44,361 nucleotides of DNA. Source: an uncultured Clostridiaceae bacterium (GTDB lineage: Bacteria; Bacillota; Clostridia; Lutisporales; Lutisporaceae). The stretch spans positions 19,338 through 63,698 of the forward strand of contig CAZMPR010000001.1 in NCBI GenBank assembly GCA_964568265.1, in the 5' to 3' direction. This document shows, in pieces, positions 1 to 44,361 of this stretch. The position numbers and the translations under genes were made by a program. Below the pieces are notes generated by a model that worked only from the letters and a program-made list of their open reading frames with translations, made no database searches and was not told the DNA's origin. The first letter of the stretch is position 1; each line of letters opens with the position of its first letter.

Positions 1-1
1 A

Positions 2-256
2 AAAATTGATAACCTATGTCATATCTCACATGCAGTAAAAATAAAGAGTAATGTTCTAATAGCAGCAAATGCAAATATAGCTGGAAGGACACAAGTTGGC
101 AGCAATACATGGGTAGGACCTAATGTAATGATTTCTAATGGACTAATAATAAATGAGGATTGCCATATAGGGTTAGGTTCAGTAGTTGTTGCGAACCTGT
201 CTAAAGGAATGAAAGTATTTGGCAATCCAGCAAGAATATATGATAAAAAGAAATAA
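2..256 (+). CDS. LpxD-like hexapeptide-repeat N-acyltransferase, C-terminal fragment (5' end upstream of window)
   Basis: The frame is open from the window edge to TAA 254-256. Its translation ([84 protein letters not shown]) aligns position-for-position with the C-terminus of the 7656-8570 product ([12 protein letters not shown]...[14 protein letters not shown]). It is absent from the ORF track because it has no start codon. Confidence 0.8.
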   Translation, partial: KIDNLCHISHAVKIKSNVLIAANANIAGRTQVGSNTWVGPNVMISNGLIINEDCHIGLGSVVVANLSKGMKVFGNPARIYDKKK

Positions 257-275
257 AGAAGCAGGAGGTATAAAA

Positions 276-506
276 ATGAATGAAATAGAATTTCTTTCAA
301 ACATTGCAGAAATATTAGAAGTTGATGTTGAAGAAATAAATATGGAAACTGATTTTAGAAAAGATATTTCGTATTGGGATTCCTTAAAAGGATATTCGCT
401 TATTGTTATGTTAGATGACGAATATGAGACAAGCATGGAAGTGGAAGAATTCTTAAAAGCACAAACAGTAAAAGATTTATACCAATATGTAATAAAAGAC
501 AAATAG
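276..506 (+). CDS. acyl carrier protein-like, W-D-S-L class
   Basis: 77 aa. ATG 276 lies 7 nt after AGGAGG (263-268), so the 219 start in the ORF track is probably an upstream extension. YWDSLKGYSLIVMLDDEY resembles a carrier-protein Ser site and is paralogous to EWNSMTSLSLIVLADEEF in the 9434-9652 product. Confidence 0.7.
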   Translation: MNEIEFLSNIAEILEVDVEEINMETDFRKDISYWDSLKGYSLIVMLDDEYETSMEVEEFLKAQTVKDLYQYVIKDK

Positions 507-515
507 GAGTATAAA

Positions 516-1574
516 ATGAATATATCAAATATATCAGGAATAAAAATTGATGGCATCTATGCATGTATACCTAATGCAGAAATAGATAATAGAAATGCAG
601 GAAAAGAACTGTTCGGTAAAAGTATTGAAGATTTAATAAAATCAACAGGAATAGAAAAAAGGAGAATCTGTTCAAAAGATACCACCGGATTAGATTTATC
701 TATAAAAGCAGCAAAAAGTTTGTTTATGGCTGATGATATAAATCCTATGGAAATCGGTGGGGTTGTATATGTTACTTTTACACCGGATAATTTAATGCCT
801 AACAACTCTACCTATGCACAAAGCGAACTAAAGCTACCGAATAATATACCGGCTTTCGATATCAACCTTGCTTGCTCGGGATATCCATATGGACTATGGA
901 TATCAGCAATGATGGCAAAAAACTTAAATAAAAAGATTTTACTATTAGATGGAGACAAGCAAAGTCATATAACATCACCCTATGACAAAGGGACAGCACT
1001 TCTCTTTTCGGATGCAGGAAGTGCTACTATACTTTCGCCTGATAATACCGAAAGCCAATGGCAGTTTGTATTCGAAACTATAGGATCAAAAAGAGAAGTT
1101 TTATACATAGAAGATGGGGGAGCTAAAAAACCTATAACAAATGATAGTTATTTATATAAAACCTATAACGATGGAAATAAAAGAAGAAATATTGATATAA
1201 AAATGGATGGGCTTGAAGTATTTAAATTTGTTGCTCAAGGAGTAAAAAAGAATCTGACAGAACTATTAAATAATGCGGATAGGAAACCTGAAGATTTTGA
1301 TTTTTTGATACTACATCAAGCCAATCTATATATGATGAAACAACTATGCAAAAAACTATGCTTTCCATTGGAAAAGATGCCAATAACAGCAGATAAATAT
1401 GGCAACTCCAGCTCATCCACCATACCAGTAGTTATGGCATCAGAACTGCAAAAGCCTGTACAGGAAAAGGAACTTAATCTTCTGATGTCTGGATTTGGTG
1501 CAGGTTTATCTATAGGCTCAGCAATAATAGAATTGAAAAAAGGCACAACATTAGGGGTAGTTGAATATGAATAA
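516..1574 (+). CDS. 3-oxoacyl-ACP synthase III (FabH-like KAS III), cassette A
   Basis: 352 aa with the contexts of a FabH-type Cys-His-Asn triad: DINLACSGYPYGL, ILHQANLYMM and YGNSSSSTIP. A GGAG ribosome-binding site lies upstream of the ATG. Confidence 0.85.
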   Translation: MNISNISGIKIDGIYACIPNAEIDNRNAGKELFGKSIEDLIKSTGIEKRRICSKDTTGLDLSIKAAKSLFMADDINPMEIGGVVYVTFTPDNLMPNNSTYAQSELKLPNNIPAFDINLACSGYPYGLWISAMMAKNLNKKILLLDGDKQSHITSPYDKGTALLFSDAGSATILSPDNTESQWQFVFETIGSKREVLYIEDGGAKKPITNDSYLYKTYNDGNKRRNIDIKMDGLEVFKFVAQGVKKNLTELLNNADRKPEDFDFLILHQANLYMMKQLCKKLCFPLEKMPITADKYGNSSSSTIPVVMASELQKPVQEKELNLLMSGFGAGLSIGSAIIELKKGTTLGVVEYE

Positions 1575-2313
1575 AAAGATAATAGTTACGGGTGCATCAA
1601 GTGGTATAGGAAAAAGAACTGCACAAATGCTTATGGACGAAGGATACAAAGTAATACTCACGGCAAGAAATAAAGAAAACCTGATGGAAACAATAAAAGA
1701 CTACCCCATCGAATTGTATGAAATAATACCATGGGACTTATCGGACATTGATTCTTTGCCGCAATACGCAAAAGAAGTAAATGAAAAAGCAGGCCCCATA
1801 TCGGGCTTAGTTCACTGTGCAGGTATACAAATTACCGTGCCTTTGCACTTGATAAACAAGAAAAGACTCATAGACATATTCAATATAAATACCTTTGCCG
1901 CAATAAACTTAGTAGGACTGTTTTCTAAAAGGAAATATTATGTAGAAAACAAGGCTTCCTTTATATTGATATCATCAATAGCAGCTCACGAAGGCGCTAA
2001 TGGTAAATCAATATATGCAGCATCAAAAGGTGCTTTGGAAGGATTTTTATACTCTGCTGCCGCAGAATTAATGGACAAAGGTATAAGGATGAATATTATC
2101 GTCCCCGGCATGATAAAAACAAATATGAATGAAGAATTCTTTAAAAACCTAAACAAAGAGCAAAAGGAAAATATAAAAAATAATTATCCGCTAGGATTTG
2201 GTGAAAGTGAAGATATAGCAAATATGATAATGTATCTCTTAAGTAAAAAATCAAAATGGATAACGGGGCAAAAATTTATTATAGATGGAGGACATTTATC
2301 AAGAAAAATATAG
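1567..2313 (+). CDS. short-chain dehydrogenase/reductase (FabG-like ketoreductase)
   Basis: Contains VTGASSGIGKRTA (TGxxxGxG), YAASKGAL (YxxxK) and IVPGMIKT. ATG 1567 overlaps the KAS III stop; TTG 1561 is the alternative start given in the ORF track. Confidence 0.85.
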   Translation: MNKKIIVTGASSGIGKRTAQMLMDEGYKVILTARNKENLMETIKDYPIELYEIIPWDLSDIDSLPQYAKEVNEKAGPISGLVHCAGIQITVPLHLINKKRLIDIFNINTFAAINLVGLFSKRKYYVENKASFILISSIAAHEGANGKSIYAASKGALEGFLYSAAAELMDKGIRMNIIVPGMIKTNMNEEFFKNLNKEQKENIKNNYPLGFGESEDIANMIMYLLSKKSKWITGQKFIIDGGHLSRKI

Positions 2314-2323
2314 GAGGTACCAC

Positions 2324-2629
2324 ATGGAAAATAAAAAAGATAAAATATACGAAATAATAATAGAAATACTAAAAGAATTTGCTGAAGAAAAAGAATTGGA
2401 AGTATTGGAAAAACCGGATAAGTCCACTAATCTATATGGTTCTGACGGTACTTTAGATTCTCTTTCTTTAGTTAGATTGGCAGTAGAACTGGAAGAAGCC
2501 ATAAGCGATGAATTTGGTAAAGACGTATCCATAGTAGACGACAGAGCTATGAGCCAAAAAAGGTCCCCTTTTAAAACTGTTGGAAGCCTAATAGATTACC
2601 TTATGCTTCTTTTAGAGGAGGAAGAATAA
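2324..2629 (+). CDS. acyl carrier protein, canonical DSL class
   Basis: 101 aa. ATG 2324 follows AGGAGG. DGTLDSLSLVRLAVELEE is a canonical phosphopantetheine-attachment motif. The 2285 start in the ORF track overlaps the SDR and lacks a ribosome-binding site. Confidence 0.8.
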   Translation: MENKKDKIYEIIIEILKEFAEEKELEVLEKPDKSTNLYGSDGTLDSLSLVRLAVELEEAISDEFGKDVSIVDDRAMSQKRSPFKTVGSLIDYLMLLLEEEE

Positions 2630-3319
2630 TTGGTTACAATAATCACAGGCACAAGAAAAGGAATTGGAAGGTTTTTGGCTGAATACTATCTTGAAAAAGG
2701 TCATGTAGTAGTAGGATGTAGTAGAACAGAATCGGATTTGGAGCACGATAATTATAATCACTTTATTATGGATGTATCCGATGAAAAGCAAGTAAAAAAC
2801 TTAGTAAAAACAGTATACAAAAAATACGGAAAGATAGATAATTTAATTAACAATGCAGGCATAGCAATGATGAATCATATTATTTTAACATCTGCATCTG
2901 CAGTACAAAGAGTTTTCGATACTAATTACCTTGGAACTTTTATCTTTACAAGGGAAGTTTCGAAGATTATGATGAAAAAAAGTTATGGAAGGATAGTAAA
3001 CTTTTCTACTGTTGCTGTACCTATACACCTTGACGGAGAAGCTGTATATGCATCCTCAAAAGCAGCTATAGTAGAATTAACAAAAATAGCAGCAAAGGAA
3101 TTAGGTAGCTATGGTATAACAGTAAATGCTTTAGGACCTACTCCCATCAAAACAGATCTTATAAAAAATGTACCTGAAGATAAAATAGAAAGACTATTAA
3201 ACTATCAAGCCATAAAAAGGTTTGGCGAATTTGGAGACATTGCAAATATCATAGATTTTTATATAAATGAGAAAAGTAATTTTATTACAGGACAAACAAT
3301 ATATCTTGGAGGACTTTAA
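2630..3319 (+). CDS. short-chain dehydrogenase/reductase
   Basis: A TTG start directly follows the ACP TAA stop. Motifs present: ITGTRKGIGRFLA, YASSKAAI and NALGPTPIKT. Confidence 0.8.
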   Translation: MVTIITGTRKGIGRFLAEYYLEKGHVVVGCSRTESDLEHDNYNHFIMDVSDEKQVKNLVKTVYKKYGKIDNLINNAGIAMMNHIILTSASAVQRVFDTNYLGTFIFTREVSKIMMKKSYGRIVNFSTVAVPIHLDGEAVYASSKAAIVELTKIAAKELGSYGITVNALGPTPIKTDLIKNVPEDKIERLLNYQAIKRFGEFGDIANIIDFYINEKSNFITGQTIYLGGL

Positions 3320-4666
3320 ATGCATTGGTTTATAGAGAATTTTAAAAAATATGAAGACAGAGAAGCAATTGTATATAATGAAAATATCTTTACCTATGGA
3401 ATGCTAATGGAGGAAATAGGAAAAGCAAAAGAGTATATTAAGCAAGAAAAAGTAAGGGAATATGAAGCTGTAGCTATTATCGGAGATTATTCTTTTCAGG
3501 CTATAGCTATGTTCTATGCCCTCGTAGAGAACAAAAATACTATAGTACCAATTACTACGAAGATAGAAAAAGAAATAGAGTCGAGAATATATGAAGGCTA
3601 TGTAGATAAAATAATAAGAATTATAGACAGCAAATATATGATAGAAGAAGCTAAGAATAAAAGGTTGGAGAAACATGATCTTTTTAACATACTAAAAGAA
3701 AGAAAAAGCAGCGGTTTAATCCTTTTTTCTTCAGGCTCAACAGGAAAACCCAAAGCTATGTTAGAAGACTTAGACTTAATACTGTCTAATTATAAAGAAG
3801 GAAAAACCTCCGTTAGAACTTTAGTCTTTTTAATGTTCGATCATATAGGCGGGGTCAATACTATGTTTCATATACTATCTTCTGGTGGATGTATGATAAT
3901 ACCACCATCAAGAAACGCAGAAGATGTAATGAAAATTATTGAAAAATTTAAGGTAGAAATACTACCGACATCTCCAACATTTTTAAACCTTTTGCTTATA
4001 TCAGAAGCATACAAAAATAAAGATCTAAGCTCATTAAAAATTATATCCTATGGTACAGAACCAATGCCTCCTATCGTACTAAAGAGAATACATGAAATAT
4101 TTCCAAATGTTAAACTTAAACAAACATATGGTCTTAGCGAAGTAGGGATATTAAGCACAAAATCAAAATCCCCTGATTCTTTATATATGAAAATAGGCGG
4201 AGAAAACTTTGACTATAAAATAATAGACAATGAACTATATATAAAATCGGAAATAGCTATGTTAGGCTATCTAAACGCACCTAATCCTTTTACAGATGAT
4301 GGATGGTTTCCTACCGGTGACACAGTAGATGTTGATAATGAAGGATATATAAGGATATTTGGCAGGCTAAAAGAATTTATAAATGTGGGAGGACAAAAGG
4401 TACTGCCCATGGAAGTTGAAGGAGTAATATTAGAAATTGAAGAAGTAAAGGATGCAATGGTAAAACCGGAGAAGAATCCAATAATGGGAGAAATGGTTAT
4501 TGCGGACATATCTTTAAAAGGAATATATGATAAAAAAGAAATAAAAAGAAAGATACTGAACCATTGCAAAGATAGATTGGAAGATTATAAAGTACCTATG
4601 AAGGTTAAATTTGTTGAAGAAGTTGAATTTGGTGAAAGATTTAAAAAAATAAGAAGCAAAGCATAA
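3320..4666 (+). CDS. AMP-dependent synthetase/ligase (short acyl-ACP/CoA ligase type), cassette A
   Basis: 448 aa with adenylate-forming motifs LFSSGSTGKPKA, TYGLSE, GWFPTGD and GRLKEFINVGGQKV, plus a C-terminal Lys-rich tail. The ATG abuts the preceding TAA. Confidence 0.85.
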   Translation: MHWFIENFKKYEDREAIVYNENIFTYGMLMEEIGKAKEYIKQEKVREYEAVAIIGDYSFQAIAMFYALVENKNTIVPITTKIEKEIESRIYEGYVDKIIRIIDSKYMIEEAKNKRLEKHDLFNILKERKSSGLILFSSGSTGKPKAMLEDLDLILSNYKEGKTSVRTLVFLMFDHIGGVNTMFHILSSGGCMIIPPSRNAEDVMKIIEKFKVEILPTSPTFLNLLLISEAYKNKDLSSLKIISYGTEPMPPIVLKRIHEIFPNVKLKQTYGLSEVGILSTKSKSPDSLYMKIGGENFDYKIIDNELYIKSEIAMLGYLNAPNPFTDDGWFPTGDTVDVDNEGYIRIFGRLKEFINVGGQKVLPMEVEGVILEIEEVKDAMVKPEKNPIMGEMVIADISLKGIYDKKEIKRKILNHCKDRLEDYKVPMKVKFVEEVEFGERFKKIRSKA

Positions 4667-4685
4667 AAAACAGGTTGGTGAATAT

Positions 4686-5564
4686 ATGGACAAAGTAGGA
4701 CTCCTATTCCCCGGTCAAGGCTCTCAATATATTGGTATGGGAATAGACTTATATAAAGAAATACCAAAAGCAAAAAAGCTTATGGATAATGCTAATGAAA
4801 TACTTGGATTTGATATAAAATCTATAATATTTCATGGCCAGGAAGAAGAAATAAAAGATACAAAAATAGCTCAGCCTGCAATATTTATAGTATCTGCAAT
4901 GTATTTTGAAAAGTTTAAACAAATGGATAAGAACTATGAAATAGTTGCAGGTCATAGTCTTGGAGAGTACACTGCCCTATACGCTGCAGGTGTTATAACT
5001 TTTGAAGACGGGCTAAACCTAGTCCGAAAGAGGGGCTTGGCAATGAGTGAGATGGACTCATTAGGCACTATGTATGCAATAATGGGAATTGGTATAAAAG
5101 AGATAGAAAATCAATTAATAGGCTTGGGGGATAAAGTAGTAATAGCAAATATTAATTCAAAAAGTCAGATAGTAATATCGGGCTATAGTGACGAAATATT
5201 AGAAGTAGCTGATGCCTTATCCAAAATAGAAGGCTCAACGATAAAACAGCTAAATGTAAGTGGTGCTTTTCATAGCCCTTTAATGGGACAAGTGGAAAGT
5301 ATTATGGGCAAGGAAATAGACCAAGTAAATATGGCGACACCAAGAGTCGAAGTAATACCGAATGTTTTAGGTTATGGCACTAAGGATATAGATGCCATTA
5401 AAGAATCTTTAAAAAGACAAGTTGTAGGTAAGGTTAATTGGCTTGATACAATTTTATATATGAAGAACAAGGGTATAGAAAAACTATATGAAGTGGGACC
5501 GGGCGATGTGCTTACAAAGCTGAATAAAACAATTACATTTAGACCTAAGTGTATGGGGTTTTGA
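4686..5564 (+). CDS. fabD: malonyl CoA-ACP transacylase, copy 1
   Basis: 292 aa with FPGQGSQYIGMG, the active-site GHSLGEYTALYAAG, and VSGAFHSPLM. Confidence 0.9.
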   Translation: MDKVGLLFPGQGSQYIGMGIDLYKEIPKAKKLMDNANEILGFDIKSIIFHGQEEEIKDTKIAQPAIFIVSAMYFEKFKQMDKNYEIVAGHSLGEYTALYAAGVITFEDGLNLVRKRGLAMSEMDSLGTMYAIMGIGIKEIENQLIGLGDKVVIANINSKSQIVISGYSDEILEVADALSKIEGSTIKQLNVSGAFHSPLMGQVESIMGKEIDQVNMATPRVEVIPNVLGYGTKDIDAIKESLKRQVVGKVNWLDTILYMKNKGIEKLYEVGPGDVLTKLNKTITFRPKCMGF

Positions 5565-5578
5565 TAGGGGGAAATATA

Positions 5579-6910
5579 TTGGAAAATCATAAATACACGA
5601 AAGAAAACCTTCTAAGAAAAATCAAAGAAAAATCAGCCATAGTAGCAGTAATCGGACTTGGCTATGTAGGTTTGCCTCTTGCAGTGGAAAAAGCAAAGGC
5701 TGGCTATAAGACCATCGGCTTTGATATCCAAGAATCAAAAGTAAAAGCAATAAACGAAGGACATAACTATATAGGTGATGTGGTAGATACAGAACTTGAA
5801 GACTTAGTAAAAAGAGGTTTGCTATCCGCAACAAATGATTTTTCCATAGTAAAAGATGCAGATTTTATAGCAATCTGTGTACCTACACCTTTAGACGAAT
5901 ACCAACAGCCGGATATCAGCTATGTAAAAAATTCGGCTATAGAAATAGCTAAGTATTTAAAAGAAGGGGCTATAGTAGTGTTGGAAAGCACTACCTATCC
6001 CGGCACCACGGAGGAGCTGCTATTGCCTATATTGGAAGAAGGTTCGAGCTTAAAATGCGGACAAGACTTCTACTTAGCTTTTTCACCGGAGAGGGTAGAC
6101 CCGGGCAACCTTATATATAAGACTAAGAACACTCCAAAAGTAGTAGGAGGCGTAGATAAAGACTCAACAGAGATTGCCGCGGCTATGTATAGAAATGTTT
6201 TGAATTCAGATATATTTGAAGCCTCATCTCCAAAAGTAGCAGAAATGGAAAAAATCTTGGAAAACACCTATAGAAATATAAATATTGGCTTGGCAAATGA
6301 AATGGCTATAATATGCCACAAGATGGGCATAAATGTATGGGAAGTAATAGATGCTGCAAAGACGAAACCATACGGCTTTCAAGCCTTTTATCCCGGCCCC
6401 GGATTGGGAGGGCACTGTATACCCTTAGATCCTTACTATTTATCCTGGAAAGCAAGGGAATACAGCTATCATACGCAACTGATAGAAACCTCCGGGATAA
6501 TAAATGATAGTATGCCGGCTTATGTAATAGAAAGAGCAAGTAATATTTTAAATAGATTTAAAAAGCCGCTGAACGGTTCCAAGATACTTATCTTAGGAGT
6601 AGCCTATAAACAAGATATAGATGACTATAGAGAAAGTCCGGCACTTAAAGTAATAGAATTATTTGAAAAAGAAGGAGCCATAGTTGATTACTACGACCCA
6701 CAAATAAAAGAATATACATATAAGGGCAAAGCTAAAGAAGGAAAGGAAAAATTGACAAAAGAATTGCTGAAGGAAGCAGATTTAGTGGTAATAACAACAA
6801 ACCACAGCACCGTTGATTATAGCTTTGTCCAAAAGCATTCTCAATATATATTCGACACTAAAAATGCCATGAAAGCTATCGAATATAGAGAGAATATAGA
6901 ATTGCTGTAG
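5579..6910 (+). CDS. nucleotide-sugar 6-dehydrogenase (UDP-GlcNAc/UDP-ManNAc dehydrogenase family, WbpA/WecC-like), copy 1
   Basis: Contains the Rossmann motif VIGLGYVGLPLA and the catalytic-Cys context GLGGHCIPLDPYY. TTG 5579 lies 7 nt after AGGGGGA (5565-5571). The GTG 5549 start in the ORF track has no ribosome-binding site and overlaps fabD. Confidence 0.85.
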   Translation: MENHKYTKENLLRKIKEKSAIVAVIGLGYVGLPLAVEKAKAGYKTIGFDIQESKVKAINEGHNYIGDVVDTELEDLVKRGLLSATNDFSIVKDADFIAICVPTPLDEYQQPDISYVKNSAIEIAKYLKEGAIVVLESTTYPGTTEELLLPILEEGSSLKCGQDFYLAFSPERVDPGNLIYKTKNTPKVVGGVDKDSTEIAAAMYRNVLNSDIFEASSPKVAEMEKILENTYRNINIGLANEMAIICHKMGINVWEVIDAAKTKPYGFQAFYPGPGLGGHCIPLDPYYLSWKAREYSYHTQLIETSGIINDSMPAYVIERASNILNRFKKPLNGSKILILGVAYKQDIDDYRESPALKVIELFEKEGAIVDYYDPQIKEYTYKGKAKEGKEKLTKELLKEADLVVITTNHSTVDYSFVQKHSQYIFDTKNAMKAIEYRENIELL

Positions 6911-6921
6911 GAGTAAGAAAT

Positions 6922-7659
6922 ATGGATTTTACTTATGATGCATATATAGAATTAATAAAGATTTTGAAATCGAACAGCTATAAATTTGCAAATTATAAGA
7001 ATTATAAAGAAATATCAAGGCTGGTAATATTTAGACATGATATCGATAATTCCATAGAAAAAGCATTAAAGATAGCAAGGATAGAAAATGAAAACAATGT
7101 GAAATCAACGTACTTTGTCCTATTATCAACTAACTTTTATAATATTTTCTCTAAAGAATCAAATGAAATGCTAACTGAAATAATGGAATTAGGTCATGAA
7201 ATTGGCTTGCATTTTGATGAAAAACGATATGAAATAAAAGATGAAGTAGATTTAGAAAAATATATAGAATATGAAAAATCTATATTGGGAAAAGCAGTAG
7301 GCACAAAAGTATGCACCGTCTCAATGCATAGACCATCAAAATGGATTTTGGAAAATGATATACAGTTTAAAAATGTCATAAATACATATTCAAAAACATT
7401 TTTCAATGAATTCAAATATCTATCCGACTCAAGGATGCATTGGAGAGAAGATGTATTAGGGATAATAAATAGCCGTAAATATGATAAATTGCATATCTTA
7501 ACTCATCCTTTTTGGTATGATGAAGGCGAAGGAGACATAAAAGAAAGAGTAAGCAAATATATAAATAATGCTAATAAAGAAAGATATAATTATATGAAAG
7601 ACAATATAAGAGATATTGAGGAAATTATGAAGACGGAGACGGAGGTGGGTATTGAATGA
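6922..7659 (+). CDS. polysaccharide deacetylase-like (CE4/NodB-type) protein
   Basis: 245 aa. [10 protein letters not shown] and [11 protein letters not shown] resemble the metal/catalytic motifs of NodB-homology deacetylases. The assignment rests on motifs only. Confidence 0.5.
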
Positions 7660-8570
7660 AACTTCCCATAAGTGATATACTGAACTTCCTTGATAAAGCA
7701 AATATTGGGTATGACTTTGCCGGAAGAAAAGATATAATAATATCAAAATATACTTCAATAAAAAATGTAGAAAGAAACACAATAACTTGGATAAAAAACA
7801 AAAAATTTTACGATGAAAGTTCTATAAAAAAACAAAGCGAAATTCTATTAGTTGTTAAAGACGATATAGAAATTGATGCAAATGTATTAGGAAATATAGG
7901 GATTATAAAAAGCGACAATCCAAAAGAAACATTTTTTTCAATATTGAACAATTTCTTTTCAAAAGATAAAGCCAAATCCTTTGTATCAAACACTGCCGTA
8001 GTTAATACTAAAAATATCGGAGAAAATGTTTATATAGGACACCACACTTTTATAGATGATGAAGTTGAAATAGGAAATAATGTGATAATTAAAAATAATG
8101 TATCAATAGAAGGCAAAGTGAGAATAGGAGACAACACAATAATTCATTCAGGAGTGGTTATTGGTACAGATGGATTTGGATATTATAAAAATGAAGATGG
8201 ATTAAACTTGAAGGTTCCTCATTACGGGGGGGTTGTGATAGGCTCTGATGTAGAAATAGGAGCAAACACTTGTATAGACAGGGGGACGTTGGATGATACG
8301 ATAATAGGGGATAATGTGAAGATAGATAATTTGTGTCAGATAGCTCATAATGTTATGATAAAAAGAAATACTTTAATAGCTGGGAACACGAGTGTAGCAG
8401 GGAGTACAATTATAGGGGCAAACACTTGGATAGGCTCATCATCAATATCTAATGGATTAGTTATTGGAGAGAATTGTTATATAGTAATGGGATCTGTGGT
8501 GATTTCTAATGTGCGCGATAATAAGAAAGTGTTTGGAAATCCTGCAAGAGTGTATGATGGAAATGAATAA
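7656..8570 (+). CDS. LpxD-like N-acyltransferase (N-terminal LpxD-type domain + left-handed beta-helix)
   Basis: 304 aa. Hexapeptide repeats run from about residue 105 ([38 protein letters not shown]...). The catalytic-His context is [24 protein letters not shown]. The ATGA start overlaps the upstream stop. Confidence 0.8.
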
Positions 8571-8647
8571 ATTAGCTAATAGAATAAAAGCAGGTGTATA
8601 ATGTAGAATATAAATACAGACGAGTATTACAAAAGGTGGTGTAGTTC

Positions 8648-9406
8648 GTGATTAACCCAATGGATTTAACCAGCAAACATATATTGATAACCGGAGCATC
8701 ATCCGGAATAGGCAAGGCAACCGCTATTCACCTAAGCAAATTAGGAGCTAAATTATCCCTAATCGCAAGGAATGAGGTAAGGCTTAAAGATACTCTAAAT
8801 CAATTGGGCGGAGAAGGACATTTTATTTATCTTGCTGATTTAAAAGAAATACAAAAAATTGAAAGTTTAGTAGGCGAAATAGTGAATGGCAGTGGTCCAC
8901 TTGATGGATTAGCACATTGTGCAGGTATAGCTACTATGAGGCCGTTAAGTATGACAAATTCTGAATTTTTGCATGATATGATGCTGATAAACTTTTATTC
9001 ATTTGTTGAATTAATAAGATGTGCATCTAAGAAAAATAGGTTTAATAAAGGTGCAAGCTTTATTGGAATGTCGTCTATAGGCAGTAAATATGGAGATAAA
9101 TCAAAAACAGGCTATTGTGCATCAAAAGCCGCTATAGATTCAGCCGTTAGATGTATGGCAAAAGAATTGGCATATAAAGAGATACGAGTAAATACAGTAG
9201 TTGCAGGGCTAATAAAAACGGATATGTACGATAGCTTTATTGAGACAGCAGGAGAAGAATCTTTAGCATTGAATGTATCGACCAATCAGTATTTTGGGAT
9301 AGGAAAACCGATTGATGTTGCTAATGCTATAGCCTATTTACTAAGTGATGCTTCAAAATTTATAACAGGGACAGGCTTCGTAGTAGATGGTGGCTTTTTA
9401 TCATAA
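8648..9406 (+). CDS. short-chain dehydrogenase/reductase
   Basis: The GTG start follows AAGGTGGTG. Motifs present: ITGASSGIGKATA, YCASKAAI and VVAGLIKT. Confidence 0.85.
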   Translation: MINPMDLTSKHILITGASSGIGKATAIHLSKLGAKLSLIARNEVRLKDTLNQLGGEGHFIYLADLKEIQKIESLVGEIVNGSGPLDGLAHCAGIATMRPLSMTNSEFLHDMMLINFYSFVELIRCASKKNRFNKGASFIGMSSIGSKYGDKSKTGYCASKAAIDSAVRCMAKELAYKEIRVNTVVAGLIKTDMYDSFIETAGEESLALNVSTNQYFGIGKPIDVANAIAYLLSDASKFITGTGFVVDGGFLS

Positions 9407-9433
9407 AAAATATAATACTTGGAGGTAATAATA

Positions 9434-9652
9434 ATGACAAATAAAGAAAAGATCGAAATGTTGGAAGAAATCATGGAATTAGATGAAGGAAGTCTAAAAG
9501 AAGATACTGTTCTAGATGATTTAGCGGAGTGGAACTCAATGACTTCTCTTTCTTTGATAGTATTAGCGGACGAGGAATTTGATAAAAAGCTGACCGGTAA
9601 ACAGATTAAAGAATTCAAAACGACAAAAGATATTATTGATTATTTGAGTTAG
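9434..9652 (+). CDS. acyl carrier protein-like, W-N-S-M class
   Basis: 72 aa. ATG 9434 follows GGAGG (the TTG 9419 of the ORF track contains that ribosome-binding site). EWNSMTSLSLIVLADEEF is paralogous to the 276-506 product. Confidence 0.7.
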   Translation: MTNKEKIEMLEEIMELDEGSLKEDTVLDDLAEWNSMTSLSLIVLADEEFDKKLTGKQIKEFKTTKDIIDYLS

Positions 9653-9757
9653 GAATTGCATAAAGATACTATTTTAAAAAATAATAGAATCTTATTAAAA
9701 CGACTATTACATCTTATCTATGGAGAATATATGTTACTTTAACAGGTGTGTAAAAAG

Positions 9758-10276
9758 ATGATAAAACTATTTTTTTCTGGCTTTGCCAACCCCAAACAAT
9801 ATTCAAAAGAGTTCGTAACTAATATACTTGCAAGGGAGCTATGCTTAGATAAAAGAAAAATTATTATAGATACTACTCAATATGGAAAACCATATATAAA
9901 GAATCCTAAAGGTTTCTACTTTAACATATCACACACAAAAGATATTATAGTATGCGGATTATCAAATAGTCCTATAGGAGTAGATATCGAAAAGATCAAG
10001 CCTATAAAGAAAAAGATAGTAGAAAATTTTTTCAACCTGCATGAAAAAGTGTATGTTTACTCTGATTTAGAAAAAGAAAATGAGAGATTCACTGAAATCT
10101 GGACAAGGAAAGAAGCATATGTTAAATGGATTGGAAAAGGTATGGAAGTAGGATTTGATACATTTGATGTAATAAATGATATAAGAATAAAAACAATGCA
10201 TATAGATAACTATATTTTAAGTGTTTGCACTGATAAAATTAGTGATAAAAGTATTGTAGCATATATCATTGCATAA
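9758..10276 (+). CDS. 4'-phosphopantetheinyl transferase, Sfp type (short)
   Basis: Contains QYGKPY, FNISHT, GVDIEKI and WTRKEAYVKWIGKG. The start could be ATG 9758 or GTG 9746. Confidence 0.8.
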   Translation: MIKLFFSGFANPKQYSKEFVTNILARELCLDKRKIIIDTTQYGKPYIKNPKGFYFNISHTKDIIVCGLSNSPIGVDIEKIKPIKKKIVENFFNLHEKVYVYSDLEKENERFTEIWTRKEAYVKWIGKGMEVGFDTFDVINDIRIKTMHIDNYILSVCTDKISDKSIVAYIIA

Positions 10277-10338
10277 CTTTTAAGAAAGATTATTTAAGCG
10301 AATAATAAATGAAAGAATCATAAAATGTGGGAGGCTTT

Positions 10339-11400
10339 ATGGCTATATCAAAATTTAACAATGTAAAAATCAAAGGGATATGTTGCGGTGTTCCAAATAA
10401 CCCTATTAAGGTAACAGATTTAGGCAAGGATAATTTTAATGAAAATGATATAAAGAAGGTCTGCGATCTTATTGGAGTAGAAACATTATACTATGCCAAA
10501 ACTGGACAAACAGCCTCAGACATAGGCTATATGGCAGCAGAAAAACTGCTTAGTGACTTAAATTGGGATAGGGAAAGTATTGATGGCTTAATATTTGTTT
10601 CGCAGACACCGGACTACATATTGCCTGCTACATCTTGTATATTACAGGACAGATTAAAATTGTCCAAAGATTGTGTAGCACTTGATATTAATCTTGGATG
10701 TTCAGCTTATATTTACGGATTATGGTTGGCTAATCAGTTTATTTCAACCAAATCGTGTAAAAGAGTATTATTAATTGTAGGAGACATTATTTCGGGGTAT
10801 ATATCACCTAAAGATAAGTCTACTGCTTTAATTTTTGGGGATGGTGTATCTGCTACCTGTTTAGAATACTGCGAAGATGCAAGACCGACTACTTTTGTTT
10901 TGAAAACAGACGGTTCGGGAGCCAATAGTCTAATAATACCGGCAGGGTCAAACAGAAAGCCTATTAGCGATAATACAAAGATTTTATATAAAGATGAAGA
11001 TGGGAATGTAAGGAATGAAGAAAATCTATATATGAATGGTATGGATATCTTTGGGTTTGCTATACGAGAGGTACCAAAGATAATAAATGAGGTAATAGCT
11101 GAACATGGATGGACGCGAGAAACCGTTGATAAATTGTTATTACATCAAGCCAATAACTATATGCTAAAATTTATAGCCCAGAAATCTAAAATTTCTATTG
11201 ATAAAGTGCCTTTAAATATTGATGTATTTGGAAATACGGGAGGTGCTTCGATTCCATTTTTAATATGCGATAAAATTGCTGATGAAGCAAAAGGTAATGT
11301 CCTAAATGTAGTTATATCGGGCTTTGGTGTGGGGCTTTCATGGGGTGCTGTAGCTATGACTTTATCTGATTTATATTGTTCAAATATTATATATATATAA
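10339..11400 (+). CDS. 3-oxoacyl-ACP synthase III (FabH-like KAS III), cassette B
   Basis: ATG 10339 follows GGGAGG. The triad contexts are DINLGCSAYIYGL, LLHQANNYML and FGNTGGASIP. It is strongly diverged from the cassette A enzyme. Confidence 0.85.
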   Translation: MAISKFNNVKIKGICCGVPNNPIKVTDLGKDNFNENDIKKVCDLIGVETLYYAKTGQTASDIGYMAAEKLLSDLNWDRESIDGLIFVSQTPDYILPATSCILQDRLKLSKDCVALDINLGCSAYIYGLWLANQFISTKSCKRVLLIVGDIISGYISPKDKSTALIFGDGVSATCLEYCEDARPTTFVLKTDGSGANSLIIPAGSNRKPISDNTKILYKDEDGNVRNEENLYMNGMDIFGFAIREVPKIINEVIAEHGWTRETVDKLLLHQANNYMLKFIAQKSKISIDKVPLNIDVFGNTGGASIPFLICDKIADEAKGNVLNVVISGFGVGLSWGAVAMTLSDLYCSNIIYI

Positions 11401-11438
11401 GTGCAGAAACAAATAATCAATCTTATTTGGAGGTTAAA

Positions 11439-11663
11439 ATGATAAATAAATTGCTGGAAATAATAAATGGTATCTTAGAAAACACAAATAGGGAGACTAT
11501 ACAAGAATTAAGTGAGGAAATGTCATTAAGAAAAGACTTAGATTTCGATTCTTTAGACTTGGCGGTATTGACTGTAAATATCGAAAGCGAGTTTGATATC
11601 GATATTTTTGAAGAAGGTAATATAGATACTATAGATGAGATTATTAAGAGGCTGCAAAAATGA
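11439..11663 (+). CDS. acyl carrier protein, canonical DSL class
   Basis: 74 aa. ATG 11439 follows GGAGG. The motif is DLDFDSLDLAVLTVNIE. The 11376 start in the ORF track overlaps the KAS III 3' end. Confidence 0.8.
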   Translation: MINKLLEIINGILENTNRETIQELSEEMSLRKDLDFDSLDLAVLTVNIESEFDIDIFEEGNIDTIDEIIKRLQK

Positions 11664-12886
11664 AAACTTTTTTAGTAGACACTTTTAGAAATGAATATTT
11701 GTCTTATGAAGATTTAGTGCCTGAATTAAATGATTTTGAGCTTAGGAAATTTATTTATTATGAAAACCCAAAAGATGTTTTCTTAGCTTTGATTAAGTCT
11801 TTAGCAATTGGTGAAGAGGTTGTTTTGCTTGATGGTGATTTAAGTGATGAAGAAATAGAAACCCAAGGACTAACAATTAAACAAGTAATGAGCGGAGAAA
11901 TCAATAAGGAAATCGAATTCAAAGATATAAGTGACATATTTGAGAAAATCGAAAAAAATAAAATGAAGTGGAGTGTAACTATATTTACTTCCGGGACTAC
12001 AGGTAAACCAAAGAAAGTAAAGCATAGTTTTAACAGTGCTTCAAGAGCGGTGAGAATGGGAGAAAAGTTTCAAAATGATAATTGGCTTTTTACCTATAAC
12101 CCGACTCACTTTGCAGGTCTACAGGTTTTTTTGCAAGCTTTTTTAAATAGAAATACCATAATATTAGCCAATGAACCAAGTAAATATGATATAGGCTATT
12201 TATTGGAAGCTTATAGAGTTACTCATATTTCGGCAACACCGACATTTTACAGATTTGTTTTGCCTACTTTAAAATCAGAATACAAAAAGGTTGACAGAAT
12301 TACCTTGGGTGGAGAAAAGGCTGATGAAAGCATTATAGCTCTTTTGAAACAGAAATTCCCGAAAGCAAAAACTACCAATGTATATGCTTCCACTGAAGCC
12401 GGCAATTTATTTGCTTCTGAAGGTGAGTATTTTAAAGTGGATCAAAGTATTTCTGATATGATTAGAGTGGAAGACGGAGAATTATTGATTAATAAAAAAC
12501 TATTAGGAGATTTCAATTTAGAAGATAATGATGAATGGTATAAAACCGGTGATTTAGTTGAGCTTTCAGAAGGAAAGATAAGATTTATACAAAGAAAAAG
12601 TGACTTTATCAATATAGGAGGCTACAAAGTAAACCCGGCGGAAGTAGAAGAAGAAATTATGCAAATGGACAATATTATTGATGTACATGTTTATGGAGAA
12701 GACAATAAAATGTTGGGAAAGATACTTATGGCAGATGTTGTTTTAGAAAAAGCCGAAGAAAATATAAACAAGAGAATATTTAATCATTTAAACAATAGGA
12801 TGCAAAAATGGAAGATACCAAGGATTATTAATATTAAAAATGAAATAGACAAAACAAGAACAGGGAAAAAGGTGAGGAATAAATGA
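11660..12886 (+). CDS. AMP-dependent synthetase/ligase, cassette B
   Basis: 408 aa with IFTSGTTGKPKKV, YASTEAG, WYKTGD and QRKSDFINIGGYKV. The ATGA start overlaps the ACP stop. Confidence 0.85.
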   Translation: MKTFLVDTFRNEYLSYEDLVPELNDFELRKFIYYENPKDVFLALIKSLAIGEEVVLLDGDLSDEEIETQGLTIKQVMSGEINKEIEFKDISDIFEKIEKNKMKWSVTIFTSGTTGKPKKVKHSFNSASRAVRMGEKFQNDNWLFTYNPTHFAGLQVFLQAFLNRNTIILANEPSKYDIGYLLEAYRVTHISATPTFYRFVLPTLKSEYKKVDRITLGGEKADESIIALLKQKFPKAKTTNVYASTEAGNLFASEGEYFKVDQSISDMIRVEDGELLINKKLLGDFNLEDNDEWYKTGDLVELSEGKIRFIQRKSDFINIGGYKVNPAEVEEEIMQMDNIIDVHVYGEDNKMLGKILMADVVLEKAEENINKRIFNHLNNRMQKWKIPRIINIKNEIDKTRTGKKVRNK

Positions 12887-13599
12887 AAACAGTTTTAGTT
12901 ACCGGCACTTCGGGTGAGTTAGGCTGTACAATATCTAATGTACTATTAAATGAAAATTATAAAGTTATAGGCATTAGCAGGAGCAATAATAAAAATATAG
13001 AAAATTTAGAATCAAACAAAAACTATGTTCATATAAATTTTGATTTAAGTGAACCTGATAATATAAAGGATTTAATTATCGGTCTTCAAAAGTCAGGGGA
13101 AAAGTTTTATGGCTTAGTAAATAATGCAGCATATGCTTACGATGATATAATAACAAATGCGAATACTGAAAGGTTAAGAAAGTCTTATAATGTAAATGTT
13201 ATATCTCCTATTATTTTAACTAAATATATAATAAGAAATATGTTGTTAAGTAAAGAGTATGGCAGCATAGTCCATATTTCTTCGGTATCGGCACATACAG
13301 GGTACAAAGGTCTCAGTATGTATGCATCAACCAAGGGGGCTATGGAGGCATTCTCAAAAAACCTTGCAAGAGAATGGGGAGAATTAGGTATTCGTTCAAA
13401 CTGTGTCGTGCCCGGATTTATGGAAACCAATATGAGTAAGTCATTGTCAAAAGAACAAAAAGACAGAATATATAAAAGAACTTCAATGAAAAAAGAAACA
13501 AATATTATATCGGTCGCAGAGACAGTAGCTTTCTTGTTATCTGAAAAATCAAATTCAATAACAGGGCAGAATTTACATGTGGATAATGGAACTATTTAG
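12883..13599 (+). CDS. short-chain dehydrogenase/reductase
   Basis: Contains VTGTSGELGCTIS, YASTKGAM and VVPGFMET. The ATGA start overlaps the ligase stop. Confidence 0.8.
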   Translation: MKTVLVTGTSGELGCTISNVLLNENYKVIGISRSNNKNIENLESNKNYVHINFDLSEPDNIKDLIIGLQKSGEKFYGLVNNAAYAYDDIITNANTERLRKSYNVNVISPIILTKYIIRNMLLSKEYGSIVHISSVSAHTGYKGLSMYASTKGAMEAFSKNLAREWGELGIRSNCVVPGFMETNMSKSLSKEQKDRIYKRTSMKKETNIISVAETVAFLLSEKSNSITGQNLHVDNGTI

Positions 13600-13705
13600 A
13601 TTAGATAACTTAAATATTAGTAATTGAAAATTGTGTTTTTTCTGTTTTTCTAATAATCGGATATATTCTGTTACATGTTTAAATCTCAAAGTGGAGGTAG
13701 TTGAT

Positions 13706-14584
13706 TTGGAGAATATAGGACTGCTTTTTCCTGGACAAGGTTCTCAATATGTCGGCATGGGAAAAGAATTATACAATGAAATACCCGAAGCAAAAAAGTT
13801 GATAGACAAAGCTAATGATATATTGGGCTTTGATATAAGGAAAATCATATTTGAAGGCTCTGATGAAGACATACTGCCTACACAAATAGCCCAACCGTCA
13901 ATATATATTGTATCTGCCATGTATTATGAAAAATTTAAACAAATTGATAAACCATTTGAAATAGTTGCTGGCCATAGTCTTGGCGAATATACTGCTTTAT
14001 ACGCAGCAGGAGTATTTACCTTTGAAGACGGGCTAAACTTAGTTCGTAAAAGAGGCTTGGCAATGGGTGAGATGAACTCATTAGGTTCTATGTATGCAAT
14101 AATGGGAATTGATATAGAAGAGATAGAAAAAGAACTAATAGGCTTGGAAAATAAAGTAGTAATAGCAAATATTAATTCAAAAAGTCAAATAGTTATATCA
14201 GGGTATAACGATGAAATATCAAAAGTAGCTGATGCCTTATCCAAAATAGAAGGCTCAACGATAAAACAGCTAAATGTAAGTGGTGCTTTTCATAGCCCTT
14301 TAATGGGACAAGTTAAGGAGATAATGAAAGAAGAAATAGATAAAATACAAATGAAAGAACCTATTGTAGAAATAATACCGAATGTTTTAAGTTATGCCAC
14401 TAAGGATATAAGTATTATTAAAGAATCACTAAAAAGACAAGTTGTAGGTAAGGTCAATTGGCTTAATACAATTTTATATATGAAGAACATGGGTATAGAA
14501 AGACTATATGAAGTTGGGCCGGGTGATGTGCTTGCAAAGCTGAATAAAACGATTACATTTAGACCTAAATGTATGGGGTTTTGA
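13706..14584 (+). CDS. fabD: malonyl CoA-ACP transacylase, copy 2
   Basis: TTG 13706 follows GGAGG (13693-13697) and sits exactly 9020 bp from the copy 1 start. Motifs present: FPGQGSQYVGMG, GHSLGEYTALYAAG and VSGAFHSPLM. The 13631 start in the ORF track adds a non-homologous leader. Confidence 0.9.
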   Translation: MENIGLLFPGQGSQYVGMGKELYNEIPEAKKLIDKANDILGFDIRKIIFEGSDEDILPTQIAQPSIYIVSAMYYEKFKQIDKPFEIVAGHSLGEYTALYAAGVFTFEDGLNLVRKRGLAMGEMNSLGSMYAIMGIDIEEIEKELIGLENKVVIANINSKSQIVISGYNDEISKVADALSKIEGSTIKQLNVSGAFHSPLMGQVKEIMKEEIDKIQMKEPIVEIIPNVLSYATKDISIIKESLKRQVVGKVNWLNTILYMKNMGIERLYEVGPGDVLAKLNKTITFRPKCMGF

Positions 14585-14598
14585 TAGGGGGAAATATA

Positions 14599-15930
14599 TT
14601 GGAAAATCATAAATACACGAAAGAAAACCTTCTAAGAAAAATCAAAGAAAAATCAGCCATAGTAGCAGTAATCGGACTTGGCTATGTAGGTTTGCCTCTT
14701 GCAGTGGAAAAAGCAAAGGCCGGCTATAAAACCATTGGCTTTGACATCCAAGAATCAAAAGTAAAAGCAGTAAACGAAGGGCATAACTATATCGGTGATG
14801 TAGTGAATGAAGAACTTGAAGATTTAGTAAAAAGGGGACTCCTATCCGCGACAAATGACTTTTCCATCGTAAAAGATGCAGATTTTATAGCAATCTGTGT
14901 CCCAACACCTTTAGACGAATACCAACAGCCGGATATCAGCTATGTAAAAAGTTCGGGCATAGAAATAGCCAAGTATTTAAAAAGAGGAACTATAGTAGTG
15001 TTGGAAAGCACCACTTATCCCGGTACTACGGAGGAACTGCTATTACCTATATTAGAAGAAGGTTCGGGTTTAAAATGCGGACAAGACTTCTATTTAGCTT
15101 TTTCACCGGAGAGGGTAGACCCGGGCAATCTAATATACAAGACTAAGAATACTCCAAAAGTAGTAGGAGGCGTAGACAAAGACTCAACAGAGGTTGCCGC
15201 GGCTATGTATAGAAATGTTTTGAATTCAGATATATTTGAAGCCTCATCTCCAAAAGTAGCAGAAATGGAAAAAATCTTGGAAAACACCTATAGAAATATA
15301 AATATTGGCTTGGCAAATGAAATGGCTATAATATGCCACAAGATGGGCATAAATGTATGGGAAGTAATAGATGCTGCAAAGACGAAACCATACGGCTTTC
15401 AAGCCTTTTATCCCGGCCCCGGATTGGGAGGGCACTGTATACCCTTAGATCCTTACTATTTATCCTGGAAAGCAAGGGAATACAGCTATCATACGCAACT
15501 GATAGAAACCTCCGGGATAATAAATGATAGTATGCCGGCTTATGTAATAGAAAGAGCAAGTAATATTTTAAATAGATTTAAAAAGCCGCTGAACGGTTCC
15601 AAGATACTTATCTTAGGAGTAGCCTATAAACAAGATATAGATGACTATAGAGAAAGTCCGGCACTTAAAGTAATAGAATTATTTGAAAAAGAAGGAGCCA
15701 TAGTTGATTACTACGACCCACAAATAAAAGAATATACATATAAGGGCAAAGCTAAAGAAGGAAAGGAAAAATTGACAAAAGAATTACTAAATGAAGCAGA
15801 TTTAGTGGTAATAACAACAAGCCACAGCACCGTTGACTATAACTTTGTCCAAAACCATTCCCAATATATATTCGATGCTAAAAATGCAATGAAAGCTATC
15901 GAATGCAGAGAAAATATAGAACTATTATAA
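14599..15930 (+). CDS. nucleotide-sugar 6-dehydrogenase, copy 2
   Basis: Collinear with copy 1 at a +9020 offset, with only a handful of amino-acid differences. It has the same AGGGGGA-7 nt-TTG start context. Confidence 0.85.
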   Translation: MENHKYTKENLLRKIKEKSAIVAVIGLGYVGLPLAVEKAKAGYKTIGFDIQESKVKAVNEGHNYIGDVVNEELEDLVKRGLLSATNDFSIVKDADFIAICVPTPLDEYQQPDISYVKSSGIEIAKYLKRGTIVVLESTTYPGTTEELLLPILEEGSGLKCGQDFYLAFSPERVDPGNLIYKTKNTPKVVGGVDKDSTEVAAAMYRNVLNSDIFEASSPKVAEMEKILENTYRNINIGLANEMAIICHKMGINVWEVIDAAKTKPYGFQAFYPGPGLGGHCIPLDPYYLSWKAREYSYHTQLIETSGIINDSMPAYVIERASNILNRFKKPLNGSKILILGVAYKQDIDDYRESPALKVIELFEKEGAIVDYYDPQIKEYTYKGKAKEGKEKLTKELLNEADLVVITTSHSTVDYNFVQNHSQYIFDAKNAMKAIECRENIELL

Positions 15931-15938
15931 AGGAGCAT

Positions 15939-17003
15939 ATGATGAAAATACTATCAATAATAGGTGCAAGACCTCAATTTGTAAAAGAAGCAATAGTACA
16001 AAACGAAATTAATAAACATGAAGATATTGAAGAAATAGTTGTACATACGGGACAGCATTATGATGACAATATGTCCGGAGTCTTTTTCGATACTCTTAAT
16101 ATGAAAAAGCCGGAATATAACTTGGGTATCACAGCTTCGAACCACGGTGAAATGACCGGCAGAATGCTTATAGAACTTGAAAAAGTAATGCTTAAAGAAA
16201 TGCCAGACATAGTATTACTATATGGCGATACTAATTCTACTTTGGCAGGCGCAATATCAGCATCAAAACTAAAAATTAAAATAGCCCATGTAGAGGCTGG
16301 GTTGAGACAAAAAGAGCCCAAACACATGCCGGAAGAGATTAATAGAGTATTGACGGATAGCATATCTGATTATCTCTTTGTACCCAGTGATTTGGCAATA
16401 AAAAATCTAAAAAAAGAAGGCATCGAAGAAGGAGTATATGTTACAGGAGATGTAATGTATGATATTTTCCTAAAAATGAAAAATAGATTCGATTATTCTT
16501 TGATAGAAAAACTAAAACTTAAAGAAAATGATTATATAATGATGACTATGCATAGGGATTTTAATGTAGATGATAAAGATAAGTTGATAAAGCTATTAAA
16601 GCAAATTGCTAAAGTATCTAAAGAGGTAAAAGTAGTATACCCCATCCATCCAAGGACTAAAAAGAGAATAGCTGAATTTGGTTTAGAAGATTTAATAAAA
16701 GATATTATGATAATAGAACCTATAGATTACCTAAATCTAATGGGACTTACGGAGAAAAGTAAAAAAGTAATAACGGATAGCGGTGGATATCAAAAAGAAG
16801 CCTATTTTGCAGGCAAGCAAGCTTCAGTAATAATGCCCGATACGGGATGGAGGGAATTAGTTGACTTGGGATTTAATGCTTTAGTCGATGAAAATAATAT
16901 TTATGATAAAACTATGGAAGATTGCAAAGCAAAATATATAAAAAATATATACGGTGATGGCAAAGCAGCGACAAAGATAGTAAATATTTTAAGAAAAGTC
17001 TAA
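15939..17003 (+). CDS. wecB: UDP-N-acetylglucosamine 2-epimerase (non-hydrolysing) family
   Basis: Contains MMKILSIIGARPQFVK, HTGQHYD and AHVEAGLR. ATG 15939 follows GGAG; the 15903 start overlaps the dehydrogenase. Confidence 0.85.
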   Translation: MMKILSIIGARPQFVKEAIVQNEINKHEDIEEIVVHTGQHYDDNMSGVFFDTLNMKKPEYNLGITASNHGEMTGRMLIELEKVMLKEMPDIVLLYGDTNSTLAGAISASKLKIKIAHVEAGLRQKEPKHMPEEINRVLTDSISDYLFVPSDLAIKNLKKEGIEEGVYVTGDVMYDIFLKMKNRFDYSLIEKLKLKENDYIMMTMHRDFNVDDKDKLIKLLKQIAKVSKEVKVVYPIHPRTKKRIAEFGLEDLIKDIMIIEPIDYLNLMGLTEKSKKVITDSGGYQKEAYFAGKQASVIMPDTGWRELVDLGFNALVDENNIYDKTMEDCKAKYIKNIYGDGKAATKIVNILRKV

Positions 17004-17095
17004 AGAATGAGATTAAAGTTTTATCAAATAAATGATGATAAAGTGATATAATATTATAGATTCCTAAAAAAGTATAGCTTTACGGAGGTGCTATA

Positions 17096-18376
17096 ATGCA
17101 AAAGCTTATAATTAATAAATTTGGGCCTATAAAAAATTGCGAGTTTTTCATAAAAGACTTTCTGATATTAATCGGCGAGCAAGCAACCGGTAAAAGTATT
17201 ATTTGCAAAAGCATATATTTCTTTAAATCCGTAAGGGATGATTTAAAATCATATGTTTATCGAATAATAAACAATGATTTCAACGAAGATGAGCTTCCTG
17301 CTAAATATATTGAGGACTTATTAAGAAATAAATTTAATAAATTGTTTGGGATAAGAGAATTTGATTCTGATTTTTCAATGAAATATTATTTTGACGACAA
17401 TGTGCATATTAGCATAAAATGTAGCGCGATTACTAAGAAGGCTATTGAATTCCAGTTTTGTGATGAAATAATGAGGTTTATAGAGCTAATGCAAGAAAAG
17501 ACTATTAGCCAATATTCAACATTAAAAAAGATTGATAATATTGACAGTACATATTATCAATTGGAAAAAAACAAGATATATCAAATGCTTACTAAAGAAA
17601 TAAACTTATTTTTTCGGGAAGACAAAGATATTTTTTACATACCGGCTGAAAGAGGACTTTTATCTCTTATGACAAATCAGCTTTTGAATATTGATTTGGA
17701 TAGTGTCGATTATGTAACAGGTGAATTTCTAAAACTGATACAAAAGCAAAGAAATATGTTTGACCCTATATTAAAAGAGGCTTTAATTGAAAATGACTCT
17801 TATGCAGATGATATAAACAAAGATCAAAAGGAAACAATCAAAAAGATTCTTAAAGGCGAGTATTATTATCTGGATAATAAAGAACTTCTAAAGATCAAAA
17901 AAGATTCCTCTCTTCAAATAAACTATACATCATCAGGGCAGCAGGAAGTATTATGGATTTTAAATCTGTTACAAATCTGGATAAAGCAAAACAGAAATGT
18001 TTTTGTTGTTATTGAGGAGCCTGAGGCACACTTATTTCCTAAAACACAAAAAGAGGTAGCGGAGTATATATCGTACTTCTTTAACAGCGGTGATAATCAA
18101 ATTATAATCGCTACCCATAGCCCCTATTTATTAACTGCTGTAAATAACTTACTTTACGCTAACAAGGTGGGGAAAACCAATTATAAAAAGGTAAATGAGA
18201 TTATTAACAATAAAAAATGGTTGGATTTTGATAGATTTGATGCGTATTTGGTAGGAGCAGATAAAGAAAGATATATAAAATCTATAGTAGACGGTGAGTT
18301 ACAGGAAATAGCTGCAGAAGAAATAGATGGAGTATCAGATGAAATAAGGAGCAGAATATTGGCGGTGCTGTATTAA
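17096..18376 (+). CDS. ABC-fold / AAA_21-type ATPase, soluble, orphan
   Basis: 426 aa. Walker A is GEQATGKS (res 27-34), the signature-like motif is SSGQQ (res 279-283), Walker B is VFVVIEEPEAHL, and the H-loop is ATHSPYLL. About 245 aa separate Walker A from the signature, unlike transporter nucleotide-binding domains. There is no TM segment and no adjacent permease or nuclease gene. Confidence 0.7.
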   Translation: MQKLIINKFGPIKNCEFFIKDFLILIGEQATGKSIICKSIYFFKSVRDDLKSYVYRIINNDFNEDELPAKYIEDLLRNKFNKLFGIREFDSDFSMKYYFDDNVHISIKCSAITKKAIEFQFCDEIMRFIELMQEKTISQYSTLKKIDNIDSTYYQLEKNKIYQMLTKEINLFFREDKDIFYIPAERGLLSLMTNQLLNIDLDSVDYVTGEFLKLIQKQRNMFDPILKEALIENDSYADDINKDQKETIKKILKGEYYYLDNKELLKIKKDSSLQINYTSSGQQEVLWILNLLQIWIKQNRNVFVVIEEPEAHLFPKTQKEVAEYISYFFNSGDNQIIIATHSPYLLTAVNNLLYANKVGKTNYKKVNEIINNKKWLDFDRFDAYLVGADKERYIKSIVDGELQEIAAEEIDGVSDEIRSRILAVLY

Positions 18377-18443
18377 ATAATAATAACTTTCCACTAATAG
18401 TATAGATATTTTAAGAAAATTTTAAATCCAAATAGAAAGAAGT

Positions 18444-19439
18444 ATGAAAATGAGTAAACTAAGATTCGGAATAATCGGCTGCGGCAGGATATCAACAAGG
18501 CATATAGATGCCTTGATTAACAACAGTGAAGAAGCAGAATTAACTGCTTTATATGATATAGTGGAGGATCTTGCCATAGATAAGAAAAGTCAGTATGAAG
18601 CAAGAATAAAAGGCGCAAATGTAAAAGTTCATAAGAGTTATGAAGACTTTTTAGAAGATAAAAACATAGATATAGTGACTATAGCAAGTATAAGCGGCTA
18701 TCATGGCAAACATGCTATAGACTCGTTGGAACACAATAAACATGTACTGATAGAAAAACCAATAGCTTTATCCCTTGAAGACATAGATAAAATAATCTCA
18801 TTAAGCAAAGAAAAGAATAAAAAAGTGGGAGTAGCCCATGTCAACAGATTTATGCCTGCTGTAAGAAAATTAAGAAGAGCTTTGGAAGAAGGCAGATTCG
18901 GCAAGCTAATCCACGGAACAGCAAGAACGCTATGGGCAAGGGACGATAATTACTATAAAGTTGCCCCATGGAGAGGGACAAAAGAATTTGATGGTGGAGT
19001 ATTGATGAATCAATGTCTTCATAACATTGACCTGTTACAATGGATGTTAGGAAGTCAAATAGAGAGACAAGCCTCAGAGTTGGACACTTTTATAAGAGAT
19101 ATAGAAACAGAAGATTTCGGAGCAATATTGATGAGATTTAAAAATGGCGCTGTAGGAATAGCCGAAGGCTCCGTATGCGTTTACCCCAAAAACTTAGAAG
19201 AATCATTAAGTATCTTTGGTGAAAAAGGTACAGTAGTTATCAAGAACAGAAAAATTGACACCTGGCTCTTTGAAGATAAAAAAGACTATGACGATATAGA
19301 AGAAAAAGAAGTAGATATAGGGCATACTGCCTTGTACAAAGACTATATAGAAGCTGTAGAAAATGATAGAGAACCACTGATAAATGGAGAAGAAGGTAAA
19401 ATGGCAGTGGAATTAATATTAAAAGCTTATGAGAGGTAA
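18444..19439 (+). CDS. Gfo/Idh/MocA-family NAD(P)-dependent oxidoreductase (WbpB-like position)
   Basis: Contains the N-terminal Rossmann motif RFGIIGCGRIS and the EKP motif (VLIEKPIAL). 331 aa. Confidence 0.8.
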   Translation: MKMSKLRFGIIGCGRISTRHIDALINNSEEAELTALYDIVEDLAIDKKSQYEARIKGANVKVHKSYEDFLEDKNIDIVTIASISGYHGKHAIDSLEHNKHVLIEKPIALSLEDIDKIISLSKEKNKKVGVAHVNRFMPAVRKLRRALEEGRFGKLIHGTARTLWARDDNYYKVAPWRGTKEFDGGVLMNQCLHNIDLLQWMLGSQIERQASELDTFIRDIETEDFGAILMRFKNGAVGIAEGSVCVYPKNLEESLSIFGEKGTVVIKNRKIDTWLFEDKKDYDDIEEKEVDIGHTALYKDYIEAVENDREPLINGEEGKMAVELILKAYER

Positions 19440-19443
19440 GAGG

Positions 19444-20538
19444 ATGAAAAATATAAAAATGATTTTGACTAATGCTTTTGCTCCTGATGTAAGAGTATAT
19501 AAGGAGGCAAGGTATTTAGCTGAAAAAGGTTTTGATGTAGAGATATTATGTTGGGATAGAGAAAATGCATACTTAGATCGTGAAACAGAGATATTAGAGG
19601 GTATAAGAATAAGAAGGTTTTTCCCTTATTCTGAATATGGGACTGGTCTTAAGCAATTGGGTTCGTTTATCAAATTCATTAACGAATGTAGGAATTATTT
19701 GAAGGATAAAAAATATGAATATATACACTGTCATGACTTAGATGGGGTAATTGCAGGTTATTTTGCAAGACAAAACCATGCAAGATTGATATTTGATATG
19801 CATGAGTTTTATGAAGTAAATGGTAAGAAGCAAAAGATTAGATATATAGTAAGATGGGTAGTGAACTACTTTCAAAACAAATCTGATTATATAATATATG
19901 TAAATGAAATACAGTCAAAGTTTATGCTTAATTGCAATAAAATTAAATTAGTCTATTTACCCAATTATCCGGATTCGAAGAATTATATTGGCTGTAAAAA
20001 AAAACAATCGAATAAATTAAGAATTTCATATATAGGTGCGGTTAGGCAATATAATCAGTTAAAGAACTTAATTGATGCGTGTAAAGATATGGATGATGTT
20101 ATGGTATATATACATGGTGAAGGAGTGGACTATAAAAAATTAAATGCAATAAAAAATGATTATAATAATGTGATTGTATCTGGTAAATATGATTTTTCAG
20201 AAAGTGTTAAACTTTTTAATGAAACAGACTTGTTATACGCTTTATATCCTGTAAACAACATACAAAATATAACAGGTTACCCTGTGAAATTATTTGAAAC
20301 TATAATTACAAGAACCCCAATCGTTGGCAGCGTTGGAACATCTTTAGGAGGTTTTATAAAAGAACATGATATTGGATTTGTTGTTGATGGAAGTGATGTT
20401 GGTGAAATAAGAGAGTTAATAATGAGGATTAATCAAAATAGAAAAATACTTAATGACAAAATAAAAAACTTACAAAAAATACAGTTTGATTATAATTGGG
20501 ATGAAGTAGTGGTTAACTTGGATGAGATATATGATTGA
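19444..20538 (+). CDS. GT-B fold glycosyltransferase (GT4-like)
   Basis: ATG 19444 follows GAGAGGTAAGAGG. The N-domain has HCHDLDG/DMHE. The C-terminal GYPVKLFETIITRTPIVGS resembles the GT4 E-x7-E region. Confidence 0.7.
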   Translation: MKNIKMILTNAFAPDVRVYKEARYLAEKGFDVEILCWDRENAYLDRETEILEGIRIRRFFPYSEYGTGLKQLGSFIKFINECRNYLKDKKYEYIHCHDLDGVIAGYFARQNHARLIFDMHEFYEVNGKKQKIRYIVRWVVNYFQNKSDYIIYVNEIQSKFMLNCNKIKLVYLPNYPDSKNYIGCKKKQSNKLRISYIGAVRQYNQLKNLIDACKDMDDVMVYIHGEGVDYKKLNAIKNDYNNVIVSGKYDFSESVKLFNETDLLYALYPVNNIQNITGYPVKLFETIITRTPIVGSVGTSLGGFIKEHDIGFVVDGSDVGEIRELIMRINQNRKILNDKIKNLQKIQFDYNWDEVVVNLDEIYD

Positions 20539-20565
20539 TTATAATTGAGAGGATATGTTTTTAAT

Positions 20566-22275
20566 ATGAAAAAAATCTTTATTTGTTTTATTACTATAAC
20601 AATATTTTTGACAAATTTTATTAATATTACGAAAGCAGAATTACAAAATGAGACTATGATAGAGCAAGATATAAAAGTAAGCATTGATGGTATTCTTCAT
20701 AATGTTGATGAATCAAAACCGTATATTAGCGCTAATAACAATATAATGTTGCCAATTAGAAGTATTGCTGAGAGGTTAGGTAGTAAAGTAAATTGGATGA
20801 GTGAGGAAAACGAGGTAAGAATAAGCCGGAGAAAAGATAATCTAAGTTATGATTTGGTATTAAAGCTATATGATAATATATTTTATAAAAAAGACAACTT
20901 AGACTTTCAAAATACATATTTTGAAATTAAAAATAATCGAAGTTATGCTTCTTTAGACTTTTTCGAAAAGGCGCTTAATATAAAAGTAGAATTTCATGGA
21001 GAAACAAACTTTGTTGTTATAGACACAAATTGTAAGTTAAATAATTTTGAAACAATATATTTAGAAAAAATAGATGACAGGGATATATATTTGTGGGAAC
21101 AAACTATCAAGCCATATTTGGAAGATGATTTATGGATAGAAAAATATTCATATGATGCAGGTCATACTCTTATGGTACCAATGCATGTAGCTTTTTTGTA
21201 TAATAAAGGCGAATGGATAGAACAATTTGCAAATCATTTTAATAGATTTGTCTATCAATACAAAAATCATCAAGATGAGATTGTACAAGAACGGTTGAAT
21301 AGGCTTCATTATTTTTATTTAGCTAGTCAATATATGGTTTTATGTGAAAAGACGAATAAATTAGACTTAATACCTCCTGGGCTATTTGATATTATTAATG
21401 ATACAATATATGAAATTTGGACAGTTGAGCCTGCATGGCAGTGGAATAGAAATCCTTTTGCAGGAGGCATGAAAGAAAGATTGAGGTGGAAATTAGATAC
21501 TAAAGATGTTGATAAAAGTTACTATAGGACAATAATAGATGAAGAAAACTTTACTATGGCTATAGCTGCTGATTTATTTGTACTTGAAAATAAGAAAATA
21601 AATGATTATAAAAATGAAATTTTGGATTATGCATTTGAAGTATTCAGTCAAGAAGGAGCTTGGGGTAGCGATGATACTTGGTTGTTTCAACCAGGAGTAT
21701 CTTGGCAACATGGAGATTATGCTTATGTAGGGAATGATATAAAATCAGATAACATTGAACCAAAAGCTATAATAGATATAGCGGGAGATACATCTCATAG
21801 TACAAGACTACCTTTGTGGATTAATAGTTACACTACTGCTTTTAATAATTTTGATGATGACAAGAGGGACTATTTTATAAGAGTAAGATATGGACTTGAA
21901 AAACAATTTTATGAAAATGTGTTAGTAAAACCTGATTTGGATTTTGGGAGCTATAGAACAAAGAACTTTATGGATGGTAGAAATGGAATATTTAGATGGA
22001 ATTATCCGACTCAAGGTCTTGGAAAAGGGTATGGACCATACGAATTATCAGGCACATTGATGCTTGGGTGGTGGGGATTCCTAAACACTGAAAGAATCAG
22101 AGAAGCATATATGGATATAGCATTATTATATCCGTTTTCTGAAGATATGATAGTGACTTATGTAGGACCTAATACCTCTAGAGAAAGGAATAAGCTAAAT
22201 GTTAGTCCAGACGAATATTATAATGGTAAGGTAGAACTAGCAATTAGGCTTGCAAGTAAGTTGTACACAGAATAA
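20566..22275 (+). CDS. secreted protein: signal peptide + copper-amine-oxidase N-terminal-like (stalk) domain + ~400-aa uncharacterised domain
   Basis: MKKIFICFITITIFLTNFINITKA is signal-like. ISANNNIMLPIRSIAERLGSKVNWMSEENEVRI matches the Cu_amine_oxidN1-type fold common in Clostridia. I recognise no motif in the remainder. Confidence 0.6.
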   Translation: MKKIFICFITITIFLTNFINITKAELQNETMIEQDIKVSIDGILHNVDESKPYISANNNIMLPIRSIAERLGSKVNWMSEENEVRISRRKDNLSYDLVLKLYDNIFYKKDNLDFQNTYFEIKNNRSYASLDFFEKALNIKVEFHGETNFVVIDTNCKLNNFETIYLEKIDDRDIYLWEQTIKPYLEDDLWIEKYSYDAGHTLMVPMHVAFLYNKGEWIEQFANHFNRFVYQYKNHQDEIVQERLNRLHYFYLASQYMVLCEKTNKLDLIPPGLFDIINDTIYEIWTVEPAWQWNRNPFAGGMKERLRWKLDTKDVDKSYYRTIIDEENFTMAIAADLFVLENKKINDYKNEILDYAFEVFSQEGAWGSDDTWLFQPGVSWQHGDYAYVGNDIKSDNIEPKAIIDIAGDTSHSTRLPLWINSYTTAFNNFDDDKRDYFIRVRYGLEKQFYENVLVKPDLDFGSYRTKNFMDGRNGIFRWNYPTQGLGKGYGPYELSGTLMLGWWGFLNTERIREAYMDIALLYPFSEDMIVTYVGPNTSRERNKLNVSPDEYYNGKVELAIRLASKLYTE

Positions 22276-22449
22276 TGTTTGTTCTTACATAAGGTTAATG
22301 ATTTGATGGTTAAAATGGAAGACCATTTTATAGAAGGGTTTAATGAAATAGTGATGTTATATCGTTATTAAAGAAATAGACTTAAAAAAAAGAACTGAAT
22401 AATTATAAATTATTATAATGTATATATAAAGAATTAAGGTGGTTTTTTT

Positions 22450-24084
22450 ATGATTATTAGTCTTGATACATTAGATGTTTTTGATAAGAATAAACATTAT
22501 GAAATATATAAATACAATGGTTTCATATGTTATTTACAAGGATATATTTTTTGTGCAGGAAAAAAGTCAGGAAGTGAAAGTGTAAAAGAAATACTAAATC
22601 AATATGCAGGAAATGGGACTATTGATTTTAATATGTTTTATGGTGCTTATCGCGTATTTATAATAGATAACAATAGTAACCAAATCATATTTTTTAATGA
22701 TAATGCAGGTAATTCGTGTTATTATTACAGCATAAATGAAAATATTATTTCTGATAGTTTTTTAGAGTTAAGTAGCAAGTGTGAAAGCTTAGTTCCTAAT
22801 TATGATGCGATTACTCAGTTTATTCATTTTAACTGTATATTTAGTGAAGAAACAATTTGTGAACAAATATTTCGAACCGAAGCAGAGTTTTATTATACAT
22901 ATAGAGATTCAAGAATAGTGAGAATAAAAAAGAATTTAAAGCTATGGGATACTAATAAGAAGTATAAAAATTTACATCAGTTTATGGATGATTTAGTTTG
23001 CTCAGCAAAAGGATTAAAGATAGCGAGCGTTATAACAGGCGGTACTGATAGTAGAACTGTTTTATCCCACCTTATTGCTTTAAAGGCGGAGTTTGATTTA
23101 GTAATTTCAGGAAGGGCACAGATGGTTGATGTTCAAATTGCAAAAAGGATAGCAAGTCATTTAGATTTACCAATTTATATAAGTGATGAAAGTGTGGATG
23201 CTGCAGATTCAAATTGGTTAAAAGAACTTTTTATCAAAACTGATGGAGTTTACGGAACCTTTTCACTTCACAGATTGTATAAGATGGGTATTATGCTAAA
23301 ACAAATGGGTATACAGTTAAAAATAGGTGGGGTAGCAGGGGAACTGTATAAAAATAGTTTTTTAAATCAAGATTTTCCGTTTTATAATTATGGAGAAAGT
23401 AATACTAAAAAGTTTTATAGACTTAAAATAAATCCTGCAAAGTTCAGCTCTTCTTATTTTACAGGTACAATTTTAAGCTGTAAAACAAATATGGAGGATA
23501 AAATTATAAAGAATCTATTTTCAATAGATAAAGATAAAAAACGAAACGAATATTTTAAAGCTGGAGCTAAATCTATGAAATATAGAATTATTACGCAATC
23601 AAATTCTGAGAATTTGTCTATATCGAGTATTTCTCCATTCGTTGAACCGGAAATGATGAAACTGACTTATAATGCAAACCCATGGAGATTGGAAACTAAT
23701 AAATGGCAGAGGAAAGAAGTATCAACGTATTGTAAGGAAATAGCAGATATAAAAACAGATCGTGGTTTAACGCTTTTAAATTCAAAGCTGCAAATATTAA
23801 AAGAATTTATCTTAACTTATTTATTTTTGTTTAAAGTTGGCTTAAAAAGAACAGTATTCAAAAAGAAACAAAAAAATAAAGTGAATAGGTTAGAATCATT
23901 CGTAAAAGGAAGAAAATTACTGCAGTTTAAATTATCAATGGAAAGATGCAAAGAATTAAATATATTAGCGAAAAATATTGATATAGATGATATACCTGAT
24001 ATCTTAGCCGACCGCTTAATGACAATAGGGCTTGTTTTTATGAAATATGCAGAAACGGTGATGGATACGAAAAATGAAAGTTAA
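22450..24084 (+). CDS. asparagine synthase (AsnB)-like PP-loop amidotransferase lacking the N-terminal Cys nucleophile
   Basis: The PP-loop-like motif is VITGGTDSRTVL (SGGxDS type). The N-terminal segment GAYRVFIIDNNSNQIIFFNDNAGNSCYYY resembles the Ntn-glutaminase core of AsnB. However, the protein starts MIISLD, not MCG. Confidence 0.6.
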   Translation: MIISLDTLDVFDKNKHYEIYKYNGFICYLQGYIFCAGKKSGSESVKEILNQYAGNGTIDFNMFYGAYRVFIIDNNSNQIIFFNDNAGNSCYYYSINENIISDSFLELSSKCESLVPNYDAITQFIHFNCIFSEETICEQIFRTEAEFYYTYRDSRIVRIKKNLKLWDTNKKYKNLHQFMDDLVCSAKGLKIASVITGGTDSRTVLSHLIALKAEFDLVISGRAQMVDVQIAKRIASHLDLPIYISDESVDAADSNWLKELFIKTDGVYGTFSLHRLYKMGIMLKQMGIQLKIGGVAGELYKNSFLNQDFPFYNYGESNTKKFYRLKINPAKFSSSYFTGTILSCKTNMEDKIIKNLFSIDKDKKRNEYFKAGAKSMKYRIITQSNSENLSISSISPFVEPEMMKLTYNANPWRLETNKWQRKEVSTYCKEIADIKTDRGLTLLNSKLQILKEFILTYLFLFKVGLKRTVFKKKQKNKVNRLESFVKGRKLLQFKLSMERCKELNILAKNIDIDDIPDILADRLMTIGLVFMKYAETVMDTKNES

Positions 24085-25384
24085 AAACACTATAACCACC
24101 ATATCAAAAAATATAATTCAAGGAGATAAGAAAATAAGTATAATCATAATGTCATCATTTGTAATACTTAGTATTCAATATCTCATATTAATATATTTTC
24201 AATTAATTGGTACAAGCTTAGGTCAATTGATTCAATTATTATCTAAAATTATTATAGGTTTTTTTTATTTATCTGCCTTACTAATTGTACTACGAAGAAA
24301 TAAAATTAAATTCTTAGGTATTTATTTAATTGCGATAATTATCTTTGCATATAATTTACTATTTTTCCCCAAAAATTGGGAGTATTTGAAACTTGTAATT
24401 TTTCCATTGTTTTTTACTTGCTTGCCTTCATTTATTTATGCATATAGTATAGATGATCAAGATATCTTGATGAGTATTATGGAAAAGGCAAGCAAGATAG
24501 TGTTTGTAGTGGGTCTTATACTTAGCATATTAGTTTTTATCGGCAAGTCTTCTGTAGGATCATATAGTATGGTTTTCTCTTATTATATGTTGTTGCCATC
24601 TATTATTTATTTAAATAAACTTATGGAAAGTTTCTCTTTCAAATATGTTGCTTATTTAATAACCTTACTTTTTATTATACTTAGTTTAGGAGCTAGAGGA
24701 CCTGTGTTGTGCATTGGTGTTTTTGTAATGTTAAAAATTATGAAGCTATTTAATAAAATTACACTTTTCAGCACTTTTGCTTATATTGCCATGTTTTTTG
24801 TAATTATAATTGGGTTTATATATAAAGAAACAGTTCTTATTCATATTAATGATTTGTTTTTAAATATGGGGATAAGCAGTAGGACATTAACATTACTTAT
24901 TAGAAAGGATATATATCTAAGTGGCAGAGAAGAGCTATATAAAACCGTTTTAGATAGTTTTTATGCAAACCCAATTTTGGGCATAGGCTTAGCTGGTGAT
25001 AGAGTTATTTTGGAGGGCACATATGCACATAATATTTTTTTAGAACTATTAGCACACTTTGGGTTCGTTGCCGGTTTATTCATTATTGTTGCGATATTAT
25101 ATATTTTTATAAAAGATTTGTTTGTAAAAGATAGAAACAAATACGATATCTTCATAATATGGTTAGCTATTGGATTCATTCCTTTATTTATAAGCGGTTC
25201 ATATTTACTTGATTCCCGTTTTTGGATATTGTTAGGCTTATCAAGCAAGATTTTAAAAACGGATAAAGGTGGAGGTAATTATCATTCCGCTAACAGTAAC
25301 ATACATGTTAGTATTCAAAATAGAATTCAACAGGAAGTTAATGCAGCGGGAGGAGACATATGTCACAATCAAAAAGAGCAGTAA
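24074..25384 (+). CDS. O-antigen polymerase/ligase family membrane protein (Wzy-like)
   Basis: About 10 or more hydrophobic spans. GARGPVLCIG and YAHNIFLELLAHFGFVAGL fit the Wzy_C/O-antigen ligase signature. Confidence 0.75.
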   Translation: MKVKNTITTISKNIIQGDKKISIIIMSSFVILSIQYLILIYFQLIGTSLGQLIQLLSKIIIGFFYLSALLIVLRRNKIKFLGIYLIAIIIFAYNLLFFPKNWEYLKLVIFPLFFTCLPSFIYAYSIDDQDILMSIMEKASKIVFVVGLILSILVFIGKSSVGSYSMVFSYYMLLPSIIYLNKLMESFSFKYVAYLITLLFIILSLGARGPVLCIGVFVMLKIMKLFNKITLFSTFAYIAMFFVIIIGFIYKETVLIHINDLFLNMGISSRTLTLLIRKDIYLSGREELYKTVLDSFYANPILGIGLAGDRVILEGTYAHNIFLELLAHFGFVAGLFIIVAILYIFIKDLFVKDRNKYDIFIIWLAIGFIPLFISGSYLLDSRFWILLGLSSKILKTDKGGGNYHSANSNIHVSIQNRIQQEVNAAGGDICHNQKEQ

Positions 25385-26910
25385 AATCTGCTATTATAAT
25401 AATCGTATTTACAATAGCAAGCAAGTTACTTGGTTTTGTTCGGGAATCACTGATTGCTGCAAAATTTGGCTCTGGTGCTACTACAGATACATTTTTCATT
25501 TCTCTTACTGCTATTTCATTGTTTACATCAATTATTATCAGTTCTATAAATAATACTATGATTCCTATTTTGTCTGAAGTTGAAGCCATAGAAGGGAAAA
25601 AGGGGAAAAAGGAGCATACAAATAATTTTTTAAATATAGTTGTTTTATCTTCTATCTTTATTATGATTTTGGCATGGTTTTTGGCTCCGATTATTCTACG
25701 AGTATTGGCATACGGTTTTCATGGTGAGCAACGACAGTCAGCTTTATTAATGATGAGAATTGGGTTATCAGCTATTATTTTTGCCAGTATTCAGGGCGTT
25801 TTCAGAGGTTATCTCCAAAGCGAATTAATGTTTATAGAATCAGCAGCCACATTGTTTCCATTTAATATTGTATATTTGATTTATTTGATTTTTTTATCAA
25901 GTATTTTTGGTATAAAGGGGTTAATGGTTACATCTGTTTTTGCTGTAGCTGCACAGATTATCATTCAGCTTCCCGGAGTTAGAAAAACAGGATATAGATA
26001 TAAAGCCGTTTTAAATCTGAAAGATGAGTATGTTAGAAAAATAGTTTTATTGATACCACCTGTTCTCATGAGTGTTGCAATCGTAGATTTAAACAAAATA
26101 ATTGACAAGTCTATGGCTTCCACACTTGTCGCTGGAAGCATTTCTGCTCTTAATTATGCAGATAGGCTAAATGGAATTATAATTAGTATATTTGTTTCTG
26201 CAATTTCGACAGTAATATTTCCCATGTTGTCTAACGAAGCAAATAAGAGCACTTATGATAAATATAAAAAGGTAACAATAAGTGGAATTAATACAGTTTT
26301 ATTAATAACAATACCAGCAACTATTGCAATGATAATTCTTGCCAATCCATTAGTTAGGATAGCTTTTCAAAGAGGAGCTTTTAGCACAGATGCAACGCAT
26401 ATGACCGTTGGAGCTTTAATTTTTTATTCTATAGGACTCGTAGGTTTAGCATTACTGTCTTTATTAAATTTGACTTATTATTCTCTTCAAGACACAAGAA
26501 CTCCTATGATAATTAGCTTTATTGCTGTTGGTATTAATATTATATTTAATTTTATTTTGATAAAATCCATGGCTCATAGAGGTTTAGCTTTAGCAACATC
26601 AATTTCATCAATAATTGCATCTTTATTATTAATATACGGTTTAAAAAAGAAAATAGGTTCTTTTGGTTTTTTAAAATCAGTAAAATGCGGTATTAAAGCT
26701 TTGTTTGCATCTGCAATAATGGGGGTTGTTGTATATTTTATTAATATAGCACTAAAGGGGAGTATGGAGGGCAGCACCTTATCTGAGTTTATTGCATTAT
26801 CGATAACTGCTGGTGCAGGTTTATTAGTCTATTCGATAATAATTTATTTCTTTCGGATTGAGGAAACGGAGTGGGTTATAAAGGTTGTGAGGGAAAGGTT
26901 GAGAAAGTGA
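25360..26910 (+). CDS. murJ: MurJ/MviN-family (MOP superfamily) lipid-linked glycan flippase
   Basis: 516 aa and polytopic. The canonical MurJ N-terminus TIASKLLGFVRESLIAAKFGSGATTDTFF is present. A strong GGGAGGAG ribosome-binding site precedes the start. Confidence 0.8.
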   Translation: MSQSKRAVKSAIIIIVFTIASKLLGFVRESLIAAKFGSGATTDTFFISLTAISLFTSIIISSINNTMIPILSEVEAIEGKKGKKEHTNNFLNIVVLSSIFIMILAWFLAPIILRVLAYGFHGEQRQSALLMMRIGLSAIIFASIQGVFRGYLQSELMFIESAATLFPFNIVYLIYLIFLSSIFGIKGLMVTSVFAVAAQIIIQLPGVRKTGYRYKAVLNLKDEYVRKIVLLIPPVLMSVAIVDLNKIIDKSMASTLVAGSISALNYADRLNGIIISIFVSAISTVIFPMLSNEANKSTYDKYKKVTISGINTVLLITIPATIAMIILANPLVRIAFQRGAFSTDATHMTVGALIFYSIGLVGLALLSLLNLTYYSLQDTRTPMIISFIAVGINIIFNFILIKSMAHRGLALATSISSIIASLLLIYGLKKKIGSFGFLKSVKCGIKALFASAIMGVVVYFINIALKGSMEGSTLSEFIALSITAGAGLLVYSIIIYFFRIEETEWVIKVVRERLRK

Positions 26911-26922
26911 TAGAGGTGTTTA

Positions 26923-27790
26923 ATGGCTATTGGATTACAAGATAGATATAAGGATGAGACCTTCGTAGTTCAAACCGCAAAAAGGCCAATGGTATATTTG
27001 GATAATTGGGCTATTAATTGGTTTATGGGAGATACAAGCTTGGGGTGATCAGTTTATAAAAATAGTTAAGAATAATGGTGGGACTGTTGCTTTTTCATTA
27101 TTAAATCTTTATGAAATTGTGGCCAGGGATGATGTAAAACAAAAATATAGAATTATGCAATTCATCGGCAGATTGAATAATGTTTTTATTGAAATAAACC
27201 CCTATAAAGTAGAAAGGCGAGAAAACTTATTTGGGATGGATCCCATAAAATGTTTTGAAAACCAAACTTGGGCACATCAAGAGCTAATAGAATCATTAGC
27301 TTTATATGCTAGACCTTGTAAGCCTTTAAATGTAGCAGAAGCTTTATACTTATTAGATAATGAGATAAAAAGCGGCTATTTAATAAAAAAAGAACGTTTT
27401 GATAAAGAGTTAATGCCTATAATTAAAGCATATAGAGATTCAGAAGAAAAAAGAAAAGAAGCAAAACGAATTATTCAAAATAAAATTATGTTAAAGGAAA
27501 AAGATAGTCTTTATACAAAAGATATAGCACAGTATGCCTTCAGCTATATTGTTAGTAATGAGAACATGAAAATGGGCGAGAACGAATGGTTTGATTTATT
27601 TCATTTACTTGTTCCTGTGTCATATTGTGATTTTGTATTAGCCGATAGAAGATGGTTTCATTTTTCCAAAACAACAGGAATATGCTATCCACATATTGCA
27701 AAGGTATATGGACCAAATAATATTGAAGATTTTATAGCTGATCTAAGAGATGCAAAGGGACACGGACAAGGGGATAGTCGAAGCCACTGA
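26923..27790 (+). pseudogene. hypothetical protein gene split by a frameshift near a G-run (about 27041-27048)
   Basis: ATG 26923 (frame 1) reads MAIGLQDRYKDETFVVQTAKRPMVYLDNWAINWFMGDTSLG, then TGA at 27046-27048. Frame 2 is open from 26969 and continues ...GDQFIKIVKNNGGTVAFSLLNLYEIVARDD into the 27119-27790 ORF of the track. One gene-sized reading requires a 1-nt shift at TTGGGGTGA. Confidence 0.5.
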
Positions 27791-27968
27791 GATAATAAAT
27801 GATTTAAGAAATAATGGCAGTGGCTTTATGGCTGATACCATTAAATAAGCCGATTATTGTATTGAATACTATGGATATGGTTTTCCATGAAAAATTAGCA
27901 GTACTTAGGTGGCTCACTTTCGAGGAGAACGTAGGGTGGCTCAAATTCAAACGAGAGGGAGTTTTTGG

Positions 27969-27997
27969 TTGACAAATATAGTAGAGAATTGTTTACT
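27969..27997 (+). promoter_or_regulatory. candidate sigma-70-type promoter for galU
   Basis: TTGACA (27969-27974), a 17-nt spacer, then TTTACT (27992-27997), about 40 nt upstream of the galU ribosome-binding site. Confidence 0.4.
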
Positions 27998-28039
27998 GCT
28001 TGATTAATAAGGGAATAACAATTTTGGAGGTGTATATCT

Positions 28040-28951
28040 ATGAAAATGCGTAAGGCTGTTATTCCAGCAGCCGGTCTTGGAACAAGATTTTTACCGGCGA
28101 CAAAAGCCATGCCGAAAGAAATGCTGCCAATTGTTGATAAACCGACAATTCAATATATTATAGAAGAAGCTGTGGCATCCGGCATAGAAGAAATTTTGAT
28201 TATCACTGGGCGAAGTAAACGAGCCATTGAGGACCATTTTGATCGTTCTGTTGAGTTGGAGATAGAACTGGAAAAGAAACATAATAACGGGCTGCTCAAA
28301 ATGGTAAGAGACATATCTGAAATGGTAGATATCCATTACATTCGCCAAAAAAAAGCTAAAGGACTGGGACATGCTATTTATTGTGCTAGGACCTTTGTAG
28401 GAAATGAACCCTTTGCTGTATTGTTAGGTGATGATGTGGTACATAACGGAGAGAAGCCATGTTTGAAACAGATGATTGAAATTTATGATAAATATGGATC
28501 CAGTATTTTAGGTGTGCAGGAAGTTGCGGATGAGGATATCAATAAGTACGGGATTGTAGCCGGGGATAGGGTATCGGATAACGTCTATAAGGTAGATGAT
28601 TTAGTTGAGAAGCCATCGATAAGTGAGGCTCCATCCAATGTAGCTATATTGGGACGATATATTATTAACCCGGGGATTTTTGATATTTTAGCCGGGACCA
28701 AACCCGGCAAGGGTGGAGAAATACAACTTACCGATGCTTTAAAGGTATTGGCTGCAAAAGAAGACATGTATGCTTATATATTTGAGGGTAAGCGTTATGA
28801 TGTAGGGGATAAGTTGGGTTTTTTAGAAGCTACTGTGGAGTTTGCCTTAAGGCGGAATGATTTGAAGGATGAGTTTTTGCAGTATTTAATTAATGTAGTA
28901 GAGAAAGAAGTAGGGGCTTTAGGAAAGGTAGCCGACAGGAGAGATTGTTAG
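28040..28951 (+). CDS. galU: UTP-glucose-1-phosphate uridylyltransferase
   Basis: The canonical N-terminus KAVIPAAGLGTRFLPATKAMPKEMLPIVDKPTIQY is present, with GGAGGTG 7 nt upstream of the start. 303 aa. Confidence 0.92.
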   Translation: MKMRKAVIPAAGLGTRFLPATKAMPKEMLPIVDKPTIQYIIEEAVASGIEEILIITGRSKRAIEDHFDRSVELEIELEKKHNNGLLKMVRDISEMVDIHYIRQKKAKGLGHAIYCARTFVGNEPFAVLLGDDVVHNGEKPCLKQMIEIYDKYGSSILGVQEVADEDINKYGIVAGDRVSDNVYKVDDLVEKPSISEAPSNVAILGRYIINPGIFDILAGTKPGKGGEIQLTDALKVLAAKEDMYAYIFEGKRYDVGDKLGFLEATVEFALRRNDLKDEFLQYLINVVEKEVGALGKVADRRDC

Positions 28952-29174
28952 ATCCCAGCGGATGTACGGTTAATTCTTGGATATTTAGTAGGTGAAAATT
29001 TTGGAGACTGAATCTAAAAATATAATGTCAGTATGTGATTTATATAAAACTTTCATAACGAACCGATTAAGCGATATTTTAGAATATGATGAGAAGCCTA
29101 ATGAAAAGTATGGTTAACTATATAAAAAATTGTATTATTTAGATAGTTCACTGATGTAGAGAGGGGTGAATCTA

Positions 29175-32100
29175 ATGAATACCAATTTATCAAATTACCC
29201 TCAACTCCAATCAGCACTTAGGCAAAATAAATCTATCGTTTATCTATGCGGAGCTGGGCTGTCAAAGGCTCTTGGTAGCCACAAGTATAGCTGGTATAAC
29301 TGGATTGCGGCAGCAAGTGAATATTTGTCCACTGCTGATTCAGAGGAACTAAAAGTCCTATTGAATTCACCAGAAGAAAACGCATTAATCACAGCTGCGG
29401 GTTATGCTATACAGAGGACAAAGCAAAACGGAACCTATAATGATTATATGAATATGACAATTGGTTCTCTGACTGTAAAAAATGATTCCTTAGCATCTTC
29501 GTTCCAATCTGTCAACCGCGCCGGAGATTTTATAGCAACTACTAATTATGATTTACTGCTTGAACAAGCCACAGGCTTGGGCTCTTATACATATACCCAA
29601 TCGGGACATATCCTAAAAACATTAAAGGGAGATGCTGAAAGAAAAGTAATTCATTTGCATGGTCGATATGACGCCGATCGGGGAATAGATGATATTATTG
29701 CCGATTCTAGTCAATATAATTTTGTTGTAGCAAATCAGGGTGCTCAGTTTATTCAAAATCTGCTCAGTACAAACACAATTATCGTTATCGGCTGTGGTGC
29801 AACTTTAGATGATCCAAATCTATCAGGGTTTTTATCATTCGCACAAAAACAATTAGGTATATCAGTTCTTTATTTTTACTTATACAAGGGCGATGCAACT
29901 AGTACAGACAAATCATTACCTGATAATTTCATTCCGGTATCCTACGGCGATAACCATAATAAGTTGTCCGGATTTTTACGCGAAATTGTCTTATATAGGC
30001 TTAATCATTTGGCTTTCTCCAAGATGATAAGAATAAACCCCTATGTGGATTCCGAAAATAAAGGTTCAGCATATGGCCGACTTCATTTCTCTAATGAATT
30101 TAGTCTGTTTACCGGGCGTGATGAAGAATTGCGGGAGTTGGACGGATTTACATGTTGCGACCAAGAGCTATGTTGGTGGGCAATTACGGGTGAAGGCGGA
30201 TTTGGAAAGAGTAGGCTTCTACTCGAATGGTTGAAGCGCCTTCCCAATAACTGGTTTGGTTTCTTCGGTGAAACAAATTCAGAATCAATTTATGAATACC
30301 AGCAATTCAATCCGTTTAATAACACAATTATTATTTTAGACTATATTTTAGGTAATGAGGCTGACTGCGCAGCTATTATATCAACTGCCTATACAGTATT
30401 TGCAGATACTCCGTTTAAGCTGAGAATAGTTCTTGTTGATAGATTTTTTAATGATAGCAAAATTGGGTGGTATGATACACTGCTTAAGGAGTTAAAGCCG
30501 CAAGCAAAAGTTAAGTTTATAGGCAGCTGCTATACGGGAGAAAAACTTGTACCATTAAAAATTGGAAGGTTAATGGAGTCCGATGAACGTAAGCATGTTG
30601 AGAACTACCTTGAATCGTATCTTGGAATATTAGATGATGCTGTAAAAAGTAAATATACAGTTTGTTTTGCAGAAACAGCTTTAATAATTTACGAAAAGTT
30701 CTGCTCATCATTAGGTGACGAATACCACAGACCTTTGTTTTCAAATATATTTGTGGAAGTATGGATATCAAAAGACGGCGAGTTAGATGTTTACGGTATA
30801 AGAGAGCTGCTAGGCCAGTTCCTTGAAAAAGAAACAAAGCGTTGGTTACTTAGATTTGGCGGCGATAGTGGGCTGTTGTATGCTTACCAGATTCTTTTAG
30901 CCTTTGCATCAGCATCGCAGCTCTATGTATTGCAGGACGAGCTAGATATTTATCAAGAGTATTCTGATAGACTATTAGATTTTGTAGAATCTGAGAAGGT
31001 TGCTGGTAAAAGGAAAAAATCATTAGATGATCTGTTTATGTATCAAGAATACGCACGTAATTATGAAAGCGTTGAAGAGAGCGATTTAAATGTCTACTAT
31101 GAGAAAACTCAAGTGTTAGCAACTGATTCTAATTATTTGAGAAAAGAAAAGAATGGAGTTCCTATTTTATTAACAATATTAGCTCCTGAGTATCCAGATA
31201 TTATCCTTGAGTTTTTTGTTGATTACTATATAGATAAAGAGCATTGGATTATTTTTGCCCAAGAAGTACGAGAATATGAGAATGTGTGGTTTAATAGATT
31301 TCTTGTGCGAGGTATGGAAGATTTCCCCGATACAGAGTCATTTATTGAGATGTATTTTGCACCTCTTAAAGATCCTAAAGATACTTTTGGGTTTATAATT
31401 ACTGCCTTGCCCTACGTCAGAAAATTTGCTGAACGGGGCAAACTGCCAAAGATAATCGATACTCTCAGTACTGCTGGTATGTCGAAGGAATTTGGTCTTT
31501 ATGAGCTCGAATTATGGAGAAGAATTGCAGTAGTTTATAGTGAAAGGAAAGAGCATAATGATCTTTACGTTGCAGGACTTCGGTTCGCCGACTATATAAA
31601 ACAGAGAAAACAAATAGGTGAAATAATAAAAAACCTTCCAGAGATTATGAAAGGATTTTGTACTGAATTATTGAATGCACAACAGATTGATTTGTGTGCC
31701 CAACTAATTAAACGCTTTGATGGCATCGCATATGATGGATACATTGCGATAACTTGTTCTCTCATATATTATTATTTGATAAACTATCAGCTACATTATG
31801 GAAGCACTGAAAATGTAACAGAGCATTTGAAAGGAATATTGAGGCATTTGAGGAAGCATCCAAATGATGATGATATAATCGGTCATTTTGTTAATGCCAC
31901 GGATGAAATAAGAGAAAGTGTAAATCAGAATGCCGATACGGTCTTACTTAATAAACTTGTATCCATAGTTGAGCAAGCATACGACTGCAGCAAGAACGAA
32001 AAAATTGCAGAAGTTTTGGCAATTATCGAAGCTTCAAGGTTTTTCGAAAATATAGCAGGTAACAATCGAGGGTTTGTCCAGAAAGCACAAAAGCGCGTGA

Positions 32101-32459
32101 ATGATTTGTTCCAAGCATATGAAGATAATGTAGATGTAATACTTTCATATGCTTCCGTTACGGCGTTTATCTATCTTGAAGAGTTTAAACACATTTCTGA
32201 TAAAGAGCTGGATCAGTTCAAATCATGGAAGGATAGTTATCCTGAAAGAGCCGGTTTGTTAGAAGCATACGGAAAGATATTGTTGGCAAAATGGTTTAAT
32301 CTGACTGATGCATTTGAAGAGGATAATGCAAAGCCTGTTTTCAGACAAGTCGAGGATATAGCAAAAGTGCTTGCCGAAAGGCATGAAATGCCAGAGTTAC
32401 TGTTTAGAACACTTAAGATTAGAGGAATGGGTTGCTATTTGGACTTTTATGATTTGTAA
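29175..32459 (+). CDS. SIR2-like domain fused to STAND-type P-loop NTPase and helical repeat C-terminus (Avs5/AVAST type V-like)
   Basis: The N-terminal SIR2_2-type motifs are YLCGAGLSKALG, ATTNYDLLLE, VIHLHGRYD and VIGCGATLDDPNL. Walker A is GEGGFGKS (nt 30189-30212) and Walker B-like is NNTIIILDY. About 650 aa of helical sequence follow. The start could be ATG 29175 or GTG 29166. Confidence 0.75.
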   Translation: MNTNLSNYPQLQSALRQNKSIVYLCGAGLSKALGSHKYSWYNWIAAASEYLSTADSEELKVLLNSPEENALITAAGYAIQRTKQNGTYNDYMNMTIGSLTVKNDSLASSFQSVNRAGDFIATTNYDLLLEQATGLGSYTYTQSGHILKTLKGDAERKVIHLHGRYDADRGIDDIIADSSQYNFVVANQGAQFIQNLLSTNTIIVIGCGATLDDPNLSGFLSFAQKQLGISVLYFYLYKGDATSTDKSLPDNFIPVSYGDNHNKLSGFLREIVLYRLNHLAFSKMIRINPYVDSENKGSAYGRLHFSNEFSLFTGRDEELRELDGFTCCDQELCWWAITGEGGFGKSRLLLEWLKRLPNNWFGFFGETNSESIYEYQQFNPFNNTIIILDYILGNEADCAAIISTAYTVFADTPFKLRIVLVDRFFNDSKIGWYDTLLKELKPQAKVKFIGSCYTGEKLVPLKIGRLMESDERKHVENYLESYLGILDDAVKSKYTVCFAETALIIYEKFCSSLGDEYHRPLFSNIFVEVWISKDGELDVYGIRELLGQFLEKETKRWLLRFGGDSGLLYAYQILLAFASASQLYVLQDELDIYQEYSDRLLDFVESEKVAGKRKKSLDDLFMYQEYARNYESVEESDLNVYYEKTQVLATDSNYLRKEKNGVPILLTILAPEYPDIILEFFVDYYIDKEHWIIFAQEVREYENVWFNRFLVRGMEDFPDTESFIEMYFAPLKDPKDTFGFIITALPYVRKFAERGKLPKIIDTLSTAGMSKEFGLYELELWRRIAVVYSERKEHNDLYVAGLRFADYIKQRKQIGEIIKNLPEIMKGFCTELLNAQQIDLCAQLIKRFDGIAYDGYIAITCSLIYYYLINYQLHYGSTENVTEHLKGILRHLRKHPNDDDIIGHFVNATDEIRESVNQNADTVLLNKLVSIVEQAYDCSKNEKIAEVLAIIEASRFFENIAGNNRGFVQKAQKRVNDLFQAYEDNVDVILSYASVTAFIYLEEFKHISDKELDQFKSWKDSYPERAGLLEAYGKILLAKWFNLTDAFEEDNAKPVFRQVEDIAKVLAERHEMPELLFRTLKIRGMGCYLDFYDL

Positions 32460-32490
32460 AACTATATTTTAATGGTCTTATTAAATTATT

Positions 32491-32790
32491 CCAGCCACAA
32501 ATAAGATTAACTCATTTATTTAATGAAGCCTCTCATACATATTTGGGTATGTCATTATAATAGTTGGAATTGTTAATGCTGATAAACGAGATTTTAATCA
32601 TTATTATTGAAGGCAAAGCAATTAATGATTTTCTTGATTCTCAAGTTGCCAAGGCAAGAGGTGAAGAAATTAGATAGGAAGATATGAAGTGGGGAGCTTT
32701 GGAGTATTTGAAACTGTGTAGAAGGGATTCGCTTCCGGTATGAAAAGACAAGATGTGTTGGAATATAAAGCTATCGCATTAAATAATTTG
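32491..32790 (+). pseudogene. heavily decayed remnant of a paralogue of the 42277-42903 small CxxC-protein gene
   Basis: 32519-32577 aligns to 42343-42402 at about 83% nucleotide identity (9 mismatches and 1 gap in 60). Flanking fragments translate to recognisable pieces (NEASHTYLG; GKA; C..PV; EYKA) in shifting frames with several stops. Confidence 0.4.
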
Positions 32791-32816
32791 GGCAATAATT
32801 GATAGGGGTGATACAG

Positions 32817-33239
32817 ATGAGAACCAGTTGTGTTGTCTTAATTGTTTTGATTACATGTATTTTGCCAGCTGTGTTGATACCGATTACATTCTCAATTGTT
32901 AAGTATTCTGTTAATGAATTACAAAACTGTCCAATTACTTCGATTCTTAGTTTATCTGAAACAATACCGATATGGGAATATTTATCCTTATATTTATAGG
33001 TGTTAGGTGTAATTGCGACGGTGGTATTAGCCTATTTTATCTATAGATTAGAACGAAATAACGAGAATCAAGCAGAACGTAAAGAAATTAAGCAAGTTAA
33101 AAGAATTTTAAGTGTTTTGCTCGAAACTGGTTTTCAAAGGGCGTTTCAAAGTCAGCTAGATGATGAATGGGAATATTTTGATTTTGTAAGGATTACTGAA
33201 TCCCATATTGGAAATGCGGATGAACCAATTTTAGAGTAA
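32817..33239 (+). pseudogene. small membrane protein gene interrupted by an in-frame TAG (32997-32999)
   Basis: The track ORFs 32799-32999 and 33000-33239 are in the same frame and separated only by TAG. The stop falls inside one continuous hydrophobic stretch (IWEYLSLYL*VLGVIATVVLAYFIY). No ribosome-binding site precedes the GTG at 33000. ATG 32817 follows GGGGTG. Confidence 0.5.
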
Positions 33240-33333
33240 CTTTAACATGTCCATTTAAGAAATTTCAAATTCGTAGCTTCTTATTATTTTATTGATGTTT
33301 TGGTTAGACAATTTAACTCATTTCATGAAAAGT

Positions 33334-33362
33334 TTGACATATTCCAAAGGATATTGTACAAT
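33334..33362 (+). promoter_or_regulatory. candidate sigma-70-type promoter
   Basis: TTGACA (33334-33339), a 17-nt spacer, then TACAAT (33357-33362), about 105 nt upstream of the DUF2188-like gene. Confidence 0.5.
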
Positions 33363-33466
33363 CGAGGCGGCACCATATAAGGTGTACATTTAAAATTCAA
33401 AACACAATATATTGTATTAATTTTAATATATGGTTAATAAGGACGATGAGATTGGGGGTGAAAGTT

Positions 33467-33688
33467 ATGGGTAAGAATCAGCATGTAGTGCCACATAAGA
33501 ATGGTTGGGCTGTTAAAGGGGCAGGAAATATCAAGGCTACTTCTATTCATAGCACTCAAGAAGAAGCAAGAAAAGCAGCTAGGGAGATCGCAATAAACCA
33601 AAAATCTGAACTTTTAATTCACAGACCTGACGGAAGGATTAGGGACAAACATTCTTATGGTAATGATCCATTTCCACCAAGAGGTTAG
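33467..33688 (+). CDS. DUF2188-like small protein
   Basis: 73 aa. GKNQHVVPHKNGWAVKGAGN...EEARKAAREIA...ELLIHRPDGRIRD matches my memory of the DUF2188 pattern. ATG 33467 follows GGGGGTGA. Confidence 0.65.
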   Translation: MGKNQHVVPHKNGWAVKGAGNIKATSIHSTQEEARKAAREIAINQKSELLIHRPDGRIRDKHSYGNDPFPPRG

Positions 33689-33697
33689 ACATAAGTG

Positions 33698-33731
33698 ATT
33701 ACCTTTTTATCCATATGGATAAAAAGGTAAT
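33698..33731 (+). terminator. 34-nt perfect palindrome (hairpin) after the DUF2188-like gene
   Basis: ATTACCTTTTTATCCAT|ATGGATAAAAAGGTAAT is perfectly self-complementary and starts 9 nt after the stop codon. No clear T-tract follows it, so terminator function is uncertain. Confidence 0.35.
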
Positions 33732-33868
33732 ATTACATAAAGACTTTTTAGAAGTCTGAGTTTAATAATATATTGGAGACCTGCCGAGATTATTGTGCTT
33801 AGATTATATATTATGAATATAGGGGATTAGCTGTAATAAAGTATAGCATGGTAAAGAGAGGTGCAATT

Positions 33869-35239
33869 ATGTCCAATGAGATATCCCTAAGGAATATAAA
33901 TTACTATCTTGAATTAGAGAATGCAAATTTACCCATTTATGCAGCTAAGAATTCTTCAAAATTTTTGACAAGAAGATTATATGGTAAAGAAGAAGATAAA
34001 GAAAGACTTGCCTTTCAAAGAGATAGGGATAGAATAATTCATTCAAGAGCTTTTAGAAGACTGATGCATAAAACGCAAATTTTTTGTGCAAACAAAGGTG
34101 ATCATTTTAGAAATAGACTCACTCATACTTTGGAAGTAAGTCAAATATCAAGATCAATAGCTAAAAGATTAGGTTTAAACGAAGAATTAACGGAAGCAAT
34201 TGCTTTAGGTCATGATTTGGGTCATACCCCTTTTGGTCATATTGGAGAGCAAACTTTACATAATATTATATCAGGCAGAATGAAGATTGATGGTGAATTG
34301 AATTCTATGCCCAATGCTGGTGGCTTTAAACATAATTACCAGGGATTGCATTTAGTAGATAACCTAGAACAAAACGCTAGCCATAGCAAAGGAATGAATC
34401 TTACATTGGCCGTAAGAGAAGGTATATTAAAACACACGAAAAGGAGTTTAAGCATTAAAATTAGGGACTATAAGAATGATAAGATTGATAAAATTGTAGA
34501 AAGAATAGACTATGGTAATAATATAAATTTAGAAGATATAAACATAAACGATCCTTCATTTACTTTAGAGGGACAAGTAGTGGCTATATCGGATGAAATA
34601 GCACAGTGTACACACGATCTTGAGGACGGTATAAGGGCGGGTGTAATTAATATGAAAGATTTAAAAAACTCGGACTTAGTTAATGATGTATGCGAAAAAT
34701 ATCAATATAATTATCTTTTTACACAGCATTTAGAAGTTGCTGAAATTAGAAATACATTAATAAAAAAGATGATTGGATTTTTGTTAAATAATGCTGCCGT
34801 TAATACTATGGCTAAATTGAAGGAAGTTAATTTAAACAACATATATATTGAAAGTAAAGGAGCTATTATTTTTAAGAATCTAATAGTTGATTTTGATGCT
34901 GATGTGGCAGGAAAAGTAAAGGAATTATATAAGCTAATAACTAATCTGGTTATTAATTCAGTAGAAGTTAGCATTACGGATAGTAAGGCAATTTATTTAA
35001 TTACAGAGCTATTTAAGTCTTATTATACCTATCCACAACAATTGCCTGAATATATATTAAAAAAATACTATAAGGGCAAAGGGATTTCAGTTAACAGAAA
35101 AGATATTGAGGAAATGACATTTCAATTTAGGCGTGATCCTTTATTTATTAGATTGATAGGCGATCATATAAGTAGTATGACAGATCAATATGCTATACGA
35201 GAATACGACAAATTGCACTCTTCAAAGTTTTACGGGTAG
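33869..35239 (+). CDS. dgt: dGTP triphosphohydrolase (Dgt/HD-domain dNTPase family)
   Basis: Contains [42 protein letters not shown] and [14 protein letters not shown] 33869 follows AAGAGAGGTG. Confidence 0.85.
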
Positions 35240-35498
35240 GCTCTTAGAATATGAAGAGGCTCCGTATAAGCAAGCAATATATGAAAGCTAATGCTCAAAA
35301 GTGAAACATAAAAAAATTAATTACGTTGTTGAAAATTCCGGGGTAGATTCAAAAGTAAATAATATTACGATTTTGGAATACCAAAAGCAAAGCCAATGCT
35401 AAACTAACACGTTTTAATATACCGGATGATATAAACATTTTTAACTAAGACACGGTAAAGTAAATGTGCCTGACTAAAAAGAGATAGGGAGGAGGCCT

Positions 35499-35621
35499 AT
35501 GGGGTATAGATTTTATACAAGTAATGAAAAAGAGCTAATTATCCTTTGCCTGTGTTCGTGGTTTAAAAAAGATAAAAAAACCACATGCCTGGTTATATTA
35601 CCTTCATTATGTATAGCGTAA
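35499..35621 (+). CDS. possible 40-aa Cys-rich hydrophobic small ORF
   Basis: A strong GGGAGGAGG ribosome-binding site lies 4 nt upstream of ATG 35499. The product is MGYRFYTSNEKELIILCLCSWFKKDKKTTCLVILPSLCIA. It is too short for the ORF track and there is no homology evidence. Confidence 0.25.
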   Translation: MGYRFYTSNEKELIILCLCSWFKKDKKTTCLVILPSLCIA

Positions 35622-35805
35622 AAATAAATGCACTTTATCATAAGTTTAAATAAGGTAGAGATTGTAATTATTAATAAAGTAATAGATGAAAAAAGAAAAA
35701 AAGGAAATAATAACTATTTAAACAGCATCTAAGTTATCCAGCTATTCATTTTAAATTGAATATAGTTAATTTGATACAACTAGGCCATTATTAGGGGGAT
35801 GAAAG

Positions 35806-38790
35806 ATGAGATTATTATTAATTCAATTAAGTGATATGCACTGTATCAATTCGGATAATTATTTATTTGAAAAAGTTGATAAGGCTATTAGAGCAATTGA
35901 TACACTCGGTAAAGTAGATGCCGCTGTTTTAATTTTTTCAGGTGATCTCACCGATACAGCAAATCCGAATGAATTCAAAGTAGGAAGGAAAGTAATAGGG
36001 AAATTTCTTTCACAATTGTCAGGAGTACTAGAATGTGGGTTTATTCCTACAAAAATTGTTCCTGGTAATCACGACATATTCCTACCTAAAGAATGCCGTG
36101 GAGCAAATGAAATCAAAAAATGGAACAAGCAAGAGCATCTTGAAGATGAGCTATCATATCTCAAAAATTTCTTCGAGTATTCAACAAGCAAGAATTGCTT
36201 TGTAAAAGATAAATTATGTGATGTTGACACTATTGTTGTTGGGGGGTTAAAATTACAGATTTGTTTATTAAACTCTGCACCGTATTCAACTCGGGACCCT
36301 GATGATAAGCAGTTTCACTATTTACCTGGTTATGTCTCCGAAAAGTTAGTTAGAGATCCTGAAGCCGACTTGAAAATTACAGTTATGCACCACCATTATG
36401 AATGGTGTGAATGGGGTACCAAAGAATTGTTAAAAAATGCTTTAGCGACTGATGATATTGTTTTCTTTGGACACGATCATAAACCAGAATCAGTTATAAT
36501 GCATAATGGTGATGGGAGTACTTTCAATATTATTATGGGGGGAAGATTTAACCTTAAAATAGACCAAGACAGTACTTTTAATGCGGTTATATTTGATAAG
36601 GAGAAGAATGTTTTCGAATTATTTAAATTCAATTGGATTATTGGAGACAGGCTATTCACTGCAGTATCCTGTGGTGAGATTAAGAAAAAGAGAAAAGCTT
36701 TTTCTCCTAAAGAATCATATTTGGCTGAGCTCCTTAAGGACAACCAGGGTATTGGGAACAGTTTTATGGATTATTATGTATTCCCAAAACTGGCTATTGG
36801 AAGAGAAGCCTTCACTTCGGAGGGAAATGTAGAATTCAATAGTGTTGAAAATATTTTTGCTGCAATTAAATCTGATAAAGCTATTGAGATAATAGGAAAT
36901 AGTAATGCAGGAAAGACTACTCTATTGAGATATTTGTATTTTAGGTCAATAGAGTTTGGTTTCATACCAATTCTAATTGAAAAAAAAGATTACAAAGATA
37001 ATAGAATAGATAGAATGTTACGTGGCTTATTCGAAGATCAGTATGGAGTCATTTCAAAATATGGCTATGATTCATATGATCAAGCGGATAGATCAAAACA
37101 AATTATTTTTATAGATGATATAGACCTAATTTCAAGCCATAAGGCACAAGAAAACTTGATTAGAAACGTATTTGACTCTGGAAGACTTCTTATTTACACA
37201 ACAAAAGAAAAAAATATAAATCTTGAGGACATTGTAAAAACAAAATTGCAGGGTGTAACTATTAATACTATTGAAATCAAACCGTTTTACAAAGAAACAC
37301 GTGATAAATTAGTGCAAAAAGTATGTAAAGTTTGTGGAAAAGAACAAAAAGAAGTAGATGCAATTATAGGAGCGCTTGACTATATGGTTCAATGCCAAAC
37401 AAGCTTTTTTACATTTACGCCGGTAAACATGTTGCAATATATTAAGTTTTTCTTATATGGCGGAGCTAATAATCGGAAAAATGTGCAGACAATTTCTATG
37501 GTATTTGAAACAAACATAAGAAATGCTATTCTCTCATGCGAAAAAGATTTTGTTGCTAATGTTTATCTTATGGTACTTGAATACATAGCTGATCAAATGT
37601 ATTTCGTTTTTAAAACCGAAAAAATAAGCATTACAGATTTTGAAACAATAATTGAAGAGTTTAAAAATTTAAGGAGGGTAGAGGTAAATGCTAAGCTGTT
37701 TTTAAACACGTGTATAGAAGCTCGTATCTTTAAGGATGATAATAGATCATTTAGTGTTAGTTTTTTCGATAGCAATACCTACGCATATTTCGTGGCGAAG
37801 GCTATAAATAGAGAGTTCGAAAAAGATCAGACAAATACAAATAAGCTGTTATTTATTATGGATCGGATATGTTTTGGAATCAATGATACAATCATTTTAT
37901 TCTTATCCTTTATTAGGAACAATACAAATATAATTTTAAAAATTGCTGAAGATGCCACAGAGATGATGGCTAATTTTCCAGAGTGGAGCTTAGAAGCAAT
38001 TAATATTCCATTTCTGCATCAGTTTACAAAATTGTCAGACAAGTTACCATCGGCAGAAGAGAAACGGAATGTTCATAAACAGACCGAGAAAGTTGAAGAA
38101 GAATGTCATGATGCAATTCAATTTCGTAGCATTTTTGATTATAATGAAGCTGATGTCAATAAGAAACGTTATGTAGTTTTGCGAGCGTTGAAATATTCTC
38201 AGCTTATTGGACGGGCATTAGTTGACCAGTACGGTGCTTTGAATGCTAATGAAATTGATAGGTTGGTTAAAACACTTTATTCCATACCACAAAAAGTGAT
38301 TTATGCAATACTTAAGCCCCAACAGGATCATATTAGTGATATTATAAATAGTATTATCACATTTGTTAGGGAGAAGATGCCAGACGAAGATGTAAAAGAT
38401 GATCATATTAAGCTATTACTGGGAGAGGTAGGCACCTTTATAGCTTTAGGTATAATGAATGATATTGCTTATAATGCTTCAAATGAGAATACAATCATAG
38501 CGTTAAGAAATTATAGTCCAAATAATATTAATTATAAAATTATGCTATTGATGATGGAGGAAAATGTAGGTATTACATCTGAATTTGTATCGAAAGCTAT
38601 TGCATTGCGAAAAGAGTTAGACGACTGTTATTATGCCAAAACATTAATTTCACAAATCGCAAGAAAACATGTTATACTTACAGACAATATCGATCATAGA
38701 CAGGTTGACAGGCTTGTATCTGGAAAAGTTATATCAACTAGCGGCAAAGCTACTTTACTGCTTAAGCAAGGTAAAAAGGGTAGAAGCTAA
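35806..38790 (+). CDS. calcineurin-like metallophosphoesterase fused to P-loop NTPase and large helical C-terminal region
   Basis: 994 aa. Metallophosphoesterase motifs appear in order: LSDMH (D10/H12), SGDLTD (D47), PGNHD (N88/H89), VMHHHYEW and FGHDH. Walker A is GNSNAGKT (res 364-371, nt 36895-36918) and Walker B-like is QIIFIDDIDL. About 550 aa of helical sequence follow. AGGGGGA lies 6 nt upstream of the ATG. Confidence 0.75.
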   Translation: MRLLLIQLSDMHCINSDNYLFEKVDKAIRAIDTLGKVDAAVLIFSGDLTDTANPNEFKVGRKVIGKFLSQLSGVLECGFIPTKIVPGNHDIFLPKECRGANEIKKWNKQEHLEDELSYLKNFFEYSTSKNCFVKDKLCDVDTIVVGGLKLQICLLNSAPYSTRDPDDKQFHYLPGYVSEKLVRDPEADLKITVMHHHYEWCEWGTKELLKNALATDDIVFFGHDHKPESVIMHNGDGSTFNIIMGGRFNLKIDQDSTFNAVIFDKEKNVFELFKFNWIIGDRLFTAVSCGEIKKKRKAFSPKESYLAELLKDNQGIGNSFMDYYVFPKLAIGREAFTSEGNVEFNSVENIFAAIKSDKAIEIIGNSNAGKTTLLRYLYFRSIEFGFIPILIEKKDYKDNRIDRMLRGLFEDQYGVISKYGYDSYDQADRSKQIIFIDDIDLISSHKAQENLIRNVFDSGRLLIYTTKEKNINLEDIVKTKLQGVTINTIEIKPFYKETRDKLVQKVCKVCGKEQKEVDAIIGALDYMVQCQTSFFTFTPVNMLQYIKFFLYGGANNRKNVQTISMVFETNIRNAILSCEKDFVANVYLMVLEYIADQMYFVFKTEKISITDFETIIEEFKNLRRVEVNAKLFLNTCIEARIFKDDNRSFSVSFFDSNTYAYFVAKAINREFEKDQTNTNKLLFIMDRICFGINDTIILFLSFIRNNTNIILKIAEDATEMMANFPEWSLEAINIPFLHQFTKLSDKLPSAEEKRNVHKQTEKVEEECHDAIQFRSIFDYNEADVNKKRYVVLRALKYSQLIGRALVDQYGALNANEIDRLVKTLYSIPQKVIYAILKPQQDHISDIINSIITFVREKMPDEDVKDDHIKLLLGEVGTFIALGIMNDIAYNASNENTIIALRNYSPNNINYKIMLLMMEENVGITSEFVSKAIALRKELDDCYYAKTLISQIARKHVILTDNIDHRQVDRLVSGKVISTSGKATLLLKQGKKGRS

Positions 38791-38896
38791 ACATCGTGCC
38801 GGTCCTGCCCCGACTGGTCATTTTTGCCCTATAGATAATGACCTAACTATAAGGCAAGATCTAGCATGTCATATTGCCACGCTGACGATGTTTAGC
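38786..38896 (+). other. nested inverted-repeat element (possible structured RNA) overlapping the stop of the 994-aa gene
   Basis: The outer 12-bp perfect inverted repeat is GCTAAACATCGT (38786-38797) / ACGATGTTTAGC (38885-38896). Inner stems are GGTCATT (38816-38822)/AATGACC (38837-38843) and GGCAA (38853-38857)/TTGCC (38874-38878). There is a locally GC-rich core, GTGCCGGTCCTGCCCCGACTGG. Confidence 0.25.
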
Positions 38897-39164
38897 CTTA
38901 GATAATTATATTCCAAATGGATGCCCTATATACATAAATGATTGTTGTATGTGGATTAAGGAAATATGATTGTACAGGATAGCGGCAAAAATGCTCTTTC
39001 TTGCTTGATGTTTTGTAGATTTCTAGTTGCATAATTGTGTAATAGAAAATTTTTGATAACAACTTAGATGGGTGCCCTTTTGCAATTGACATGTTTAAGT
39101 AAGGAAAGTGTAACTCTAAGGACATAAAAAGAGATACGATGGAACAACATATTAAGTTTTACAG

Positions 39165-39194
39165 TTACACATAAGTATGCATTATATGTATAAT
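39165..39194 (+). promoter_or_regulatory. candidate promoter for the cyclase-like gene array
   Basis: TTACAC (39165-39170), an 18-nt spacer, then a perfect TATAAT (39189-39194), about 70 nt upstream of ATG 39263. Confidence 0.35.
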
Positions 39195-39262
39195 GCCCAT
39201 ATATATACTACAGCATAGCATATCAGATAAATTTACCTATAAGGTTGTAGGGAGGGAATGCA

Positions 39263-40108
39263 ATGGGGAATAAACTTTATTTAAATATGAAAGAAGATCA
39301 AGTTGTATTATTTGCCGATATTCTTGGCTTTAGTGATGCTATAAAAAAATTTGAGTATGTAACAATGTGTGATAAAGGCGGTATAATTGTAAATTTCCCA
39401 AGAGTTTACCAAACATATGTAGAAAAATATTCCGTTGAGAAACAAAAAGATTTAGGGATTAAGTTGCTTTGGGTTTCTGATTCAGTTATCGTTTCGGCAC
39501 CTTTAAAGAATGTGGATTCAATCTTTGCTGCATTAAATGACTTTACAAATAATATGTATAGTTCTAATTTAGCTTTACGAGGAGCGATAGCAGTAGGAAA
39601 GCTATACCACGAGAATAATGTATGGGGGCCTGCACTAGTAGATGCTGTAAGAGACGAGAAGGATAAAGCTAATTATCCGCGAATTATAATAAAGAAAGAA
39701 CACTTTGATAAATTAAATGTAAATTCTAAATACAAAAAATATATCGTTGAATCTGATGTTGAAGGATATTATCAATATGAATTTTTTGATCAATATATAG
39801 GTGATATTGTATGCAAAAAGGCAAATACAATTGCAAAGCTATCTGTGTATATCAAATTCATTAGGAGCCAATATACTGAAAATGATTGTCCATCTGTAAA
39901 AAAAAGATATAAGTGGCTTGCCCAAAAATTACTGGATACGGTTAATAAACATAGCTCTTATATAGATGAGTATGTGCTTAAAAATAAAGAATTTATTACA
40001 TTAAGCGGTGAAATTGAACGCTTGACAAGTCATATTCCGTTAAAATTATCTCTCGAAGAAATAGTTCATAATGGGGAGGATTTTTTAAATAATAAAACTA
40101 TTTTATAA
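39263..40108 (+). CDS. class III nucleotidyl cyclase-like domain protein (Pycsar PycC-like fold) with ~120-aa C-terminal extension
   Basis: 281 aa. VVLFADILGFS (D19) and LLWVSDSVIV (D73) sit where cyclase-homology domains place the two metal-binding Asp. LRGAIAVGKLYHENNVWGPALVDAVRDEK mirrors the lRiGihtG...vwG..Vn.AaR.E segment. GGGAGGG ribosome-binding site upstream. Confidence 0.5.
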   Translation: MGNKLYLNMKEDQVVLFADILGFSDAIKKFEYVTMCDKGGIIVNFPRVYQTYVEKYSVEKQKDLGIKLLWVSDSVIVSAPLKNVDSIFAALNDFTNNMYSSNLALRGAIAVGKLYHENNVWGPALVDAVRDEKDKANYPRIIIKKEHFDKLNVNSKYKKYIVESDVEGYYQYEFFDQYIGDIVCKKANTIAKLSVYIKFIRSQYTENDCPSVKKRYKWLAQKLLDTVNKHSSYIDEYVLKNKEFITLSGEIERLTSHIPLKLSLEEIVHNGEDFLNNKTIL

Positions 40109-40152
40109 TTGGCAACAAAGGAGCTAAAATTCGTTAGAGGGGTGAGTTAATA

Positions 40153-40863
40153 TTGCTTAATTCTATTTTTGCTTTAGCTAGAACAGCGGTAGGATTTGTT
40201 TTGGGGTGGTGCAAAGAGATTATTCATAATAGACTTAAGGTATATCTATGTTTAAAAGATAGCAATTCGCTATGTTATATAGAAGAAAAGTGCAATGATA
40301 ATGGCAATATTTCTGAAAAGCGCGCCTCTATTTTTGTGGCTAATAAGATTTCGCTTACAATAAATACTTGATATTCTTAATTTTTGTAAAGTAGGGACAG
40401 GTATTACAGACATATCAATACTGATACTGATATCAACAGGTAATGATCAGTTGTATTTTAGACCAATGGTTTACTACGGTATATATCATATGTTATTAAA
40501 CAAAAACAAATTAGCGATTATTCTATACTTTTTAGCTTTCTTGAAAAAGAGGCAGCGGATTTTTATGGAAAGGAAAAGGATACAGTCTTCTATGAGGAAG
40601 CTCCTAAACAGTTAGAATCAATTATAGAAAAAGCCATTTTCTTTGAGCGGCATATTTTTAACGGATATTTTGAAGTGACTGATGGTCGGTATGAATTTGC
40701 TAAATCATGTGTTTATGAAGAAGATCAGGAAAACGATGTAACATTGGGGAAGAAGAGACGATTTGAATTCCGATCTAATATGATTAGCAAAGCTTGTGGC
40801 AATATAGATAAAGCCATGATTAAACTGCAAAAAAAGGTTGCAAAAGAACCATACTTTGGGTAA
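40153..40863 (+). pseudogene. decayed gene downstream of the cyclase-like gene (readable as one ~235-aa protein only with two frameshifts)
   Basis: Frame 1 ORF 40153-40371 has an N-terminal hydrophobic segment (SIFALARTAVGFVLGW). Frame 2 is open 40364-40612 (ILDILNFCKVGTGITDISILILISTGNDQLYFRP...). Frame 1 reopens 40459-40863 (...FLEKEAADFYGKEKDTVFYEE...). The overlaps allow joins near 40365-40371 and at the A-run TTGAAAAAGAGG. Confidence 0.4.
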
Positions 40864-40905
40864 CGGCAAGCTACAAAGCAAAGAACTAATTGGCGGTGAT
40901 GAGTA

Positions 40906-42225
40906 TTGAATTTTGATAAAAATGGTTTTATATTATCACATGATCAATTAATGAGAAATCAGGCTGTTGATATAAACAGGAATGATATTGAATCCCTGAT
41001 CACAAACTTTGTTAGTGAAGAAGAGCGATGGAGTCAGGCCGTAAGAGATGAAGTTAAATATAGAGATAAAAATCCAGGCTACGGTAGAGATTATATTATT
41101 GATGAGTTTAGGATAAAGAACACTGCTGGGACAGTGGTAACAATGCCCTATGGTGATATGATTACTTTTAATAGTAGCAGGCATTTCTTTAGGGGTGAGA
41201 ACCGTATTTACCCAAGCTCAATACCATCGTTGAATAGAAAGCTATTGTTCATGTCGAGTGAAGAGTATAAAGAGCTATATAGAGCTGTATCCAACTTGCG
41301 CATGTATCAGTTCTTTAAATTGATTTGGAATATACACATAGTCCCATACTGGGAAGCAAAATTATGTGATGTTAACTATAAGGCCTTGGCGCAGCATTAT
41401 GGGTTTGAAACATGCTTACTTGATTTAACTAATGATTTTAAAACTGCTTTGTTTTTTGCTACTTGCTACTATGATAATGTAGAGAACAAGTTTTTCCCAT
41501 TGACGAAAAAAATGATTGATGAGTCAGATGAAACAAGATATGGAATGCTATTTCATAGCCCAAATTGGTGTTTTGATTGGTTTAATACTGGCGGATTTAT
41601 GAATTGGGCTTCATCGCATAAAATGGAGGAATTAGGGGAGCCGTGCACAATTGATAGCGGAAAACTTGATGGCTGTGCTTTACAGATTGGGTATCAACCT
41701 TTAATGCGGTGTCATTCGCAAGGTGCGTATGTGTTTCCAATGAGGGATAATGCTCAGCTTCAGATGAATAACAAATTTGAAAAATGGCGTTTTGAGCAGA
41801 GCGAAGAACTTTCAAATTATGTTTACGAGATGATGGATTGCGGAAGAATGGTTTATCCTGAAGAAGGTATAACTTCCATTTTTGATATTTTGGGTAAGAT
41901 TCAGAAATCACATATATTTTCTGAGGATGATATTCTGTTTGTTTATGAAAATGAGAATATAGACAAGGCTTTGTTCCCGACATTGAATAAGTTTAGAAAG
42001 GCTTTAGAATTATTAGAAATACCGGTTGAAGGCGTTAAAAGGAAAATTGAATTAGTAAAAGAAGATGTCACATACCTTACGGATATGGCTAGATTGGAAC
42101 CTATTAATGTGATATATAACAATATTAATATTGGGGCTCAAATAGGAGGTATGATTCACCAAAAGGGTCCACAGAAACGTTGGCGAGAAGAGCGCTGTAA
42201 ACAAATATATGGAAAATTAATATAG
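40906..42225 (+). CDS. FRG-domain protein
   Basis: 439 aa. HFFRGENRIYPSSIPSLNRK and LAQHYGFETCLLDLTNDFKTALFFA match the FRG-domain signature (FRG...PS..R; AQHyG.pT.LLD.T....ALfFA). The TTG start at 40906 is tentative. Confidence 0.7.
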   Translation: MNFDKNGFILSHDQLMRNQAVDINRNDIESLITNFVSEEERWSQAVRDEVKYRDKNPGYGRDYIIDEFRIKNTAGTVVTMPYGDMITFNSSRHFFRGENRIYPSSIPSLNRKLLFMSSEEYKELYRAVSNLRMYQFFKLIWNIHIVPYWEAKLCDVNYKALAQHYGFETCLLDLTNDFKTALFFATCYYDNVENKFFPLTKKMIDESDETRYGMLFHSPNWCFDWFNTGGFMNWASSHKMEELGEPCTIDSGKLDGCALQIGYQPLMRCHSQGAYVFPMRDNAQLQMNNKFEKWRFEQSEELSNYVYEMMDCGRMVYPEEGITSIFDILGKIQKSHIFSEDDILFVYENENIDKALFPTLNKFRKALELLEIPVEGVKRKIELVKEDVTYLTDMARLEPINVIYNNINIGAQIGGMIHQKGPQKRWREERCKQIYGKLI

Positions 42226-42276
42226 AAGTTGACAGAGCAATTTGAGTTGTAAGTAGAGGGGAGGTACATCCACCAG

Positions 42277-42903
42277 ATGAACAAATTAATCTTTACCGGA
42301 AAAACCACATCAATCCAACCACGAATAAGGCTAGCTCGTTCATTTGATGAAGCCTCTTATACATATTTAGGCTATGCCATTAAAATAGCTGGAATCATTG
42401 ATAACTAACAAACCATATTCTCTATTGGCTTCGGCAAAGCAGCCCAAGCAAAGCATCAATTTAAAGTTAATGACATTATCTCCGGTGCATGTTTCCCTAT
42501 ATCGGATTCGGCCATGGAGCCGGTAGATTATTGTAAAGTATCGAAGTTAGCTAAGGCATCAGAAGGGGAGCAAGGTAGCACATCAGCTCCCTGGGAATTG
42601 GTGCCGCCGGAGTTGGAAGTTTACCAGGAAAGGGGACATCGGAGACTGGCAGCCAGGACATATGAAGTTAAATGCAGCAGCTGCATATGGGGGTCTAGGA
42701 TGCCGGTAGAAATAATAGTTGAAAACTGGAATCCGAGAGGCCGGAGGAAGTACCGGTTTGAGACATTTTGTTATGGACCTTTTAGTGGCAAATTGTATAA
42801 GGCCTAGCCTAATCGGGAAGTTGAAGGTAAGAACGGGATGGTTTATGTGGAGGGAGATTGGGTTGATGAAGAGGCTACCGGGCATAGAGAGATGGATGAG
42901 TAG
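42277..42903 (+). pseudogene. small CxxC-containing conserved hypothetical gene with two in-frame stops (TAA 42406-42408, TAG 42805-42807)
   Basis: ATG 42277 follows GAGGGGAGG. A single frame reads MNKLIFTGKTTSIQPRIRLARSFDEASYTYLGYAIKIAGIIDN*QTIFSIGFGKAAQAKHQFKVNDIISG...KCSSCIWGSRMPVEIIVENWNPRGRRKYRFETFCYGPFSGKLYKA*PNREVEGKNGMVYVEGDWVDEEATGHREMDE, ending at TAG 42901-42903. The track lists only the 42514-42807 piece. GC content is markedly higher than in the surroundings. Confidence 0.5.
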
Positions 42904-42925
42904 GCGTAGATATGGGGGTGGAGAC

Positions 42926-44140
42926 ATGGCTTCAATTGGAATGATTAATATCGGGGGAAGAGATGATTTAACCCAAACCATCGAATTCCATAGTGCAGTT
43001 GTTTTCTTACTAGATTCATTGAGTAAGATTAATAAAATATTCTATTTTCAAGATAATGAATGGGAATTAGAGGTCAAGTCAGGAAATCATTCAATCGTTG
43101 CACGTAGTCATTTAAAGTTATCTGTAGATGTGTTGCTGTCTAAGGGTTTCGAATTATGTCAACAGGCATTGGATATTCTTTCAGTTGAAAGAAAAGGAAA
43201 TATGCAAATAAAGAAACCAGGTGAAGAACACATCGTTTTATTTATGGACCATGATAAGGTTATATTGAGGGAGAGCTCATTTAATGATTTATTCATGGGG
43301 GTAGAAGCTTCTATTACTAAAGTAGACAGGGATGGGAATATTATTCTGGATCCACCATCCCCGGAAATCAATTGGATACCGGCATTTCGTTTTTATCGTT
43401 TTTCACAGGCAAGTAATGATTTATTTGAGGCTTACCGCAATTTATATCTTGGTTTAGAAGCTATTCTTAATCAGATTTGCCCTAAAGGAAAAAGGGAACG
43501 AGAAAGGCAATGGCTTGAACGAGCACTAAATTTAATATCTGATAAAATCAGGCTACCCGAAATTATGAAAGATACCTCAGATCCGGTGGAAAGTTTTATT
43601 ACAAACCAATATGTGAATGTTAGATGCAAGCTGTTTCATGCTAAAGGAAACAAAGCAATAATACCACACCAGGATCTTAACCCGGTTTTAATATCAAAAG
43701 CATATGCTAAATTGATAGCGATTTGGCGTGAAATAGCTACTGTATATTACAGCATACCCGGAGGCGGCGGAGCAATTACGAATATCGGGTTTAAATCCAT
43801 GATGGATGCAGCATTTAAAAATGAATTTTCCTTTATAGCAACCAATGATAAAACCCCACCCAAAGATGAAGACGAAGGAATTAACCATGGGATGACCGAC
43901 ATCTATTCATATGATATTCAAGAATATGACAGCAACTCAATAGCTGGACAAGCATTATTAAAAGGGTACATGGAAAAAGCCAATATTACAAAAGTTAAGG
44001 TTGTTTATAAGACGGGAATAAAAGTAGGGGATATCTTATACTTAATTCACCTCATTCCAGATGGGCTTAATCTAACTGGGATAGATAGGTTTGAAAGTTA
44101 TCAGACAGTAAGGCTAGTTAATAAAAGTCTAGGAAGATGA
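42926..44140 (+). CDS. hypothetical 404-aa protein with an Rx4H (HEPN-like) motif
   Basis: ATG 42926 follows GGGGGTGGAG. The upstream part of the 42719 track ORF overlaps the preceding gene in another frame. RCKLFH (R233-H238, nt 43622-43639) sits in a predicted helical segment after FEAYRNLYLGLEAIL. I recognise no other motif. Confidence 0.6.
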   Translation: MASIGMINIGGRDDLTQTIEFHSAVVFLLDSLSKINKIFYFQDNEWELEVKSGNHSIVARSHLKLSVDVLLSKGFELCQQALDILSVERKGNMQIKKPGEEHIVLFMDHDKVILRESSFNDLFMGVEASITKVDRDGNIILDPPSPEINWIPAFRFYRFSQASNDLFEAYRNLYLGLEAILNQICPKGKRERERQWLERALNLISDKIRLPEIMKDTSDPVESFITNQYVNVRCKLFHAKGNKAIIPHQDLNPVLISKAYAKLIAIWREIATVYYSIPGGGGAITNIGFKSMMDAAFKNEFSFIATNDKTPPKDEDEGINHGMTDIYSYDIQEYDSNSIAGQALLKGYMEKANITKVKVVYKTGIKVGDILYLIHLIPDGLNLTGIDRFESYQTVRLVNKSLGR

Positions 44141-44240
44141 TTTTTTAACCTATTAGGCGAATAAAGTAATAATTTATTAAAAGATTCTGCAAATTATTAC
44201 CTATATATGATATGCTATTAAAAACCCGAGTTTGACAGTT

Positions 44241-44293
44241 GAAAAAATAAAAGAGCCGATAAATGTTGGAATAGCAAGGTTTATCGTCTCTTT
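44241..44293 (-). terminator. rho-independent terminator-like hairpin, best read on the minus strand (possibly bidirectional)
   Basis: The stem AAAGAGCCGATAAA (44250-44263) / TTTATCGTCTCTTT (44280-44293) pairs at 13 of 14 positions with a 16-nt loop. On the minus strand it is followed by TATTTTTTC (complement of 44241-44249). This implies a convergent gene beyond the window end. Confidence 0.45.
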
Positions 44294-44361
44294 GTTGTAA
44301 TTTAAGAATGTTGTGTGGAAATAACCATTAAAAACTTTTTCTGCATTTTTTATTGAGTTCC

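Follow-up and report, generated by a model that had tools for sequence, protein, structure and literature searches.

LpxD-like N-acyltransferases and the acyl-carrier cassettes behind them may decorate a diamino sugar acid in a polysaccharide locus of an uncultured Firmicute

Why should a gene cluster for surface polysaccharide, found in an uncultured bioreactor Firmicute, carry two sets of carrier proteins, condensing enzymes, reductases, and ligases, each directly behind a transferase resembling LpxD? The window (the whole stretch of DNA analysed, 44,361 nucleotides) seems, by slightly better than even odds when judged jointly with the explanation given below, to hold the variable centre of a polysaccharide locus of the Wzy/flippase type in a monoderm-type Bacillota metagenome-assembled genome. 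Defence-type genes are inserted in the locus, which is a mosaic. All genes of both cassettes lie on the + strand, and no + strand terminator-like site was found in positions 1-20000. The pertinent features are:

2..256, +, HexA, first LpxD-like N-acyltransferase, only its C-terminal part in the window (Hexapep and LpxD/NeuD matches)
276..506, +, ACP_A1, carrier of the W[DN]S[LM] class, or ACP1 class (PF00550, E 2e-9)
516..1574, +, KAS_A, KAS III condensing enzyme (ACP_syn_III N and C domains)
1561..2313, +, SDR_A1, ketoreductase of the TGASSGIG class, or SDR1 class (adh_short/KR; YxxxK)
2324..2629, +, ACP_A2, divergent 101-aa carrier (DSL) of the ligase sub-module, with a 10-residue insert
2630..3319, +, SDR_A2, FabG-like reductase of the ligase sub-module (adh_short; TIGR01830 best match)
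3320..4666, +, LIG_A, adenylate-forming AMP-ligase (AMP-binding and C domain; P-loop, TGD)
4686..5564, +, FabD_A, malonyl-CoA:ACP transacylase (TIGR00128 score 275.9, above the cut-off of 260.9; GHSLG)
5549..6910, +, DH_A, UDP-N-acetyl-hexosamine 6-dehydrogenase of the WbpA/Cap5O/WecC class (three UDPG_MGDP_dh domains)
6922..7659, +, X245, CE4/NodB-fold protein of an unnamed family, 245 aa (Foldseek, conserved motifs)
7656..8570, +, HexB, second LpxD-like N-acyltransferase (NF002060 score 227.6, cut-off 207)
8648..9406, +, SDR_B1, ketoreductase of the SDR1 class (adh_short/KR)
9434..9652, +, ACP_B1, carrier of the ACP1 class (EWNSM; PF00550, E 7e-5)
9746..10276, +, Sfp-type 4'-phosphopantetheinyl transferase (PF01648; AusB/HetI/AcpT matches)
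10327..11400, +, KAS_B, KAS III condensing enzyme (ACP_syn_III N and C domains)
11439..11663, +, ACP_B2, carrier (DSL) of the ligase sub-module (PF00550, E 5e-5)
11660..12886, +, LIG_B, short (408 aa) adenylate-forming ligase (AMP-binding and C domain)
12883..13599, +, SDR_B2, reductase of the ligase sub-module (adh_short/KR)
13631..14584, +, FabD_B, malonyl-CoA:ACP transacylase (TIGR00128 score 288.3, above 260.9)
14569..15930, +, DH_B, second dehydrogenase copy (96% amino acid identity to DH_A)
15903..17003, +, 2-epimerase of the non-hydrolysing UDP-GlcNAc type, WecB/WbpI class (PF02350; TIGR00236 score 292.5, above the cut-off of 210)
18444..19439, +, GFO/IDH/MocA 3-dehydrogenase, WlbA/WbpB class (Pfam matches)

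HMM scans confirmed the ACP, KAS III, SDR, ligase, FabD, LpxD-like, PPTase, and dehydrogenase genes that an earlier note had named, all at or near the positions it gave (LpxD-like genes at 2-256 and 7656-8570, NDP-sugar dehydrogenases at 5549-6910 and 14569-15930). That note had missed X245, the sugar pathway, and a third, smaller set (cassette C) upstream on the same contig, consisting of KAS III, SDR, a split FabD, an ACP, and a PglD-like transferase. The catalytic residues are intact (Cys/His/Asn in KAS III, GHSLG in FabD, YxxxK in the SDRs, the P-loop and TGD in the ligases), and FabZ/FabA, enoyl reductase, and KAS I/II domains are absent among the ORFs, as the note had said. It had also held that the cassettes are not a recent tandem copy. 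This is so for the strongly diverged KAS (34% identity between A and B), ligases (26%), and SDRs (28-40%, with SDR_A1 and SDR_B1 at 40%), but not for FabD and the dehydrogenase, which are part of a direct repeat of 2.2 kb (75-100% nucleotide identity) with an offset of 9020. Along the whole repeat, nucleotide identity climbs from 59% to 100%, the maximum being reached between 6201-6600 and 15221-15620, within DH_A and DH_B; FabD_A and FabD_B are 80% identical in amino acids. The repeat is a recent duplication or gene conversion.

What sugar might these genes serve? The core gene order runs GT4, C3 aminotransferase, N3 acyltransferase, UDP-HexNAc 6-dehydrogenase, CE4-like deacetylase, N2 acyltransferase, WlbA-like 3-dehydrogenase. 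Homology and the conservation of this order show the predicted product of the core to be UDP-2,3-diamino-2,3-dideoxy-hexuronic acid, by a pathway whose sequences place it in the WbpA/WlbA/WbpE type. The note's view that the locus serves a glycan and that amino sugars are its substrates is supported. The dehydrogenase, X245, the GFO/IDH/MocA protein, and the DegT aminotransferase are found together in nearly all of 72 loci. Relatives of DH_A at 59-82% identity adjoin X245 in about 50 related loci, and most of the 72 have, next to X245, a match to the GFO/IDH/MocA protein at 37-46% identity (up to 90% in the nearest relative). The best PDB matches of the GFO/IDH/MocA protein are 3q2k and 3q2i (E 1e-57), which we take to be WlbA structures, and those of the aminotransferase include the C3 aminotransferases QdtB, DesV, and WbpE. 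Against the diamino-uronic acid, there may be a ManNAcA branch, since the nearest solved relatives of the dehydrogenase are UDP-ManNAc dehydrogenases (best PDB matches of DH_A, 4r16 and Cap5O).

X245, whose stop overlaps the start of HexB, has no Pfam match above cut-off (PF01522 appears at E 0.004). It has 2686 homologues, its His/Asp motifs are invariant, and its AF2 model (pLDDT 86.7) gave Foldseek matches that were all CE4 deacetylases, with probability 1.0. From motifs and model, X245 is presumed to be a sugar-nucleotide 2-N-deacetylase, the step that frees an amine. The presence of such a protein would account for two transferases, one for N3 acylation and one to swap the N2 acetyl for another acyl group. 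In loci without HexB, X245 is followed by a transferase or ligase of another type (WbqC-like, ATP-grasp, GNAT, or FemAB-like).

Both acyltransferase slots of the core in this genome are filled by LpxD-like enzymes, each with a private cassette inserted behind it. HexA follows the C3 aminotransferase and HexB follows X245, the X245-HexB pair mirroring the LpxC/LpxD order of lipid A synthesis. The full HexA gene (G000:C1:18667-19593, locus L001, 308 aa) reads through a 10-N scaffold gap. That it is linked to the C3-type DegT aminotransferase, whose end its start overlaps, therefore depends on scaffolding; the same DegT-HexA order is found in L005. HexA and HexB are 37.5% identical over their full length. 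HexB scores 215.8 against TIGR01853, below the cut-off of 242.5, and matches E. coli LpxD (3eh0) at E 5e-41 with the catalytic His motif QIAHNV aligned. Profile matches and a model give it an N-terminal uridine-binding-type domain and a left-handed beta-helix, and every one of the top 22 Foldseek matches was an LpxD. Unlike LpxD, however, neither HexA nor HexB has the C-terminal ACP-binding helices, as judged by profile matches and model. Since most relatives of HexB sit in loci without a private ACP, their donor must be a different one (acyl-CoA, or acyl-ACP of the housekeeping kind), and HexB could draw on the same source. With the helices missing and most relatives so placed, it is by inference that we take the donor of HexA and HexB to be acyl-ACP from the cassettes.

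Comparative sequence data support a functional tie between the cassettes and the LpxD-like transferases, as the note had supposed. In a relative bearing cassette B (L095), HexB is 95% identical and the cassette 87-97% (SDR_B1 93%, ACP_B1 94%, KAS_B 97%, ACP_B2 92%, SDR_B2 97%), whereas in L093, with similar flanks (X245 87%, GFO 90%) and no cassette, HexB is only 53% identical. The tie is also suggested by L097, where X245 is followed by an LpxD-like gene and then again by a cassette-A-type set. In L007, a set of KAS, SDR1, ACP1, FabD, and PPTase genes, lacking the ligase part, directly precedes X245-HexB (SDR_B1 67%, ACP_B1 63%). Some 70 related loci keep the deacetylase/dehydrogenase core but no cassettes; HexB is present in some of them and missing from others.

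Each cassette consists of two sub-modules, ligase with ACP2 and SDR2, and KAS III with ACP1, SDR1, and FabD. The carrier motifs of the two cassettes are YWDSL, EWNSM, LDSLS, and FDSLD, and the Ser is invariant in an alignment (A4) of ACP_A1, ACP_B1, and their relatives. The two carrier classes that the note distinguished are real, each belonging to one of two portable, separable sub-modules, and they may plausibly be separate starter and extender carriers. ACP_A2 has no Pfam match and only weak NCBIfam matches to DltC/AsbD/ACP (E ~1e-4); in the PDB, a profile of the ACP2 class (alignment A3, which includes ACP_B2) finds ACPs and nothing else (E 3.7e-5). ACP_A2 keeps its position in four other contigs, adjoins the ligase in L089-L092 and L096-L098, and travels with SDR_A2 and LIG_A in G107 and G206; LIG_A is presumed to load an acid on it. 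In other glycan loci, the ACP2-SDR2-ligase trio occurs alone beside a GNAT. Among solved structures, both ligases come closest mainly to enzymes that activate acyl or aryl acids (FadD13, MenE, and DhbE for LIG_A, E 1e-25 to 1e-20; MenE for LIG_B, with motifs TSGTTGKPK, TGD, and C-terminal TGK), in keeping with their reading as acyl activators; activators of amino acids, namely DltA and NRPS adenylation domains, match with weaker scores. KAS_A has 4efi as its best PDB match and scores under the housekeeping FabH cut-offs.

The explanation we favor, with a little more confidence than doubt, is that HexA and HexB acylate a diamino-uronic acid with private acyl groups made by the cassettes. According to this model, one Sfp-type PPTase would activate all carriers. 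The ligase would load a small oxygenated carboxylic acid on ACP2, and the adjacent SDR would reduce or oxidise it there; since the second SDR of each cassette stays together with the ligase and the ligase's carrier, the starter is probably modified on the carrier, and the note's single condensation with a stop at the 3-hydroxy stage becomes only one option. FabD would place malonyl on ACP1, KAS III would condense it with the acid on ACP2, and the other SDR would reduce the new 3-keto group, giving a short polyhydroxy-acyl-ACP, perhaps of the 3,5-dihydroxyhexanoyl type. HexA would transfer the cassette-A acyl to the new 3-amino group, X245 would remove the 2-N-acetyl, and HexB would acylate N2 with the product of cassette B. 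We infer the sequence of reactions as well as the starter acid, chain length, and stereochemistry. The proposed scheme repeats the order of lipid A synthesis (GnnA/GnnB, LpxA, LpxC, LpxD), here on a uronic acid and with short chains.

Perhaps instead, though this is rather improbable, each cassette yields two acyl groups, one per sub-module. The LpxD-like enzyme would receive plain 3-hydroxybutanoyl-ACP, which KAS III, ACP1, SDR1, and FabD would build from acetyl-CoA. The ligase, ACP2, and SDR2 would supply a different acyl for some other acceptor, be it a hydroxyl, a further sugar in the repeat unit, or the PglD-type transferase upstream. Elsewhere the trio is indeed a self-contained unit with its own GNAT, L007 and cassette C carry the KAS part without any ligase, and among unusual N-acyl groups 3-hydroxybutanoyl is the most frequent (PMC9676051). 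However, neither cassette has a further transferase, such as a GNAT, for acyl-ACP2, the trio has the KAS gene on one side and FabD on the other, embedded in the cassette, and other samples preserve the entire gene order at 86-97% identity.

Less probable still, HexA and HexB might draw their acyl groups from general metabolism, as acyl-CoA or housekeeping acyl-ACP, while the cassettes acylate another sugar or make a small lipid. The missing ACP-recognition helices, the roughly 70 related loci that have X245, some with HexB and some lacking it, but no cassette, and the mosaic, defence-gene-bearing nature of the locus would fit. Against this, which HexB allele a locus has varies together with whether cassette B is there, LpxD-like genes lie directly ahead of cassettes in the window, L097, and L007, three architectures independent of one another, and no other transferase lies in or directly beside either cassette.

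In GlcN3N-type lipid A, the order of steps is aminate, acylate, deacetylate, acylate. It is on this match, on HexA and HexB being true LpxD homologues with the catalytic His, and on FadD13, a long-chain ligase, as the best solved match of LIG_A that one could suppose the ligases to activate medium- or long-chain fatty acids, each extended once by KAS III and reduced to R-3-hydroxy fatty acyl-ACP for a lipid-A-like, di-N-acylated diamino sugar serving as glycolipid anchor, but this is quite improbable: LpxC was not found in the genome (an assembly only 71% complete), the genes lie inside a Wzy/MurJ-type repeat-unit locus, the SDR partner of the ligase implies a small oxygenated acid, loci with nonulosonic-acid or GDP-mannose-dehydratase genes have this trio in the service of GNATs, and the ligases resemble their solved matches weakly (E 1e-25) and without specificity.

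Returning to private acyl groups, glycan decoration of this kind is already predicted in the literature, for Flavobacterium wfpC-G and V. cholerae rfbK-O. In F. psychrophilum, a 3,5-dihydroxyhexanoyl on an amino sugar was attributed to wfpC-G, encoding an ACP, two KAS, a KR, and a PglD-like protein (PMC6519341). In the present organism, the cassettes most likely replace the usual acetyls on a diamino sugar acid by custom hydroxy-acyl groups.

Every open reading frame in the first 20 kb of the window (1-20 kb) is on the + strand, and neighbouring frames overlap or are separated by short gaps; no terminator-like site was found on that strand in window 1-20000. The features considered here are the following.

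2-256, + strand, end of HexA, an LpxD-like gene for a presumed N-acyltransferase
276-5564, + strand, cassette A, a private acyl-ACP gene set
5549-6910, + strand, UDP-HexNAc 6-dehydrogenase gene
6922-7659, + strand, X245, a gene of 245 codons resembling CE4 deacetylases
7656-8570, + strand, HexB, a second LpxD-like gene for a presumed N-acyltransferase
8648-14584, + strand, cassette B, a second private acyl-ACP gene set
14569-15930, + strand, second copy of the dehydrogenase gene
15903-17003, + strand, wecB-type 2-epimerase gene
17096-18376, + strand, AAA_15/AAA_21 ATPase gene
18444-19439, + strand, gene for a GFO-family, WlbA-like 3-dehydrogenase

Scans with Pfam and NCBIfam models bore out the gene list of the earlier note. 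Cassette A runs ACP, KAS III, SDR, second carrier, SDR, AMP-ligase, FabD, and cassette B runs SDR, ACP, Sfp-type PPTase, KAS III, ACP, AMP-ligase, SDR, FabD; as described there, each has an LpxD-like hexapeptide-repeat gene in front of it and an NDP-sugar 6-dehydrogenase gene behind it. Dehydratase, enoyl-reductase and KAS I/II domains were absent from the cassettes in the scans, again as the note had it. The genes it named are real, but it passed over X245, to which we return.

The motifs expected of these enzymes are present. The KAS III proteins match both FabH domains (PF08545 and PF08541) and score 221.8 and 224.3, below the housekeeping FabH cut-off of 249. The Cys/His/Asn triad (DINLxCS, HQAN, GN[ST]) is intact in KAS_A, KAS_B and KAS_C (the last from a set upstream), which rules out Cys-less acyltransferases of the DpsC/CerJ kind. 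Both FabD proteins lie above the TIGR00128 cut-off of 260.9 (275.9 for FabD_A, 288.3 for FabD_B) and carry the nucleophile motif GHSLG and AFHS; YxxxK is intact in all SDRs, and the P-loop and TGD in both ligases. No solved relative of the ligases is close (E 1e-25 or weaker), their specificities are mixed, and the substrate is not readable from homology. PF00550 is above cut-off in three of the four carriers. The fourth, in cassette A, lacks a Pfam match and is the weakest call in the gene list (first taken as 2285-2629). Its gene is probably 2324-2629, since four other contigs have a 101-aa gene at the equivalent place beside the ligase and the profile of this carrier group, with its conserved D-S pair, matches ACPs alone in the PDB (E 3.7e-5).

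The strong divergence ascribed to the paralogues is as stated (identities of 34% for KAS, 26% for the ligases and 28-40% for the SDRs). With KAS, ligase, SDR and ACP just 26-40% identical, recent tandem duplication of whole cassettes is ruled out, and for these genes the claim of no recent tandem copy stands. It fails for FabD and the dehydrogenase, which form a 2.2-kb direct repeat, offset by 9020 bases, whose nucleotide identity climbs along its length from 59% to 100% (the FabD proteins are 80% identical, the dehydrogenases 96%). This segment is a recent duplication or gene conversion. In a contig of 659 nt from a wastewater metagenome (run X8, depth 4.3), 14641 is joined straight to 16978 through 39 other letters, so that this relative has neither the epimerase nor a second dehydrogenase copy; the junction fits a recent rearrangement behind the repeat.

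The dehydrogenase is of the UDP-HexNAc 6-dehydrogenase class, the GFO-family protein (18444-19439) matches 3q2k and 3q2i, which we take to be WlbA structures, at E 1e-57, and the epimerase (15903-17003) passes its curated cut-off. A DegT protein encoded upstream has among its best solved relatives the C3 aminotransferases QdtB, DesV and WbpE. The four make up a WbpA/WbpB/WbpE/WbpI set, predicted to lead to UDP-2,3-diamino-2,3-dideoxy-gluc/mannuronic acids. The usual WbpD-type short acetyltransferase is missing from the window locus. The ATPase gene (17096-18376), between the epimerase and WlbA-like genes, is not private to this genome, since it also lies downstream of cassette B in contigs from metagenome runs X2 and X8. 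Farther along, between GT4 and Wzy genes (20545-24084), are genes for two proteins, one (576 aa) with a copper-amine-oxidase N-terminal-type (cell-wall associated) domain, the other (544 aa) of no family.

HexA and HexB are LpxD homologues, yet they are not LpxD. HexB aligns with E. coli LpxD (3eh0) at E 5e-41, its QIAHNV falling on the catalytic His motif (E. coli His239); HexA has HISHAV as the counterpart. An N-terminal uridine-binding domain is present in HexB (the TIGR01853 alignment starts at residue 18, and the AF2 model folds residues 1-100 as an alpha/beta domain). In the model, this domain is joined to a left-handed beta-helix, and the top 22 Foldseek matches are all LpxD. HexB passes the NF002060 subfamily model (227.6; cut-off 207) and fails the TIGR01853 equivalog (215.8; cut-off 242.5). 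It ends at position 303 of 325 in the TIGR01853 profile and 313 of 345 in the NF002060 profile, halting where the C-terminal helices of LpxD start. In LpxD, the C-terminal helical extension binds ACP (PDB 4ihf-4ihh). The HexB model has no such ACP-recognition helices; it finishes in beta strands and has no helix past residue 100. Their absence is a real caveat for acyl-ACP as the donor of HexA and HexB. The model is of a monomer (pTM 0.56), and the acyl groove sits between subunits; a prediction of the HexB trimer with ACP_B1, a carrier of cassette B, scored 0.04 against a mark of 0.32 and is evidence neither way. HexA and HexB are 37.5% identical over their full length, and genomes with relatives include Bacillus-like, Planococcus and Lachnospiraceae ones. 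We also considered whether the host is a diderm that makes true lipid A; LpxC was not found in the source genome, though that genome is just 71% complete. No paper on LpxD-like enzymes in Gram-positive glycan loci emerged from a limited literature search.

The window opens inside HexA, directly past a scaffold gap, a run of ten N (G000:C1:19328-19337, on the same contig) right before window base 1. The residues just before the gap (GERGSLLSTGQRQ) look unlike the family, and the scaffold join inside HexA is weak for this reason. Upstream, in L001 (the same contig), lie a GT4 gene and the DegT aminotransferase gene, whose end overlaps HexA.

The earlier note held that the cassettes are wired to the LpxD-like transferases, and comparison with related loci backs this. 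A wastewater contig (L095) has the dehydrogenase, X245 (89% identical), HexB (95%) and then a complete cassette B in the same order (87-97%). In L093, by contrast, the flanks are similar (GT4 87%, X245 87%, GFO 90% identical) but the cassette is absent; a short WbpD-like gene stands at HexA's place, and HexB is just 53% identical. A HexB at 95% with the cassette and 53% without it argues that the transferase allele travels with the cassette. Cassette A recurs in L096 (86-94% identity), and L097 has an X245-Hex pair with a cassette-A-type set (68-82%) right after it. In a Bacillota MAG (L007), two KAS III genes, SDR1 and ACP1 (the reductase and W[DN]S[LM] carrier on the KAS III side), FabD and PPTase directly precede X245-HexB, and the ligase is absent. 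Finally, a metagenome contig (L005) has DegT, HexA-like, dehydrogenase, X245, HexB and GFO genes contiguous and no cassette. This order implies that the window is a conserved core with insertions after HexA and HexB: cassette A is inserted after HexA, and cassette B, the dehydrogenase copy, the epimerase and the ATPase gene after HexB. The earlier interpretation is partly supported: its main thrust stands along with the transferase link, and the lack of ACP-binding helices in the LpxD-like proteins is a caveat.

Each cassette is itself composite. Orthologues of LIG_A, the cassette A ligase, occur in four of 400 genomes of the phylum searched. In two of these a trio of ACP2 (the DSL carrier), SDR2 and ligase is retained with a GNAT behind it, the loci containing NeuB or GDP-mannose dehydratase; the other two keep just the ACP2-ligase pair. 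The conserved trio and pair, together with carrier alignments (A3, A4), indicate that each cassette is a fusion of two portable sub-modules, the first comprising ligase, DSL carrier and SDR, the second KAS III, W[DN]S[LM] carrier, SDR and FabD. Since an SDR travels with the ligase, the loaded acid is implied to carry a keto or hydroxyl group. According to the model, the acid would be loaded onto ACP2 and reduced there, KAS III would condense it with malonyl-ACP1, the second SDR would reduce the new 3-keto group, and the LpxD-like enzyme would move the product onto a sugar amine. A C4 keto-acid starter would give 3,5-dihydroxyhexanoyl, an identity that we infer from the route. The donors of HexA and HexB are probably short private acyl-ACPs; still, donor (ACP or CoA), starter acid, chain length and step order would all be parts of a working model only. 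A variant of cassette A (L099:9001-15419) has ACP, KAS III, SDR and small carrier, then a 554-aa protein without Pfam domain and an MBL-fold protein replacing SDR and ligase, with FabD at the end; after its DegT gene, where a transferase is expected, lies a gene for a 249-aa protein of no family.

The stop of X245 overlaps the start of HexB. Its family counts 2686 homologues, none with a recorded Pfam domain and a few annotated as polysaccharide deacetylase; PF01522 itself matches X245 at E 0.0043 and 17.4 bits, under the 23.1 cut-off. Invariant in 24 sequences are R38-H39-D40-x-D42, H92, H97-F-D99-E100, H136-R-P138, D169 and H195, and these His/Asp motifs resemble CE4 motifs 1, 2, 3 and 5 in order, with deviant spacing (H-x4-H). 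An AlphaFold model (pLDDT 86.7) gave 32 Foldseek matches at E<=0.001, all of them CE4/NodB deacetylases (probability 1.0, TM 0.4-0.58), and so the predicted fold is the CE4 deformed (beta/alpha) barrel.

The family is present in many gut Lachnospiraceae and Bacilli. A neighbourhood scan with one genome per species gave 72 loci, nearly all in Bacillota. The neighbours of X245 are nearly always the dehydrogenase, the WlbA-like enzyme and DegT. In most of the 72 loci the 6-dehydrogenase, GFO-type 3-dehydrogenase and C3 aminotransferase co-occur, and the typical order is dehydrogenase, X245, LpxD-like, GFO, short hexapeptide transferase, DegT. About one third of the loci lack an LpxD-like gene after X245; where these were inspected, the next gene is WbqC-like (PF08889), ATP-grasp, GNAT or a FemAB-like transferase. 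Examples, all from other Bacillota, are as follows.

L023, L029, L033, L038 and L045, about 10720-12020, X245 without LpxD-like follower
L034:10723-11787, X245 without LpxD-like follower
L024:9197-10126, X245 without LpxD-like follower

The pattern of an exchangeable modifier after X245 was seen in 12 inspected loci, and the alternative genes suggest a family of different modifications on one amine. If X245 frees an amine that is later re-derivatised, one would expect just such a fixed deacetylase-like gene with an interchangeable transferase or ligase after it. A limited literature search turned up no relevant paper on the X245 family or on WbqC with deacetylases.

A third, smaller set lies upstream on the same contig.

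L001:2683-10800, LegC/PseC-like aminotransferase, PglC-like initiating transferase, formyltransferase-like protein, PIG-L deacetylase, PglD-like transferase, MBL-fold protein, KAS III, SDR, frameshift-split FabD, ACP

Its SDR is of the TGASSGIG class, as is SDR_B1 of cassette B, and its ACP is 59% identical to ACP_B1; the set probably acylates a bacillosamine-type sugar. Also upstream (L001:11423-15666), what looks like a defence-type insertion sits amid the glycan locus; it comprises a reverse-transcriptase-domain protein of 598 aa and two unknown genes (411 and 334 aa). At the contig start (L001:104-1224), a MarR-type HTH protein and a NusG/KOW paralogue could be a specialised antiterminator of a long operon.

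Private FAS-like N-acyl genes within glycan loci are of a kind already known, of which the window is a variant; V. cholerae O1 rfbK-O is one case. There and in flagellin islands, the reductases are of the LuxC/LuxE type or Fe-ADH. We know of no KAS III extension step in V. cholerae, nor of LpxD-like transferases in either system. Enterobacterial flagellin glycosylation islands have ACP, ligase and FabG genes by annotation, and LuxC/LuxE-type or Fe-ADH reductases in such systems (PMC4875605). What rfbK-rfbO and these islands (PMC4875605) share with the window is a private ACP, adenylate-forming ligase and reductases for an unusual N-acyl group that is readied on a carrier and passed to an amino sugar, the counterpart here being the sub-module of ligase, ACP2 and SDR2.

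A further case is Flavobacterium wfpC-wfpG, likewise described by annotation (PMC6519341). The acyl group 3,5-dihydroxyhexanoyl is known on amino sugars and in F. psychrophilum is attributed to ACP, two KAS and KR (PMC6519341). Both systems have private ACP, KAS and ketoreductase within a glycan locus, without dehydratase or enoyl reductase, and in both a short polyhydroxy acyl group is predicted to reach a UDP-amino-sugar through a hexapeptide-repeat transferase. However, wfpC-wfpG has two KAS, one KR and one ACP, with neither ligase nor FabD, whereas the cassettes here have one KAS III, two SDRs, two carrier classes, ligase, FabD and PPTase, and two cassettes share one locus. The transferase is PglD-like in Flavobacterium (acceptor, the 4-amine of bacillosamine) and LpxD-like here (predicted acceptor, a diamino-uronic acid).

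The predicted steps also recall GlcN3N-type lipid A (GnnA/GnnB with LpxA and LpxC/LpxD): 3-oxidation and amination by GFO- and DegT-type enzymes, N3 acylation, 2-N-deacetylation and then N2 acylation by an LpxD-fold enzyme. The deacetylase, however, is CE4-fold here and LpxC-fold there, HexA and HexB lack the C-terminal ACP-recognition helices and fall under the LpxD equivalog cut-off, and the sugar is a predicted uronic acid, the locus being of the Wzy polysaccharide type. Four enzymes of the locus, namely the dehydrogenase, WlbA-like 3-dehydrogenase, C3 aminotransferase and 2-epimerase, have homologues in the pathways that make UDP-2,3-diacetamido-2,3-dideoxy-gluc/mannuronic acid: WbpA/WbpB/WbpE/WbpD/WbpI in Pseudomonas, WlbA-D in Bordetella and gna/dgaABC in Acinetobacter. 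Cassette-less relatives of the window locus retain a short WbpD-like acetyltransferase. Here, an LpxD-like enzyme occupies the WbpD slot, with cassette A after it, and there is an extra deacetylase and LpxD-like pair, predicted to re-acylate the second position.

Unusual N-acyl groups on amino sugars define serotypes, phage receptors and immune epitopes, and, to our knowledge, few of the enzymes for their synthesis and attachment are known. The locus offers a concrete parts list: two portable, mixable sub-modules and a transferase family that is exchanged along with its cassette. This co-swapping and the CE4-like deacetylase hub are the most useful new points. Perhaps, though we advance this tentatively, monoderm Bacillota have a general hub that edits the N-acyl groups of UDP-amino-uronic acids, here joined by two plug-in acyl-ACP factories so that both amines are polyhydroxy-acylated. 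The hub would consist of an unnamed CE4-fold family of sugar-nucleotide 2-N-deacetylases (about 2,700 members) and an exchangeable amine-modifying enzyme (truncated LpxD-like, WbqC-like, ATP-grasp, GNAT or FemAB-like). If its role holds, the X245 family would explain 2-N-acetyl exchange on the uronic acid. The system, if real, would be a short-chain Gram-positive counterpart of LpxA/LpxC/LpxD logic and would point to LpxD sharing its origin with glycan N-acyltransferases. Confirmation would provide enzymes for glyco-engineering of N-acyl groups and better annotation for thousands of Gram-positive genes now called LpxD or hypothetical.

What the first reader, a model, noticed from the sequence alone, without database searches (positions are those of the whole stretch)
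35806..38790. 994-aa metallophosphoesterase + P-loop NTPase + helical-sensor fusion: candidate undescribed single-gene defence protein
Seen: a complete calcineurin-like phosphoesterase motif set (DxH, GD, GNHD, HHH, GHDH) occupies the first ~230 aa. A Walker A (GNSNAGKT, res 364-371) and Walker B (IIFIDDID) follow, then about 550 aa of helical sequence with no motif I recognise. Established: this phosphoesterase fold includes Mre11/SbcD-type nucleases and CpdA-type cyclic-nucleotide phosphodiesterases. An effector-NTPase-sensor layout is the hallmark of STAND/Avs-like immunity proteins. Inference: the protein is an NTP-gated nuclease or cyclic-nucleotide-degrading effector. I cannot name a described defence family with exactly this architecture and cannot verify novelty without a search. 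Its position between a dGTPase and a cyclase-like gene raises the possibility of a functional link to nucleotide signalling.
Basis: partly seen in the sequence, partly recalled or inferred. Interest (0 to 1): 0.72.

Follow-up and report, generated by a model that had tools for sequence, protein, structure and literature searches.

The report
Distant relative of DS-8 anti-phage protein
The 994-aa gene is real and looks like a stand-alone bacterial immune receptor (phosphoesterase + NLR-like ATPase + helical sensor), but this architecture is already known: it is a distant relative of DS-8, an E. coli anti-phage protein validated in 2025-26 whose chemistry is still unsolved.

Summary
The ORF 35806-38790(+) encodes 994 aa with every stated motif at the stated residues, its own RBS and a terminator-like hairpin. 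The "undescribed" claim is not supported. The protein matches NCBIfam NF053861 "DS8_antiphage" end-to-end (E 4.7e-88, 296 bits, below the 790-bit equivalog cutoff). It is only 17-20% identical to E. coli DS-8 (WP_032203427.1), but profile comparisons support homology over about 800-990 residues. The three residues whose mutation abolishes DS-8 defence (D52, N84, K375) align to D47, N88 and K370. PADLOC (2023) already listed the family as candidate PDC-S60. The AF2 model (pLDDT 85.9) matches NOD2, NLRC4 and Avs4 for the NTPase/helical part, and Rv0805, Lmo2642 and SMPDL3B for the N-terminus. No Mre11/SbcD appears among the 50 listed hits. A Streptococcus relative carries TIR/DUF4062 in place of the phosphoesterase, so the N-terminus is a swappable effector. 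The superfamily is large (293 50%-identity clusters at E<=1e-30), is patchy, and sits in varied defence or mobile islands with no conserved partner. The adjacent dGTPase and the 281-aa gene (a class-III cyclase fold, confirmed) never co-occur with homologues, so a functional link is not supported. Verdict: new member of a known kind. The substrate and the trigger are unknown.

The parts
35793..35799 (+). Shine-Dalgarno sequence AGGGGGA, 6 nt upstream of the ATG
   Evidence: Read directly from the sequence.
35806..38790 (+). Complete CDS of 994 aa, a member of the DS-8 superfamily (metallophosphoesterase, NACHT-like STAND NTPase, helical C-terminus)
   Evidence: ORF. NF053861 match over residues 7-966 against profile 1-984/994, E 4.7e-88. 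hhalign against DS-8 gives 98.6%. AF2 model pLDDT 85.9.
35806..36690 (+). N-terminal binuclear metallophosphoesterase domain (aa ~1-295, including a beta-sandwich extension at 257-293), the presumed effector
   Evidence: Pfam Metallophos 6-227. Motifs D10/H12, D47, N88/H89, H195/H196 and H223/H225 are 96-100% conserved. Fold hits include Rv0805 (TMt 0.69), Lmo2642, SMPDL3B and Vps29. A TIR/DUF4062 domain replaces it in a relative.
36871..37290 (+). P-loop NTPase alpha/beta core (aa ~356-495), with Walker A 364-371 (nt 36895-36918) and Walker B 433-440 (nt 37102-37125)
   Evidence: Motifs. G369 100%, K370 96% and D437 99% conserved. K370 aligns to DS-8 K375, whose mutation abolishes defence. 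Weak Pfam nSTAND3, AAA_14 and AAA_22 hits. Fold hits to NOD2, NLRC4 and Avs4.
37291..37875 (+). Helical plus winged-helix-like module of the STAND NTPase (aa ~496-690), with R499 conserved in all 129 sequences and P539 in 95%
   Evidence: AF2 secondary structure. Pfam nSTAND_NTPase4 at 606-663, E 4.6e-5, below cutoff. Conservation figures.
37876..38787 (+). All-helical C-terminal region (aa ~691-994), the presumed sensor. It is homologous to the C-terminus of DS-8 and contains the clade-specific ICFGIND motif at 688-694
   Evidence: AF2. NF053861 alignment runs to profile position 984. A superfamily HMM covers DS-8 residues 3-993. Anchor residues F699, E764 and P828 are shared with DS-8.
38798..38828 (+). 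Terminator-like hairpin with a T-run, 8 nt after the stop codon
   Evidence: Consensus scan. This is a pattern match only: 2 such sites were found in the region against 2.7 expected by chance.

Best explanation
The gene encodes a stand-alone NLR-like (STAND) anti-phage protein of the DS-8 / PDC-S60 superfamily. Shown: it has DS-8's three-part architecture from end to end, it keeps every residue known to be essential in DS-8, and its N-terminal domain sits in a slot that relatives fill with other effector domains. Inferred by analogy with Avs and bNACHT proteins: the helical C-terminus senses a phage-derived cue. That cue relieves autoinhibition and lets the central NACHT-like P-loop module bind ATP and oligomerise. 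Oligomerisation brings the N-terminal binuclear metallophosphoesterase domains together and activates them. The enzyme then hydrolyses a phosphodiester or phosphoanhydride substrate. I favour a nucleotide-type small molecule (nucleotide or cyclic-nucleotide pool) over bulk DNA or RNA. The result would be to stop phage replication, probably at the cost of the infected cell. The gene works alone and not together with the neighbouring dGTPase or cyclase-like gene. The confidence of 0.8 applies to the family assignment and the stand-alone defence role. The small-molecule substrate preference on its own I would put at about 0.45.
For: Family. NF053861 DS8_antiphage matches end-to-end at E 4.7e-88. 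hhalign of the family profile against DS-8 gives 98.6% probability over 802 columns. A superfamily HMM built without DS-8 hits DS-8 residues 3-993 at E 2.3e-106. DS-8 D52, N84 and K375, which are essential for defence (PMC13092281), align to D47, N88 and K370. PADLOC PDC-S60 hits the window protein, DS-8 and relatives.
Architecture. The AF2 model has pLDDT 85.9. Foldseek returns NOD2 (E 3.5e-10), NLRC4 and Avs4 for the NTPase/helical part, and Rv0805, Lmo2642 and SMPDL3B for the N-terminus, with no Mre11/SbcD among the 50 listed hits (54 hits at E<=1e-3). The best PDB sequence hits are Rv0805/Icc and GpdQ.
Effector slot. A Streptococcus plasmid protein of 846 aa has TIR_2/DUF4062 fused to the same NTPase-sensor module (hhalign 96.7%, 564 columns).
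Stand-alone and defence context. No window neighbour recurs in 22 homologous loci. Homologues lie beside QatABCD, GmrSD, GAPS4, NERD, type I R-M, Eco57I, recombinases and transposases. In the window the gene lies among SIR2-STAND, PDC-S16, dGTPase and PDC-S15 genes. It has its own RBS and a terminator-like hairpin. E. coli DS-8 is present in only 7 of 5426 complete genomes, in an islet flanked by recombinase genes.
Against: There is no experiment on this protein or its clade. Identity to the validated DS-8 is only 17-20% (BLASTP E 0.005, N-terminus only). The NCBIfam score of 296 bits is far below the 790-bit equivalog cutoff, so equivalent function is not guaranteed. Pfam does not place the NTPase in NACHT; it gives only sub-threshold nSTAND3 and nSTAND_NTPase4 hits. 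The substrate, the trigger, oligomerisation and abortive infection are all inferred, and the DS-8 paper itself leaves the substrate open. Enrichment near defence genes was assessed qualitatively and was not tested against a background.
Confidence: 0.8

Rival explanations
1. The architecture and triggering are the same, but the phosphoesterase is an Mre11/SbcD-like nuclease that degrades phage and/or host DNA once the STAND module is activated.
For: Mre11 and SbcD share the metallophosphoesterase fold. There is a weak TIGR00619 sbcD hit (E 0.0012, residues 30-90). Nucleases are the commonest Avs effectors (general knowledge; Avs4 is among the fold hits).
Against: The sbcD hit scores 18.7 bits against a 77.65 cutoff and covers only 60 residues. 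No Mre11/SbcD structure is among the 50 listed Foldseek hits, whereas Rv0805, Lmo2642, SMPDL3B and Vps29 are. The best PDB sequence matches are class-III phosphodiesterases and GpdQ. The only effector swap found is to TIR/DUF4062, a NADase-type domain, not to a nuclease.
Confidence: 0.25
2. It is a signal-erasing enzyme. The phosphoesterase specifically degrades a cyclic or oligonucleotide messenger, as the DS-8 authors suggested from the SMPDL3A (cGAMP phosphodiesterase) similarity. In this genome the messenger could be the product of the adjacent cyclase-fold protein.
For: The DS-8 paper proposes a cyclic-nucleotide substrate (PMC13092281). Fold neighbours Rv0805 and Lmo2642 are cNMP phosphodiesterases and SMPDL3B is also hit. 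The gene directly downstream has a class-III cyclase fold with invariant putative metal-binding Asp residues.
Against: No cyclase is conserved next to any of 22 homologues. The cyclase-like protein's own homologues sit inside BREX operons without a DS-8-like gene. DS-8 protects as a single gene in E. coli MG1655, so no dedicated partner cyclase is required. Degrading an immune signal would normally weaken defence, not provide it.
Confidence: 0.12
3. It is not a defence gene. It is a housekeeping ATPase-nuclease (SbcCD/Mre11-Rad50-like) or a STAND-type regulator that happens to lie in a variable region.
For: Many STAND clades are not defence-related (PMC13581612). The NCBIfam score is below the equivalog cutoff.
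Against: The NTPase folds like NOD2 and NLRC4, not like an ABC/SMC ATPase with a coiled coil. There is no DNA-binding output domain. Distribution is patchy: 7 of 5426 E. coli genomes, with scattered Clostridia, Treponema and Prevotella. The genomic context is always variable, defence-related or mobile. A homologue with the same architecture has experimentally shown anti-phage activity.
Confidence: 0.06

Closest known systems
DS-8 (E. coli WP_032203427.1; DefensePredictor, Science 2026 / bioRxiv 2025; NCBIfam NF053861)
   Same: Both are single-gene systems of about 1000 aa, collinear from end to end: N-terminal metallophosphatase, NACHT-like P-loop NTPase, helical C-terminus. The catalytic and Walker A residues essential in DS-8 are conserved. 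Both lie in variable islets.
   Different: Identity is only 17-20%. The window protein scores 296 bits against the 790-bit cutoff, where DS-8 itself scores 967. It belongs to a Clostridia-centred clade, not an Enterobacterales one. The clade-specific C-terminal motif ICFGIND (688-694) is not conserved in DS-8. It has not been tested.
PADLOC candidate PDC-S60 (models PDLC05050 and PDLC05051, PADLOC-DB v2.0.0, 2023)
   Same: DS-8 hits both models (E 1.3e-98 and 6.5e-30). The window protein hits PDLC05050 over residues 320-859, and its relatives hit the full-length PDLC05051.
   Different: The window hit is weak (E 2e-9, 34 bits) and covers only the NTPase-sensor part. PDC-S60 was a computational candidate without a described mechanism.
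Avs / bNACHT bacterial NLR-like STAND defence proteins
   Same: The tripartite effector-NTPase-sensor logic is shared. The NTPase/helical part superposes on NOD2, NLRC4 and Avs4. The DS-8 authors report HHblits 99.8% to bNACHT01 for DS-8. The N-terminal effector is modular.
   Different: No PADLOC Avs or bNACHT model and no Pfam NACHT model hits this protein. The effector is a metallophosphoesterase, not a nuclease, SIR2, TIR or protease. The sensor target is unknown.
Streptococcus sp. FDAARGOS_192 plasmid protein WP_080610178.1 (TIR/DUF4062-STAND)
   Same: It has the same NTPase plus helical C-terminal module (hhalign 96.7%, 564 columns; PDC-S60 E 5.4e-42).
   Different: Its N-terminus is TIR_2/DUF4062 and not a metallophosphoesterase, and it is 846 aa long.
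Class-III cNMP phosphodiesterases and GpdQ (Rv0805, Icc/CpdA, Lmo2642), and SMPDL3A/B
   Same: The binuclear metallophosphoesterase fold and motif set are shared. These are the best PDB sequence hits and among the best fold hits for the N-terminal domain (Rv0805 TMt 0.69; SMPDL3B E 6.4e-6).
   Different: Sequence similarity is marginal (E 0.03-0.7). Those enzymes are free-standing or secreted, whereas here the domain is fused to a STAND NTPase. The substrate is unknown.
DS-9A (two-gene DS-9 system, NF053862)
   Same: The metallophosphatase domain is related (E 7e-12 over residues 22-197).
   Different: DS-9A has no NTPase or sensor and works with a HAD phosphatase partner. No HAD gene is adjacent in the window.

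Membership tests
DS-8 (NF053861 equivalog) | N-terminal metallophosphatase with the catalytic residues shown to be essential (DS-8 D52, N84) | tested here: met
   D47 and N88 align to D52 and N84 and are 100% conserved across 129 sequences.
DS-8 (NF053861 equivalog) | Central P-loop NTPase with the essential Walker A lysine (DS-8 K375) | tested here: met
   K370 aligns to K375. The Walker B residue D437 is 99% conserved.
DS-8 (NF053861 equivalog) | Collinear homology over the whole length, including the C-terminal ~600 aa | tested here: met
   The HMM match covers residues 7-966 against profile 1-984/994 in one stretch. hhalign gives 98.6% over 802 columns. A superfamily HMM covers DS-8 residues 3-993.
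DS-8 (NF053861 equivalog) | Score at or above the curated equivalog cutoff (790 bits) | tested here: not met
   The window protein scores 296 bits, and eight other superfamily members score 293-394 bits. DS-8 itself scores 967. It is therefore a superfamily member but not an NCBI-defined equivalog.
DS-8 (NF053861 equivalog) | Acts as a single gene, with no conserved partner | tested here: met
   No shared neighbour in 22 loci, varied contexts, and its own RBS and terminator-like hairpin.
DS-8 (NF053861 equivalog) | Confers phage resistance | not testable with these tools
   This needs plaque assays. It has been shown only for E. coli DS-8 (PMC13092281).
STAND / NLR-like defence NTPases (Avs, bNACHT) | NTPase domain with a STAND (NACHT-like) fold followed by helical and winged-helix modules | tested here: met
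   Foldseek gives NOD2 E 3.5e-10, NLRC4 5e-8 and Avs4 3.7e-7. The Walker B hhhhDDxD pattern and the conserved R499 and P539 fit this fold.
STAND / NLR-like defence NTPases (Avs, bNACHT) | Recognised by curated NACHT, Avs or bNACHT sequence models | tested here: not met
   Pfam gives only sub-threshold nSTAND3, nSTAND_NTPase4, AAA_14 and AAA_22 hits. PADLOC gives only PDC-S60.
STAND / NLR-like defence NTPases (Avs, bNACHT) | Modular N-terminal effector that is exchanged among relatives | tested here: met
   A TIR_2/DUF4062 variant has a homologous NTPase-sensor module.
STAND / NLR-like defence NTPases (Avs, bNACHT) | C-terminal sensor binds a phage protein and triggers oligomerisation | not testable with these tools
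   This is inferred by analogy (PMC13581612).
SbcCD / Mre11-Rad50 repair nuclease-ATPase | SbcD/Mre11-type nuclease domain above the family threshold, and an ABC/SMC ATPase with a coiled coil | tested here: not met
   TIGR00619 scores 18.7 bits against a 77.65 cutoff, over residues 30-90 only. No Mre11, SbcD or Rad50 is among the listed fold hits, and the NTPase matches NLRs.
Class-III cyclic-nucleotide phosphodiesterase (CpdA / Rv0805) | Metallophosphoesterase motif set with closest similarity to this class, and cNMP hydrolysis | tested here: inconclusive
   The motifs are present and Rv0805 is the best sequence and fold neighbour of the domain. However, the sequence E-values are only 0.03-0.14, and activity cannot be tested here.

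The most novel reading that the evidence does not exclude
The metallophosphoesterase may not be a generic toxic nuclease. It could be a specific hydrolase of a nucleotide messenger or an essential nucleotide cofactor, which would be a new effector chemistry for NLR-like receptors. In this genome it might also cross-talk with the adjacent rare class-III-cyclase-fold protein, giving a local pair that writes and erases a nucleotide signal. Co-occurrence data argue against an obligate pair but cannot exclude local interplay. The substrate question is open for the whole DS-8 superfamily.
Probability: 0.1. Interest if true: 0.7.

Novelty: new member of a known kind. Interest (0 to 1): 0.3.

Why it matters
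The finding shows that the recently validated DS-8 system is not an E. coli oddity. It is the tip of a large superfamily: at least 293 clusters at 50% identity with E<=1e-30, with a tightly conserved length of about 1000 aa. The members retrieved are mostly from anaerobic Firmicutes, and the current curated cutoffs (NCBIfam 790 bits; PADLOC only weakly) do not name them. The TIR/DUF4062 variant shows that the phosphoesterase occupies a true effector slot, which narrows the mechanistic question to what the phosphoesterase hydrolyses. A divergent clade with every essential residue conserved is useful comparative material for answering that. The finding itself does not reveal a new kind of system.

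Tried and rejected
1. SbcCD/Mre11-type repair complex: rejected.
2. Operon or functional link with the dGTPase, DUF2188, 281-aa cyclase-like or FRG genes: rejected as a conserved association. tblastn and HMM searches of 27 loci found none.
3. Phage-borne gene: no tblastn hit in 50,697 phage records. Plasmid copies are rare and distant.
4. Direct PDB sequence homology: only marginal hits.
5. Retrieving full-length DS-8 through the protein search with its N-terminal 399 aa returned only fragments. I solved this via the split Citrobacter gene's DNA, then blastn in E. coli genomes, which gave L021.
6. Looking up the window's own contig returned nothing.
7. The default hmmsearch of the narrow family profile missed DS-8. 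With filters off it gives E 1.4e-23.
8. The 2026 Nature STAND survey does not mention phosphoesterase effectors in its text, and its supplements are not held.
9. tRNA and Rfam features in the window: none.
10. The GC-rich patch at 42500-42950 as a structured RNA: no Rfam hit, and fold z-scores are -0.69 and +0.36.
11. Literature on B. subtilis YydB/YydD (the top fold hit) gave nothing useful.
12. The PADLOC tally over neighbour ORFs is dominated by redundant type I specificity-subunit models and cannot serve as an enrichment statistic.
Full report
OBSERVATION. A regex check on the translation places DMH at 10-12, SGD at 45-47, GNHD at 87-90, HHH at 195-197, GHDH at 222-225, Walker A GNSNAGKT at 364-371 and Walker B IIFIDDID at 433-440. 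Pfam Metallophos covers residues 6-227 (E 3.1e-12, above threshold). A strong Shine-Dalgarno (AGGGGGA, 35793-35799) precedes the ATG. A 566-bp gap separates the gene from the upstream dGTPase gene, and a terminator-like hairpin follows the stop at 38798-38818. GC content is not anomalous relative to the surroundings.

WHAT IT IS. NCBIfam gives a single end-to-end match to NF053861 'DS8_antiphage' (residues 7-966 against profile 1-984/994, E 4.7e-88, 296 bits). It also gives a partial match of the phosphoesterase to NF053862 'DS9_1_antiphage'. PADLOC gives candidate PDC-S60 over residues 320-859. DS-8 is a single-protein system discovered by DefensePredictor (bioRxiv January 2025; Science 2026; PMC13092281). 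It has a metallophosphatase plus a NACHT domain and protects E. coli MG1655 from phage. Protection is lost in two metallophosphatase mutants and one NACHT mutant, and the substrate is unknown. The supplements identify it as WP_032203427.1 (1014 aa) with mutants D52A, N84A and K375A.

I recovered the authentic protein as L021:8001-11045. The route went through the split Citrobacter orthologue and a blastn search of complete E. coli genomes, where only 7 of 5426 carry it. RefSeq annotates it 'anti-phage protein', in an islet flanked by recombinase genes between yggR and yggS.

HOW CLOSE. Pairwise BLASTP against DS-8 is barely significant (about 20% identity over 256 N-terminal residues, E 0.005). 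Even so, D47, N88 and K370 align with D52, N84 and K375. Profile methods settle the homology:
- hhalign of the 115-sequence family alignment against DS-8 gives 98.6% probability over 802 columns, reaching DS-8 residue 889.
- The narrow family HMM with filters off hits DS-8 at E 1.4e-23.
- A broad HMM built from 127 superfamily sequences, without DS-8 or the window protein, hits DS-8 residues 3-993 at E 2.3e-106.

In a 129-sequence alignment that includes DS-8, 44 positions are at least 85% conserved. These include all metal ligands, G369/K370, D437, R499, P539 and C-terminal anchors (F653, F662, A664, F699, E764, P828) that DS-8 shares. Identity between the window protein and DS-8 in that alignment is 147/867, or 17%. 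DS-8 itself scores 967 bits on NF053861, while the window protein and eight other members score 293-394, all below the 790-bit equivalog cutoff. The protein is therefore a superfamily member and not an NCBI-defined equivalog. PADLOC's PDC-S60 is the same family: DS-8 hits its two models at E 1.3e-98 and 6.5e-30, and relatives of the window protein hit the full-length model.

SIZE AND SPREAD. A search of 5.8 billion proteins found 199 relatives, the best 120 of which are 43-72% identical and almost all 985-1010 aa. The nearest named one is a Desulfosporosinus youngiae 'metallophosphoesterase'. An exhaustive search of 1.84 billion cluster representatives found 1660 hits at E<=1e-3, 1031 at <=1e-10 and 293 at <=1e-30, mostly full-length matches of about 1000 aa. 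Species-representative genomes gave 19 loci, mostly Clostridia MAGs plus Treponema, Prevotella, Acidaminococcaceae and Erysipelotrichaceae. There was no phage hit and only a few distant plasmid copies.

STRUCTURE. The AF2 model is confident (mean pLDDT 85.9, pTM 0.67). It shows an alpha/beta-sandwich phosphoesterase with a beta extension (residues 1 to ~295), a low-confidence linker around 334-342, and a five-stranded P-loop core (~356-495). These are followed by helical and small-beta modules (~496-690) and an all-helical C-terminus (~691-994).

Foldseek against the PDB returns NOD2 (E 3.5e-10), NLRC4, Avs4 and NLRP2 for the NTPase and helical part. For the N-terminal domain it returns Rv0805 (TMt 0.69), Lmo2642, SMPDL3B and Vps29. 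No Mre11/SbcD is among the 50 listed hits, and 54 hits in total have E<=1e-3. The single best hit is B. subtilis YydB in an integrative YydD-YydB model (9a6c_B, E 9.5e-13), which I could not follow up. Sequence searches of the PDB give only marginal hits, to Rv0805/Icc and GpdQ.

CONTEXT AND PARTNERS. The first 29 kb of the window is a surface-polysaccharide biosynthesis cluster. From 29.1 kb onward lie these genes:
- a SIR2_2+AAA_16 protein of 1097 aa
- a DUF2188/PDC-S16 gene
- a dGTPase (PADLOC dGTPase E 2.7e-86)
- the DS-8-like gene
- a 281-aa gene
- an FRG/PDC-S15 gene
- a MauJ-like gene

None of these neighbours recurs next to any of the 22 homologues fetched, by tblastn or HMM. The homologues lie in varied defence and mobile contexts. 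P0002 lies beside QatABCD. P0006 lies beside NERD, DUF429 and PLD-helicase genes and transposases. P0009 lies beside GAPS4, GmrSD and an IS110 transposase. Across 148 neighbour ORFs there are serine recombinases, integrases, type I R-M, Eco57I, GmrSD, Schlafen/AlbA_2 and Gp49 genes. This is the pattern of a stand-alone defence gene. I did not compute a formal enrichment statistic.

EFFECTOR SWAP. A Streptococcus plasmid protein (WP_080610178.1, 846 aa) matches window residues 322-869 only. Pfam shows TIR_2/DUF4062 at its N-terminus and nSTAND_NTPase4 further on. hhalign to the family profile gives 96.7% over 564 columns, and it hits PDC-S60 at E 5.4e-42. The phosphoesterase therefore occupies an exchangeable effector slot. 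Earlier computational surveys had already listed calcineurin-like phosphoesterases among predicted effectors of NTPase-centred conflict systems (PMC8195603).

THE 'CYCLASE-LIKE' NEIGHBOUR. The 281-aa ORF (39263-40108) has no Pfam, PADLOC, NCBIfam or PDB-sequence hit and only four homologous clusters. Its AF2 model (pLDDT 81.8) matches class-III nucleotidyl cyclases in all 50 top Foldseek hits, including a uridylate cyclase. The putative metal-binding D19 and D73 are invariant. However, all three homologues with context lie inside type-1 BREX operons, between the PglX-like methyltransferase and PglZ, and not beside a DS-8-like gene. The adjacency in the window is best read as island co-residence.

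MECHANISM. Shown: the architecture, conservation of the residues essential in DS-8, the NLR-like fold, effector modularity and the stand-alone genomic behaviour. Inferred by analogy with Avs and bNACHT proteins (PMC13581612): the C-terminal helical region senses a phage cue, the NTPase oligomerises in an ATP-dependent way, and the clustered phosphoesterase domains become active.

For the chemistry I favour hydrolysis of a nucleotide-type small molecule over bulk nuclease activity, for two reasons. The domain's nearest sequence and fold neighbours are Rv0805, Lmo2642, GpdQ and SMPDL3B, not Mre11/SbcD. The one effector swap I found is to NADase-type domains. This preference is weak. Rival readings are listed with their refutation tests.

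VERDICT. The architecture is not undescribed, though: it is a distant, sub-threshold member of the DS-8 / PDC-S60 superfamily. The proposed link to the neighbouring nucleotide-metabolism genes is not supported. Novelty: new member of a known kind. Interest is modest at 0.3. The value lies in showing the breadth of the DS-8 superfamily and the modularity of its effector, and in providing a divergent clade for solving the unknown substrate.

Noticed in passing
window 39263-40108 (+); L022/L023 8001-8825; L024 8001-8825: This 281-aa protein has no family hit and only 4 homologous clusters. Its model has a class-III nucleotidyl-cyclase fold (all 50 top PDB fold hits), and the putative metal-binding D19 and D73 are invariant. 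All three homologues with context are embedded in type-1 BREX operons between the PglX-like methyltransferase and PglZ, overlapping the PglZ start by 4 nt. It may be an undescribed BREX-associated or stand-alone cyclase-type defence gene.
   Followed up: partly
L028:5452-7992 (Streptococcus sp. FDAARGOS_192 plasmid, WP_080610178.1): This protein has a TIR_2/DUF4062 N-terminus fused to the same NTPase-sensor module as the DS-8 superfamily. It is an effector-swapped sibling and hits PADLOC PDC-S60 at E 5.4e-42.
   Followed up: yes
window 29166-32459 (+): A 1097-aa SIR2_2 + AAA_16 protein (SIR2-STAND type, with a weak ThsA-like PADLOC hit) opens the defence island right after the polysaccharide cluster.
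   Followed up: no
window 33446-33688 and 33848-35239 (+): A DUF2188 / PDC-S16 small protein (E 2.7e-38) lies directly upstream of a dGTPase. The dGTPase hits PADLOC dGTPase at E 2.7e-86 but scores below NCBIfam's anti-phage dGTPase cutoff (195 against 400 bits), so it is unclear whether it is a defence or a housekeeping enzyme.
   Followed up: partly
window 40906-42225 (+): A 439-aa FRG-domain protein matches eleven PADLOC PDC-S15 models (best E 7.7e-10). It is another candidate defence gene in the island.
   Followed up: no
window ~32480-32625 and ~42305-42445 (+): A direct repeat of about 140 nt (63-nt core 81% identical) lies just after the SIR2-STAND stop and again just after the FRG gene stop, bracketing the 9.8-kb segment that holds the DS-8-like gene. 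One frame preserves a peptide (QPQIRLTHLFNEASHTYLG and QPRIRLARSFDEASYTYLGYAIKIAGII), which suggests a duplicated remnant of a gene's 3' end or a recombination footprint.
   Followed up: partly
window 42500-42950: A sharp GC-rich patch (up to 0.57 in a genome of about 0.31) lies upstream of, and overlaps, the annotated TTG start of the MauJ-like ORF (42719-44140). The real start of that ORF is probably further downstream. There is no Rfam hit at E<=1 and no excess RNA folding (z -0.69 and +0.36). Its origin is unexplained.
   Followed up: partly
window 17096-18376 (+): An AAA_15/AAA_21 (AbiEii/OLD-type) ATPase of 426 aa sits in the middle of the polysaccharide biosynthesis cluster.
   Followed up: no
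window 516-15930 (+): The polysaccharide/lipid cluster contains paired paralogues: two KAS-III-like genes (516-1574, 10327-11400), two AMP-binding enzymes (3320-4666, 11660-12886), two SDR genes (1561-2313, 8648-9406) and two UDP-glucose/GDP-mannose dehydrogenases (5549-6910, 14569-15930). This suggests a duplicated module.
   Followed up: no
PDB 9a6c_B (B. subtilis YydB in a YydD-YydB integrative model): This is the best Foldseek hit of the whole-protein model (E 9.5e-13, TMt 0.48, 541 columns). YydB/YydD could be a related two-protein phosphoesterase system, but no useful literature was found.
   Followed up: no
L020:5001-8053 (Citrobacter amalonaticus CP011132.1): The Citrobacter orthologue of DS-8 (81% identical over the N-terminus) is split into ORFs of 635 and 373 aa, so it is probably a pseudogene. 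It lies next to a resolvase gene.
   Followed up: no
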